Assembly (NCBI RefSeq): GCF_004010195.1
Contig: NC_057711.1
Location: 3,481,931-3,545,930 of the forward strand
Length of the DNA stretch: 64,000 nt
Direction: 5' to 3'
From: Chiloscyllium plagiosum
Lineage: Eukaryota
Under the pieces are notes generated by a model, which had not been told where the DNA came from, ran no database searches, and saw only the letters and a program-made list of their open reading frames with translations. Both the position numbers and the translations under genes were made by a program. How positions within the stretch are numbered: position 1 is the first letter of the stretch; each line of letters starts with the position of its first letter. Positions 1-64,000 of this stretch are shown here, one piece after another.

Positions 1-1199
1 CCCAACTGGACTCTTTTCCTTCAATCATTCAGAAGCAGCAGACAGACTGGCCGTGAACAGCTCGAGACAGCAAGGCCTGCACCTAGCCAGTTACTAAGCC
101 AGATAATTTAGGAAATCGGAGCTGGTTATTGTCCAAAAATCCTTCTGGAGTCAGAGAGTGAGGAGAGGGTTTTTAACTCCATTGCTCTCTCAATAATCTA
201 AAGGGCCTGATCAGCTCCCTTTGTGGAATGGTACGACACAGGAATTGCAAGCCAAACCAAATCCACCGAGCTCTGGATTCCCCACACAATGAAAAGCAAA
301 CATTCATTGATCTTCGAATTAGCAGTATTGTTGTAAATGAGACATTACAGATAACAGATTTTGGACACCACGTTTTTAATCGAAATTAACAATCTAATGT
401 TGCAAACTTAACCTACCAGAGCACAGATAAGCTATAAGGCAATGTAATTAATATGCACCATGTGAGTTCAAACCTCTTTGATCCTAAACATCCAATCAGA
501 CATCACACACAGACACACAGACTCACCACACAATTGTAAGGGAAAAGTTAAAACATAAAATAAAAAGAATTGTAATTTTGTAGCTTAATGGCCATTTTAA
601 CAATAAATGCCTTCTTGAAAATTTTGAATGATTGGTTATATTACAGGCACATGGATCTGCACATATTGCTTGAATTCCACAGTCACTGGTCAATGCAAAC
701 AGCTTCTGTAGACCTTGGGAGACTTTTTACATTTCAGACTAGGAGTCTTATCTCAGATCTTTCAGCAAGTCGATGACTGGAGAATATCTAGAGAGAGAGA
801 AACCAAAGGAAAGCCCTGGTTGAGAAGCTTCCAAAACAAAGTTGCACTCTTCCCCATTCTGTGAACCACTAAGCCCACCTCTCCTCCCACATCCGCCACG
901 TACCAAGTCAGAACCACTTCACTGTTATTTACTTTTATTCTCAACATTCTCTGTGCCTGGCTGGCCTGCACCGATTCTGCCGTGATTAACCAAATCAACA
1001 CCAAACGAGTGGCCAGTACCTAAGCTTAGCAACATCTCGGTTCATCTACAGTGTCCTTGAGCAGTAATTAACCTGCTATTAGGTGCTGCAAGGCAGCTGA
1101 TGCGTCTGCTCCCGGCTGATGTGGAGAGTCCGCCTCAGTGCTGATAGCACTTATCAAGGATCAAAGGACACTTGGGAAGGGGCAAAACCTGACCTATCC

Positions 1200-2942
1200 T
1201 TGGGAAATAGTATCAAAACTGGTTCACAGCTTTAAGTTCTAAATTGGGGCAGGCCAATTTTAATGGAATTACTTGGAGCTTGCGGGGGATCATTGGAGTA
1301 GTTTGTTTGCAGGCAAAGGAACCTCTGGCAAGTGGGAGGCCTTTAAAAGTGAGACAGTTACAGTTCAAGATCAATGTGTTCTTGTGAGGGTGAAGGCCAT
1401 GGCTAGCAGGGATAGGGAACCCTGGATGAAAAGAGATATTGAGGCTTTGACCAGAAAAAAGGAGGCGTGGCTCAGGTACAGGCAGCTGAATTCAAGGGAA
1501 TCCATGGAGGTATACAGGAAATACAGGATTTTACTGAAGAAGAAAATCAGGAGGGTGAAAAGGGGGCATGAGAAAACATTCACTGAGAAGATTAAGATGA
1601 ATTCAAAAAGATACTGTTAGTATATTAAATGAAAAAAGGATAATTAGAGAGATGATAGGGCCCCTCAAGGGCCAAAGTGGACATGTGTGTATAGAACCAC
1701 AAGAAATGGGTGAGGTTCTCATTGAATATTTCCCCTGTGTTTACCTTGGAGAAAGACATGAAGATTTGGGAACTTGGGGAAGTTAGTGGTGGTATCTTGC
1801 CAAAATTCCATATCACTATAATAGATGTGTTGGACATATTGGAATGTATGAAGGCCAATAAATCTCCTGGTTCTGACCAGATATGCCCAACAATACTGCA
1901 AAAGGCTAGAGAAGAAATTGCAGGGGCCCTGTCTGGTGTTTTTGCATCATCGTTAGCCATGGGTGAGGTCCCAGAGACTAGAGAGTAGTGAACATTGAGC
2001 CCTTATTCAAGAAGTGCTGCAAAGGAAAACCTGGGAATGATGTGCCAGGAAGCCTAACGTCTGTGGCGGGTAGGTTTCTTGAGAAGATTATGAGGGATAA
2101 GATATACATGCATTTGGAAAGACCGGATTTGATTATGAGTTGTCAGCATGGCTTTGAGAATGGGAGATCATGCCTCACAAATTCGTTCAAGTTCTTTGAT
2201 GAAGTGACCAGGAAGGTTGACAGGGCAGGGTGGTAGATGCAGTCTATGTGGATTTCAGTAAGGCCTTTGATAAGGTTCCACATGATAGGCTGCTCTGGAA
2301 GGTTAGATTGCATGGAATGTAAGGTGAGCTGGCAAATTGGATACAAAATTGGCTTGATGGTAGGAAGCAGAGGGTAATAGTGAAAGGATGTTTGTCAGAT
2401 TGGAGGCCTATGACTAGTGGAGTGCCTCAGGAATCGATGCTGGTGAAAAAGCTATTTGTTATCCAAATCAATGATTTGGATGAGAATGTATAAGGTCTGA
2501 TTAGTAAGTTTGCTGATGACTCCAAAACAGGCGGTGTCTTGGACAATGAGGACAGTTATCAGAAAGTGCAGCAGGACCTCAAACAGCTGGGGACATGAGC
2601 TGAGAAATGGCAAATGGAGTTTAATATAGATGAGTGTGAGGTCTTGCATTTTGGAAAGTCAAATCAAGGCAGGAGTTTCACAGTGAATAGCAGGGCCTTA
2701 AGGAGTGAAGTGGAACAGAGGGATCTAGGAATTCAGGTTCACAGTCTCTAAAATTGGAGTCACAGGTAGACAGGGCAGTGAAGGCAGCTTTTGGAACACT
2801 GGACAAATACATGGATAGGGAAAGTCTAGAAGGATATGGGTCAAGTGCAGGGAAATGGGGTTAGCGTGAATGGACATTTTAGTCGCCATGGATCAGTTTG
2901 GGCCTAAGGGCCTGTTTCCGTGCTGTAGAACTCTATGATTCC
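1200..2942 (+). mobile_element. CR1 LINE fragment (ORF2 RT to 3' end), degenerate
   Basis: KSPGSDQICP, PLFKKCCKGKPGN, QHGFENGRSCLTN and [11 protein letters not shown] motifs; ctctatgatt 3' tail. Confidence 0.92.
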
Positions 2943-3894
2943 ACAACAAAGGAAGCATCTCAAAGACTCCAGAAAGATTTCCCTCAAGAAATATATGTCA
3001 ATGCATGGGAAATTCTCATTCAAAAGAAATTGACTTGGAGGAAACTCCTCTATGAAGGGACATGATTTGTTGGGAATAGCCATCAGCAGAAGAAGTATGG
3101 AAAAGGAACTGGAGAAATGAATGTCAATGGTATCAAGGCCATGGACCTCCTGAAAACACCTGTCAAATGTGTGATTGGAGAAGTGGTTCTTGGATTGGGC
3201 TCATTAGTGACGTAATGACTCACAGAACCAATAATCAGTGACATGGGATTTCCTTAGTAGATGACCTTACTCATTAGATGGTCATTGCTGATGATCTGTA
3301 TTATCTTTCCAAGTCAGATTCTAACAGCAAACATTTCCCATTTGTTCTCTCCTCTTTTGTGAAACAAGCTGCTGTTCAAAATTAAAATTCAATTCTCAAC
3401 TTTAAATCAGTTCCATAACTGAGGAACAATTAGGAAAATCAAAGAAAAATAGCGATAGTGTCAACAGTAAATCACATTGCTTTTCATTCGGTTACGTTGA
3501 TGGTAGGAAAGTTAGAAAGTTCATCAATCAAGGGAGGCAACCCTTGCAGTCAGTATATAACCTGAACAGTGAGAGTGGCACTACATGTCTATTCAAGACT
3601 CCCATTGTATTGATGCTTCACATTCTCTCTGTAACAATGTCTGAAATAGACATTGATTGGTCAGTTAGAGTATAGCCAGTACCTGGACTAGACGACTGTT
3701 AGGCCTGAGCAGTCTCAAGAATGCTGGACAAATCTGGATCATTCCTGAAAAACATACAAGGAACATGAATATACCAAAGAAGCAAATGGCAAAACCCAGC
3801 TCGCAGTAAAAAGCATCATGTGTTTTTTTGATAATTCAGGTCATGGGTGTCGTTGACTGATCGTGGTTGACCTTGAGAAGGTGATGGTGAAATG

Positions 3895-4068
3895 TCGCTG
3901 GGTCTAGGTTCTGGAATTCCCCCCCTAAGGGCATTGTGGCTCTACCTACAACACACCGACTGCAACAGTTCAAGAAGCTAACTTACCATCATCTTCTCAA
4001 GGGCAACAAGGGATGGGCAATAAATGCTGGCCCAGCTAGAGATGCCCATGTTCCTCAGTGAATAAAAA
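3895..4068 (+). mobile_element. 3' tail shared by SacSINE1/AmnSINE1-type SINEs and their partner CR1-like LINE
   Basis: cagttcaagaag...cttctcaagggcaacaagggatgggcaataaatgctggcccagc...aataaaaa. Related copies at ~15235-15400, 16440-16690, 40090-40260 and 41310-41560. Confidence 0.65.
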
Positions 4069-5409
4069 CGATGTTGAGATTTAGTATCACATATCACCCA
4101 TCTCACCCTTGACTGATCCATTACTGGAAACAGTCTTAATTTGCCACCCACAGAATTCATAGTTTAGTCAGCAGCTGTGACACAGGGAGGGCTGCAGAAA
4201 CTGTCAGGAATCAGTGACAAACAAATGATTCCCAGGCAACTCTAGGTCAGCTTTGTTCAGTTAGTCACAGGGCAGGGATGGAGGATATTGGAGGTGAGAG
4301 GAAAATTCCTGCAGGGGCTTCTCATCTGCTGTAACTTTGGAGGATGTTACAGGGCATGGAAATCTTGGAAAGCTGAGAATGATCAGGAAAAGACATCCCC
4401 ACCCAGTGGAAATTAAGCTGCTTGGAGAACAAGGGAGAAAATGCCAAGTTTCACAAAAACTGCAATTTTGCACTCAGCTCTCACTGCAAGTGATAACATT
4501 TTAATCTTTCCCTCCATAAAACATTCATTAGAATTCAAAGGATCTACTGTGATGAAGATGAGCAACATTTTAATTTTACACGAGGGTGAATTACAGGTTA
4601 ATTTAGGAAAGGGCAATCGCAGGTGAATCTGGAGGTGGAGATTTTCAAACAACTGGAAATTGACAAATTCTGCCCAGTAACAATGTACTCTCATTTACCT
4701 CTCAGTCTGTTGAAATCAGTTTCCCACTCTGTGTGTTTGAGCAGTTTCCCAAAAGGCTAAACCACATTAGTAACTCATCAGCAATGGGCTGCATTCTGTC
4801 TGTGAGCAAGAGCGTTCAATTCAACCCTGAACCAGAACATTTTTGCCACCATGCTTGTATGAATGATTAATTACCCTACCTTCTTGAAAATGTGGTCAGC
4901 TGAATTTGTCGTGAAAACCCTAAAGAGACAAAAGGGATTGTTAAATGTTTTGTTGTGTTATGAACAAATTTGCTACATTGTCTCCACAGTTGAAAGTGTT
5001 TCAAGCAAAACCATGACTTCTTGACCATCTACACAAGTTGCACTGTTTGCACAGATCTCTCGAATGTTTTGTGATACCTACACTCTTTATTCAAGACATA
5101 GCTCAGTCCAAGATCTGCAATTGACCAAGTCAGATTAGAGTGTTTTAAGATGATCAGTGGGGACAAAGGATCAAATGAAGGAAGGTGTGTTGCCTCAAAC
5201 AGCAGAGACAAGGGTAAGAGAGAATATTATTATAATCCCAGTTATTACTGGACAAGTCACACCCAGACAGAACCTGACTTGCTAGATAATATTTAGATTT
5301 TTGTTGCTTTATAATGAAATTGTCTCTCTGTGAAAGATAAGCACAATACTGTTCATATTGCTTTAATGTAAAGTAGACGTTTTTTCAGAAAGAAGTGACA
5401 ATAAAAATG

Positions 5410-5702
5410 GGGAGGCATGGTGGCACCATGGTTAGCACTGGTGCCTCACAGCGCCAGAGACCCAGGTTCAATTTCCACCTCGGGCAACTGTCTGTGTGAA
5501 GTTTGCACATTCTCCCAGTGTTGCGTGGTTTCCTCCCACAGTCCAAAGATGTGTAGGTCTGATGAATTGGCCATTGTAAATTGTCTGTAGTGTTAGGTGA
5601 AGGGGTAAGTGTAGGAGAATGGGTCTGGGTGGGTTGCTCTTCTTAGAGTTGGTGTGGACTTGTTGGGCCAAAGGGCCTGCTTACGCACTGTAAGTAATCT
5701 AA
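5410..5702 (+). mobile_element. HE1/V-SINE
   Basis: tRNA-derived head (tggcaccatgg, ggttcaatttc), V-domain gtggtttcctcccacagtccaaagatgtg and CR1-like tail. Confidence 0.88.
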
Positions 5703-6075
5703 TAAACCAAGCTATCTACTTCTGATGCAAATTCAAAGATTTTTAAAGATGAAAGCATCATCTGATTAATGCCAAAATACTGTTCTGTAATTTATAAAAC
5801 AATTAAAAGCATTTTCATTACACCCAAAACTCTTCACTGGTACAGTACCCAAAAACACACATTGCATAGTACCGAAAAACACCACTTGTGCGATACTCAC
5901 ACCACAATTCCTGTTTCTATCACTTCAGTAGATTTAAGCCATTGCAATTTCAATGTATAGACTGAAGATGGACATAGTTCTTCCTGGAACTAGATACAGC
6001 TGAGCTTAAATGCACTCAGTTTTAAGTGAACACTTTAGTGTTACATCCCAACGAAACAGTGGTCTGTTACTAACA

Positions 6076-6134
6076 TTATCTCTTCACATTAAGGTAAAGT
6101 AGTTCAGTATATCCTTCCCTTCTCAGGAACAGGC
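6076..6134 (-). CDS. Candidate terminal cytoplasmic exon GLFLRREGYTELLYLNVKR* (YxxL plus ITIM-like LLYLNV)
   Basis: Acceptor tctgtgtttgagcag. The phase-1 reading continues the TM exon to TAA at 6076-6078. Caveat: it may lie inside an LTR-like repeat (~5241-6655). Confidence 0.45.
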
Positions 6135-6149
6135 CTGCTCAAACACAGA

Positions 6150-6352
6150 GGTAGAAAGTGAGGACTGCAGATGCTGGAGATCAGAGCCGAGAGCATGGTG
6201 CTGGAAAAATACAGCAGGTCAGGCAGCATCTGAGGAGCAGGAGAATTGACGTTTCGGGCATATGCCCTTCCTGATGTAGGGCTTATGCCTGAAATATCGA
6301 TTCTTCTGCTCCTCAGATGCTGCCTGACCTGCTGTACTTTTCCAGCACCACA
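6150..6352. mobile_element. Palindromic Penelope-derived element with 15-bp TSD
   Basis: Inverted arms at ~6197-6268 and ~6279-6349. TSD ctgctcaaacacaga at 6135-6149 and 6353-6367. Confidence 0.85.
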
Positions 6353-7079
6353 CTGCTCAAACACAGAATAAAACTAAAAAAAACCTCTTCCTCCAAACTA
6401 TCTTTGAAGCTTTAACAAGAACAAGTTCCAGAAATCTCTAACAAACCTTGAGGACCCATTATTTATCTTACTGAACCATAAAACAGTCTAAATAAACAAC
6501 AATCCATCAATTCTAAAGCTAGGCCTCAAAATAAGCTGTTCTTAGAAGAAATCATCATGTCTACAGCAATACTAACAGGCCAGTTATTAACCTTAGACAT
6601 GCAGAAAATCCACGTTACTAACTTTAAAAAAACCTCAAACTTAGAACAAATAATATTGAATATAGAAAGCTGATTGGGAGGGTGAACTGTGAAGAGGATA
6701 CAAAGATACTTCAGTGCAATTTGGACAAGTTCAGTGCAAATGCGTTACAGTTGAAGTATAATGTGTTAAGTATGAGGTTATCCACTTTGGTAGCAAAATC
6801 AGGAACAAGACAATTTGCCAGAATTCCCTTGGTCCAGGGGAGGTCCCATTCCATTCAAAAATTATGAATGTACCTCCTTTATTCAAAAAGAGGAGGAGGG
6901 AGAGAGCAGGAAATGACAGGACAGTCTGCTTATCCTACAGAGTGAAAATGTTAGAAGCTAATATTGAACACAGTATAGCAGGTCACATTGCTGAAATAAA
7001 ATTGCTCAAATAAAATAAAAGAGAAAAGAAAACATTAGGATACACTGTGCATATATTTTTCGAAGGCCTTTGATAATGT

Positions 7080-7670
7080 AAAAAATAGGAACAGGATTAG
7101 GCCATTCAGCCCTTTGTGTATGCTTTAATATTCAATACAATCATGATTGATCATCCATTTCATGACTTTGTTCCCGCTTTCTCCTCGTACGATTTGATTA
7201 ATTTAGCCTGAAGAACTACACCTAACTCCTTCTTAAAAGCACTCAATATTTTGCTTTCTGTGGCAAGAATTCCATAGGCTCACCACGTTTTGGGTGAAGG
7301 AATTTCTCCTCATCTCAATCCTAAATGACATACCCCATATTGTTAGACAGTGACCTTTGGTTCATGACTGCCCAGTTATTGGGAACATCTTTCCAGCATT
7401 TACCGTGTCTAGTCTTGTTAAAATTTCATATGTTTTCTTGAGATTACCCACCTTGTTCTTCTTAGCCCCAGTGAATATCATACGTCAATCCTGCAATCCC
7501 AGGAATCAGTTCAACAAACCTTCATTGCACTCCCTGCTCGTCATAAAATCCTTCCTCAAATAAGGAGACCAAAATCTCACACAATACTCGGGGTTGTGGC
7601 CTCACCAAGGCCCTATACAATTGCAGTAAAGCATTCCTGCTGCTGTACTCAAATCCTGTCAATCTGAAGC
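7080..7670 (-). mobile_element. CR1 LINE 3' fragment
   Basis: Minus-strand GFEYSSRNALLQLYRALVRP motif and CR1 3' UTR. Confidence 0.8.
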
Positions 7671-8546
7671 CATAATGCAACTGACAGAGATAGGGAAGGA
7701 GAGGACGTGAAGATAAAGATAGCAATTTGAACTTCGCAAGGTGACATCATAGAACTCAGGAGTCTGAGGTCTACAACATGGCTGAGATGTCCTGGATGTT
7801 CAATTTGATCAGCCAGTGCAAAGATAGATCAGGAGGGTAGCCCCAAAACAGATCAGTGCCTGAACATTGCACCCACTGCATAGGCCCAAAGAGGAGCCCA
7901 TGTTACCATCCACCCCTAGATATAGCTCTGTTACTCAGACTATCTACTTTTGTGCAGCAAACTCTCCAAATCTATTTTAACAATAAAAACACATAAGGTA
8001 CACAGAACATAGAACAGTACAGCACAGAACAGGCCCTTCAGCCCACGATGTTGTGCCGACCACTGATCCTCATGTACGCACCCTCAAATTTCTGTGACAA
8101 ATTATTTTGAATTGAAGCTTCCTTTCTGTTTAATTGAGATTCTGTGCTGAGTGGGAATGAATGGAAAAGGTGAGGTCTGTTGGGATTTTGTTAAATGGGA
8201 TTGAATGAAAAGACATTTTGGTGCATTGAGATTTGACAGTAATAGGGAGTAGAATGGGGATTGATCCAGAGTTCAATAGAATGGGTTTGAATGGCTTTGC
8301 TTGTGAAACAGCCTCAGTGTTCAATCACTCATGGGAAAAGTCAAACATGAGACAGATACTAGAGAGTGGCTGATGCTATCAACCAGGCCAACTTCACCCA
8401 CCCTCCACCACACACTATAATCAAAGCTAGTTTTTAGTGAATGTATTGAAGAGGATAGTGAGGGAAATTTTATGTAGAGTCATCATTTGTTGCTGTTTCA
8501 AAAACAGAACCACGTTTTATTTAACCTCATTCCCTACAGAACCCAC

Positions 8547-8654
8547 CTCCTATCTTCCTGAAGGTGATGAAGATGATGACAATGATGATGATAAGGAGGA
8601 TGATTAGCAGTGGAATTACCAGCAGATTTACAGTGGTGGGCTCAGTCTTCTTCA
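8547..8654 (-). CDS. Transmembrane exon VKKTEPTTVNLLVIPLLIILLIIIIVIIFITFRKIG
   Basis: Acceptor tcttgctgttttacag and donor GGAG|gtgggt; 108 bp, phase 1-1. About 22 hydrophobic residues followed by an RK stop-transfer. In frame with exon B2. Confidence 0.85.
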
Positions 8655-9249
8655 CTGTAAAACAGCAAGAATAACATTGGTCACTAATATTTCAGTGTTG
8701 CTGTAGTGAAACCTGTAGCAGGGTTACAGACCATGAGATTAACTGTACAATATGGACATTCTCTGATGGAGCAATCCAGTTAGTCTGTCTCCCCCGTCCT
8801 TCCCCATAATCCTCTAACTTGCTCCTTTCCAAATACTTACCCACTTGACTTCTGAAAGCTCCCCTAATTGAATCTGTTTTCACCGCCCTTTCAGATAGTG
8901 CATTACAGATCAGAACAATTCCTGAAGGAGGCAGCTGCTTAATTCTGTGACACAGTATATAAGGTTAGTCGATTTTCATCGATTCCTCTCTCATGCCCCT
9001 GTAATTAACTTCATACCATTACATCCAATTTTGCCTTCTCTCTTTCAAATTGCAGACTGAACTCTACCATCATATGATCGCTGCCTCCTAAGTGTTACCT
9101 TACTTTAAGATCTTTTTATAAGGTTCTGGCCCATTTCATAGCACTAAGTCCAGAATAGCCTGCTCCTTTGAGGGCTCCATCACAAGCTGTTCCAAAAAGC
9201 CATCCTGTAAGCATTCCATGAATTCCCTTTCTTTGGATCCACCAGCAAC

Positions 9250-11420
9250 ATGAGAAACCATAAGTTATTGTACATATTGGTAGGAATTGAATAGTTAGGA
9301 AAAAGATTAATATTTCACAGAGTGAATATAAGAGGTTAAGTAGAAGATTGAAAAAAAACAGATCCTCAAAAGTAGTAATCTCTGGTTTATTCCCAATGCC
9401 AAGCTCAAATGAAGGGAAAGAAAAGGATAAAGGAGATAAATCAATGGCTGAAGGGGTGGTGTAATGTTCGGGGATTCAAGTTCTTGGATCACTGCAATCT
9501 CTTCTAGGTGGAGGGATTCTAAGTAGCAGAGTAAATACAAAAATAGATGAAGATGCTTTTGAATCTGAAAAGAATAAGTTAATTAAAAAAGACAGATTCG
9601 AGTAAAATTGAAAATCTCACAACACCAGGTTATAATCCAACAGGTTTATTTGGAAGTACAAGCTTTCTGAGCACTGCTCCTTCATCAGGTAGCTAGTGAG
9701 GCAGGATCATAGGACACAGAATTTATAAGTATTATAAATGTGTAGAGAAGTCTCAGATATATGTAACAATAATAAGGTTGCAATAGTAGGTGATTTAAAT
9801 TTTCGAAACATTGACTGGGAAAAAAGTTTGGATGGTGAAGAATTTGTTAGTAGTGGTTCAAGAAAATTCACTTTATCAATATGTAGAGATTCCTACTCGA
9901 GAAAGAGCAAAACATGCCCTTCTCTCAGTTAATAAGACAGGGCAAGTAACAGAAATGACAGTAGGGGAACATTTGGGCTAAAGTGGTCATAATTCTATTT
10001 CTTTTCAAATAGTTATGGAAAAGGATAAGCCTTCTATAAAAAATAAAGTTTTTAATTGGAGTAAGGAATATTTTAGTGTATGAGGCAAATACTTTATAAA
10101 TTTGATTGAGTAGACTGTTCAGGTAAAGGGATGTCTGATAAGTAGGAGGCTTTCAAATGTGCGATGAGAGTTAAGAATTATTATGTTCCTGTTAGATTAA
10201 ACGGTAAAGATGGCAGGATTAGAGAACAATAGATGAATAAAGATACTGAGGTTCTAGTCAAGCACAAAAAATAATCATACCTTAGATACAAACAATTGGG
10301 TTCAAATGAATCCCTTTCACAGTATAAAGAGTGTAGGGGCATTCTTAAGATGGATATTGGCAAGTCAAAGATAATATATGTGATAGCCTTGACAAATAGG
10401 GTTAAGGATAATTCAGAGTTCTATAAGTACATTAAAAGCAAGCGAGCAACTAAAGAGAGAGAGAGTAGTGCCGCTTAAAGATCAAAGAGGTGTCTTTGTA
10501 TTGAAACTCAGGAGATCAGAAAGATACTAAATGAATATTTTACGCCAGGTTTTACTGTGGAGAAAGAAATGGAGGCTAGGGAACTCAAATAAATAAATAT
10601 TGATATTTTGAACACATTTCACATTACAGAAGAGGAAGTGCTGGAGATCTTAGAAAACATAAAGGGAAATAAATGTGCAGGACCTGATCTATTGTATCCC
10701 AGGGCTTTGTGGGAAGAAAAGGAAGAAATTGCATGTCCCCTTGCAGAAATATTTCTGTCACCTACAAATACGGATGAGGTGCCAAATGACTGGAAAGTAG
10801 CTAATGTTGTGTCTTTATTTAAGAAGGGATGAAAGGAGAAGCCATAGAGTTACAGGTCTATGAGTCTGAATTCGGTGGTGGGTAAGATGTTGGAAGTGAT
10901 TCTGAAAGATTGGATTTAAATACATTTGGAGAGGCAAAGAATGATTAGGGATAGTCAGCATCGTTTTGTCTGAGGGAAATTCTGTCTCACAAACTTGGAT
11001 TGAGTTTTTTGAAGAAGTAACAAGAAGATTGATGAGGACAGAGCGATATAAATTGTTTACTTAGACTTTATTAAAGCTGTTGGCAAGTTTCCACTTGGCA
11101 GACTAATTAGTAAAGTTAGATCACGTGAGATTCAGGATGAGCTTGGCAAATGGATAAAAAGTTGGCTCAATGGCACAAGACAGAGAGTGATGGTGAAGGA
11201 TTGTTTTTCAGGCTGGGGGTCTGTGACTGGCAGTGTTATAGAGGGATTGATACTGGGTTCATTTTTGTTTGACATTCATATAAATGACATGAATGAGAGT
11301 AGAGAAATCATGGTGAGTAAATTTTGGATGACACCAATATAGATTGAATAAGAAATGTTTGGAGGGACATGTCCAATTGCAGGTAGATGGGATTAGTTTG
11401 ATTTGTGATTATGGTTGGCA
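9250..11420 (+). mobile_element. CR1 LINE, degenerate (ORF1 remnant plus EN/RT)
   Basis: VAIVGDLNFRNIDW, AGPDLLYPRAL and WKVANVVSLFKKG. Paralogous to 32640-37090. Confidence 0.9.
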
Positions 11421-12105
11421 TGGCTTTTTGTTTGGCAGTATTGACACGTGCACTTTGATGAGTGCAGTGAAAAGTATGAAATGTTGCCTCTTGGTACAAC
11501 TTAAGTACAGGGTACCTAAGTACAGATAAGTACTGTTTAAGTGTTGTTACATAATTGAAAAAGTAGGAAAAAAAGGACGAGCATGAGAATACAGAGTTTA
11601 AAAAGTCCAGAATGAGAATAAAAAGTATCTTTAATGACTCAAGTTATAGTCCTTTTTCACTGAGTCTGCCACCGGGCAGCAGAATTTGAGGCTACACTGC
11701 CTCCACATGCCAGGCTCTGGCCCGGGACTCATCTTCCAGGCCAGACCGGGATCACTTTGTTCCTTCTCTCGCTCCAGTTGTGAATCAACTCCTGCCTTGA
11801 TCCATGCTTGCTCTACCCCCACACTGGGCTCCGGCCATGATTTGCTTCCAGGACCAGGCCTGCGGTTACTCTGCTCCCTACTCTGCGCTCTGGCTGCAAC
11901 TCGCATCCCCCACTGGGCTGGTCTTGGACTCTGTTCTTCATTCATTCCAAAGAGGGCAGTTTAAGAAGTTAAAAGTTGGAGGGTAGTAAAGAAAAACATC
12001 AGCAAAAGGAAAAAAAAGGAAAGAAAGAAAAAGGAAAAGGAGCTGGTGAGCAGATGAGCTGTAGCTGGAGCATCTTACTCTGCTGCCATCTTAACCAGAA
12101 GTAGT
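11420..12105 (-). mobile_element. Non-autonomous retroelement inserted in the CR1 3' end, absent from the duplicate copy
   Basis: The paralog at ~37020-37060 runs uninterrupted. The minus strand begins acttctggttaagatggcagcag and contains GC-rich internal repeats. Confidence 0.5.
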
Positions 12106-12932
12106 ATTTACTGAGCATCCTCCATGACTGGTTTTCCAAAGTGTCTGTTTCCATGCGGTATGACTCAATGACTCAATATCTGATTGTAGCTGGGAAAAAG
12201 GTTGGTATAAATGATGAAAATGGGGTGGAGGGAGGGCAGAGGAATAAACATTTGTTGGAGATGGAGTTCAGATAGAGAGAAACATATAGAGAATTAGATA
12301 GATAGAGTTGGATAGACAAATTAAAGGGTGAAGTTCAGCCTGGAAGAATGAACAGCTGTTCATGAGCACCATTAGTTGATGAGAATGGATTGTTTCTGGT
12401 AGCAGTCCATGTGATGACAAGGCCTGGTGTGTGATGGTTGAGTGAAGGAAATAGGAGAAGTTGGTTAGGCCCTAAAATTATTGAACTCCATATTGAGTGC
12501 AGGAAACTGCAGAGTCCCCAAGTGAAAAATTACGTGCTTTTATTCCAGCTTGCACTGAGCTTCACTGGAGCACAGTAATAAGCCCGAGACAGAGAGGGTG
12601 GCCAGGGAACATGGTGGTGTTGAAGGGGCAGGCAATAGGAAGCTCAGGGTCATTTCTGTGTACAGAATAGAGGTATTTTGGAAAGTGGTCATCCAGTCTG
12701 TGTTTTGTCTTCCCAAGTAGAGAGGTAGAAGTGAACTGTGCAGGATTGATGGATGATGAGCAGCTATGAGGTGGTGCTGATAGATGGAGAGAGGGGTCAG
12801 GATAGTGCCATGCATTGCCATATGCATGGAGTGTGAATGGCAGATTTCATTCTCAAAGTCAAGTCGCCATTTTCTTAGCAAACCATGGGGCTGTTCTCTC
12901 ACGAAGAGAGATATAACCTGTGGGTCACCGTG

Positions 12933-13281
12933 GGCGGCACGGTGGCACAGTGGTTAGCACTGCTGCCTCGCAGCGCCAGAGACCCGGGTTCAATTCCCGC
13001 CTCAGGCGACTGACTGTGTGGAGTTTGCACGTTCTCCCCGTGTCTGCGTGGGTTTCCTCCGGGTGCTCCGGTTTCCTCCCATAGTCCAAAGATGTGCAGG
13101 TCAGGTGAATTGGCCATGCTAAATTGCCCGTAGTGTTAGGTAAGGGGTAAATGTAGGGGTATGGGTGGGTTACGCTTCGGCGGGTCAGTGTGGACTTGTT
13201 GGGCCGAAGGGCCTGTTTCCACACTGTAAAGTAATCTAATCTAATCTATCTAATCTAATCTAATCTAGTCTAATCTAATCT
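12933..13281 (+). mobile_element. Young HE1/V-SINE with (taatc)n tail
   Basis: A box tggcacagtgg, B box ggttcaattcc and full V domain. It is nested in an older tRNA-SINE; the empty site is at ~37495. Confidence 0.95.
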
Positions 13282-14171
13282 ATAACCTCAGGTGAGGGAA
13301 GAGTTGAGAAGGAAGGTGCTCCATGGAACCTGAGCCAGTATGGGGTTTGATCCACATTGTAGGCTACATATTGTTTCTCAAGCCAACTGTCCAGTCAACT
13401 GAGCGAAACGGATTCCTAGATTACCTAAAAGGCATGACTGAATCAATTGGGCTTTTCCATATATCAACAAAGTGGCCATGAGATTAGCTTTTTATTTAAA
13501 CTCCAGATATTTACACATTACATTCACATTTCACAAATTTCTGCTGTGGTGGGATTTGAACCCAGAGCCCCTGACTTGTGTGTTTGGCTTGGTCTCCCAG
13601 TGACAGTAACAGTACATCACCACCTTCCTTTATAACCCATGTGTGAACGCAGGGCTAGGATAGGTTCCACATGGCTGTGATGCTGCAAACATTAAAATGG
13701 ATGCTGTGGGAATGTACTTGCCCTATTTCTGATGAAGGTGTGAACACTTTCATTGTGACCAACAGAGACACATTAGACTGTTGCACCTTCCTGTTCGAGG
13801 AGATTATCTCAACGTCAGTATAACTTTGGATCATTTGGAGATTTAACTGAATGTTCTGAGTGTGTCAATGTCTTTCAATACTGACATCAGAATGTACCTA
13901 AAAGAATCAACACATCAAATTAAGTTAAATATTTTTAAAAATCAAATTTCAAATACAAAAACAAAATACTGTAGAAGCTGGAAATTTGGAACAAAAATCA
14001 AAATTCTGCAAATATTCAGTCGGTCAAACAACACCTGTAGAGAGAAAAATGGTTAATGTTTTAGTTCAGTGATGTTTCACCTGAAAATCCAATCCTAAAA
14101 AGTTCACAGAATCTGTTCCATTCTCTCCGTACAACATCTACAGACAGAAGAATGTGTGAATGGCCTCTTAC

Positions 14172-14525
14172 CAGTTATGACCTGCACCCGACTCTCTTTC
14201 TGAATCAGACACTGAATATCCAGTGGTAGTGATGTGTATTCCAACACACACAGATAAGTGTGATTGTCCCTCACACTCAGCTGGTTTATCTTGGTCGAGG
14301 CGTTTCCCTCCTCTGGGTTCCCGATGAGCTCGTACCGATTTCCACTGTGTACAGTTGTCCAGTTTCCCTGTGATTGGGCTGTAAATGTAACGATGTGTTG
14401 ATAGGGCTCCTTCCTCATCCAGGTGACAGTGGTCAGGTTAAGGACCTCCATGGTCTCAAAGATACAGGGTAAAGTAACTGAATCTCCCTCTGTCCCACTC
14501 ACCACTGAGACATTTCCCTGAGCAG
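14172..14525 (-). CDS. Ig V-set exon B2
   Basis: Acceptor tttatcctttcctcag and donor ACTG|gtaag; 354 bp, phase 1-1. Has the canonical B-strand Cys (VTLPC), C-strand Trp (VTWMRKEPY) and DxxxYxC (DNHTYLC). Confidence 0.92.
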
Positions 14526-17500
14526 CTGAGGAAAGGATAAACATCAGAATGGATGAGGTCAGAAGCTCGAGATTCAATTTGTTACATTTCTTTCAACTTC
14601 ACAATAAAATGAACAATTAAAACCTCCACCCATATCACTCATGGGTCTATTCCAGATATTCCCCTGCTGTCACCCTGATCAAAATCTCTCCTCTCAATTT
14701 TAGAAACTTGATCACAAGATTGTTACAAATTAGGAAATCCATTCAGCCCTCCTGAATTCATTCATGCAGAACCCTCCACCCATTGCTCAAAGTTAATATT
14801 CTTTAAACTAGGTCACGGATTTTACAACCTTCCCCCTCACTCTGTCCAGCAAACGCATTCAAAATATTGATCACACACTGTGTGAAGGAGAACCCCCTGG
14901 TATAATTCCTAATGTAACCATTCACCAGTTCAAACTTGAGTTTTGAAAATAAGCACAGGTTAATTCAAACTTGTAGTCTATATTAAATTTTGAATAAAAT
15001 ATTTTGTGTGCAAGAGGAGTGATAGTTCAGCCATGTGGCTTTTCACTGCATAAGTTTAAAGATGAGCTGAGAGGTGATCTGATTCCTCATTCCCTACTTT
15101 AAACGGGAAACCTCATTTTCAAATCAGTTCATCTTTTGTTCACAAGAGCAAGTATCCTCTCAGAATCTGTCCTGTCAAATCTCTTCAGAATTTTCTTTGT
15201 TTCAGTAATTTCTCCTCTAATATTTTTTATTCATTCATGGGTGTCTCTGGAAAAGATTACGTGCATTTATTGTCCAACTTGATTGCCAAGGAGCCGCTGC
15301 CTTCTTGAACTGCTGCAGCCCTGAGGTGAAGGGGTTACCCACAGGAATTCTATGGATGGAGTTCCAGGATTTTGACCCAGCAACACTGAAGGAATGGCAA
15401 TATGGTAAGAATGGAACCAGACTACTTTGTATTGAGTGAGGCTGCAAAAACAATGAGAGCAGACACAGCCGTGTCAATCCTGTAAAATCCTTCCCATTAA
15501 CATCTGGAAGCTAGTACAAGAAGTGGAAGAGCTGCCTCACAGACTGGTCAACTAACAGCCTCACATAGACCAAATGCATGGAATCATAACTCACAATATC
15601 TCAGGTACCACAATTGCCATTGCTGGATATGTCCTGTCCCACTGGCAGGGACAGACCCAGCAGAGATTGAGGCGCTGTGATATACAGTGGGAGGAGGTTG
15701 CCCTGGGAGTACCTAACATGAAGTCCCCAACTTAAAGTGAACATTGTTAGCCCATGGAACTACAATCTGTAACCTCACCATTCAGGTTAACTACCAATCC
15801 ACCATTCTCATCAGGCTGGGAGATCAATGAAATGTATGTGTGAGGATGCTGTGAGCAACACCAGGCAAACTGAAAAATATGATGCCAACATTCTGAAACT
15901 ACAACATCCAGGACAGCACACAATAGAGCCATCCCATAACCAATGGATCAGATGGCTCTGCAGTACTGGTTCATACACTCCTGAATGATAGAGGACAATT
16001 GCTGCACCAGTTGGTTCAGTAGAGTTTTACAACACTGGAATCTCTCCAACAATGGGGAAAATTGCCCAGGTATGTCCTGTATACAAAAAGCAAGGTGATT
16101 CTGACCAGGCAATTTACCGCTCCATCAATCCACTCTCGATCATCAGGGAAGCGATGGAAAGTGAGTGACTGCCCTTAACATCAAGGCTACATTTGAATAG
16201 GTGGAGCAAATGGGAGCTTGAGGAAAACTGAAGCCAATGGGAATTGGAGGAGAATCCTCTTTTGGTTTCAGTTATACCTGGCACATAGGAAGATTGTTGC
16301 AGTTGTTGGAGGTCAGCTCCAGGACACCGCTACAGGAGTTCCACAGGGTAGTGTCCTAGGCCCAACCATCTCCTGCTGTATCATCAGTCCTCCCTCCACC
16401 ATACGGTCAGAAGTGGGGATGGATGTTTACTGATGAACATGGGATACAGGAGAACATCACCACATACAAGCTTCCCTCCAAGACACTCACCATCCTGATT
16501 TGGAAATATTGCACCATTCCTTCAGTTTTACTGGGGCAAAGTCCCATTCATTTATCAACTACATCATGACTATCCCTGCAGCTGAGGGAATGCAGAAGTT
16601 CAAGAAGGCAGCTCACCATTCCCTTCTCCAGGGCAATTAGGGGTGGCCAATAAACACTGACTGTGCGTGTAACACCCACATCCCCTTAAACAATTCCAAG
16701 ATAAATAGTGCCAAGTCAGGATGATGTGCATCTGCTGCTGTTTATCATGGTGGTCGTAGAGGTCACTAGTTTGGGAGGTGCTCGAGATGGAAGTGTTGGC
16801 GCTTAACTGCAGTGTATTTTGTAGTTACTTTTCTTCCCAGAATGGTGTTTGGGTTGAAGTTCCAGGATTTTCAGCCAGCAACTGTGACAGGACAGCGATA
16901 TATATTCCTGCACTCTTCCAGAAACAATGGGAGTATTCCACCACGCTCCTGACTGATCAATAGGTTTTAATGTCAGAAGGTGTGTTAATTTACAGGATTC
17001 CTAGCTTGCGACCTGCTCTTGGAGCCACAGTTTCATTTGCACTCCTGGGTTCACTCCTTGTCCACAAATGAGTGAGCCATTCAGAGGTAGTTAAGAATGA
17101 ATCACATGACTATGGGTACAGAGATGTGTGTATGTCTGACAAGGTAAGGATAGCAGATTTTCCTCCCTAAAGGACATGAGTGACCCAGATGATTTTACTT
17201 TTACAGTGATGGATACATGGTCATTATGAGAGTACTTTTTAGTCTGAGATTTTTTTCAATTCAAATTTTACAATCCAGCTGGGATTGGAATCATTCACAA
17301 GGACATTAACCTCTGGAGAAGGCAGCTTCCCTAATTTTCTCCTCAGCTAATAGAGAGGGAGACAGCAACTGTGAGGTTCTCAGCCAATGTGAGCTGAAGG
17401 TTCTTTCACTCTGAGGCATGCTCATCCAATGAGGGCTCAGGAGGTACGAGTTTCTCTGTACTCCACCCAATGCTGACGGGGCAGGGCTTTCACTGGTCGG

Positions 17501-17712
17501 AATCTAGGAGCTTGGATCTTGAGGATATTTAGTTTGTCCCCTATCCCAGAATGCTGAAGTTAGTTTAAACATAGTAAATGAATGATTGTGTGAGAGACTG
17601 TGGGAAGTTTCAGATGGAATATTCTATAAATTCCAGTCAATATCACTGCCTCCTGCCTCAGTCCAACTGAAAGGGCCCAGGACAAGGTGCAAACCCAAGA
17701 GCTCCCAGAAGA

Positions 17713-18398
17713 GGTGAAGCCAGTCCCCATTGTGCTATAAGGGCAACAACACCATCCGAACAGATCCTTTATGCATGCCCAGACTCTCAGCCGCACCGCA
17801 CACTGCCCTCGAAGCAGGGGGGATGAGACTGTCACACACCTCCTTCTGGAATGTGCTTACGCAGAAGAAGTCAGGAGAGGAATGCAGTGGTGTTTGTCGA
17901 GGTGCGTCCTGAGCAGCACCGTGACGTGGGACTCCGTGCTCTACGGTCTCTTCCCTGGGATGCACACCGAGACGAACAACATCAACTGTGCCTGGAGGAT
18001 CATCAACTCGGTGAAGGACACTCTCTGGGCGGTCCGAAACCTGTTGATCTTCCAGCTGAAGGAGTTGACCCCGATTGAGTGTTGCAGACTGGCACATTCC
18101 AAAGTCTAGGACTACGTGTTGAGAGACGCGCTGAAGCTTGGGGCAGCTGCCGCCAAGGCGCGGTGGGGAAAGACCACCGTGTAACGTCTGCCTGCCTAAG
18201 AACAGGGGGCCCACGCAGTCATTTGGGCTCTGCTGACGCCTCAGCTAAAAATGTAATCGTACCAACCTGTAAATAGGAATGATTACTCTGTTTCGGTATG
18301 CAAACAAATGGAATGTTTACATATGTAAGGCATGTCCAACTGTACAGACCATTAAAGTATTTAATGAATAAAGTATACTTTTGAAATTAAAAAAAAAT
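17713..18398 (+). mobile_element. L1/Tx1-clade LINE 3' end with polyA signal and tail
   Basis: C-terminal Cys/His motif HCPRSRGDETVTHLLLECAYA, then WAVRNLLIF; aataaa at ~18367 and an A-tail to 18398. Confidence 0.85.
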
Positions 18399-18416
18399 CT
18401 GAACATTGTTCCTCAC

Positions 18417-18797
18417 CTATCACTTCCAGAGCTGTCCCCAACAGCGTTTCGAAACTGCCAATATTGAATTCCACACAACACCGATAGAAACCATCATCCT
18501 CCCGGCTCAGTCCCTCCATCATTATTGAGACATCTTTGTTGCTGAGGTTCCCCACGAATCTGAATCGATTCCCACCGTCCCGCTGTCTCACATTCTCACA
18601 CAGCTCACCCTGGGAATGGTCTGGACCAGGATATGTACACTTAAAGATAACACCTGTGTCAGATTTAATCCATATGACGGAGCCGGTGAGTGTGAGGTGA
18701 GTGTCAGGATGGGTGAAGCTGCAGGGTAAGACAGCGGAGCCTCCTTCCTCAGCCCTCACGTCGTTCGCGACCGTCATTGACCAACCATTACCAGAAT
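18417..18797 (-). CDS. Ig V-set exon A3, Siglec-15-like (F-strand Arg replaced by Cys)
   Basis: Acceptor (ct)n-cccctcacaacag and donor ATAG|gtgag; 381 bp, phase 1-1, open. Encodes YRCCVEF...GTALEVI. Confidence 0.92.
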
Positions 18798-18919
18798 CTG
18801 TTGTGAGGGGAGAGAGAGAGAGAGAGAGGATATGAACAGCACAGACACCAAACAGTGAGGTAAAACACTGAATCCGTTATATAGTGCGCAAAGATAACAT
18901 TTCTGACTTATAAACTGAC

Positions 18920-18983
18920 CTGAGACAGTGTGGAATGAGTTACAGCGTGGAGCACACAGAGGACGTCAGTACTTTGTAAACAT
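18920..18983 (-). pseudogene. Disrupted leader-like exon upstream of A3 (in-frame TGA)
   Basis: ATG TTT ACA AAG TAC TGA ... ACT GTC TCA G|gtcagt; 64 nt with a phase-1 donor about 120 bp above the A3 acceptor. Confidence 0.45.
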
Positions 18984-19269
18984 CCTGAAGTTAGACTGTG
19001 GGTGTTTGTTGCTGTTGGTTGAAGAGAGGGTTTGGTGCCTGAGAGTTAACTGAACTCTCCATTGTTCCAGGAGATCCAGAGTTATCTGAAGACCAGGGCT
19101 CAGGGCCCTCCCTGCAGAACCTTTTCTATTTCCCATCACTTTCTACTCTATTACCGAGCTAGCCTTCAGCAATCTGGCTCAATCATCAGTCACAGCAGAG
19201 GGATGGCTGATTCGGTGAATGTACCGCAGAGGGAAATACACAAAGAAATAAAGATGAAGAGCTGAAGTA

Positions 19270-19475
19270 AATTTGTCATAGTCCCAGAGAACTACAGTCT
19301 TATTAGAAAGGTATGATCGGTGGTGATTTAAACTGTGGGTACCTATGCCTCAGATAAGGGGCAAGGTTGAGAAGATGGGATCTTCATGGTCACCTCAGAC
19401 AGTATGGGAATTAAACCTGCATTGTTGGCATCACTCCACATCGCAAACTAACTGTCCAGCCAACTGAGCTAACTG
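19270..19475 (-). mobile_element. tRNA-derived SINE (non-HE1)
   Basis: Minus strand tagctcagttggctgg (A box) ... ggtttaattccc (B box). Paralogs at ~44710-44912, ~37420-37615 and ~12860-13410. Confidence 0.7.
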
Positions 19476-20199
19476 GCACAAAAAGATAAACCAAGTAGTT
19501 CTAGAAGGCAGTGTGAATATCAAGTGAGGGCATAAGGGAGTGTGGCATGGTTAGATGTAATTTACTTGTGAATAAGGCAGATGAGCTGAGGGTGTAGATT
19601 GATGAGTGGGGAAATGACATTGTTGTTATCACAGAGGCATGGTTGACGGTGGGGCAAGATGGGCCCTATAGTGTTCAGGCTCATAGAACCATCAGATGAG
19701 ATATGTAAGGATAGTGGGGAATGTAAAAGAGGAGGGGTGTCGCAACATTGATTAAGTAATCGATTGCTGTAATAAAACGGATGATATCTCAGAATGTTCC
19801 TCAAATGATGCCACATGATACAATTTAAAAACAAATCCCCCATCACCACCTTCTTCATCATATGATCAAGTTAATTTTGTGTCCAATTGGCATTCTTTCC
19901 CTGAGTCCCATGTAATGTCAGACATGATGTGGAGGAGCCAGTGTTGCACTGGGGTGGACAAAGTTAAAATTCACACAACACCAGGTTATAGTCCAACATG
20001 TGGAGCCTAGGAGAGTCATAGAGGTGGGAAATCCGAAAACACTTTAAAATGTACTTGGATCACCAATTGAAACTTCATAGCATTCAAGGTATGGCCCAAA
20101 TGCTGGAAAGTGGGACGAGTGTAGATTTAGAGTGTTTTTTTTTGGTGTACACTCAATGGGTTCAAGGGCCTCTCCTGTTCTGTTTGATTCAATGATTCT

Positions 20200-21550
20200 C
20201 TGATTGAGTGGAGATAAGAAACAAAAAGGGCAAGAAAATGTTGGTGGGAGTGGTCCAAAAGCTCCATTACACGAACTATATGGTGGGACAGGGAATAATT
20301 CAGGAGATAGTAAGAGCACGTAACAAAAATAGTACATTAATCATATACATTGGGACAATCAGATTAGCAAAGGAAGCCATAAGGAAGAATTCATAGAACA
20401 TATTCAAGGCAGTTTCTGAGAACAATATACTGTGAATCCAACAAGGGATCAGGCTATTTCAGATCTGGTGATGTATCATGATTCAGATTTAATCAACGAT
20501 GCCGGAGTGAAAGATACCCTGGAAACAGTGAACATAATATGTGAGAATTTAGTGTTCAGTATGAGAGGGAGAAATTTGGGTTGGAAGTAACTGTATTTAG
20601 CTGATAGAAGGATAATTACAAAGAGATGAGGGCAGAACTGGCTGGAGTGGATTGCAGAAGCAGTTTTGCAGTAAAGACAGAAAAGGAAAGATGACAGACT
20701 TTTAAGGTAATAGATTATGGCTCACATCAAAGTTGCAGTCCAGTGAGGAGAAGCATTCTCCGAAATGGATAAACCAATCAGGTTTAATGAGGGAAGTTAA
20801 GTATATCATCAGGTCGAAACAAGAAACATACAATATAACAAATATTCATGATAAACAAGAGAATTGGGAAAGTTTTAACAACCAACAGCAGATGACTGAA
20901 ATGTAATAAAGAAAGAAAAAAGTCACTTTGAGGGTAAATTTGCAAGTAATATCAAAATGGAGAGCAACAGCTTCTTTAAATCAATAAAAAAAGAAGAAAG
21001 TATCTAAAGTAAATGTAGGTGTCTCAGAGGATACGGTTGTGAAATAACAATGGGAAACAAAGAAATAGCAGAGCAGTTTTCGTAGTGGAAGACACTGAGA
21101 GCATCCCAACATTCATAAATATTGAAAAGGTCACAAAATAAGTACAATAACTATCATCAGAGAAAAATGCTAGGGAAACTATTGGAGGGAAAAAGAACAA
21201 GTTGGCTCCTGGACCTGGTGTGATGCATTCTGGGATATTAAAGGAAATGATGATAGAAACAATAGATAGATGCATGGGAACTTCAGATTGTGGAAAGTCC
21301 CGGAGAATTGGAAATTTGCCAACGTAACACCTGTGTTTTTAAAGTAAATGAGGTAAAAGGAAAATAGGTAACCACAGACCAGGAAGTTAATGTCTAGTAT
21401 TGTGAAAATAGTGGAGTCTATCATTAATGATATAATCATTCAGAATGCAGAAATGGATAATATGATCATGCAGAGTCAGCATGTCTTCATGAAAGGGAAA
21501 TTATGCCTGACATATTTATTTGCATTCTTTTGCGTTTGTTACAAGCTAAA
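20200..21550 (+). mobile_element. Old CR1 LINE fragment whose 3' end resumes at ~25240-25445
   Basis: Degenerate EN/RT motifs such as tggaaatttgccaacgtaacacc and agtcagcatgtcttcatgaaaggg. Confidence 0.75.
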
Positions 21551-21554
21551 GAGA

Positions 21555-23165
21555 TAGACATAGAACATATAACATAGAACAGTACAGGCCCTTCAGCCCT
21601 TGATGTTGTGCCAAACCTTTATCCTACTCTAAGGTCAAAGTAAGCTACATACCCTTCATTCTACTATCATCCATGTGCCTATCCAAGACTCATTTAAATG
21701 TCTCTAATGTATCTGACTCTACTACCACTGCTGGCAGTGCATTCTACGCACTCACCACTCACTTGTAAAGAACCTATCTCTGATATCTCCCTTAAACCTT
21801 CATCCAATTACCTGAAAATTATGCTCCTTTGTGATAGTCATTTCTACCCTGAGAAAACATCTCTGACTAGTCACTCTATCTATGCCTCTTTTCAGCTTGT
21901 ACACTTTTATCAAGTTGCTTCTCACTCTTCTTTGTTCCAATGAGAAAAGCCCGAGCTCCTTCAACCTTTCTTCTTAAGATGTGTCATCCAGTCCAGGCAG
22001 CATTCTGGTAAGTTTCCTCTGCAACTTGTCTAAAGTTTCGACATCCTTCCTACAGTGAGGTGACCAGAACTGAACACAATATTCCAAGTGTGGTCTAATC
22101 AAGGCTTGATCGAGCTGCAGCATAACCTCATGGCTCTTAAACTCACATAGACCCCAAGATCCCTCAATTCCTCCACACTGCCAAGAATCCCACCTTTAAC
22201 CCTGTATTCTGCATTCAAATTTGACCTTCCAAAATGAATCACTTCACACTTTTCCAGGTTGAGCTCCACCTGTCACCTACCAGCTAAGATCTGCATCTTG
22301 TCAATATCCCGTTGCAACCTACAACAGCGCTTCACACTATCCACAACTCCACCAACCTTTGTGTCATTGGCAAACTTACTAACCCACCCTTCCACTTCCT
22401 CATCCAGGTCTTTTATAAAAATCACAAACAGCAGAGGTCCCAGAACAGATCTCTGTGGAACACCACTGGTCACCAAGCTCCAGGCTGAATACCTTCCATC
22501 TACTACCACCCTCTGTCTTTTAATTTGCAGCCAACTCTGGATCTAGACAGTCAGATTTCCCTGTATCCCATTCTTCCTTACTTACTGAATGAGCCTACAT
22601 TATTAATCGCCTTGCTAAAATTCATGTACACCACATCCACACACATCCTTAATCAATACATTTTGGCACATTTTCAAAGAATCCAACAAGGCTTGTGAGG
22701 CATGACCTGCCCCTCACTATGTTATGCTGACTATCTCCAATCAAATGATGGTTGTCCAAATCATTATAAATCCTATCTCTCAGAATCCTTTCCAATAATT
22801 TGCACACCACAGAAGTAAGACTGCCTGGTCCATAATTCCCAGGATTATCCCTATTCCCTTTCTTGAACATTTGCCACCCTCCAATCACCTGGCACTACTC
22901 CAGTGGACAGTGAGTTCACAAAGATCATGACCAAAGGTGCAGCAATCTCTTCCCCCACTTCTTGTATTATTAACCTTGGGTATATCCCATCTGGCCCAGG
23001 AGACTTACCTATCCTTATGTTTTTCAAAATTTTCAGCACATCCTCCTTCTTAACATCAACCTGTCGGAACATATCAGCCTGTTTTATGCTGTCCTCACAA
23101 ATGACAAGGACCCTCCTACTAGTGAAGCAAAGTATTCATTAAGGACATCCCCAATCTCCTGAGTG
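21555..23165 (-). mobile_element. CR1 LINE fragment
   Basis: [28 protein letters not shown] and KSPGPDGIYPR; catagaa 3' tail repeats. Confidence 0.93.
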
Positions 23166-23299
23166 GTGACTTTTTGAAACATAAAAGATTCTTTGGGTGC
23201 TTGACAGGGTGGATGCAGAACGGTTGCAGATTTAAAATGAGAGGTATGTCTACTTCTGGGCAGTATATACCACTGGGCAAGAGTTACAGCTGGGGGAAA

Positions 23300-25237
23300 G
23301 GCAATTATGGTGTGATTCGGCAAGATTTAGGAAGCATAGGATAGGGAAGGAAACTGCAGGGGATGGGCACATTAGAAATGTGGAGCTTATTCAAGGAAAA
23401 GCTCCTGAGGGTCCTAGATAAGTATGTACCTGTCAGGCAGGGAGGAAGCTGTAGAGCGTGGGAGCTGTGGTTTATGAAGGAAGTGGAATCTCTCGTCAAG
23501 AGGAAGAAGAAGGCTTATGGTAAGATGAGATGTGAAGGCTCAGTTAGGTTGAGGGTTACAAGGTAGCCAGGAAAGACCTAAAGAGAGAGCTCAGAAGAGC
23601 AAGGAGGAAACATGAGAAGTTGTTGGCGGATAGGATCAGGGTAAACCCTCAGGCTTTCTATAGGTATTTAAGGAAGAAAAGAATGACGAGAGTAAGATTA
23701 GGGCCAATCAAGGATAGTAGTGGGAAGTTGTGAAGGGAGTCAGAGGAGATAGGGGAAACACTTAATGAATATTTTTGACAGTATTCACTATAGAAAACAA
23801 CAATGTTATCGAGGAGAATACCAAGATACAGGCTACTAGACCAGGTGGGATTGAGGTTCACAAGGAAGAGGTATTAGAAATCTTGCAGACTGTGAAAATA
23901 AATAAGTCCCCTGGGCCGGATGGGATTTATCCTAGGATCCTCTGGGAAGCCAGGAAGGAGATTGCCGAGCCTTTGGCATTGATCTTTAAATCATCATTGT
24001 CTAGAGGAATAGTGCCAGAAGACTGGAGGATAGCAAATATGGTTCTCCTGTTCAAGAAGGGGAGTAGAGACAACTCTGGTAATTATAGACCAGTGAGCCT
24101 TACTTCAGTTGTTGGTAAAGTGTTGGAAAAGGTTATAAGAGATAGGGTTTATAATCATCTAGAAAAGAATAATTTGATTAGGGATAGTCAGCACGGTTTT
24201 GTGAAGGGTAGGTCGTGCCTCACAAACCTTATTGAGTTCTTTGAGAAGGTGACCAAACAGGTAGATGAGAGTAAACCAGTTGATATGGTGTATATGGATT
24301 TCAGCAAGGCATTCGATAAGGTTCCCCACAGTAGGCTATTGTACAAAATACAGAGGAATGGGATTGTGGAAGATATAGCAGTTTGGATCAGTAATTGGTT
24401 TGCTGAAAGAAGACCGAGGGTGGTGGTTGATGGGAAATGTTCATCCTGGTGTCCAGTTACCAGTGGTGTACCGCAAGGGTCGGTGTGGCTGTTTGTCATT
24501 TTTATAAACGACCGACCTGGATGAGGACGTAGGTAGATGAGCAGAGAGATCTCGGTGTCCAGGTACACAGATCCTTGAAAGTTGCCACCCAGGTTGACAG
24601 GGTTGTTAAGAAGGCATACAGTGTTTTAGCTTTTATTAATAGAGGGATCGAGTTCCGGAACCATGAGGTTATGCTACAGCTGTACAAAACTCTGGTGCAG
24701 CTGCACTTGGAGTATTGTGCACAGTTCTGGTCACCGCATTATAAGAAGTATGTGGAAGCTTTGGAAAGGGTGCAGAGGAGATTTACTAGGATGTTGCCTG
24801 GTATGGAGGGGAGGTCTTACGAGGAAAGGCTGTGGGACTTGAGGCTGTTTTCATTGGAGAGAAGAAGGTTGAGAGCTGACTTAATAGAGACATATAAGAT
24901 AATCAGAGGGTTGGATAGGGTGGACAGGGAGAGCTTTTTTCCAAGTATGGTGACAGGGAGCACGAGGGTCATAGCTTTAAATTGAGGGGTGATAGATATA
25001 GAACAGATGTCAGAGGTAGTTTCTTTACTCAGAGAGTAGTAAGGGTATGGAATGCTTTGCCTGCAACGGTAGTAGATTCGCCAACATTAAGTACATTTAA
25101 GTTGTCATTAGACAAGCATATTGATGTACATGGAATAGTGTAGGTTAGATGGGCTTCAGATTGGTATGACAGGTCGGCGCAACATCGAGTGCCGAAAGGC
25201 CTGTACTGCGCTGTAATGTTCTATGTTCTATGTTCTA
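23300..25237 (+). mobile_element. Young CR1 LINE fragment with internal deletion
   Basis: 249-aa RT ORF ([38 protein letters not shown]); (ttctatg)n tail. Confidence 0.95.
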
Positions 25238-25934
25238 CCCTAAGAAGGTAATGAAGCTCTTTTGCCACTGAGAACAGTTAATATTGTTGCTTTAAGTATC
25301 GTAAAAACAGAGATAGACTAATTTTTATTCATTTTGGGAATCAGGGGTTATGAAGAAAAGTCAGGAAAGTGGAATTGGGGTTTATCATCTCAGTCGTGAT
25401 CTCATTGAAGTATAGAACAGACTCAGTGGGCTGAATGGCCTTCTAGAATAGTCTCGCTGCCTCAGTTCTCAACACCTCCATTTCTGAAGCCTGTGAAGCC
25501 CATTTGCTTTTTCAATCACACTCTCAACATGTCACACCGCCAAATTCCTTTTTCAAGGTACATCCTTTAAACTGCCTGAATGATTCTACATTGCCTACGG
25601 GCAGCATGGATCTTGGTGCATGAATCCATGGTGATGGCTTCTCTGTTTCTTATCCCAAAACACTAAAACCAGTCTGAATATGGGAAATGACTGAGTCTGT
25701 GAGAGGCTGTGAGAGGTTTCATACATGGTGATGGTTTGGTCTGTAAATCACAGCCTCATCTCCTTCTATCTCACCCTCTCTGTTTCTCTCTTTGTCTCTC
25801 TCCTTCTCACTGCCTCCTCTCAGACCAAATGAAAGAGCCCAGGACAGGGAGCCAAATCAAGCTCTTCTGGACCAGTGGAGTCTCTCACCATTGAGCTGTG
25901 AGGGCATAGACAACATCCAAACAGTGTTCCTCAC

Positions 25935-26318
25935 CTTCAATTTCCAGCTTTGTTGGAGACTGTGTTTGAAAACTGCCAATATTGAGCTCCACACGACACA
26001 GATAGGAACCAGCAGCCTCCTGGCTCAGTCCCTCCATCATTACTGAGACATCTTTGTTGCTGAGGTTCCCCACGAATCTGAATCGATTCCCACCGTCCCG
26101 CTGTATCACATTCTCACACAGCTCACCCTGGGAATGGTCTGGACCAGAATATGTACAGTTAAAGATAACACCTGTGTCAGATTTAATCCATATGATGGAG
26201 CCGGTGAGTGTGAGGTGAGTGTCAGGGTGGGTGAAGCTGCAGGGTAAGACAGCAGAGCCTCCTTCCTCAGCCCTCACTCCATCCATGACTGTCATTGACC
26301 AACCATCATCAGAAACCT
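25935..26318 (-). CDS. Ig V-set exon A2, Siglec-15-like, essential Arg retained (YLCRVEL)
   Basis: Acceptor (ct)n-cccccctcacag and donor GAAG|gtgag; 384 bp, phase 1-1, open. Encodes WSMTV...AVLPCSFTHP...FNC...ELC...RFRFVGN...YLCRVEL...TKLEIE. Confidence 0.92.
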
Positions 26319-26423
26319 CTGTGAGGGGGGAGAGAGAGAGAGAGAGAGAGAGAGACAAAGGATGTTAACACATCACCAGCACAGTTATCAGTGTGTGGAA
26401 CTGAAACTTTGAGACTCTGATCT

Positions 26424-26524
26424 CTGAAGAAGGGCTCCTGAAGAAGGGCTCATGCCCGAAACGTCGATTCTCCTGCTCCTTGGATGCTGCCTGACCTGCT
26501 GCGCTTTTCCAGCAACACATTTTC
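26424..26524 (+). mobile_element. Short Penelope pLTR fragment with 12-bp TSD
   Basis: TSD agactctgatct at 26412-26423 and 26525-26536. Confidence 0.8.
26438..26465 (+). ncRNA. Minimal hammerhead ribozyme motif (PLE-associated)
   Basis: CUGAAGA-A-GGGC-UCAU-GCCC-GAAACGUC. Confidence 0.6.
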
Positions 26525-27470
26525 AGACTCTGATCTGAGTCTGTTATTTCATGGAAACAGGGATAGCAGTTGTAATGAGAGGCAGTGACCTAATGGTAAT
26601 GTTAATTCATGAGCAATCCAAGACTGGGTTCAGATGTTTCAGTTTCTAACATGGCCACTGCTGGAATTTCAATTCAGTTATTAATCAGTTATTAAACATC
26701 AGAAATTAAACAGGAGCATAATGGTATCCATGAAATTATTATCAATGTTGGAAAAAATCTATCTAGTGCACTGAAGTTCTTCAGAGAAGGGAAATGCTGT
26801 CCTTACGTGTCTCACCCACAGCAACAGATTTAACTCTAAAATGACCTCAGAAATGGCCACGGGAGACACTCAGTTGCACCAAACCAGGACAAAACATAAA
26901 ATGAATGGCACGACTGAATTGTGTTACAAATCATACAACACCAGGTTATAAACAAACAGGCTTGTTTGGAAATACTACCAACAAACCTGTTTGACTATAA
27001 CCCGTTGTTGTGTAATTTTTAGCTTCGTTCACTCTAGTCCAACACTGGCACCTCCATATCATGACTGAACAGGGAATACTGTGTCAATAGCCATGTTCTA
27101 TTGCTTCACATATCAGCAGGAACTGTATAAATGTTCAAGAATTCCAACAAGATCACCAAAACCTGAAATGCCTGGGAGTTCCTGTTTTGGGACAGAAGGG
27201 AACCACACCAGCAATCTTCAGTAAAAATAATTCCATCAATTAATTTATAGTAATATCTGCACCACTCCCTCCCCACACACAGACGCACAGAATCAATCAC
27301 AATTAAGACAGAGAAAAGATAAACAGTTTATATTTCTACCATGAGTGAAAAAAAGAATACAGACAGGCTAAACAAAATTCTAAAAATCAAATTCAAAGTT
27401 TGTGCGAAGATTTATAGCTCGGGTGCTCGTTGTTGTGGTTCTGTTCGCCGAGCTGGAAGTTTTTGTTGCA

Positions 27471-27504
27471 AACGTTTCGTCCCCTGGCTAGGCGACATCA
27501 TCAG
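27471..27504 (-). ncRNA. Minimal hammerhead ribozyme motif (PLE-associated)
   Basis: Minus strand CUGAUGA-U-GUCGCCU-AGCC-AGGGGAC-GAAACGUU. Confidence 0.55.
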
Positions 27505-28147
27505 TGCTTGGGAGCCTCCAGCGAAGCGCTTCTTTGATGTTTCCTCCGGTGTTTATAGTGGCCTGTCCCTGCAGCTTCCGGTTGTCAGTTTCAGCTGTCC
27601 ACTGTAGTGGTTGGTATATTGGGTCCAGGTCGATGTGTTTGTTGATGGAGTTTGTGGATAAATGCCATGCCTCTAGGAATTCCCTGGCTGTTCTCTGTCT
27701 GGCTTGCCCTATGATAGTAGTGTTGTCCCAGTCGAATTCATGTTGCTTGTTGTCAGCGTGTGTGGCTACTAAGGATAGCTGGTCGTGTCATTTCGTGTTC
27801 CATTTATATCGTTTATTGATTTATCTCACTGGGTTTCAACCTCATTAAATGATCACCAGCTAAGTACTTTGCCCATCATTGCTGGACTACCATCAATCCC
27901 TTTAATGAAACCTGCAAGTGTTGCCTTCCCTACAATGGTGTTGTAAAGTATCATACTTCATCATTTAACTTTTTGTTAAAGCAGATGTACAAATGTACCC
28001 TGATAACACGATGGATCCAGATTTCCTGCTGTAATTATTACTGTGGAAGGATTGAAGCAAGGCCATATGGGCAGCTGGGATTTTGACCAAATTGCTGACA
28101 GATTGATGACAATGACATTTCTGGTGGAAACGTCAGCATAATGGTAC

Positions 28148-28205
28148 CTGAGGTAATGGGGTATGTGCAGTGGACAAGAACGCACATTGCTGAACACAAG
28201 AGCAT
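28148..28205 (-). CDS. Candidate signal-peptide (leader) exon MLLCSAMCVLVHCTYPITS
   Basis: ATG at 28205, 19 codons plus 1 nt, then TCAG|gtacca (phase 1). Joins in frame to exon A2 1.8 kb downstream. The donor is non-optimal. Confidence 0.5.
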
Positions 28206-29061
28206 TTCTGGATAAGCATTATTTAACACTAATTAAGCTGGGATTTGTTCCTTGTTCAAATCTTGTCCCCACCGCCCTCACACACAAAGCTTTCTCCCAG
28301 ACTGCAGAACAGGAGGGAGCCCTCAGCCACTTAACTGGCAAGCGTCACACCTTCAGTCAGATTGAAGAAGGCTGGGTGCGGAAATAACAGAGGAAGGAGG
28401 GTGGGGGAATTGGGTGGAGATGGAACCCAGAGAGACAACAGCTGTTGAGCAGATAGGTCAAGCCAGACAGAGAACAGCCAGGGAATTCCTAGAGTCATGG
28501 CATTCATCCACAAACTCCATCAACAAACACATCGACCTGGACCCAATATACCAACCACTACAGCGGACAGCTGAAACTGACAACCGGAAGCGGCAGGGAC
28601 AGACCACTATAAACACCGGAGGAAACATCAAAGAAGCGCTTCGCAGAAGGCTTCCAAGCACTGATATTGTCGCCTAGCCAGGGGATGAAACGTTTGCAAC
28701 AAAAACTTCCAGCTCGGCGAACAGAACCACAACAAAAATCAAATTCCTGAACACAAGATGGAAAGATTTTTCTCTTTCACAGTCCCTGTTGTTTTTTGCA
28801 GTGATGAGATGCTGTTCTCTATACAATGATTGTCATCCTTCCAATTAAATGTCTATTATGTGAACTTAGATCTTTGCTCATCGTTCTTTTCAGCTTTCTT
28901 GGTTTTTTCATCTTTATCTCCATGGTGACAGGTGGGTGGGAGAAATGGCTGCTTTTTGTCTGTAGGCTCCAGATGATTTCCACTTTCAGGGGCTCCAGGA
29001 ACTTATAGCTTTGTAACAGTAGTAGTTCAATCAGAGGGCAGTGCCAGGAGGAATTTTGTTG

Positions 29062-30735
29062 TGAACATTATGGTGTACCCAAGAACTCTGTGGGAAGCCA
29101 GAGAAGTGTTTGCTGGGCCTCTGGCTGAGATGTTTGTATCATCGATAGTCACAGGTGAGGAGCTGGAAGACTGGAGGTTGGCAAACATGGTGCCCCTGTT
29201 GAAGAAAGGCGGTAAAGACAAGCCAGGGAACTACAGACCGGTGAGCCTGACCTCTGTAGTGGTCAAGTTGTTGGAGGGAATCCTGATGGACAGGATGCAC
29301 ATATATTTGGAAAGGCAAGGACTGATTAGGGATAGTCGACATAGCTTTGTGTGTGGGAAATCATGTCTCACAAACTTTATTGAGTTTTTTGAAGAAGTAA
29401 CAAAGAGGATTGATGAGGGCAGAGCAGTCGATGTGATCTACTTGGACTTCAGTAAGGCATTCGACAAGGTTCCCCATGGGAGACTGATTAGCAAGGTTAG
29501 ATCTCACGGAATACAGGGAGAACTAGCCACTTGGATACAGAACTGGCTCAAAGGTAGAAGACAGAGGGTGGTGGTGGAGGGTTGTTTTTCAGACAGGAGG
29601 CCTGTGACTAGTGGAGTGCCACAAGGATCGGTGCTGGGTCCTCTACTTTTTGTCATTTATATAAATGAATTGGATGTGAACACAGGAGGTATAATTAGTA
29701 GGTTTGNNNNNNNNNNNNNNNNNNNNNNNNNNNNNNNNNNNNNNNNNNNNNNNNNNNNNNNNNNNNNNNNNNNNNNNNNNNNNNNNNNNNNNNNNNNNNN
29801 NNNNNNNNNNNNNNNNNNNNNNNNNNNNNNNNNNNNNNNNNNNNNNNNNNNNNNNNNNNNNNNNNNNNNNNNNNNNNNNNNNNNNNNNNNNNNNNNNNNN
29901 NNNNNNNNNNNNNNNNNNNNNNNNNNNNNNNNNNNNNNNNNNNNNNNNNNNNNNNNNNNNNNNNNNNNNNNNNNNNNNNNNNNNNNNNNNNNNNNNNNNN
30001 NNNNNNNNNNNNNNNNNNNNNNNNNNNNNNNNNNNNNNNNNNNNNNNNNNNNNNNNNNNNNNNNNNNNNNNNNNNNNNNNNNNNNNNNNNNNNNNNNNNN
30101 NNNNNNNNNNNNNNNNNNNNNNNNNNNNNNNNNNNNNNNNNNNNNNNNNNNNNNNNNNNNNNNNNNNNNNNNNNNNNNNNNNNNNNNNNNNNNNNNNNNN
30201 NNNNNNNNNNNNNNNNNNNNNNNNNNNNNNNNNNNNNNNNNNNNNNNNNNNNNNNNNNNNNNNNNNNNNNNNNNNNNNNNNNNNNNNNNNNNNNNNNNNN
30301 NNNNNNNNNNNNNNNNNNNNNNNNNNNNNNNNNNNNNNNNNNNNNNNNNNGTGACCTTATAGAGGTTTACAAAATTATGAGGGGCATGGATAGGGTAAAT
30401 AGGCAAAGTCTTTTCCCTGGGGTTGGGGAGTCCAGAACTAGAGGGCACAGGTTTAAGGTGAGAGGGGAAAGATATAAAAGAGACCTACGGGGCAACTTTT
30501 TTACACAGAGGGTTGTACGTGTATGGAATGGGCTGCCAGAGGAAGTGGTGGAGGCTGGTACAATTGCAACATTTAAGAAGCATTTGAATGGGTATATGAA
30601 TAGGAAGGGTTTGGAGGGATATGGGCCGGGTGCTGGCAGGTGTGACTAGATTGGGTTGGAATATCTGGTCGGCATGGACGGGTGGGACTGAAGGGTCTGT
30701 TTCCATGCTGTACACCTCGATGACTCTATGAGTCT
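29062..30735 (+). mobile_element. Young CR1 LINE 3' half (spans a gap)
   Basis: RT ORF with [24 protein letters not shown] and [11 protein letters not shown]; tgactcta tail. Confidence 0.95.
29707..30350. other. Assembly gap (others at 39592-39781, 50542-50853 and 56215-56540)
   Basis: Runs of N, each inside a young retroelement. Confidence 1.
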
Positions 30736-33700
30736 AAGTCTTCTGGCATCAGTTCAAACATGACCAAAGAAATCTTCTGATTACTACCTCCTGCCATAAT
30801 GCTCCCACTCCCACCCTTACAATCAAGTTGGCTACCACTTGGAGGTCAACACGGACACAGAATGTACTGTGCATGGGGGATGTTAATATCCAACAGCAAG
30901 AGTGAAATGGCAGCTTCATTACTGACTGAGCTAGTGGAGGCCGAAAAGGCGTAGTTCTTGAACTTGGTCTGTCGCAGGTGGTGACGGAACCAATAAGAGA
31001 GAAAAGCTTGGCCTTGTCCTCAGCAGTCTATCTTTTCATGATAGGGCTGGGAGGACTGGCCACTATACAGTCCTTCTGGAGACAAAGTCCCTTCTTTGAA
31101 GGACATTGAGGTATATCCCCACCATGTGTGTGGCACTAGCCCTGTGTTAAATGGGACAGGCTCTGAATAGATCTAGCAACTCAGAACTCAGTTCCCAGCA
31201 ACACTCTAGGTCAGCAATACAGCCGAATTGAACTCCAACCCAAACTGTAAACTCCAAGCCTGAGTGTTCCCTGACTTAAGCATTACCATTAAGTCAGGTC
31301 ATCAACCCTGGTACAATGAAGAATGCAGGAGCGGATGACGGGAACACCACCAGCTAAAATTAAAATAAGATGTCAGCTATAAAACAGGGATACCTCAATG
31401 CCAGACTGCATAAACAGCAAGTGATAGCCTGGGATAAGTGACCCCACTGTCAGTGGATCAGATATAAGCTCAGCAGACCTGCAACATGCAGTTGTGAATG
31501 GTTGAGGGCAATTAATCAACTTAACAGGGGTATGAGTCTCCACACACATTCCCATCCTCAGTGAGGGGGATCCTAGCTCATTGGTGCAAATGACAGGGCT
31601 GAAGCATTCACACCTAATTTGAACCAGAGTGTTGAGTGATGATCCATCTCACTCTCTTCCAGAGATCCTCAGCATCACAGATAATTCCTTACCAAGACGG
31701 CAAATATGATTCTGTGGATCTGGAGACATGTGTTGCTAGGGTGTGGGACAGAAATCACTGACTTGGAGCTATTCCTCACCCAGCTTCTGACCCAAACTTG
31801 AGGGCTACACTCATTGCCCCTGATGTGACACAGCGAACCCTGTTATTGAAGGCTGGTATACCACCTATGCCTATCCTGTGCTCTACAAGTAGGGCCGGCC
31901 AAGTGAGGAAGGCAGAAACAAAAGCAGAAATTGCTGGAACGACTCAGCAGGTCTGGCAAATCTGTGTTCTGGGTCCAGTGACCCTTCTTCAGAAGAAAAA
32001 TGACTCAAAATGGTAGACTGTGAATAACATGGATATTGCAGCTGCTCCTGATACTCAGGCTTAATTGGAGATTTACTTGGAGATTTCTTACAGTATTTCA
32101 TTTCCATTGTACACGATTTTTATTTTGATTCAGTTTTAGTTCTTTTATGGTCAAAAATGCAAAGAAAAGCAAAAACAAAATAAAAGCACTCAATTTTTTA
32201 TCAAACGGAGTTCTGCAATCATGGATGGTTCGGAGTTTTTATATCTCTATGAAATTATATGCATAGCAGAGACTTTGTTATCATTGCTGAAGTGATTCTT
32301 TTTAAAATCGCAAAGGAGAGGTTTTTTTTTAAAGACAGAGTTGTGTTTATAGAGATTTTGGAGAGGCTTATACGTCGATGATTCTGGCGTGGGAATTTTT
32401 CATGGGAACATTGAAAGCTGCCTGCTGGACCAGTTGAGCAGGAGTCACTTTTGTTATTATTTAAATTCGATTGTTCAGCTCAGTGGTTGATTTTATTGAA
32501 GATTTCTACATTTGATTTTTCTTTAGATTTATATGTTTTATTCATTTTATTTTTTTTTGCATGCTTAATATTAACTCTTTGGCAAAAGAAAGGTAGTCTA
32601 ATTTATATATTAGGAGCTATTATAACCTGCCTCTTTTTGGCTTAATAACATTGAAGGCATACACGCGATAGAGTTAAACAGCGAGTTAGATTTAGAGAAG
32701 CGAATACACAGCATGATCAGTCAGATAGATGGGTGACTATCAGAAAAGGTAAGAAGGTAATTCAGAGGTCTCCTGCTGCAATTCCTCTCTCAAACAGATA
32801 CTCAATTTTGGATACTCTTGAAAGGATAGTCTCTCAGAGGAAAAAAAGATGAGACAGTCAGATCTTGTACACTAAGAATGAATCTTATGTTAGATAGGTT
32901 TGACAAAATTTCGAAGAATAATTATTATGGGGGACTGTCCTGTCAAGGGCACAGACAGACGTGGGATGGACAGGATTTGCAGTTCAATGTTCCAGGTTTC
33001 TGATGCTACAGGAAGGATAGAAAAAGAGGAGGGGCATGGCATTTTTAATTAAGGAAAACATTACTCCTGTTATGAGAGAAGATATTTCTGAAAACTGTCC
33101 TGTGAAAATGCATAGGTTGAAATTAGAAACAAAAATGCAATGATAACTTTGATGGGATTGTATTGCAAGTCCACCAGAAAGGTCAGAAGGAAATTGAGGA
33201 ACAAATATTTTGAGAGATCTCAGGTATTTGTAAGAATAATAGAGTTGTATTGGTAGGTGATTTTAATTTTCCAGACATTGACTGGGACAAGTTTTGAATG
33301 GTGAAGAACTTGTTAAAGAAAATTCTCTTTATCAATATGTAAATATTCCAATAAGAGAAAGAGCAAAACTTGACCTTCTCTTGAGTATAAAGACAGAGCA
33401 AGTGACTAAAGTGATAGTAGGGAAACACTTGGGCCAAAGTGATCATAATTCAATTTGTTTTAATATGGCTATGGAAAAGGGTAAAACTTCTCTAGAAAAT
33501 AAAGTTTTTAATTGGAGTAAGGAACATTTTAATGATGTGAGACAAGATCTTTCAAACTTTGATTGGAGCAAACTATTCACAGGTAAAGGGACATCTGGTA
33601 AGTGGGAGGCTTTCAAATGTGTGATAATGAGAGTTCAGAATCATTATGTTCTTGATCAGCTAAAAGGTGAGATTGGTAGGATTTGAGAACAATGGATAAA

Positions 33701-34258
33701 TTATGATATTGAAGTTCTAGTCAAAAATAAAAAAGAATAATATATTCGATATAAACAACTGGATTCAAATGAATCTCTTGAACAATATAAAGAGTTTAGG
33801 GGCATTCTTAGAGATAACAAAGAGAGGATATGAGATAGCCTTGACAAATAGGGTTAAGGATGATCCAAAGAGTTTATATAATTACATTAAGAGTAAAACA
33901 GCAACTAGAGAGAGAGTAGGACCCCTTATAGATCAAAGAGGTCACCTTTGTGTTGAACCTGAGGAGATGGGAAAGATATTAAATGAGTATTTCATGTCAA
34001 TTTTTACTGTTGAGAAAGGAATGGAGGCTAGGAAACTCAGGGAAATAAATATTGATGTTTTCAAAACAATTCACATTACAGAAGAGGAAGTGCTGGAGGT
34101 TAGAGAAAATGTAAAGATAGATAAACCTCCAGTACCTGACTTAGAATATCCCAGGACTTTGAGGGAAGTAAGGGAGGAAATTGAAGGGCCTCTTGCAGAA
34201 TTATTTGTCTCCTCTACAAATGCGGCTGAAGTGTCCAATAGCTGTAGATGGGCTATTA

Positions 34259-35408
34259 CAGAGTCATAGAGTCATAGAGATGCACAGCATGGAAACAGAC
34301 CCTTCGGTCCAACCCGTCCATGCCGACCAGGTATCCCAACCCAATCTAGTCCCACCTGTCAGCACCTGGCCCATATCCTTCCAAACCCTTCCTATTCATA
34401 TACCCATTCAAATGCCTCTTAAATGTTGCAATTGTACCAGCCTCCACCATATCCTCTGGCAGCTCATTCCATACACATACCACCCTCTGTGTGAAACGTT
34501 GCCCCATAGGTCTCTTTTATATCTTTCCCCTCTCACCTAAACCTTTGTCCTCTAGTTCTGGACTTCCCAACCCCAGGGAAAAGACTTTGCCTATTTACCC
34601 TATCCATGTCCCTCATCATTTTGTAAACCTCTATAAGGTTACCCCTCAGCCCCTGATGCTCCAGGGAAAAAAGCCCCAGCCTGTTCAGCCTCTCCCTATA
34701 GCTCAAATCCTCCAAACCTGGCAACATCCTTGTAAATCTTTTCTGAACCCTTTCAAGTTTCACATCTTTCCAGAATTGCATGCAATATTCCAACAGTGAC
34801 CTAACCAATGTCTTGTACAGCCACAACATGACCTCCCAACTCCTGTACTCAATTCTCTGACCAATAAAGAAAAGCATACCAACACCACCTTCACTATCCT
34901 ATCTACCTGCGACTCCACTTTCAAGGAGCAATGAACCTGCTCTCCAAGGTCTCTTTGTTCAGCAACACTCCCTTGGACCTTACCATTAAGTGTATAAGTC
35001 CTGCTAAGATTTGTTTTCCCAAAATGCAGCACCTCGCATTTATCTGAATTAAACTCCATCTGCCACTTCTCAGCCCATTGGCCCATCTGGTCCAGATCCT
35101 GTTGTAATCTGAGGTAACCCTCTTCGCTGTCCACTACACCTCCAATTTTGGTGTCATCTGCAAACTTACTAACTGTACCTCTTATGCTCACATCCAAATC
35201 ATTTATATAAATGACAAAAAGTAGAGGACCCGGCACCGATCCTTGTGGCACTCCACTAGTCACAGGCCTCCAGTCTGAAAAACAGCCTTCCACCACCACC
35301 TTCTGTCTGCTACCTTTGAGCCAGTTCTGTATCCAAATGCCTGGTTCTCCTTGTATTCCGTGAGATCTAACCTTGCTAACCAGTCTCCCATGGGGAACCT
35401 TGTCGAAC
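34259..35408 (-). mobile_element. Young CR1 3' fragment nested in older CR1
   Basis: [21 protein letters not shown] and SKFADDTKIGG; (agagtcat)n tail. Confidence 0.95.
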
Positions 35409-35576
35409 TTTGTGCCTTTATTTAATAAGGGATGTAAGGAAAAGCCCGGGAATTACAGACCTGTGAGTCGGAATTCAATGGTGGGTAGCTAGGAATGTAA
35501 GGAATGATTTGGGATACTTAGCATTGTTTTGTCTGAGGGAAATTGTGTCTCACAGACATGATTGAGTTTTTAGGTA

Positions 35577-35905
35577 GGGCAGCACGGTGGCGCAGTGGTT
35601 AGCCCTGCTGCCTCACAGCGCCAGGAATCTGGGCTTAATTCCAACCTTGGGCGACCGTCTATGTCGAGTTTGCATGTTCTCCCTGTGTCTGTATGGGTTT
35701 CCTCCCGGTGCTCCATTTTCAACCCACAATCCAAAGTTGTGCAGGTTAGGTGAATTTGCCAAGCTAAATTGCCCATACTGTTATTGGATATGTAGATTAG
35801 GTGCATAAGTCCGGGGTAAATATAGAATAATAGGGGAATGGGTTACTCTTCAGAGGGTCGGTATGGACTTGTTGGGCCAAATGGCCTTTTTCCATACTGT
35901 AGGGA
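35577..35905 (+). mobile_element. HE1/V-SINE
   Basis: gggcagcacggtggcgcagtggttagc head and V domain. Confidence 0.9.
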
Positions 35906-38348
35906 TTTTAAGTTCATAAACAACATAATTGGTGAAGGCAGAGTTGGAAATGTTCTTTATTCGACTTTAGTAAAGTCTTTGACAAGCTTCCGTATGGTAG
36001 ACTAATTAGTAAAGTTAGATTATGTGGGATTCAGGGTGAGCTTGGCAATTGGATACAACATTGGCATAACGGCAGAAGACAGAGAGTGACTGTGGAGTGT
36101 TGATTTTTGGACTGGAAACCCGTGACTGGCAGTGTTCCACAGGGATTGGTGCTGGCTCCACTTTTGTTTGTCATTTATATAAATGAATTAGATGAAAATA
36201 TAGAAAGCATAGTTAGTAATTTGTGGATGACACCAAAATTGCTGGTAAATTGGAAAGTGAAGATGGTGATCTGAGATTACCAAGAGATCTTGATTAATCA
36301 GGTCAATGGTCTGAAGAGTGTCAGGTGGAGATTAATTTGGATAAATGCAAGGTATTGCATTTTGGAAAAACAAATGAAGGCAAGACTTATAAATTTAAAA
36401 GAACAGAGAAAGACCTAAGCTTTCTTTCTTTGACTTTACATCGCTTATAGATAGGGTGATTAAGGTGCTGTTCAGCACGCTTGCCTTCATTACTCAGATT
36501 GCACCATGTTGACGTTGTACTGAACATTGGTGAGGCATCTTCAGGAGTACTGTCCACTTCTGGTTACCCTGTTATTGGAAGGATATTATTAAGCTGGAGA
36601 AGGTTCAGAAGAGATTTATCAGGATTTTGCTGGGAATTGAGTGTTACAGCAAAAAGGAGAGACTGGATAGGCTCGAACATTTTTCACTGGGGGCATAAAA
36701 GGTTCAGAGGTGATCTTATAGAGTTTTATAAAATTATGAGTGGTATAGATAAGATGAATGGTCGATGCCCTTTCTGTAGGGTGGGGCATTTCAAGACTGG
36801 TGGCATATTTTAAGGTAAGAGGAGTAAGATTTAAAAAAGACATGAGGAACAATTTTTTTATATAGACAGTGGCTTGTGTGTGGAATGAAGATCAGGAGCA
36901 AGTGGTGGATATAGGTACAGTTACAATGTTTAAAAGACTTTTGGATAAGTACATGAAGAAGAAATCTTAGAGGGATATGGGCCAAGTGCAGCCAGATGGG
37001 ATTAGTTTAGACTGTGATTATGGTTGGCATGGACTGTTTGGACCAAAGGGTTTGTTTCGATGCAGTATGCCTTTATGACTGTCTGACTCTACAAATGATT
37101 GTTGCTGGGAAAAGGTTGGAATAAATTATGAAGATGAGATGGACAGAGGGGAGAGGAGCAAACCCTCGGTGGAGATGGAGTTCAGGGAGGAAGAAAAACT
37201 GTTGGATAGACAAAGGAATGGTAAAGGTCAGCCTGGGAGAATGAACAGCTGCTGATGGGCACCATTAGTCGCTGAGAATGGATTGTTTGTGATAACAGCC
37301 CATGTCTGATGGGCTGGTGTATGTGGGTTGGGGGGAAGGAGATAGGAGAAGGTGCTTTAGCCTTAAAATTATTGACCTCAATAATGAGTCCAGGAGGCAG
37401 ATTTCATTCTCAAAGTCAAGTCACTATATTCTTAGCAGACCATGGGGCTGCTCTCTCACTAGACAGAGGTAATTGATGGCGATTTAACCTGAGGTCCACC
37501 ATACTTCAGGTGAGGGGAGAAGTTGAGAAGGCAAATCGTTCATGGTAACCTGAATAGTGTGGGAATTGAACCCATGTAGGTTTAACACACCAATTGTTCA
37601 ACCAACTGAGCCAAACTGACCCCTAGTTTTCCTAAAAGGCATGACTGTATCAGATGGGCCTTCTACATATATCAACAACGTGGCCATGAAATTAGCTTAT
37701 TTAAATTCCAGATTTTTAAACATTTCATTCAAATTTCACAAACTTCTGCTGTGCTGGAATTTGAACCCATAGCCCCAGACTTGGGTGTCTGGAGTAATCA
37801 TCCAGTGACAGTAGTAGTATACCACCAAGTCATGTGTGAATGCAGGACTCAGATAGGTCCCACATGGCTGTGATGACTCACATAGTCAAATGGAGACTGA
37901 GAGAATGTACTTGCATTGATGGAACTATTCCTGATGAAAACTTTCATTGTAACCAAGAGGAACACATTCGACTGCTACACCTTCCTAATTGAGGAGATGA
38001 TCTCAATATCAGCACAAATTTGGGTGCTTTGGAGACTGAACTGAATGTTCTGCATGTGGTAAAAGTCTTTCAACACTGATATCAGAATGTATCTAAATGG
38101 ATTAGCACATCAAATTGCTTAAAATATTTTAAAAATCAAATTCAAAACACAAAAGCAAAATATTGCTGATGCTGGAGATTTGGGAAAAAAAACAATCAAA
38201 ATGCTGCCAATACTCAGCACACCAGATAACACCTTGGAGAGAAACAGTGTTAATGCTTAGTTCAATGACCTTTCACCAGAGAATCAAGTCACAAAAAATT
38301 CACAGAATCTGTTCCATTCTCAGATGAAAGAATGTGTGAATGGCTCAC

Positions 38349-38702
38349 CTGGTATGACCTGCATCCGACTCTCTTTCTGGATTAGACATTGAATATCCTC
38401 TTGTAATAATGTGTAATCCACCACACACAGGTAAGTATGATTGTCCTTCACAGTCAACTGGTTTATCTGGATTAAGATGATTCCCTCCTCTGCGTTCCCG
38501 ATGAGCTCGTACCGATTTCCACCATTTACAGTTGTCCAAGTTCCCTGTGATTGGGCTTTAAAAGTAACAATGTGTTGATAGGGCTCCGTCCTCATTAAGG
38601 TAACAGTGGTCAGCTTGAGGAAGTCCATGGTCTCGAAGATACAGGGTAAAGTAACTGAATCTCCCTCTGTCCCACTCACCACTGGGACACTTGCCTGAGC
38701 AG
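38349..38702 (-). CDS. Ig V-set exon B1; core Trp replaced by Leu, possibly defective
   Basis: Acceptor tttgttctttcctcag and donor CCAG|gtgag; 354 bp, phase 1-1, open. Encodes GTEGDSVTLPC...TVTLMRTEPY...RYELIGN...INQLTVKDNHTYLC. Paralog of 14172-14525. Confidence 0.87.
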
Positions 38703-39247
38703 CTGAGGAAAGAACAAACATCAGAATTAATGAGATCAGAAGTCCTTGATTCAATTTGTTCCATTCCTTTCAACTTCACAATAAAATGAAGAATTAAAAA
38801 CTCCATTCATATCTCTAACAGGTCTCTCCCAGACATTCCCCTACAAGAGTCACCTCGATCAAAATGTCTCTCTACCTCTTAATTTAAGAATCCTAATCAT
38901 AAGATACTTAGAGATTAGGAAATTCATTGTACCTTCCCGAATTCATTCATGCAGAACCCTCCATCCATATTCTTTACATGAGATCAAGGATTTTACAGCC
39001 TCCCCCCCCCTCACTCTGTACAGCAAATACATTCAAAGTATTGACCACACTCTGTGTGAAGGAGAACCCCCTGGTGTCATTCCTAATGTAACCATTCATC
39101 AGTTCTAACCTGTGACCTTTGAAATGAGCACAGGTTAATTTAAACTCAGAGTCCAGATTAAAATTTTCTACACTGAGTAAAATATTTTTTGATACAGGTG
39201 GAGTGGTAATTCATGTGGCTCTTCACTGCATGAACTTTAAAGATGAG

Positions 39248-39910
39248 GTTAAACCAAATCATCCGCCGACATTTCCGCCACCTCCAAACAGACCCCACCA
39301 CCAGGGATATATTTCCCTCCCCACCCCTCTCCACCTTCCGCAAAGACCGTTCCCTCCGTGACTACCTGGTCAGGTCCACGCCCCCCTACGACCCACCCTC
39401 CCATCCTGGCACTTTTCCCGGCCATAGCAGGAACTGTAAAACCTGTGCCCACACCTCCTCCCTCACCTCCATCCAAGGCCCCAAAGGAGCTTTCCACATC
39501 CATCAAAGTTTTACCTGCACATCCACTCATATCATTTATTGTATCCGTTGCTCCCAATGCGGTCTCCTCTACATTGGGGAGACTGGGCACCNNNNNNNNN
39601 NNNNNNNNNNNNNNNNNNNNNNNNNNNNNNNNNNNNNNNNNNNNNNNNNNNNNNNNNNNNNNNNNNNNNNNNNNNNNNNNNNNNNNNNNNNNNNNNNNNN
39701 NNNNNNNNNNNNNNNNNNNNNNNNNNNNNNNNNNNNNNNNNNNNNNNNNNNNNNNNNNNNNNNNNNNNNNNNNNNNNNNNNAGCTTATCTCTCCACGCTT
39801 CAGGCTCTCTGCCTTTATTCCTGATGAAGGGCTTTTGCCCGAAACGTCGATTTTGCCTGTCTTCGGATGCTGCCTGAATTGCTGTGCTCTTCCAGCACCA
39901 CTGATCCAGA
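39248..39910 (+). mobile_element. Penelope-like element 3' part (GIY-YIG endonuclease), 15-bp TSD
   Basis: CKTC...IIYCIRCSQCGLLYIGETG. TSD aactttaaagatgag at 39233-39247 and 39911-39925. The empty paralogous site is at ~15052-15066. Confidence 0.92.
39821..39848 (+). ncRNA. Minimal hammerhead ribozyme motif (PLE-associated)
   Basis: CUGAUGA-A-GGGC-UUUU-GCCC-GAAACGUC. Confidence 0.65.
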
Positions 39911-41798
39911 AACTTTAAAGATGAGCTGAGAGACAAACTGATTCCTCATTCCCTCCTTTAAACAGGAATCCCCCACTTTCAAACCAGTTCGTCTTTTGCT
40001 CACAAGAGCAAATACCCTCTCAGAATCTGTCTTGTCAAGTCTCCTCAGAACCTTCTTTTTTTCAGTAATTTCTCCTCTAATATTTTTTCATTCAGTCATA
40101 GATGTCACTGACTCAGATGATGTGCATTTATTGTGCATCTTCGTTGTCCAGGAGAAGCTGCTTTCTTGAACTGCTGCAGCCCTGAGGTGTACGGGTTACC
40201 CACAGTAATTTTAGGGATGGAGCTCCAGGGTTTTGACCCAGCAACGCTGAACAAATGGCAATATGGTAAGAATGGAACCTGCCTACTCTGCATTGAGTGA
40301 GGCAGCAAAAACAATGAGAGCAGACACAGCCGTGTCAATCCTGTAAAATCCTCCTCATTAACATCTGGAAGCTAGTGCAAAAAGTGGAAGAGCTGCCTCA
40401 CAGACTGGTCAACTAACAGCCTCACATAGGCAAACTCATGGAATCATAACTCACAATGTCTCAGGCACCACCGTCGCCACTGCTGGATATTTCCTGTTCC
40501 ACTGGCAGGACAGACCCAGCAGAGATTGAGGCGTTGTGATATATAGTTGGGAGAAAGATGTCCTGTGAGTCTCCAACTTGAAATCCCCAACTGAAAGACA
40601 ACATTGTAATCCCAATGAACCACAATCTATGTAAACCCACCACTCCACCATTCCCATCAGGCTGGGACATTAATAAAGGGTCCATGTGAGTATGCTGTGA
40701 CCAACACCAGGCAAACCTAAAAATATGAGGTCAACATGCTGAAACTACAACCCCTAGGACTACTTGGTTGTCTAACAGCAGAAACAGCACACAATAGAGC
40801 CACCCCATAGCGAATGGATCAGATGGCTCTGCAGGCCTGCTGCATACTTTCCTGAGTGGTGGTGGACAGTTGCAGTACCAGCTGGTTCAGTACTGTTACA
40901 ACACTGGGATCTCCCCAACAATGGGGAAAATTACCCGGGTATGTCCTGTACACACAAAGCAAGGTGAGTCTGACCAGGCCAATTACCACCCCATCAGTCT
41001 ACTCTTGATCATCAAGAAAGTGATGGAAAGTGAGTGACTGCCCTTAACATTAAGGCCACATTTGAGCAGGTGTAGTGTCAATGAGTCTGAGTAAAACTAA
41101 AGCCAACAGGAACCTGGGGAGAAACCTCCATTGGTTTGAGTCATACCTGACACATGGGAAGGTGGTTGTGATTAGTCACTTCAGCTCCAGGACATCTCAG
41201 CAGAAGTTCCTCAGGGTAGTGCCCCGGTTCCCAACTCTCTTCAGCTGCTTCATCAATGACCTTTCCTCCACCATGAGGTCAGAAGTGGGGATGAATGTTC
41301 ACTGATCAACATGGGATATAGGAGAACATCACCACCTACAAGCTTTCTTCCAAGACACTCACCATCCTGATTTGGAAATATTTCATCATTCCTTAAGTGT
41401 CACTGAGACAAAATCCTGGAACTCCTTTGCCAAGCACATCATGAATATCCCTGCAGCTGAGGGAATGCAGCAGTTCAAGAAGGCAGCTCAACATTCCATT
41501 ATCCAGGGCAATTAGGGATGGTCAAAAAGGCTGACCAAGCATGTGTCACCCACATCTGCTTAAAACATTACAAGATAAATATAGTTCCAAGTCAAGATGG
41601 TGTGCATCTGCTGCTGTTTTTCATGGTGGTCATAGACGTCACAGTTTGGTAGGTACTGGTGGAGGAAATGTTGGTGTCTTCCTGCAGTGTATTTTGTAAT
41701 TATTTTTATTCCCAAAATGGTGTTAGGGTGGGATTTCCAGGATTTGAGTCAGTGACAGTGACAGAGCAGTGATATATTTTTTCTGCTCTCTTCTCAGA

Positions 41799-42810
41799 TG
41801 TGATGATATTGCTCCTTTAACAAGGTATGTTGTCCTTGGCTTTTTTTTTCCAGAGAGGTCATAAAAGGCACAGACTGCAAAAAGGCTAAGTTTGAAGGAT
41901 TTTATGGCCAGTTTGATTATAGCTAACAGATACTCCCTCAGGGAAAACATTTTCACATTAAAAAAAACACTTGTACAATGAAAAGCGGGTGGTCAGTTCT
42001 CCCAGCTCAGCTTCTTTCTGGTTTGACTTTTTTTGGATGGGCGGGGGGAGTCTTGCTATTCATTTAAAGCAATAAGGCAGTTTTGAAGCTGATCCTAGAA
42101 ATAGTTACATGATAGAGGGTGTTCCATGTTACCATCTCTCTCTCTCCGATAACTCTCCTATAAGACTCTCCTGTTAGACTGGCACAGTGGCTTGGTGGTT
42201 AGCATTGCTGCCTCACAGTTCCAGGACCCAGGTTTGATTCCAAACTTGAGCAACTGTGTGGAGTTTACACATCCTCCCCGTATATGTATGGGTTTCCTCC
42301 CACAATCCAAAGATGTTCAGGTTATGGTAAACTGACCATGCTAAATTACCAGTAGTGTACAGGGATATGTGCATTAGTCAGGGGTAAATGTAGAGTAATA
42401 GGATAGGGGTTTGGGTGGGTTATTCTTTGGAGGGTAAGTGTGGACTTGCTGGGCTGAATGGCCTGTTTCCACACTGTAGGGATTCTATGATGATGACCCT
42501 GTTTTTGACCATACCTTTTGTGCCAAGGGGTATTTATGGGGATTGTTGCAAGTTTTTGAAACAGTATCATTAAGTTGGGATAATCTGTTGGGTTTTCAGA
42601 TAGGTTAAGTTATTTGGTATTCTGTTCTCTTTTGCTGGTGTTTCATTCGGTAATTTGTAAATATATTCTGTTTTGTTTAAAACTAAGTGGTTTGGCTATC
42701 TGCACCTCTCCTGGAATATCCAGTCTATACCTGCTTAAAACAACTAGCAAAGTTAGTGTCTGAGGTACTTTCTTGAAATGTTCTGAGGGAGTCTGGCCTG
42801 GTCCTTAACA
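41799..42810. mobile_element. Solo LTR (TG...CA, 4-bp TSD caga) with nested HE1 SINE at ~42178-42495
   Basis: caga|tgtgatg...ccttaaca|caga. Absent from the paralogous site at ~16915-16925. Confidence 0.8.
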
Positions 42811-43663
42811 CAGACAGGTGGGGAGTATTGTGTCATTCTCCTGACTTGTCAAATAGGCTTTGGAGTCAGGAGGTCTGTTAATTCACAGGATTCCTAGCTT
42901 GTTTCCTGCTCTTGTAACCACAGTTTCATTTGCACTCCTGGGTTCACTTCTTGTCTACAACTGCTTGAGACATTGAGGGGACATATAAGAGTCAACCATA
43001 TCGCTGTAGGTATGGAGTCACATGTAGGTCAGACAAGGTAAGGATAGCAGATTTCCCTCCCTAAAGGACATGAATCCCCAGGTGGTTTTTATTTTATGGT
43101 GATGGATACATGGTCATTATGAGATTAGTTTTTTGTGCTTGATTTTTTTCAATTCAAATTTCAAAATCGGCTGGAATTGGAATCATTTGCAAGGGAATTA
43201 ACGTCTGGAGAAGATGTCTTCCCTCATTTTCTCCTCAGACCAAGAGAGAGGGGGATAGCAACAGTGAGGCTCTCAGCCAATGTGAGCTGAAGATTCCTTC
43301 ACCCTCAGACATGTTCATCCAATGAGGGCTCAGGAGATAAAAGTTTCTCTTTTCCTCACTTAATGCTGATAGAGCAGGGCTGTCACTGGTGGGAGTGTTG
43401 GAGCTTGGGTCTCGATGATATTTTCTCTGTTCTATATCCCAGAATGTCGAAGCTAGTTTAAATAGAGCAAATGAGTGAGTGTGTGAGAGACTGCAGGAAG
43501 TTTTAGAAATGGTGATGGAATGGTCTATACATTCCAGCCTATCTGACTATCTCCTGCCTCAGACCAACTGAAGAGCCCAGGACAAGGAACCAACCCGGAG
43601 CTCCCAGAACAAGTCCCTATTCAGTTATCTGGGCAGTGACACCATCTGAACATTGTTCCTCAC

Positions 43664-44047
43664 CTGTCACTTCCAAATATGTTCCCGTCGATGTTTGGAA
43701 ACTGCCAATAATGAGTTCCACATGACACTGAAATAAACCAGCATCCTTCTGGCTCAGTCCCTCCATCATTATTGAGGCATCTTTGTTGCTGAGGTTCCCC
43801 ACGAATCTGAATCGATTCCCACCGTCCCGCTGTCTCACATTCTCACACAGCTCACCCTGGGAATGGTCTGGACCGGGATATGTACAGTTAAAGATAACAC
43901 CTATGCCAGATTTAATCCATATGATGGAGCCGGTGAGTGGGAGATTAGTGTCAGGGTGAGTGAAGCTGCAGGGTAAGACAGCGGAGCCTCCTTCCTCAGC
44001 CCTCACGTCGTTTGCGACTGTTATTGACCAACCATGAGCAGAATCCG
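43664..44047 (-). CDS. Ig V-set exon A1, Siglec-15-like (F-strand Arg replaced by His)
   Basis: Acceptor tctcccctcacag and donor ACAG|gtgag; 384 bp, phase 1-1, open. Encodes WSITVANDVRAEEGGSAVLPCSFTHP...IIW...FNC...ELC...RFRFVGN...FQCHVEL...GTYLEVT, matching the Siglec-15 V-domain motif order from memory. Confidence 0.9.
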
Positions 44048-44177
44048 CTGTGAGGGGAGAGAGACAGCGAAAGAGAATGTGAACACAGCACAGACACCAA
44101 ACAGTGAAGTAAAACACTGAATGTATTATACAGTGAGAAAAGGTATAGTATCCTACAATCGTTGTTTATAAACCGAT

Positions 44178-44417
44178 CTGAGACAATGTAGAATGAGTTA
44201 TAGACTGCAGCACAACAGAGAGCTTCAGGTGCTTAATAGAACATAGAATATTACAGCGCAGTACAAGCCCTTCAGCCCTCAATGTTGCGCCGACCTGTGG
44301 AATCAATCTGAAGCCCATCTAACCTATACTATTCGATTCTTGTCCATATGCCTATCCAATGACCATTTAAATGCCTTTAAAATTGGTGAGTCTACTACTG
44401 TTGCATTTTGTAAACAT
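44178..44417 (-). pseudogene. Disrupted leader-like exon upstream of A1 (CR1 3' end inserted, donor GT changed to AT)
   Basis: Homologous to 18920-18983. ATGTTTACAAA is separated from the rest by a CR1 3' fragment (~44235-44405), and the donor position reads tctcagATcggt. Confidence 0.45.
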
Positions 44418-45359
44418 CCTGATGTTAGACTGTGGATGTTTGTTGCTGTTGTTTGAAGAGAGGGTTTGGTGCCTGAGAGTTTTCTGAACTCTCCATTGTT
44501 CCAGGAGACCCAGAGTGATCTGAAGAGCAGGACTCAGAGCCCTCCCTGCAGAACCTTTTCTATTTCCCATCACTTTCTACTCTATTACCCAGCCAGCCTT
44601 CTGCAAACTCGCTCTTTAATAATCATAGCAGAGGGATGGGATATGCGGTGGAGGTTCAGCAGAGGGAAATACACAGAGAAATAAATAGGGGGAATTGGAG
44701 TAAAAAGGTAAATTCATCATAGTCCCAGAGAACTGCTGTCTCTTAGAGAGAGATGACTGGTGATGATTTAACCTATGTGTCATTATGCTTCAGACAAGGG
44801 TCACAGTTGAGAAGGTGGGACCTTTATGGTCCCCTCAGACAGTATGGGAATTAAACCTGCATTGTTGGCGTCACTGTACACTGCAGACCAACTGTCCAGC
44901 CAACTGAGCTTACAGAACCCGGGAAGACAATCCAAGTAAATCCAGAAGGCAGTGTGAATATTGTCAAGTGAGGGCATAAGGCAGTGTGGCATAGCTGTAT
45001 GGCATTTACTTGTGAAGGCAGATGAGCTGAAGCTGTTGATTAATGCATGGGGATGTGATATTTTTGCTATCATAGAAATATAGTTGAGGGTGAGGCAGGA
45101 TTGACAGCACAATGTTCCAGGGTATACAATCATGAGATGAGACCTGTAGGGGTAGGGGGAATGTAGAATAGGTGGTGGTGTTGCAACATTTTTCAATGAG
45201 TCAATTACTGTAATAAGATGGATGATATCTTAGAATGTTCCTCAAGTGAGGCCACATGGTACAATGTAAAAACAAACCCCCATCACCACCCTCTGTCCCC
45301 TCTCGTCAAGTCAATTTTGTATCCAATTGGCATTCTCTCCCTGACTCCCATGTGATCTA

Positions 45360-48300
45360 ACTTTAATAATTAGTCCACCTGTGTAATCTTGATAACAGCT
45401 TTACTAAAATCCATGCAAACATTGTCCCCCCCCCTGCACTCATTGGTCTTTTTGGTTACTTCCTCAAAAACCTCTATTTAGCTTGTGGTACACGATTTCC
45501 CATGCATAAAGCCATGCTAATCAGTCCTTGCTTGTCCAAATATCTCTCAGAATTCTCTCTAACAACTTTTCCACTACTGATGTCAGATTCAAAGGTTTGT
45601 AGTTCCCAGGCATCTCCTCATAGTCTTTCTAAAATAAAGACACAACATTCACCACCCTCCATTCCTCTGGCACTTCACCGCTGTTAATGGATGATACAAA
45701 TATCTCTGTTAGGTGCCGCACAATTTCTTCCCTAACTTCCCACAATATTCTGGGATACATTTGATCAGGTTCCAGGGATTTATCCACTTTTATGTTTTAA
45801 GACCTCGACCATTTCCTCTTCTGTAACGTGTTCTGTTTTCAAGACATCAATATTTATTTCCCCGAGTCTCCTTGCCTTCACTTCCTTCTCCATAATAAAA
45901 GTTGGTGCAAAGTATTTGTTTACTATATCTGTCCCATCTCCTGTTGTTCTCCATATAGCCAACCTTGTTGATCTTGAAGAGACCCTATTCTCTCCCTAGT
46001 TGCTCTCTGGCTCTTAATTACCTTGTAGATTCTCTTTGGATTATCCTTAACCTTACCTGCCAAGGTTGCCTCATGTCCCCTTTTTTTCTCTCCTGATTTC
46101 CATCTTAAAAATGCTGCTATATCCCTTATACTCTTCAAGAGATTTACTTGATCGCACTTGTCAATACCTAATATATGACTCCTTCTTATTCTTGATGAAT
46201 AAAGGCTCAACGTCTTTATTCATCAATTGTTTTCTACTCTTACCAGCTTTATCCTTCACTCTAACAGGAACATAGTTCCTCTGAACTCTTATTATCTCAA
46301 TTTTGAAAAGCTTCTACTTGCCAGTCATCCCTTTACCTGTGAACAGTTCTACTCCAATCAACTTTTGAAAGTTCCTGTCTCACATCATCAAAATTTGCAT
46401 TTAAGAATTTAAATTTGCCAGTTAAGAATTTTAATTTTTATATAAAGCCCAAACTTTTCTATAACTGTTTAAAAACTGATAGAATTATGGTCAATGGTCC
46501 CAAAGTGCTCCTCCAGGAACACTTCAGTCACTTACCTTGCCTTATTTCCCAAGAGAAAGTCAAACATTGTTCCTTCTCCAGTATTTACATCGATGTATTG
46601 AAAATAATTTTTTCTTAAACACATTTGAATTTCTTACTATCCAAATCCTAAATACTATGACCATCCCAGCTTATGTTTGTAAAGTTAAAACCCCCTGCTA
46701 TCAGAACTCTATCATTCTTATATATTTATCTGGAAATGCAATCTCTCAGCATATTTGCACCTCAATTTCCCTCTGATTTTTGGGTGGTGGGGGATGGTAG
46801 TGGTGGTTGGGAGGGGGGTGGAGTTCTAGGTGCAGGTGCATATAGTACAATCCCATCAAGGTGATCATTCCTGAGGTTTCTCAGATCATAAGGGGCATAG
46901 GTAAAGTGAATAGCAAAAGGTCTTTTCTGGGTGGGAAAGTTCAAAACTGGGGAGTATATTTTGAAGCAAGCAGAAAAAGATTTCAAAGGGATGTGAGGAG
47001 CAACATTTTCACACAGAGAGTGGTTCGTATGTGAAATGAACTGTCCAATGAAGTGCGGCATGCAGGTACAGTTACAAGATTTAAAAGACCATAAGATCAT
47101 AAGACACAGGAGCAGAAATTAGGCCATTCAGACCATCATGTCTTCTGCAGCATTCAATCATGGATATGCACATCAATAGGAAAGGTTGAGAGGGATATAG
47201 ATCAAATGCAGGTAAATGGGAATAGTTCTGTTTGGGAATCTTGGTAAGCATGGACAAGTTGGACCAAAACCTGTTTTCATGCTGTATGACTCTATGACTC
47301 GATAACTATAAAACAGGTACAATCCTTATCAACCCCCAAACCAACAAGGAGAGATAGAAAGACAGAAATGTAAGCAAATCTCAGAGAACTGGAAAAATAA
47401 TAAGGTAATAACACAAGCTGATACCATCTTCCCCGATATTCAATTGGATAGACAACTAAAAATCTAGAGGGACTAGAATTCTTAAAATATGTCCAGGAGA
47501 GATTTTTAAGCCAGCACACGGAGAATCAGATAAGAGATGGGGTGATGCTAGATCGAATTTTAGGACACCACAGGAGAATGGTTGATGTGTCAGTAAGGAG
47601 CATTTCAATGATAGTGACTACAATTTTGGTAGATTTCAGGTAATTAGACAGGACAAAGTTCTGTTTGGGCATAAGGCTGATTTTAATAAGATGGGATCTG
47701 GTCAAAGTAGGTTGGAAGCAGCTACCTGCAGGATTGGAAAAAGAAAGAAAGGAAGTTTATGGGAGGTACTGAGTTGTGAAAACACCAGATGTCCTCAGAG
47801 TATAGAAAGTACAGAGGGTCAGTCAAGAAGAAACTAGGAGAGCAAAGAGGGGATGAAATAAAATACTATTAGGTAATATTAAGGTAAACCTGAGGGAATG
47901 TCATGTGTATTTAGGGGCAAGAGAATAACCAGGGATATTAGGGACCAAAATGGCAATCTATGCATTGGGCCAAAGTAATAGGTAATGTTTCAAAATAAAA
48001 TTTCACATCTGTATTCAGTACAGAGACAAGTAGAAAGTAGGTGCAGAAATCAAGGACGGGAATTGTGATAAGTGTGAACAAGGTGGCAGATAGAAGTTGG
48101 AAAAATTAATGGTTTTATCAGGCTTGAAAATGGCTAAATTCCCAGGCTCAGTTGAGATATATGTGGGACAAGGGAAGAGAATACAGTGGTCTGATATTAA
48201 TTTTCAAATCCTCTCCGGCCACAGGAGGGATGCCAGAGCGCTGAAGGACAGCTAATGTGGTACTATTGTTCAAGAAAGGTGGTAATGATACACCAAGAAA

Positions 48301-48515
48301 CTACAGGCTAGTGAGGTGAACATCAATGGTGGGAAAACTACTGGAAAAAATTTGGAGGAACAGAATGAACCACTACCTTAAGCAGTAAGGGTTAATCAAG
48401 GATAACTAGCATGGCTTTGTAAAGGAATTGGGATTTGATTGAATTTTCAAGGATGTATCTAAGTATATGGATGAGGGTAACACAATTGATATGGTCTACA
48501 TGGACTTCAGTAAAC
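45360..48515. mobile_element. Cluster of degenerate CR1 fragments (minus 45360-46865; plus 46870-47300 and 47310-48515)
   Basis: Eroded EN/RT motifs and CR1 3' tails. Confidence 0.75.
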
Positions 48516-50061
48516 TTCACTTAAGGATGTCTTGCACACTTGACTTTCTGCACATTCATCAGATAGGATTCTGTCTATTCCTCCATGAAATATGTTAACA
48601 TAAACAAATTCAGTGATTCTTTCTAGCCTTCCTTCTTGGAGTAGTGAAACAGTTTCAGACTTATTTTCCAGCTCTAATGGTCTGGAGAATTCTTTCCAAA
48701 TCTCAACCTGGAGACTTCTATAAATTCTTTTTTAAAAAAATGTACTTCTGCTGGTTTGACTTCTGTTCTTCTGAACTCAATCTACTAGTGGTAATTAACC
48801 ATCTGTTCCGATAGGCCGTAAAACTCAAATTTGTAAATGCTCATCAATTAACTCCCAGGTCACTTAGCTATAGGGACATAATTTGTCATAAATGCTGTCT
48901 TTACTTCACTGTTCCAGATCACATTCTGACCCCTTCTTTAAAAAAAAATCACTTTCACAAACTGAAAACTAAAATCTATTTCCCTCTACGTTTAAATCCA
49001 AGTTCTGAATTAATAATAATATTTTTTAAACTTCCATCACACGGTGCCCTCTGGCTCTTCATCTCTTCATGAGTGGATTTGATCTCTCTCCATCTACACC
49101 ATCCTGACCACTCATAATTTTAAACATATCAGTCAAATCTTCTCCCAGCCTTTCCTTCGGCCCAGATCCATTCTTAACCCATTATATAATGATGTCTCAT
49201 TATTTTGATGTCTCTAATTGTGCAGCTCGCCACAAGAGGAGACATTCTGTCTGTATCCACTCTATCAAAAAGTTGCACCATTTGAAATATCTCTGTCAGA
49301 TTATCCCTTCATTGTGCTCTTCTGTTCAATGCAAAAGTAATAGACATGCACAGGATCAGTGAAACAATAATGTGTGTTTTTGTTTGAGGGGAGTATTTTG
49401 ATTTACTGGAAGGGATTCCAGCATCACACCTTTTGACTCTGATCTCGAGCATCTGCAGTCCTCACTTTCTCCTCAGCAACATATATTGTCAATCTGACTT
49501 CTGTTCTGCTGCTTCAGATTGTCTAATAAGTCATGGAACCAATCCATTGTATCCTGACAGTTGTATGTAATGATTGGCAACAATTTAAGATGCATCCACT
49601 TAAGGATTATGTTATCACAACATTTTCTATGCAATGAATGTGAAAATTGACTCCCCACCTCCCCTTAAAGGGTCATCTAGTGAATTAGGTTCCATTAATG
49701 ATGACAATCACAGGTGGGGCCCTGAATAGACTGAAGGTGCTGAATAGACTGATGTGACTTGAACCCAGAGCTCTGCATAGCATGGACACTCTCTACTTGC
49801 CCACAAATATGTCCTACAAATTGAACGGGACAGAATCAAATGAAGCTCAATATCAATGTCACTGAGCTCACCAAGACCATAATACAGGCTTCCCATGACA
49901 ACCTCGCAAATCTCTCTCTTTTACAGCGCAATAAGTAACAATGCTGAAGCCAGAAGTAGCGAAACCAAAAGACACTGGAGAAGCTGCAAAAAATAAAGAT
50001 TGAATGGAATATACCAGATCGGAATGGTTCACGAGGAGATGCCAAGAGGGAAGATTGTTGG

Positions 50062-51059
50062 TTCTGGATTAGTGGTGCTGGCAAAGCACAGATGTTCAGG
50101 CAGCATCCAAGGAGCAGTAAAATCAAGTTTCGGGCAAAAGCCCTTCATCAGGAATACAGGCAGAGTACCTGAAGGGTGGGGAGATAAATGAGAGGAGGGT
50201 GGGGTGAGGAGAAAGTAGCATAGAGTACAATAGGTGAGTGGGGGTGGGGATGAAGGTGATAGGTCGGGCAGGAGGGTGGTGGAAGGTAGCAAAGAGTACA
50301 ATGGGTGAATAGGGGTGGGGATGAAGGTGATCCGGAATCCGTGTAGGATGAGTTGGTTACGGAGGCAGGCACTGAGGAAGCAAATGTGGCTGTGGTAGCG
50401 AGTCTGTTTCAGGACATGGTTGAAGAGCTTCAGGGCAGAGGAAATGACCTGGGAGTTGCAGTGGGAGAGGGATTCCTTGAGATTCTTGTAGAGAGAGGAG
50501 GAAAACTTCTTCAAGGCAGGCATCCTTGCAAGAGGATTCACNNNNNNNNNNNNNNNNNNNNNNNNNNNNNNNNNNNNNNNNNNNNNNNNNNNNNNNNNNN
50601 NNNNNNNNNNNNNNNNNNNNNNNNNNNNNNNNNNNNNNNNNNNNNNNNNNNNNNNNNNNNNNNNNNNNNNNNNNNNNNNNNNNNNNNNNNNNNNNNNNNN
50701 NNNNNNNNNNNNNNNNNNNNNNNNNNNNNNNNNNNNNNNNNNNNNNNNNNNNNNNNNNNNNNNNNNNNNNNNNNNNNNNNNNNNNNNNNNNNNNNNNNNN
50801 NNNNNNNNNNNNNNNNNNNNNNNNNNNNNNNNNNNNNNNNNNNNNNNNNNNNNTGTACTCTATGCTACTTTCTCCCCACCCCCACCCCCCTCTCATTTAT
50901 CTCTCCACCCTTCAGGGACTCTGCCTGTATTCCTCATGAAGGGCTTTTGCCTGAAACGTCGATTTTACTGCTCCTCGGATGCTGCCTGAACTGCTGTGCT
51001 TTGCCAGCACCACTAATCCAGAATCTGGTTTCCAGCATCTGCAGTCATTGTTTTTATCT
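50062..51059. mobile_element. Penelope-like element with inverted pLTRs (spans a gap), 13-bp TSD
   Basis: Arms at ~50062-50230 and ~50855-51025 are reverse complements. ggaagattgttgg at 50049-50061 and 51060-51072. Confidence 0.88.
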
Positions 51060-51179
51060 GGAAGATTGTTGGGACAAAGCCACCTATTGAAGCAGTGAAG
51101 AAAGACAGGAACAAGTTCATTGGTCAGCAATTGCACTGAAAGGTTAAGATTCTGCATGATACAAACAACTTTCAACAAT

Positions 51180-51480
51180 GGGGAAGCCATGGCGTAGCCG
51201 TATTATCAAGCGGTGAGACATCTAAAAATTCTGGTCATGCTCTAGGGAATGGGGTTCAAAGCCCACCATGGACTTTTTTTTGTTAAATTTTTGGAATTAA
51301 CAGTCTCATGGTGACTGTAATCTGAAGGAAAGGAAATCTGTTATTCTTACCTAATGGTTCCACATGTGACTCCAGATCCATAGTAATGCAGGTGACTCTG
51401 AACTGCCCTATGGGCAGTTAGGAAGGAACAATGAATGTTCCAGCCAGTGACAACTGCATCGCATGAATGAATGATAAAAA
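51180..51480 (+). mobile_element. SacSINE1-like Deu-SINE remnant
   Basis: tRNA head, Deu-like ggaaatctg...cttacc...acatgtgactccaga core, and tail. Similar remnants at ~26575-26890 (+) and ~62320-62600 (-). Confidence 0.6.
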
Positions 51481-52385
51481 CAAAGAGTCCAAAGAGACCA
51501 AACCCATCTTGTCCTCAGGATTCGGGAATTCCTGACAATGAGCTCCAAATGTGAGAACATTTTCTGGAAGATTGTGGAGAGGACAGGCCAATTTACATTC
51601 AAAAGTCACAAATCCAGGAGGCGCCTTTTTAATCAATGGAGCAGTCAGTAACCAGGGAATACAGATTTAAGGTCAGAGATAGAAAGTAGGAGGAGAGTTG
51701 AGGAGATACTTTTTCACACAGAGAGTGATAAGAGTCTGGCACTGACTGCCAGAAAGGGTGCTTTTTTTAGAAACATGAGGAACATTTAAGCAGTATTTAG
51801 ATATTCAGTTAAGTTTCCATTTGCTTCTTCAGTAGCCTGCACCTCTCATTTTCTTTTTGATTTTTTAAACTTCTGTTCAATTGAATCCCACCTCCCACCC
51901 CAACCCTACCTGAATAATTAATTTAAAGCCTTCAATAAGTTGGTAAGAAGGCAAATGGATCAAGAGCTGCATTATGGAAGAACTATAGTCAGATATTTGT
52001 TGTCTGACCCAGACATGATGGTCCAAACAGCCTCTTTCTATGCTGTAAGTGTCCAAAAATCCATGAATTTACAATGAATCCTTGAAGGAATGAACCTTCA
52101 TACTAGGAATAGTTAATTACTGGTTGGTTAACAGTAATTAATATTCATCATACTGATAAAAAGCATTGAAGATGAAATAGATAAGATTTAGCATTCTACG
52201 CTGCATTTAACTTATATCTTCCAGAGAAATGTTGCAACTTCACATCATTCAGTAAATCTCAATGGTCAGCCAACTACAGGGTTTGACAACATCAAGTAGC
52301 AAATTTTGCCTTTCTGTTTTCTGTATTTGTAGTATTATTTGTAAGAAATAGAGACAAATGTCTTTAGTCTCATTATTGTTACTTC

Positions 52386-52544
52386 TCAGTCAGTTTTGCC
52401 CCAGCATATCTCTGAACCTTGGTTATGTCTGCAGTATTCTGCATCTCCCCTCACTCTGTGGAAAGTCACATGATTTTCTGTGGGCTCTGCCCCGTTTGAG
52501 CTCTGATGGGAATATTTTGGCAGATTCAGGTAAGTGATATTAAC
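52386..52544 (-). CDS. Candidate terminal cytoplasmic exon of an upstream receptor gene (ITIM ITYLNL)
   Basis: After aagcag the frame reads VNITYLNLPKY...ENHVTFHRV...GKTD*. The polypyrimidine tract is weak, and TYL coincides with a plus-strand donor consensus. Confidence 0.3.
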   Translation of the reverse strand, partial: VNITYLNLPKYSHQSSNGAEPTENHVTFHRVRGDAEYCRHNQGSEICWGKTD

Positions 52545-52733
52545 CTGCTTTATTATTTTGTAAAGCAAATGATTTCTCCCTGACACAGAAACCACGGTGA
52601 AGGAAAAGGCACATCATGCTAAGCAGTAACAGGTTTGGGAACTAAATACCAGATAGCAGATGAAATATCCAGGAGGAGGCAATTACATGATTGAAAAAAT
52701 GGATTTGAAAGGTCCGTATTAGAAAACACTTAC

Positions 52734-52763
52734 TGCGACCCCGCACCGAGACTGAGAGGAACA
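52734..52763 (-). CDS. Candidate 30-nt micro-exon
   Basis: Strong acceptor tgtttgtctttctgcag and donor GCA|gtaagt. The phase-0 reading CSSQSRCGVA joins in frame to 52544. Confidence 0.3.
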
Positions 52764-53054
52764 CTGCAGAAAGACAAACATAGAGAGACTTCATCATCAA
52801 CACTTCAGTAGTGTTTCATCCTCTTCACTCACTTACTCTTATCCTTTTACAGAAAAATACAGAAGTTACTTGGGTTCCTGTGCACTACCGAAGAAATGTT
52901 GATCAGAACCAGAAATGGGAAGTCTGTGTATGGTCAGTAGCAGCTGAGAGAATGACATAACTGCGTGAAACTGAGGCAGCAACCACAACAACCTTTGAGA
53001 ACAGGAGATGTTGTATAAGCTTCCAATACAATCTTCAAAATCCTCAATGTCAAC

Positions 53055-55040
53055 TTCAAACACTCCAAGAGCTGAGGCAGAACAGGGTTAGACACAGAGA
53101 AAAAGCTCTCTCGACACTGTTCCCCCATCAAACACTCTGAGGATGGGACAGCATGGGTTGGAGCAAAGCTGCACTGAGAATCATAGGATTCCTGCAGTGT
53201 GGAAGCAGATCATTTGGTCCATCGAGTTCCATCACCCTTCCAGACAGCATACCATCCAGACCCATTCCATCTATCCAATCCCAGAAGCTTTGCATTTCCC
53301 ATGGCTAATCCACCTAACCTGCACATCTTTGAACTGTAGGAGGAAACTGGAACACTCAATGGAAACCAATGCATGTACTTAGATAATGTGCAAACTTCAC
53401 ACAGTCATCCGAGACAGGAATCAACCCAGGTCCCCAGAGCTATGAGGCAATATGCTAATCAATGTACCACCGTGCCTCCCTTGTACACATATTTTATATT
53501 TTTTACATTTTCTTTTCTCTTCCAGATCTTCTTTACTGTGTGAACGTATTACCAGGTGTTTCATTCATGCTGATTAGTGGGTAAAATCACTTCTCTCACA
53601 GTTATGAATGTAGGTGTGTACGTGATGATAAAAAGCCCACACTGAAAGAGGTTGAAATTACTCCCACATTTTTGACTTTAATTTGAATATAGATAACACA
53701 TTCATCAGTCAGTGGCAACGCATATCCCTGAAGATATCTTATGAACACCAGCTCCAAAAACATTGTGCAGGTAGGCACTGGTTTGCTTTGTAAGTTTTGT
53801 TCCGAATTGTCCTGTTTTGAGAGGGGAAGCAGTCTAATGAAGAGTGCAATTATGTCAGATCTTCATCTTCAGATCGTCCTAAGTAGCTTCACGGTGTGTT
53901 GAGACTGAATTGAATTTCAAGTGCAAATAACACTTAATTTTCCTGTAACCTGAGTTGAATAATTATATCCAGGTTCAAACTCACATCTTGGAATGACACC
54001 ACTGGTAGAAGAGCAAAAATATTCAGAATGAAGTTTAAAACAATCAGCATAATTAAAGAGATGTGGTTCAAGGAGGGAATCAAAATGTAAAACATAGAAA
54101 TTAAGAGCACTTGTAGGCAATTCACCCCTTGCAGCCATTTGATATGATCATGGCTAATCATTCTATTCAGCATCCTGTTCCTGCTTTTGTCCCATTACCT
54201 TTGATCTCTTTAAGCCTAAGAACTATATCTAATTTCTTCTTCAAAACATTCAATGTTTTGGTCTCAACTCTTTTCTGTAGCACAGAATTCCACAGGCTCA
54301 CCACTCACTGGGTGAAAACATTTCTCCTCATTCCATTCCTAAATAGCTTAGTATCCTTATGACTACTGGTTCTAGACTACACATTAGGAACATCCTTCCT
54401 GCATTTACCATGTCAAGGCATTTTAGAATTTTATAGCTTTCTATGAGATTCCACTTCATTGTTCCCAACTCCAGTGAATATAGGAGCATCTGGAAAATGC
54501 CAAAGAGTGTGCAACACTTCAGCAAGGGTGAAAATACAAGGAATGAAGAACAGGCAAGCAGTGCTCTCTAAACTTTCCTCTTCAAACACTCCAAGGACAA
54601 GGAGAACACATGGTTAGATTCTGGATTAGTGGTGCTGGAAGAACACAGCAGTTCAGGCAGCATCAGAGGAGCAGTAAAATCGACATTTTGGGCAAAAACC
54701 CTTCATCAGGAATACAGGCAGAGAGCCTGAAGGGTGGAGAGAAAAGTGAGAGGAGGGTGGGGGTGGAGAGAAAGTAGCAAAGAGTACAATAGGTGAGTGG
54801 GGGAGGGGATGAAGGTGATAGGTTGGGGGGGGAGGGTGGAGTGGATAGGTGGAAAAGAAGCTAGGCAGGTTGGACAAGTCATGGGGACAGTGCTGAGCTG
54901 GAAGTTTGGAACTGGGGTGGGGTGGGGGAAGGGGAAATGAGGAAACTGTTGAAGTCAGATACAGAGTAAAGCTGTCTTTACACTTTACCCATCAAACACT
55001 CCAAAGACAGGAGCAGCACAGATCATGTAAAGAGTTTAGT
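53055..55040. repeat. Dispersed copies of a ~70-bp repeat unit (caaacactcc...cagcac...gttagatacagagtaaagct...cccatc) interrupted by a SINE, a CR1 fragment (54090-54480) and a PLE (54619-54955)
   Basis: Related units at ~53058-53175, ~54560-54618 and ~54956-55040. Confidence 0.55.
53175..53480 (-). mobile_element. HE1/V-SINE, degenerate
   Basis: Reverse-complemented head gtaccaccgtgcctccc and V domain. Confidence 0.8.
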
Positions 55041-55716
55041 TCCTTCTTTCTGGTAGCCCACATCCCTTTGTATTGCTGAAGACAGGAGGGTGACTGGAGA
55101 CAGATGGAGGCTGCTATCCTGGACCTTCTGTCCTGAACACACTTCACGTGGATAACAGCTGACTGCCAGTCACAGATCTCTTATGAGTTAATCACAGATC
55201 TGTTTGTAGATAGATGCAAATTCAGTGAGTCTGGTTTGAATTGACATTGTGCACATGCACACATATACATACGCACACATACAAACTTCTTTTCAGTGCC
55301 ATTAAAACCAATCATTGGACTTAACAGAACAGGAAGTTCTGCTGTAGCTACTGAAGCCTCTGTGTGGTTTGCATGTTATCTTTGCAGTTCCCACAACTTC
55401 CTTCTCGAAGTCCCGACGTTTTGGGCTGTATGTTGTGTTTCTTTGGCTAAGTCCAAGCTGCACAACATTTTTGGGAGCATTTTTGCCTGCTTCTGTCTCA
55501 TTCCAGGAGGAAAACAACCCACAATAGGTCAGAAAGAGTCTAGATAAGGGGTGTGCTGTTGATCATTCGGCTCCTCAGTCCTGATGTGGAGAGCATCCTG
55601 ACTCTGACTGCCCCAAGCTGAGTCAGGACAGATCAAAGGTTGCACTCAGCTGAGTGTTCCAGGAGCCCCTGAGAAAGGCTGTCACCCTGACTCAACTGAG
55701 AATGACCGACAATTAT

Positions 55717-56877
55717 CCTCTTCGATATAGAGGAGACCAAAATGCCGACTGGGTGATCACTTAGCTGAGCACCTTCGGTTTGTACGCAATCAGGTCCCGG
55801 ACCGATCCCGTGGCTTGCCACTTCAACACACAATCCTGCTCCCATATCCACATATCTGTCCTGGGCCTGCTGCATGTTCCAGTGAAGCTCAACGCAAACT
55901 GGAAGAACAGCATCTCATCTTCTGACTAGGCACGTTACAGTCTGCTGGTCTCAACATTGAATTCTGAAAATGTGTTGCTGGAACAGCGCAGCAGGTCAGG
56001 CAGCATCCAAGGAACAGGAGAATCGATGCTTCGGGCATAAGCCCTTCTTCAGGAATGAGGAAAGTGTGTCCAGCAGGCTAAGATAAAAGGTAGGGAGGAG
56101 GGACTTGGGAGAGGGGGGGGGCTTTGGAAATGCGATAGGTGGAAATAGGTCAAGGTGAGGGTGATAGGTCAGAGTGGGGTGGGGGTGGAGAGATCAGGAA
56201 GAAGATTGCAGGTTNNNNNNNNNNNNNNNNNNNNNNNNNNNNNNNNNNNNNNNNNNNNNNNNNNNNNNNNNNNNNNNNNNNNNNNNNNNNNNNNNNNNNN
56301 NNNNNNNNNNNNNNNNNNNNNNNNNNNNNNNNNNNNNNNNNNNNNNNNNNNNNNNNNNNNNNNNNNNNNNNNNNNNNNNNNNNNNNNNNNNNNNNNNNNN
56401 NNNNNNNNNNNNNNNNNNNNNNNNNNNNNNNNNNNNNNNNNNNNNNNNNNNNNNNNNNNNNNNNNNNNNNNNNNNNNNNNNNNNNNNNNNNNNNNNNNNN
56501 NNNNNNNNNNNNNNNNNNNNNNNNNNNNNNNNNNNNNNNNCCCCATCCCCCACATATTTTGTCACATAGCACTGGCTTCAGCCTTGGTCATTCACAGCTC
56601 CTAATCTCCCTATAATCTCTCTATGCACTGTCATTATCACCTCTTTTTTGCTATCTTTGCTTCTAGAGCCATGACTCACCTTCTCTCAGCCTAGTATAAA
56701 TACCTCCCTATTTCTCCCTTTTTTTTTAGCTTTGATAAAGGGTTAGTTAGACTCGAAATGTCAGCTCTTTTCTCTCCTTACAGATGCTGCAAGACCTGCT
56801 GAGATTTTCCAGCATTTTCTCTTTTGGTTTCAGATTCCAGCATCGGCAGTAATTTGCTTTTATTCAGTGTCTCCCTG
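55717..56877 (+). mobile_element. Penelope-like 3' fragment with nested second PLE (spans a gap), 26-bp TSD
   Basis: Degenerate GIY-YIG C-terminus (KLEEQHLIF). ctcaactgagaatgaccgacaattat at 55691-55716 and 56878-56903. Confidence 0.8.
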
Positions 56878-57157
56878 CTCAACTGAGAATGACCGACAAT
56901 TATAACAAGCTTCCTGTATCTCTGCTAAATGCATAACATGACAGCTGTGATATGAGCCTGGTAACTCTGGCTGAGAGAAAAGTGTTAAAAGGCAAGGCAA
57001 GGGTATTGTGAGCATCCAAGGATATTGTTAGTGAAAGATTCCCAGAATCTTGATCCAGCGACACTGAAGTAACAGCAATACATTTCCAAGCCAGAATGGT
57101 GAGTGACTTGGAGGGGAACTTGCAGTTGGTGATGTTCCCATGCATCTAATATCAACT

Positions 57158-57460
57158 AGGGTGGCACGGCGGCTCAGTGGTTAGCACTGCTGCCTCACAG
57201 CCCCAGGTTCAATTCCAGCCTTGGGTGACTGTGTGCAGTTTGCACATTTTTCCCTTGTCTGCGTGGGTTTCCTCCAGGTGCTCCGGTTCCCCCCCACAAG
57301 TCCAAAGATGTGTAGGTCAGGTGAATTGGCATTACTAAATTGCCCATAGTGTTAGATGCATTAGTCAGAGGGAAATGGATCTGGGCAGGTTACTCTTCAG
57401 AGGGTCGGTGTAGACTTGTTGGGCCAAATGGCCTGTTTCCACACTGGAGGGAGTATAATC
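57158..57460 (+). mobile_element. HE1/V-SINE
   Basis: gggtggcacggcggctcagtggttagc head and V domain. Confidence 0.9.
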
Positions 57461-57479
57461 AACCACCTTCTAGATGGAA

Positions 57480-58700
57480 GTGGTTGTGTGTTTAGTATGT
57501 GCTATCTGGCGACTCTTGATGAATTTCTGATGGGCATCTTGTAGACTGCTTTTACTGTGTGTTGGTGGTGGAGGGAATGGAGATTTCTGGATGTTGTGCC
57601 AATCAAGCGGGCTACTTTGTCCTGAATGGTGTTAAGCTTCTTGAGGGTTGTTGGAGATGTAGTGAGGAGTATTTTATCACACTCCTGACTTGTGACTTGT
57701 AGATGGTGGACAGGCTTTTGGGAGTCAGATGAGTTACTTGCTGCAGTTTGTTAAGACTCTGACCCGCCCTTGTAGCCAGTGTGTTGATATGGCAAGTTCA
57801 GTTGAGTTTCTGATCTATGTGCTCCATAAGATGTTGACTTGTTGTCAGGTGCAGTCACTCTCAACTCACCTCTGGTCCATTTTTCAACCAAGGCTATAAT
57901 GAGGTCAGGAGCTGAATGCCCCTGGAAGAACTCAAACTGGGCATCACCAATCAGGTTATTGCTGAGTTTTGAGAGTATTGCAGATGATTGAGAGCAGATT
58001 GATGGGTTGGTAACTAGCTGAGTCAGATTTGTCCTGCTTTTTATGTTCAGGTCATACCTGAATAAGTTTGCACATTGTCTCATAGATGGCAGTGTTCTAA
58101 TTGTACTGGAACATCTTGGCTTGGTGAGCAGCAAGTTCTGGAGCTCAAACCTTTAGTAATGGAATGTTGTGGGAGCACTATCCAGCGCCTCCAACCATTT
58201 CTTATTTTCACGTGGGTTGAATCAAATTGGCTTAAGAGTAATGCTGTGAACCACTGGAACAGATCCGGTTGGATCACCCAACTGGCATTTCTGGCTGAAG
58301 ATTGCTGCAAATGCTTCAGCATTATCATTTGCACTGATACGCTGGGCTTTTCCATCATTGAAGATGGGGATATTTGTAGATCCATCTTGTCCACTGATTT
58401 GATTAATTATCCACCACCATTCATGACTGGATATGGCAGGATTCTGGAGCTTAGATCTGATCATTGATCGTCGGATCACCTGTTTATGCTATTTATCATG
58501 CAAGTAGTCCTGTTTGGTAGCTTCAACAGGTTGACACCTCATTTTTAGGTGTGATCCTGGCATACCCCCCCACCCGCATTCTCTATCAAACCAGGGTTGA
58601 TCCTCTGGCTTGATGGTAATGGTAGATATGTCAGACTGTGAGTTTGCAGATTGTGCTCCAGTACAATTCTCTCAGTATTGATGGCCCACAGTGCCCACTA
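57480..58700 (-). mobile_element. Old CR1-like LINE fragment
   Basis: Eroded RT segments (LIGDAQFEFFQGHSAPDLIIALVEKWT). Related to fragments at ~15470-16440 and ~30750-31750. Confidence 0.6.
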
Positions 58701-61066
58701 CCTACTGCAGGAGTTTACATTTGCTTTCCTGATAGCAATTTATATTATATTCCACCCCATGCAGACCTAAGGAGTGCATTTGACAAAATATACACCACCA
58801 CAAATAGCCTTGAGATGCAATACTCAATGACCTTGTTCATTGTAGTCAGCAACTTCAACCAGGCCAAGCTCAAGAGTGTGCTCCCAAAGTATCATCACCA
58901 TATCTCCTGCCCATTAGAGGCCCAAACACCCTTGACTATTTCTACACAACCATCAGAGACAGCTCCATTCCCCATCTGCATTTTGGTCAATCCGACCAAA
59001 ACGCTATGCCCCTTCTCCCAGCTTACAAGCAGGTCCAGTACAGAAAGTCATACTTGCTGATCTGGGGTAAAGGATAAGCTCCTATGTGACTTCTTCGAGT
59101 CAATTGATTGGTCCATATTCAAGAACTCAGCGTCCAATTTAAATGGGTACGCCACTCCCCTCACAGAGTTCATTAGTAAATGTGTAAAGGACTGTGTGCT
59201 AAACCCAACTGGAAACCATAGATGAACCGGGAGATCCACTCCCTGCTAAAATCCAGATCTGAGGTGTTTTAATTGGGTGACCTTGACCTATACAGGAAAT
59301 CCAGGTCTGACCTTTGCAAAGCAAGTAAGGATGCCAAAAGACAATACGAGACTGAACTAGAATCTCTGACTGACCACATAAACACATGTCGACTGTGGCA
59401 AGGCTTAACAATATAATGGGCCACAAAGCAAAGTTGAGTTGAATCATTGACAATAATGCATTCCCTCCTTGATGAGCAGAATGCTAATTTTAAACAGAAG
59501 GACAGTGATATGATGTCACCTGCTCCAACAATCACAGGTGCATGTGTACCTACAGTCACCGCCATAGACCTCAGGTTGGCCTTCTTGAAAATGAAACCAC
59601 AGAAAGCAACTGGCCTGGTGTCCTCAACCATGCACTCAGATCCTGTGTGGACCAGCTGTCATGAGTATATGCGGACAGCTTTAAACATCTCTGTACGCCA
59701 ATCTGAAGTTCCCACCCGCTTCAAGAAGATCACTATCATCCCAGTGCCAAAGAAAAATCAGGCAACATACGTTAGTAATTACTGCGCAGTGGCTTTGACA
59801 TCCATCATTATGAAGTGTTTTGATAGGTTAGTCATGGCACACATCAACTCTAGCCTTCCAGATTGCATTGACCAACTACAATTCACTTACTGTCACAATA
59901 GTTCAATAGCAAATGATATCTCCCTTACTCAAAACCCATCTCTGGAACATCTGGATTACAAGGAGATCTACATCAGACTTCTATTTATTGACTTCTCCCA
60001 TGCCTTTAACACCATAATTCCAACAAAATTCTGAGACTGCTCCCCCCCCCCCCCCCCAGACTCTGCTCCCCCTCTGCAACTGGTTCCTCAACTTCTTACC
60101 CCACAGATTGCAATCAGTCAGGATAGGTGACAGCACCTCATCCATGATAATCCCCAACAACAGTGCCACGTAAGGCTATATACTCAGCCCCCTACTATAC
60201 TCCTTCTACACTCACAACTATGTGACCTAGTTCTGCCCTAACTCTTGATGATACCATCATAGTGGGTTGAATCTTTAACAACAATGAGACAGAGTGCAGA
60301 AGAATGATAAAGAGCTTAGTAGCATGGCATAAAGACAACAATCTCTCCCTCAAAGTCAGCGAACTGAAGGGGCTTGTAATTAACTTCAGGAACTGAGCAT
60401 ACATCCTGGCTGTATCAATGGTGCTGAGGTGGAAACGGTCGACAGCTTCAAGATTCTAGTAGCAAATATCAGCAAAAATCTATCCTGATCCAACTATGCT
60501 GACACTACACTGAGCAAAGCGCACCAATGCTTTTACTTTCTCAAAGGGCTAAGGAAATTTGGCCGGTCCACAATGGCTCTTATTAATTTTTTGTTGATGC
60601 ACTATAGAAAGCATCTATCCAGATGCATCACAATTTGCTATGGCAATTGCTATGCCCAAATCCATAAGCAGAAAAATGTGAATGTAGGCCAGTCCATCAC
60701 AAAAGTCAGCCTTTCATCAATTGCCTTCATCCATACTTGCCGCTGCCTTGGGAAAGCAGCCAATATTATCAAAGGCTCCTCCCACCCCAGTTATACTCTC
60801 TTCCAATGGGAAAAACATACAAAAGTTTGAAAACATGTACCAACAAAATCAAGAACAGCTTCTTCCCTGCTGTGTTCAGATCTTTGAAAGGACTTCTCAT
60901 ATTATAAAGATGATCTTTTTCAGCATTTTCTCTGTAGCTGTAAATACTATATTCTGCATTCTGTTCTATTACCCTGATATACTTATGTAAGATATAATTT
61001 GCCTGAATAGCATGCATCTCACTGTATCTTGGTCTATGTGATGTAATAAATCAAATCAAATAAAAT
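58700..61066 (+). mobile_element. Rex1/Babar-clade LINE, degenerate
   Basis: FKKITIIPVPKK, VALTSIIMKCFDRLV and RLLFIDFSHAFNTIIP; aataaatcaaatcaaat tail. Confidence 0.85.
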
Positions 61067-63319
61067 CATGGATGTCCAGTCTTGGGTTGTGAGGTCAGTT
61101 TGACATCTGTCCCATTTAGCACAGTGATAATACTACACAACATGATGGAGGAGATTCGCAATGTAAAGCAGGACTTTACTACTCTGATATACATACAGGC
61201 ACACACAGACACACCATCATCCTCCCATACACATACAAAAAAAACCCAAAAGAAATGAAATGCTGACAATCTGAAATAAGACCAGGAATTGCTGGAAAAA
61301 CATGGTCAGTCTTCCAGCATCTGTGGAAAGAAAGTAGAGTTAATGCTTCTGGTCCAGTGACCCTTCGTCAAAACTCAAGACACACATACACACACACAGA
61401 CAGACAGGAAGCAAACATTGGTCTCTGGGTGGAGAGAAAACATGAAAAGCAGTTTCCATGGTCCCTGTTCACAGGATCTGCTGAGATGATTATTGTGCTG
61501 ATGAGAATGCTGCTTCTCAGTCTTCCTTCTTCAGATGCTGTCACTGGTTTATAAAAGATGCAGAGTGGCTTATTGAAGGTCTGACTTCTTAATTAAAAGT
61601 CAGAGCTTACTACAGCTGCTGAAGGGAAAAAAAGCTAATTTTCCTCAGATTTAAAGTAGTTTTTACTTCAGGGAACAATTTGGGCTCCTGAGGTGGTGGA
61701 GGTCTGATTCCTTCTCCCTTTCTTGTTCACATCTTGTTATCTGGAACTAATCACATAGCTGTTGTCAGCAAAATGTTCTTGTCATTGATTACTGGTCATT
61801 AGTTCACATATCAATCAGCGACTTGTAGCCAGCTGAATCTGCATTTGTACGTGCCATTGTCTCCAGCTTGTCTGCACCTTCTATCACTACTATTTGACCC
61901 AACAGTTGTGTAAACAGTTGTGTAATGAGTGACAGTTTACTCACTTTCAAAAACATGCAGTAATTCTTCAGCAATCCTTAACTTTCAAACAATTCTGATC
62001 CATTTCAGTCCACAAATTAATACAGAGAAAGATAAAAATAACTTCACAAAATATTTAAAAATCTTTTGAAGAATAAATCTGCCAACTTTAGGAATTGGTG
62101 AATCCCATAATGTTCCTTGAATTTGATGTGGGAAATTGTGCAACAACAGTGAGACAGGTTGAATACTTATTGAGAATTTTAACTCCTAATTTGTGTTCAC
62201 AACAGCTGCATAGATTACATTTGCTAGAAAGATACAGAAATCAGAGCTGATTGGAATTTCAATTTTCTGGTAATTATATGAAAGGGAATTACTTACCCCT
62301 GCAATTGTAAATATTATTTTATTAATTGATGGGATGTGGGTGTCACTGGCTAGGCCAGTATTTATTGTCCATCCCTAAAGTTGCCAAGACTCAAACGCAT
62401 AGCTATGTGTCCGGCATCACATGTAGGCCTGATCCTGTAAAGGTGGCAGTTACCTTCTCTAAAGCACATTGGTGACCCAATTTGGTATTTCCCATCAATT
62501 GAGAACAGATTTGTGGTCACCATTAAACTTTTAATTCCAGACTTTTTTAAATTCAAATTCATGTCCCCAGAACGTAACCTGTCCAGCAATTTACCACAAA
62601 GGCATTGTGTCTCACTTTTTGCTCATTTTCTTTCTGACCTTTATAAATAATTTGGGAGGGACAAGCTGTTTGACTGACAGTTAAGTATTATCTAATGGGA
62701 TAGTGGAGAGTATATTTTCTTTCTGATTGGTGCAGAAAAGGAATACCCTCAATGAAGAAAGGCAGGTGAGCTGACCAATGATAGCAACATTGGGGTGAAA
62801 AGGTGATCAAACCCCCCTGATGTAACTGTCTAGTATTGGGGAAACCAGGAACAAGGAAATGGATCACACAGCCCCAAATGGTAATTCCAGTACATGGGTC
62901 AATGGGCTTCTGGGACTGAGGGGAGTTAGAGGGTGAGGGGGAAAGGGTGACAAAATTGGGATTGGACTTTGATAGGAAAAACTGACTCACTCTCTTCTGT
63001 ATCAGCACCTCTGTAGCAATTGAACAGAAGAAGAATAGTCTGTCATTGAGGAGAATGAATTTTAAACATTAAGAAACATCACAAAATGGAAATGTATGGA
63101 AAATATGTTGAAGAACAATCCATAGCCACTGACTTTTTCTGCCTGTTCAGTGTTAGGGTAATTAAAGGAAAGGGACACAGTTAACCCAATATCATTCTCT
63201 TCAGTGTGAGGACAATTAATATGAGGGTAGAATTTATCCCAATAACAGTCCCCTTCAGTTTGAGGGCAATTATAGAAAAGCACAATATTAATTTACCATG
63301 ATCTGGGACAAAGCTAGTT

Positions 63320-64000
63320 TCACAGTCATACAGTACAGAAACAGGCCCTTTGGTCCATTCTGACCAGGTTTCCTGAACTGAACTAAACCCATTTTCCTTT
63401 TTTTTGACACATATTCCTCTCAATCTTTCCTATGTACCTGTTCAAATGCCTTTTAAATGGTGTAATTGTACCTGCCTCAACCGCTTCCTCTGGCAGCTCA
63501 TTCATATATGCAATATATTCTGTGTGAAAAAGTTGCCCCTCAGGTCCCTTTTAATGCTTTCCCTTTTCAAGTTCACCTATACTCTCTAGTTTTGGAGTCC
63601 CCTTCTCTGGGGGAACGACCTTGGCTATTTGCCATATCCATGTCCCTCATGATTCTATGAACTTCTATAAAGTCAACCCTCAGCCTCCCACACTCCAGGG
63701 AAAAAAAAGTCCCAGCAGATCCAGCTTCTCCTAATATCCCAAACCTTTCAGTCTCAGTGACATACTTTTCACTTTATTTTGCACCCCTTCCAGTTTAATA
63801 GTATCCTTCCTATAGCAGCACAACCAGAATTGTATGCAGTACTCTAAATGTGGCCTGACCAATGTCTTGTACAGTCATTATATAACATCAAAACTCCAGT
63901 ACTCAATGTTCTGACTAATGAAGGCAAGTGTGGAAACCCTTTATTCACTATCCTGTCTAACTGTAAGGCCATTTTCAAGGAAGAATCTCGCTGCACCCTT
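63320..64000 (-). mobile_element. CR1 LINE 3' fragment
   Basis: Same family 3' end as 34259-35408. Confidence 0.88.

Follow-up and report, generated by a model that had tools for sequence, protein, structure and literature searches.

Exon content of the locus

The window, a 64 kb stretch of Chiloscyllium plagiosum DNA analysed over its whole length, carries on its minus strand five V exons, one leader exon, one transmembrane (TM) exon and two small cytoplasmic exons (Table 1). The five phase-1/1 V exons listed in an earlier sequence-only reading all hold up: each is bounded by an AG acceptor and a GT donor, and each matches the Pfam V-set domain at 2.9e-9 or lower (A1 1.5e-9, B1 2.9e-9, A2 1.6e-10, A3 4.7e-11, B2 1.5e-14). 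When the exon peptides were searched against the window with tblastn, no V exon beyond these five and no TM exon beyond one was found. As had been read from their motifs, the A domains are V domains of the Siglec-15 type: among solved structures they match human Siglec-15 best (7ZOZ, E 3.9e-12), and the next family reaches 9.4e-7. We also looked for an overlooked C2 exon or charged TM. Six C2 queries gave no C2 exon in the window (best E 0.15), in line with the earlier claim, and no Lys-type TM exon was found anywhere in it. The TM exon had been called uncharged, and its hydrophobic core indeed contains no charge and no lysine; it shows 80% identity to residues 294-328 of the Hemiscyllium model P0216.

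Table 1. Features of the locus, in window coordinates.
Feature	Position	Strand	Description
E1, leader exon	52734..52797	-	64 nt, ATG to phase-1 donor GTAAGT; MMKSLYVCLSAVFLSVSVRGR; tblastn with P0003
E2, V exon A1	43664..44047	-	384 nt, phase 1/1, Siglec-15-type V; His after F-strand Cys
E3, V exon B1	38349..38702	-	354 nt, phase 1/1, pIgR/TIM-like V
E4, V exon A2	25935..26318	-	384 nt, phase 1/1; sole A domain with Arg after F-strand Cys
E5, V exon A3	18417..18797	-	381 nt, phase 1/1; Cys after F-strand Cys
E6, V exon B2	14172..14525	-	354 nt, phase 1/1
E7, stalk and uncharged TM exon	8547..8654	-	108 nt, phase 1/1; KKTEPTTVNLLVIPLLIILLIIIIVIIFITFRKIG
E8, cytoplasmic exon	4880..4919	-	40 nt, phase 1 to 2; FSRQIQLTTFSR
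E9, coding part of tail exon	3699..3744	-	(R)NDPDLSSILETAQA then TAA
Candidate leader of the sequence-only reading	28148..28205	-	58 nt, open, with splice signals; inside B1-A2 intron
Candidate tail exon of the sequence-only reading	6076..6134	-	59 nt, phase 1, LFLRREGYTELLYLNVKR then stop; within E7-E8 intron
A-B module, copy 1	37043..45356	-	A1+B1 with introns; self-BLAST
A-B module, copy 2	12136..19916	-	A3+B2 with introns; self-BLAST
Last coding exon of upstream paralogue	62186..62223	-	family's canonical ITIM; (x)NVIYAAVVNTN then stop

Leader and tail exons

The E1 peptide matches the N-termini of 67 of the 305 proteins fetched, with up to 94% identity, and joins A1 in phase (...VRGR/TDSAHGWS, where P0003 and P0210 have ...VRGH/TDSANGWS). 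At the other end, relatives splice the TM exon to E8 and E9, both of which are present in the window with good splice sites. E8 shares 11 of 12 residues with P0216 (330-341) and 9 of 12 with P0215 (376-387). The cytoplasmic part obtained through E8 and E9 (RKIGGFSRQIQLTTFSRRNDPDLSSILETAQA) has 32 residues and no tyrosine; it ends at a TAA, known from the assembly alone, and ITIM-bearing relatives continue past the same point.

The sequence-only reading had chosen other ends. It described a separate 447-aa gene made of the candidate leader, A2-A3-B2-TM and the candidate tail, with inhibitory signalling via LLYLNV, and we regard such a gene as improbable. Its phases and its sum (58+384+381+354+108+59 = 1344 nt) are correct, its A2>A3>B2>TM junctions are exactly those of P0216, a model that likewise has no upstream leader, and LLYLNV conforms to the ITIM signature [I/V/L/S]-x-Y-x-x-[L/V] (PMC7226832). 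The candidate leader, however, has no match to relatives' N-termini among the 305 proteins (best E 0.12), as against the many matches of E1, and is flanked on both sides by inverted repeats of 283 nt (27430-27712 and 28453-28735) that are 95.8% identical; it is not supported as the leader, and a family-type leader is present at E1. The candidate tail has no significant homologue in the proper place among the same proteins, whereas the homologous E8 and E9 are at hand, and a scan of 476 nt downstream from 6076 revealed neither AATAAA nor ATTAAA. As the ITIM-like tail it is likewise not supported, and the start and the inhibitory tail as proposed are both probably wrong. The V exons, the TM and the arithmetic of that model stand, and its leader and tail are not confirmed as used exons. 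The 6076-6134 exon is nevertheless phase-compatible and had a good pyrimidine-rich (T-rich) acceptor before a transposon inserted, and judged by these features it could be an alternative end.

Duplication of an A-B module

Self-BLAST aligns 12136-19916 with 37043-45356 in collinear blocks of 74-86% identity. The leader and the TM exon lie outside the duplicated module, and neither copy has its own. What had been called a cluster of receptors in 6076-44417 is, from this alignment, better read as one gene with an internally duplicated A-B exon module. The basic ectodomain of the family would be a Siglec-15-type V (A) followed by a pIgR/TIM-like V (B), without C2; internal tandem duplication of this module plus one extra A exon would then have given the row of five phase-1/1 V exons.

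No exon touches an assembly gap. Both gaps fall within intronic transposons, the A1-B1 intron holding one (39592-39781) and the B1-A2 intron the other (29707-30350). On either side of the latter the sequence aligns collinearly with a single intact LINE copy (29460-29706 with 35407-35161 and 30351-30735 with 34642-34260, both at about 92.5% identity), a comparison by which about 518 nt are missing, against 644 N written; the ORF running up to this gap encodes a reverse transcriptase (RVT_1, 2.9e-22). The flanks of the former are collinear with the paralogous intron upstream of B2 (38901-39247 with 14716-15066 and 39911-40500 with 15052-15640). These alignments support the order and orientation of the sequence on the two sides of each gap, and the lengths of the two introns are estimates.

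One gene or two transcription units

In the order L-A1-B1-A2-A3-B2-TM-E8-E9 the nine predicted exons are phase-consistent and add up to 2115 nt, that is 705 codons. Starting from what is observed directly (exons, phases, homology, duplication, clade and residue states), we think that the minus strand from about 52.8 kb to 3.7 kb is probably one Siglec-15-derived elasmobranch receptor gene with five V domains. All nine exons would be joined into one mRNA, and the protein predicted to be made in the animal would be a 704-residue type I membrane protein consisting of one leader (E1), the five V domains A1-B1-A2-A3-B2, the product of one uncharged TM exon and that of two small cytoplasmic exons ending in TAA. 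Shorter isoforms are possible, since all the V exons are symmetric in phase.

The presence of a single leader-like exon and a single TM exon in the whole window counts for one gene, and so do the junctions that RefSeq models of relatives share with it. Against it stand the B1-A2 intron, which is about 12 kb long, full of transposons and gapped, and the order of domains in relatives: no single model shows the five V domains whole in the window order, and in P0202 of C. punctatum A3-B2 is followed by another A2-like exon and not by a TM exon. The proteins of relatives come from automatic prediction (Gnomon or ab initio), and some of them are clearly imperfect: P0071 shifts frame within one of its A exons, and P0216 begins without a leader. 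P0216 runs from the C-terminal part of A2 through A3-B2-TM to E8-E9; its consecutive matches are separated by exactly one residue each, encoded by a split codon, and their identities are 85, 88.5, 94, 80, 92 and 89% in that order. B2 matches its residues 176-292, and A3 reaches 94% in P0202. C. punctatum P0215 is B-A2-B-TM-E8-E9, Stegostoma P0213 is L-A-B-A-B, and Hemiscyllium P0210 and C. punctatum P0211 are L-A-B-A-B-TM-tail. The V-V and longer ectodomains suggested earlier thus occur in RefSeq models, at least three V domains being found in 13 of the 142 fetched family proteins and A-B-A-A-B in none of them.

The same B1-A2 interval would be the boundary if there were two transcription units, L-A1-B1 (a secreted form, or one whose 3' end is unseen) and A2-A3-B2-TM-E8-E9 with an unrecognised first exon. 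P0216 does begin inside A2, and 24/142 family proteins are A-B forms without TM, many of which are likely partial models. We nevertheless find this arrangement rather unlikely: the window yielded no further family leader, TM exon or tail, the duplicated module contains neither leader nor TM, the B1-A2 gap lies inside a LINE and not in unique sequence, and P0213, P0215 and P0006 (C. punctatum) each contain, within one model, a B exon joined to an exon of A2 type.

Constraint, residue states and predicted function

The V exons show no indels over 372 or 345 aligned coding nt, whereas the duplicated introns have 11-15 gap openings per kb; identity is 87-91% in exons against 74-82% in intron blocks. 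dN/dS is 0.78-0.83 for the A pairs and 0.44 for B1/B2. These comparisons indicate that the V exons are under constraint. According to the account in PMC10264397, R143 of human Siglec-15 binds the sialic-acid carboxylate, and the cysteine pairs are C64-C142 and C95-C104. Among the A domains the equivalent of R143 is kept in A2 only. The A3 Cys and A2 Arg are common to P0202 and the A1 His to P0213, and by this sharing all three appear to be old, maintained states.

These observations bear on whether the array is a decaying duplication relic that has ceased to be expressed as a functional receptor. The tail is shortened before any ITIM (as it is, by different routes, in relatives' models), the N-terminal A1 as well as A3 lacks the Arg, dN/dS of the A domains is near 0.8, and none of the listed runs holding the B2 exon is recorded as RNA. 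Against this, open frames and consensus splice sites have been preserved in all five V exons as well as in the TM exon, E8 and E1, both cysteine pairs are retained, the exons are free of indels and the residue states are old, so that we give decay little credence.

The receptor of the one-gene reading may have a ligand; if it bound a sialoglycan, binding would go through A2, an internal domain. Its relatives are paired, with an uncharged TM and an ITIM or with a Lys in the TM and a short tail, most of the 142 proteins being A-B forms with ITIM (41) or with charged TM (33). Unlike these paralogues, the homology-read protein would have neither an ITIM nor a Lys-TM (DAP12-type) signal and no signalling of its own; it could be a non-signalling binder or decoy, or act via a partner chain. 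The inhibitory signalling thought probable earlier would fit many paralogues, including the upstream neighbour with NVIYAAVV, and does not seem to fit this tyrosine-free tail.

Phylogeny and comparison with known systems

A phylogeny of the kind recommended in the sequence-only reading places the A domains of the no-C2 elasmobranch proteins, from sharks and rays, in one clade (support 100/100), outside both the bony-vertebrate SIGLEC15 clade (95/88) and the C2-keeping chondrichthyan clade (99/92). This supports the lineage-specific expansion that had been put forward. The link between the two chondrichthyan A-domain clades is weak (82/63); in their B domains the two groups come together in a single clade (99/98). 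A3 and a domain from C. punctatum form a pair (100/98), and A2 groups with the second, A2-like domain of P0202 (99/93).

The closest sequence match of the A domains is the V domain of Siglec-15 (human 7ZOZ and the bird, frog and lungfish orthologues). Both share the W of WSMxV, AVLPCxFTHP, the B-F and the extra cysteine pair, RFRxxGN and YxC(R)VE, residues whose roles are taken from the account in PMC10264397. The PLGxK transmembrane motif is common to Lys-TM shark family members and bird and mammal Siglec-15. Compared with Siglec-15, the window gene has no C2 and no TM lysine, has five V domains instead of one, interleaves a second V type (B) and keeps the Arg in A2 only.

Paired Ig-superfamily receptor genes lie in tandem arrays subject to birth-and-death evolution. 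CD33-related Siglecs, CD300, KIR/LILR, fish NITR and skate MDIR follow the same logic as the window family, similar ectodomains being combined with an ITIM tail or with a charged TM and short tail. MDIRs are described as skate activating and inhibitory multigene receptors with CD300/pIgR-like domains (PMC3031540). The window family differs from these in combining a Siglec-15-type V with a pIgR-like V, MDIR being compared by description only; among 88 matches of a skate family member none was named MDIR or came from clearnose skate.

C2-keeping chondrichthyan Siglec-15-like proteins (Callorhinchus LOC103174418, Mobula hypostoma 'siglec-15', Heptranchias 'siglec-12') have the same A-then-B order and occur in both Lys-TM and ITIM forms, but carry a C2 domain before the TM and have A domains in a separate clade. 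In contrast, unnamed elasmobranch A-B receptors in RefSeq match the window gene in leader, A and B domains, junctions, TM exon and first two tail exons; examples are Hemiscyllium LOC132821652 and LOC132826502, Stegostoma LOC132206012, Mustelus LOC144495190, Leucoraja LOC129695285 and the C. punctatum 'polymeric immunoglobulin receptor-like' protein. By these sequence criteria the window gene belongs to this family; its own tail ends before any tyrosine.

Exon content of the locus and support for the assembly

The exons that we assign by homology to one gene on the minus strand are listed in the table below. They encode a leader, three V domains of Siglec-15 type (A1 to A3), two V domains of a pIgR/TIM-like type (B1 and B2), a transmembrane helix (E7) and a tail (E8 and E9).

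Coding exons read on the minus strand in the window
Feature	Position	Strand	Description
E1, family-type leader	52797-52734	minus	reads MMKSLYVCLSAVFLSVSVRGR; phase-1 donor GTAAGT
A1 V exon	44047-43664	minus	open, consensus splice sites, phase 1/1
B1 V exon	38702-38349	minus	open, consensus splice sites, phase 1/1
A2 V exon	26318-25935	minus	open, consensus splice sites, phase 1/1
A3 V exon	18797-18417	minus	open, consensus splice sites, phase 1/1
B2 V exon	14525-14172	minus	open, consensus splice sites, phase 1/1
E7, stalk + uncharged transmembrane helix	8654-8547	minus	108 nt
E8, tail exon	4919-4880	minus	40 nt; reads FSRQIQLTTFSR
E9, tail exon	3744-3699	minus	reads NDPDLSSILETAQA then TAA
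Last coding exon of upstream paralogue	62223-62186	minus	(x)NVIYAAVVNTN*, family's canonical ITIM; good acceptor tttctag

All five V exons proposed in the sequence-only reading match the Pfam V-set family (E 1.5e-9 to 1.5e-14), and the exon lengths of that reading, with their sum of 1344 nt, were correct on recomputation. The transmembrane helix is uncharged as proposed, with the core LLVIPLLIILLIIIIVIIFITF. Within the window, tblastn with all exon peptides revealed no further V, transmembrane or tail copies; a second leader, transmembrane exon or tail was found neither with the exon peptides nor with the relatives' proteins, and a search across the window for a transmembrane exon of the Lys type was also negative. 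We dismissed as chance a weak tblastn similarity to A domains at 63357-63199 (E 0.055-0.77). The proposed lack of a C2 exon held as well: six C2 domains compared with the window by tblastn gave a best E of 0.15, and the proteins of close relatives also lack C2.

Neither of the two assembly gaps is in contact with an exon. The gap at 29707-30350 breaks a reverse-transcriptase ORF (RVT_1, 2.9e-22) and its flanks are collinear with one intact LINE copy (29460-29706 with 35407-35161 and 30351-30735 with 34642-34260, about 92.5% identity), indicating that about 518 nt are missing there. The gap at 39592-39781 lies inside a transposon insertion, and the unique sequence on its two sides (38901-39247 and 39911-40500) aligns collinearly with the continuous paralogous stretch 14716-15640. 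Order and orientation across both gaps are therefore supported. The introns are largely transposon sequence, and RVT_1 matches and self-matches reveal many LINE/reverse-transcriptase fragments on both strands (1273-2900, 9700-11300, 22200-25000, 29061-30736 and 33200-37100). The pyrimidine tracts of the A2 and A3 acceptors are long (CT)n runs (26319-26355 and 18798-18830, minus strand); that of A1 is shorter and interrupted.

Reassignment of the leader and of the tail

The leader was located by tblastn with the relatives' proteins and matches the N-termini of 67 of the 305 fetched proteins (E <= 0.01) with at most 94% identity. Joined to A1 it reads ...VRGR/TDSAHGWS (the slash marks the junction), as compared with ...VRGH/TDSANGWS in the relatives. 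The leader proposed earlier, at 28148-28205, was abandoned: it matches no N-terminus among the 305 fetched proteins (best E 0.12). It is bracketed by 283-nt inverted repeats (27430-27712 and 28453-28735) that are 95.8% identical. The region shows a weak alignment (E ~1) with the central part of an A exon and so may represent a relic exon.

In relatives the transmembrane exon is spliced to one of 40 nt, which is followed by another that begins with RNDP; the window contains both, with good splice sites. The 40-nt exon was recognised only when the close orthologues P0216 (Hemiscyllium) and P0215 (C. punctatum) were used as queries. A scan with the peptides of distant relatives had pointed to a site near 4152, which was rejected for its lack of an acceptor and for stops in all frames upstream. 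For the resulting nine-exon model we derived the length, phase and translation of each exon, and every comparison used single exons. The nine exons are phase-compatible and total 2115 nt. P0216 matches, in order, the last 46 residues of A2, then A3, B2, the transmembrane exon, E8 and E9 (85, 88.5, 94, 80, 92 and 89% identity, respectively), with exactly one split-codon residue between each two consecutive exon matches. The orders in other relatives are B-A2-B-TM-E8-E9 in P0215 and L-A-B-A-B in the Stegostoma protein P0213.

The ITIM-like tail that the sequence-only reading placed at 6076-6134 does contain the ITIM-type motif LLYLNV, but it has no counterpart in the fetched relatives and sits in the intron between E7 and E8. 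Its acceptor is present twice: at 6135-6371 (minus strand) two copies of CTGTGTTTGAGCAG enclose a repeat element some 200 nt long, and similar elements are found at 39784-39914 and at other places in the window. The ITIM signature [I/V/L/S]-x-Y-x-x-[L/V], as defined in PMC7226832, is absent from E8 and E9, the homology-supported tail, which contains no tyrosine. A regular-expression search of positions 1-3600, downstream of E9, found no ITIM exon of the family type; such exons could lie past window position 1. The inhibitory signalling first proposed as probable does not fit the gene as corrected by homology, which combines an uncharged helix with a tail devoid of tyrosine.

Close relatives' models with a transmembrane exon of the KKTEPTTV/NRTEPTTV type (P0216, P0215, P0212, P0004 and P0226) also stop before any ITIM, at differing points: P0216 ends after RNDPDLSSVL, P0215 ends seven codons into the next exon, and in P0212, P0004 and P0226 the frame continues past the E9 donor. 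The tail may have decayed repeatedly in carpet sharks, but these models are automatic. When the donor of the transmembrane exon is left unused, the frame continues as ...RKIGGGFCRE to a stop at 8529-8527, with an AATAAA at 8521 (8521-8546, minus strand), and the C. punctatum model P0218 ends ...RKKEGGFCRE. Read-through at this donor could yield a minimal-tail isoform by intronic polyadenylation. Scans for poly(A) hexamers gave no informative signal.

Duplication of exon modules and the neighbouring paralogue

Self-comparison of the window revealed a collinear duplication, 12136-19916 with 37043-45356, at 74-86% identity. The duplicated blocks hold A3+B2 and A1+B1 together with their introns, and include neither the leader nor the transmembrane exon. 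A2 is an extra copy of an A exon, accompanied by only about 100 nt of flank. The duplicated introns diverge by 18-26% with 11-15 gap openings per kb, and the A and B coding parts are 87-91% identical without any indel. The dN/dS ratios are 0.78-0.83 for the A pairs and 0.44 for B1/B2. The V exons have stayed open, and evolution of the A domains is fast. Upstream, the last coding exon of a paralogue is present in the window, indicating that the locus is part of a tandem gene array.

Siglec-15 features of the A domains

The assignment of the A domains to the Siglec-15 type was upheld by comparison with PDB sequences. The best match of A2 is human Siglec-15 (7ZOZ, 3.9e-12), followed by TIM-3 (9.4e-7) and CD33 (2.9e-5), and the Pfam V-set domain is found in all A exons. 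B2 matches pIgR domain 1 (4.1e-9), TIM-2 (1.8e-8) and Siglec-15 (1.4e-6), and A and B domains share about 26-30% identity. As judged from sequence, the B domain resembles V domains of the pIgR/CD300/TIM type, which is a similarity and not a membership.

According to PMC10264397, human Siglec-15 binds sialic acid via R143, the residue following C142 in strand F, with W44 as a further ligand contact, and the disulfides are C64-C142 and C95-C104. The tryptophan and both cysteine pairs are kept in A1, A2 and A3. The extra FxC...ELC pair noted in the first reading is found in all three domains, and in a sequence-only alignment with 43 rows its columns C54 and C67 show conservation of 90% or more. 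The residue after the F-strand cysteine is His in A1, the N-terminal domain, Arg in A2, which is internal, and Cys in A3. The same residues occur in relatives' models, namely the Cys of A3 and the Arg of A2 in P0202 of C. punctatum and the His of A1 in P0213.

Phylogeny and distribution of the A-B family

We placed 65 V domains in a maximum-likelihood tree that has its root on the B domains (branch supports are given as pairs). Bony-vertebrate SIGLEC15 and SIGLEC15-like proteins form one clade (95/88), and C2-keeping chondrichthyan proteins from Callorhinchus, Mobula, Heptranchias and Amblyraja form another (99/92). A1 to A3 fall apart from the SIGLEC15 clade, within a long-stemmed clade (100/100) made up only of elasmobranch proteins without C2, in agreement with the lineage-specific family first proposed. 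Support for joining the two chondrichthyan clades is weak (82/63). In P0202, domain 1 is the partner of A3 (100/98) and the other A domain that of A2 (99/93), indicating that the A2/A3 split is older than these species.

Searching 1.84 billion representatives with A2 as the query returned 171 proteins at E <= 0.001, 13 of them at E <= 1e-30, and three word-index searches returned 6, 94 and 88 proteins. Judged by source name, every close relative comes from a shark or ray genus: Chiloscyllium, Hemiscyllium, Stegostoma, Rhincodon, Heterodontus, Heptranchias, Mustelus, Scyliorhinus, Carcharodon, Cetorhinus, Pristiophorus, Leucoraja, Amblyraja, Rhinoraja, Narcine, Mobula, Hemitrygon, Hypanus and Pristis. 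The best identity to the window exons is 94% (Hemiscyllium and C. punctatum) and none reaches 100%. Nearly all are automatic models labelled 'uncharacterized protein' or given look-alike names; the NCBI automatic names for this A-B family include 'siglec-15', 'CD33-like', 'pIgR-like', 'JAM-like' and 'sodium channel beta-2-like'.

The family set comprises 142 fetched proteins that score 70 bits or more with A2 or B2; it counts isoforms and cluster members and so is not a set of independent genes. Its commonest build (41/142) has a leader, A, B, an uncharged transmembrane helix and a long tail bearing ITIMs such as V[IT]YAAV. The second (33/142) has a leader, A, B, a transmembrane helix with a Lys and a short tail, and 13/142 have at least three V domains, including A-B-A-B. 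The five-V gene shares the family leader, the A then B order of V domains and the exon junctions; it has neither an ITIM tail nor a charged helix, a state also found in 10/142 A-containing relatives and in three B-only proteins. In the first A domain, the Arg after the F-strand cysteine is present in 47 of 48 forms with an uncharged helix and ITIMs and in only 15 of 31 charged forms without ITIM (the rest having S, H, Q, Y, C, K, G, N or an unreadable residue), counts that include isoforms and are not phylogenetically independent. Retention of this Arg in ITIM forms and its frequent loss in Lys forms would be expected if pathogens mimic the self-sialoglycan ligand.

Discussion

The practical outcome at this locus is a corrected gene model, without the inhibitory tail that had made the first reading striking. 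In our reading the five-V gene encodes a non-signalling or partner-dependent multi-V receptor, a view in which its expression, ligand and signalling are inferred. Of the listed sequencing runs that contain the B2 exon, none is registered as RNA. The other members of the A-B family are paired inhibitory and activating receptors. A wider scenario, which we offer tentatively and hold to be rather doubtful, is that a large undescribed family of shark and ray paired receptors branched off from Siglec-15, acquiring a second V type and dropping C2. The gene studied here would then be an extreme offshoot with a 'stretched' five-V ectodomain, its sole Arg-bearing head internal and its tail decayed independently in several hemiscylliid sharks, acting as a membrane decoy or co-receptor.

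We found no description of the shark A-B family in the literature covered, a body that leaves out most subscription journals. Defining the family would tidy its mixed annotation. The MDIRs of skates are described in PMC3031540 as a multigene family of activating and inhibitory receptors with CD300/pIgR-like domains; these were compared by name only, and no MDIR-named or clearnose-skate protein is among the 88 matches of the Leucoraja protein P0013.

Siglec-15 has one C2-set domain between the V domain and the membrane and a transmembrane lysine for DAP12/DAP10 coupling, whereas the five-V gene has neither. Its membrane-distal V domain also differs from that of Siglec-15 in lacking the Arg after the F-strand cysteine, which only the internal A2 carries. 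The Lys-type helices of the A-B family (e.g. IPLGLKTLALLVM) have a PLGxK motif, as do those of bird and mammal Siglec-15. In the usual description, Siglec-15 is an activating receptor of the V-C2 type, conserved and single-copy. According to PMC7226832, fish regularly have it, and its lysine and arginine are conserved. Cartilaginous fishes have diverged from this picture: a second type of V domain was added, sharks and rays built a large paired inhibitory and activating family without C2, and V exons multiplied inside genes. This offers comparative immunologists a natural series for studying both recognition by the Siglec-15 head and the emergence of paired receptors. Paired receptors of the immunoglobulin superfamily are a well-known kind, of which this family is a variant; its novelty lies in how the domains are assembled and in its descent from Siglec-15.

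Follow-up and report, generated by a model that had tools for sequence, protein, structure and literature searches.

The window, a 64,000-nt stretch of the Chiloscyllium plagiosum genome (NC_057711.1, 3,481,931-3,545,930), carries on its minus strand a predicted gene of nine exons. Their assembly gives an open frame of 704 aa in the order leader, A1 (His), B1, A2 (Arg), A3 (Cys), B3, transmembrane (TM) segment and a short tail lacking tyrosine (Table 1). Each of the nine exons has an open frame and canonical splice sites, the internal introns are all GT-AG and the ectodomain exons are all phase 1. The leader exon, upstream of A1, is the only one in the window, as is the TM exon, and tblastn and blastn searches of the window found no second leader, TM or further B exon between A1 and B3. 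Although a sequence-only reading of this DNA had taken A1, A2 and A3 for three paralogs, the presence of one leader and one TM exon in the window makes them likely domains of a single gene. Exon order, phases and the open frame suggest that all exons are spliced as one transcript. Since the single leader and single TM exon frame the open 704-aa model, A1 would be membrane-distal and A2 the third of five V domains.

Table 1. Predicted exons and key codons of the gene, in window positions.
Feature	Position	Strand
Leader (signal peptide) exon, phase-1 donor	52734..52797	-
Exon A1: N-terminal V domain, Siglec-15-like, with His130 in place of the essential Arg	43664..44047	-
A1 codon CAT (His)	43722..43724	-
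Exon B1: V domain of the second type, with an additional Cys on strand G and without the canonical C-strand Trp	38349..38702	-
Exon A2: third V domain; Arg376 and the equivalents of W44 and Y154 (as Phe) are retained	25935..26318	-
A2 codon CGT (Arg)	25993..25995	-
Exon A3: fourth V domain, Cys503; apparent duplicate of the A1-B1 cassette	18417..18797	-
A3 codon TGT (Cys)	18475..18477	-
Exon B3: fifth V domain, with an additional Cys on strand G	14172..14525	-
Transmembrane exon, helix without charged residue	8547..8654	-
Cytoplasmic exon 1	4880..4919	-
Cytoplasmic exon 2, up to a stop read through in paralogs; ~32-residue tail, no Tyr	3699..3744	-
Further tail exon known from relatives (matching the end of P0007), beyond the stop here	765..785	-

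The same reading had placed A2 at the membrane-distal end. We consider it very unlikely that A2 is the distal lectin of a transcript of its own, with A1 and A3 belonging to separate paralogs that each lost binding. Because the ectodomain exons share phase 1, skipping from the leader to A2 would stay in frame; the interval from B1 to A2 contains, upstream of A2, a 644-base N gap with flanking LINE sequence; and the epaulette-shark database model P0006 (A with Arg, A with Cys, B, TM, early stop) begins inside A2. Against this, no second leader, TM exon or tail exon lies between B1 and A2. Moreover, the A2-type domain follows a B' domain in both P0007 and the zebra-shark model P0004 (leader, A with His, B, A with Arg, B), and A2 is internal in P0004 just as in the sole complete gene model. 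In architecture, P0004 and P0006 come nearest among the database models, and their domain order agrees with the gene model. In a neighbouring gene the order is leader, A with Phe, B', gap, B, TM. The full 5' order is visible neither in P0006, which starts in A2, nor in P0007, which starts inside B'. Reads and contigs from four runs on 13900-26400 were dominated by repeats, and among the matches listed there none crossed an exon-exon joint of the gene or fell on either of the codons covered. The region 13285-19916 is a repeat of 37503-45356 at ~80% identity.

Siglec-15 was the top profile match of the A domain (E 5e-16), and a second structural aligner placed its structure (PDB 7ZOZ) first (Z 16.4, rmsd 1.9, 114 aligned), only about 1 Z unit above T-cell receptor V domains (Z 15.3). 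With Foldseek, sialoadhesin, CD33 and NKp30 headed the ranking, and 7ZOZ was absent among the matches listed. Profile alignment pairs the A2 arginine with Siglec-15 R143, bearing out the claim that this residue occupies the essential F-strand position of a V-set domain (residue numbering and roles follow PMC10264397). All of A1, A2 and A3 have Trp at W44 and Phe at Y154, the A- and G-strand aromatics that flank the site, and all four cysteines of the C64-C142 and C95-C104 disulfides are aligned. Across 68 domains W44 is present in 63, C95 in 67, C104 in 66 and Phe at Y154 in 55. The human Siglec-15 V domain (7ZOZ; PMC10264397) is alike in W44, both disulfides, R143 and the aromatic at Y154, at 35% identity. 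A2, which keeps the arginine, is the domain with the predicted sialic-acid site.

The architecture departs from that of Siglec-15, which is V-C2-TM(Lys): the window gene has five V domains (the B domains being Pfam V-set), no C2 exon in the 704-aa model, no Tyr motif in its tail and an uncharged TM helix, and thus neither an ITIM nor the TM Lys for DAP10/12. Its N-terminal V-set domain, unlike that of Siglec-15, lacks the arginine, which is found only in the internal A2.

We think it rather unlikely that the family binds no sialic acid, the arginine after the F-strand Cys being simply an inherited V-set feature. TIM-3 likewise has Cys-Arg there, an equivalent of the Siglec-15 loop residue Y87 is not evident in the alignment of A2, whose C-C' loop is shorter, and cloned zebrafish Siglec-15 is reported not to have bound the tested glycans strongly (PMC7226832). 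What argues against this explanation is the joint retention of W44, R143, the Y154 aromatic and both Siglec-15 disulfides, together with the persistence of Arg, despite its CpG codon, in nearly all ITIM-bearing relatives (counts below).

The window gene belongs to a large shark and ray family of V-V receptors, some of which carry an ITIM and others a TM Lys. We found 46 database proteins of this family under the inconsistent automatic names 'Siglec-15', 'Siglec-12', 'pIgR-like', 'JAM-like' and 'uncharacterized', none of the 46 showing the full five-domain order. A full-text literature search, with most subscription journals outside its coverage, returned no paper on the family. The trees, which are open to distortion by gene conversion, join bony-vertebrate Siglec-15, the A domains and the V-C2 and V-V-C2 genes of sharks in one multi-way fork. 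The TM pattern P-L-G-x-K of bird and fish Siglec-15 is common to activating members of the shark and ray family. Synteny was probed with SLC14A1 and ATP5F1A, the conserved neighbours of Siglec-15 on the human map. The urea transporter and ATP synthase alpha genes both lie on genome sequence C1, 21 Mb apart, and the V-V family lies on genome sequence C2, which also carries a separate V-C2 gene without the TM Lys. The 200 kb beside SLC14A held no A-like exon, and the synteny search did not locate EPG5.

The codons themselves are as originally described: CAT, CGT and TGT, on the minus strand, each directly follow the F-strand Cys, and CAT and TGT are the two codons that a CpG transition can make from CGT. 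Valine at this position in the B domains holds for B1 and B3; elsewhere in the family, B domains carry Leu, Gln or His there. When the survey was extended across species, Arg103 was kept in 45 of 61 distinct domains, and 13 of the 16 non-Arg residues were His or Cys. The structural CpG arginine, Arg73, was kept in all 61. At least eight Arg/non-Arg changes occurred at the essential position, their order being read from living sequences by counting and hand parsimony. Since Arg is the majority state, in these domains and in 48 of 52 other Siglec-15-like domains, the site is not free everywhere.

A1 and A3 both fall within a clade of five A'-B' cassettes (99/98) whose residues are H, C, C, F and H, with Arg in none. 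This bears on the proposal that glycan binding was lost independently twice: codon parsimony fits two changes, but both lie in one cassette clade without an Arg-bearing member, and alternative trees were not rejected (AU p 0.20 and 0.15), nor did AU tests choose between duplication orders inside the clade. A1 and A3 therefore probably record two mutations but one relaxation, following what appears to be duplication of an A'-B' cassette into A1-B1 and A3-B3.

Background mutation at the codon was gauged in 16 open-frame exons from the species' own genome (7 of the 23 extracted A exons, L011 and L026-L031, being broken or incomplete, and fragment L032 lie outside the count; in all counts here unplaced contigs are taken as separate genes, and some may be alleles). 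The codon was CGT in ten, CAT in three, TGT in two and TTT in one, its C and its G each changing three times. Seven silent CpG positions in the same exons changed 1, 1, 1, 1, 3, 4 and 3 times, and the structural CGA of Arg73 not at all. The CpG pattern is above chance in kind and not above background in rate. Pairwise dN/dS was ~1.0 in the F-G segment versus 0.63 elsewhere, which fits relaxation and also mixed positive selection; pS was 0.11 in the framework and 0.28 on the face, a difference that may reflect gene conversion.

Positive selection might instead have removed Arg along with other residues of the C-C'/F-G face, through escape from sialic-acid-coated pathogens or self-activation, or in favour of a new ligand. 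Identity among the A exons of the window falls from 92-94% in codons 1-98 to 71-75% in codons 99-122, Arg is kept by 21 of 22 ITIM members versus 2 of 7 TM-Lys members, and the His and the Cys are shared with a zebra-shark and an epaulette-shark domain, respectively. On the other hand, dN/dS on the face is 1.0 rather than above 1, the rate of change at the codon does not exceed that of silent CpGs, three different replacements occur inside the cassette clade, and the association of Arg with ITIM or TM-Lys type was not significant in a sign test over the four independent pairs that lie on supported branches (p 0.25-1). Such selection thus seems to us fairly improbable.

General decay of a duplicate gene, with the Arg losses as part of it, would accommodate the core Trp missing from B1, the early stop in the tail with later tail exons still downstream, and the broken state of the genes on both sides. 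All nine exons of the window gene are nevertheless open with canonical splice sites, and A3-B3 is 91% identical to its epaulette-shark orthologue, which has the same Cys. We therefore regard decay as distinctly improbable.

The account we consider reasonably probable is that of a single, five-V, probably non-signalling gene from a shark and ray family related to Siglec-15, with a predicted site only in A2, in which A1 and A3 lost Arg by CpG deamination after selection lapsed. An A'-B' cassette would have been duplicated to give A1-B1 and A3-B3, and constraint on its arginine relaxed; the unneeded CGT in A1 and A3 would have become CAT and TGT through ordinary CpG deamination, the predicted sialic-acid site persisting only in the internal A2. 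The gene might then act as a decoy or in adhesion, without signalling. More tentatively, a Siglec-15 ancestor, which remained a single conserved gene in mammals, could have given rise in sharks and rays to a paired-receptor family, not described before, with V domains in tandem. Inhibitory members would keep Arg to sense self, activating and tail-less members would lose it repeatedly by way of a built-in CpG switch, and the window gene would be a signal-less decoy with one internal site between Arg-less cassettes.

SIGLEC12 and SIGLEC5/14 are CD33-related Siglecs with C2 domains. The primate precedents invoked for the codon changes hold, residue and replacements being alike: Arg>Cys in SIGLEC12, and Arg>His/Tyr in SIGLEC5/14, where chimpanzee and gorilla are polymorphic for the His form; Siglec-12, like the window gene, carries more than one V-set domain (PMC7379906 and PMC7876704). 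Unlike in the primate cases, the changes here affect several domains of the same gene and turn up again across a Siglec-15-like family of sharks and rays. Because Arg>Cys and Arg>His are known from primates and expected for CGT, the three codons alone are a modest finding. The context outweighs them: a Siglec-15-like domain in an expanded family with inhibitory, activating and signal-less members. The Arg, His, Cys and Phe variants, on a 92-94% identical framework, form a clean natural set with which to ask whether an internal V domain binds sialic acid. Skate modular domain immune-type receptors (MDIR) are multi-Ig elasmobranch receptors that likewise have ITIM, charged-TM and motif-less members, built from CD300/pIgR-like I- or C2-set domains. 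Paired Siglec-11/16 likewise combine an inhibitory with an activating partner whose ligand domains are much alike, with possible gene conversion (PMC5701461), whereas the window gene has neither signalling feature. The family would move Siglec-type paired-receptor evolution and repeated Arg loss back to cartilaginous fish, in a lineage apart from the CD33-related Siglecs.

The three codons that the sequence-only reading had assigned to the Siglec essential arginine are real, each read on the minus strand directly after the F-strand cysteine of a V-set exon. Siglec-15 was the top solved-structure match of A2, with C-R-V-E of A2 aligning on C-R-V-E of Siglec-15, and a profile of 14 A exons matched Siglec-15 across the whole domain (E 5e-16). 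Siglec-15 residues W44, C64, C95, C104, C142 and R143 (numbering of PMC10264397) each have a counterpart in the A profile, that of Y154 being Phe. The AlphaFold model of A2 (pLDDT 84) aligned best to 7ZOZ among 997 aligned chains (Z 16.4, rmsd 1.9, 114 residues), TCR V domains reaching Z 15.3. These matches to Siglec-15 therefore identify the position correctly as the counterpart of R143.

Exons and essential-arginine codons in the window
Feature	Position	Strand	Detail
Tail exon	3744
Tail exon	4919
TM exon	8654
B3 exon	14172-14525	minus
A3 codon	18475-18477	minus	TGT
A2 codon	25993-25995	minus	CGT
B1 exon	38349-38702	minus
A1 codon	43722-43724	minus	CAT
Leader exon	52797
Last tail exons, upstream family gene	62192-63003	minus	ITIM-like motif

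Exons were sought with leaders and tails of relatives as queries, and then by blastn for extra copies. This yielded a single leader exon and a single TM exon, blastn finding no further copies. Joined at canonical GT-AG sites, the exons give an open frame predicted to encode 704 residues in the order leader, A1 (His130), B1, A2 (Arg376), A3 (Cys503), B3, TM and tail, the predicted TM being uncharged and the tail of ∼32 residues lacking Tyr. What had been taken for three paralogs are three domains of one predicted gene, whose membrane-distal domain is A1, the first after the sole leader, and not A2 as proposed. The zebra-shark protein model P0004 reads A(His)-B-A(Arg)-B; that of the epaulette shark, P0006 (A(Arg)-A(Cys)-B-TM), is partial and has an early stop of its own. 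A neighbouring gene, ∼110 kb past the right edge of the window, comprises leader, A(Phe), B′ (the B-type domain of arginine-less cassettes), an assembly gap, B and TM. Skipping to A2 is possible because every ectodomain exon is phase 1; between B1 and A2 the assembly has a gap of 644 bases. The upstream family gene has a frameshifted A exon, outside the window.

The product is most likely a type I surface receptor with no signal of its own, predicted as a rod of five V domains. Sialic acid, if bound by any domain, would be bound by A2, whose mid-rod position might lead it to act in cis or leave it partly hidden; the ligand of A1 and A3, if they have one, would be something else. Because the tail stops early, a decoy or adhesion role next to ITIM-bearing relatives may be envisaged. 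Later tail exons remain downstream of the stop, without a terminal ITIM. In B1 the E strand is altered and the canonical Trp of the C strand is missing, and the domain may be a degenerate spacer. Both B1 and B3 carry a third, G-strand cysteine seen in the B′ cassette type; with Cys503 these make three unpaired cysteines that could be dimer links.

In the sequence-only reading, glycan binding also appeared to have been lost independently twice. The A3-B3 block repeats A1-B1 at ∼80% identity, introns included. A cassette tree that omits the essential-arginine codon unites A1-B1, A3-B3, P0006, the A-B′ of the neighbour and the first cassette of P0004 in a single clade (99/98), where the residues are H, C, C, F and H, respectively, and no member has Arg. 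By hand count, which assumes CAT and TGT in two species known only from proteins, two separate CGT transitions need four base changes and a single His origin five; alternative branchings within the clade were not rejected (AU p 0.20, 0.15). Two mutations, in A1 and A3, are therefore likely, but for function a single earlier loss of constraint in the shared arginine-less cassette is the simpler reading. In an A-only tree, the cassette group also takes in a whale-shark domain that has Arg but whose F-strand Cys is replaced by Trp.

Of 61 distinct A domains, 45 have Arg at this position, 10 His, 3 Cys, and one each Tyr, Gly and Phe, with at least 8 Arg/non-Arg changes on a tree of 68 domains whose bootstrap is not fully settled. 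The 16 open-frame exons, out of 23 extracted from the C. plagiosum genome, carry CGT (10), CAT (3), TGT (2) and TTT (1). Across them the C and G of this codon changed three times each, and seven silent CpG positions 1, 1, 1, 1, 3, 4 and 3 times. CpG deamination therefore accounts for the letters, and the site behaves, by these counts, as relaxed, not structurally fixed and not unusually fast; the replacement mechanism is, on this reading, ordinary CpG decay. The Arg codon two upstream has decayed further (CGG in 5/16), and at D-strand Arg73, likewise encoded by a CpG codon, 16/16 exons read CGA and 61/61 distinct domains have Arg. The essential-arginine codon falls where the exon diverges most: codons 99-122 are 71-75% identical, against 92-94% in earlier codons, and pairwise dN/dS is 1.0 there and 0.63 elsewhere. 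Sister A exons on unplaced contigs, L012 and L022 (99/98), differ at this codon (CGT and TGT), reflecting either recent duplication or a polymorphism between Arg and Cys.

The C. plagiosum genome holds 35 matches to A2, 25 at ≥61% identity, and a protein search returned 46 relatives, every one of them from a shark, ray or skate. In most, the layout is leader-A-B-(A-B)-TM and the tail is ITIM-like; some carry a Lys in the TM, within the P-L-G-x-K pattern also shown by bird and fish Siglec-15-like proteins. The first A domain has Arg in 21/22 ITIM proteins and in 2/7 of those with a TM Lys, a difference with Fisher p 0.001 on non-independent rows; a sign test on the only four independent pairs on supported branches was not significant, and the association is a lead, not a result. 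Next-best profile matches include tetrapod Siglec-15 and multi-V relatives in lungfish and newt. Tandem Siglec-15-like V domains also occur in bony vertebrates (P0051 and P0067, lungfish; P0070, newt), P0051 with seven matched stretches. In a 48-domain tree, B joins domain 2 of the V-V-C2 proteins of sharks and chimaeras (97/88), which suggests that A-B receptors derive from V-V-C2 receptors by loss of C2; the A domains and bony-vertebrate Siglec-15 meet there at a polytomy. On the same scaffold, a distinct V-C2 gene has retained the arginine, in this genome and in 4/4 database proteins, without the second disulfide or TM Lys, and the features of Siglec-15 seem to be distributed over several shark lineages. 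The V-C2 Siglec-15-like gene L035 (scaffold G000:C2, ∼12.73 Mb) adjoins two further Siglec-15-like V exons, L033 and L034 (∼12.77 Mb), with more A-B genes nearby. A separate CD33/MAG-type V-exon cluster (L036-L038, scaffold G000:C47), with Phe-Arg instead of Cys-Arg, served only as outgroup.

Full-text searching found no paper on this shark-and-ray A-B receptor family, and the whale-shark genome paper makes a single, general mention of Siglecs (PMC8455134). Comparable replacements are documented: human SIGLEC12 shows Arg>Cys, and SIGLEC5/14 of apes is polymorphic for Arg>His or Tyr (PMC7379906, PMC7876704). Also documented are gene conversion between paired Siglecs (PMC5701461) and retention of both Arg and TM Lys in fish Siglec15 (PMC7226832). 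The predicted gene is not a Siglec under strict criteria, because it has no N-terminal Arg, no C2 and no signal motif; as modelled, it is an assembly of Siglec-15-like domains, of which A2 may work like a Siglec-15 domain.
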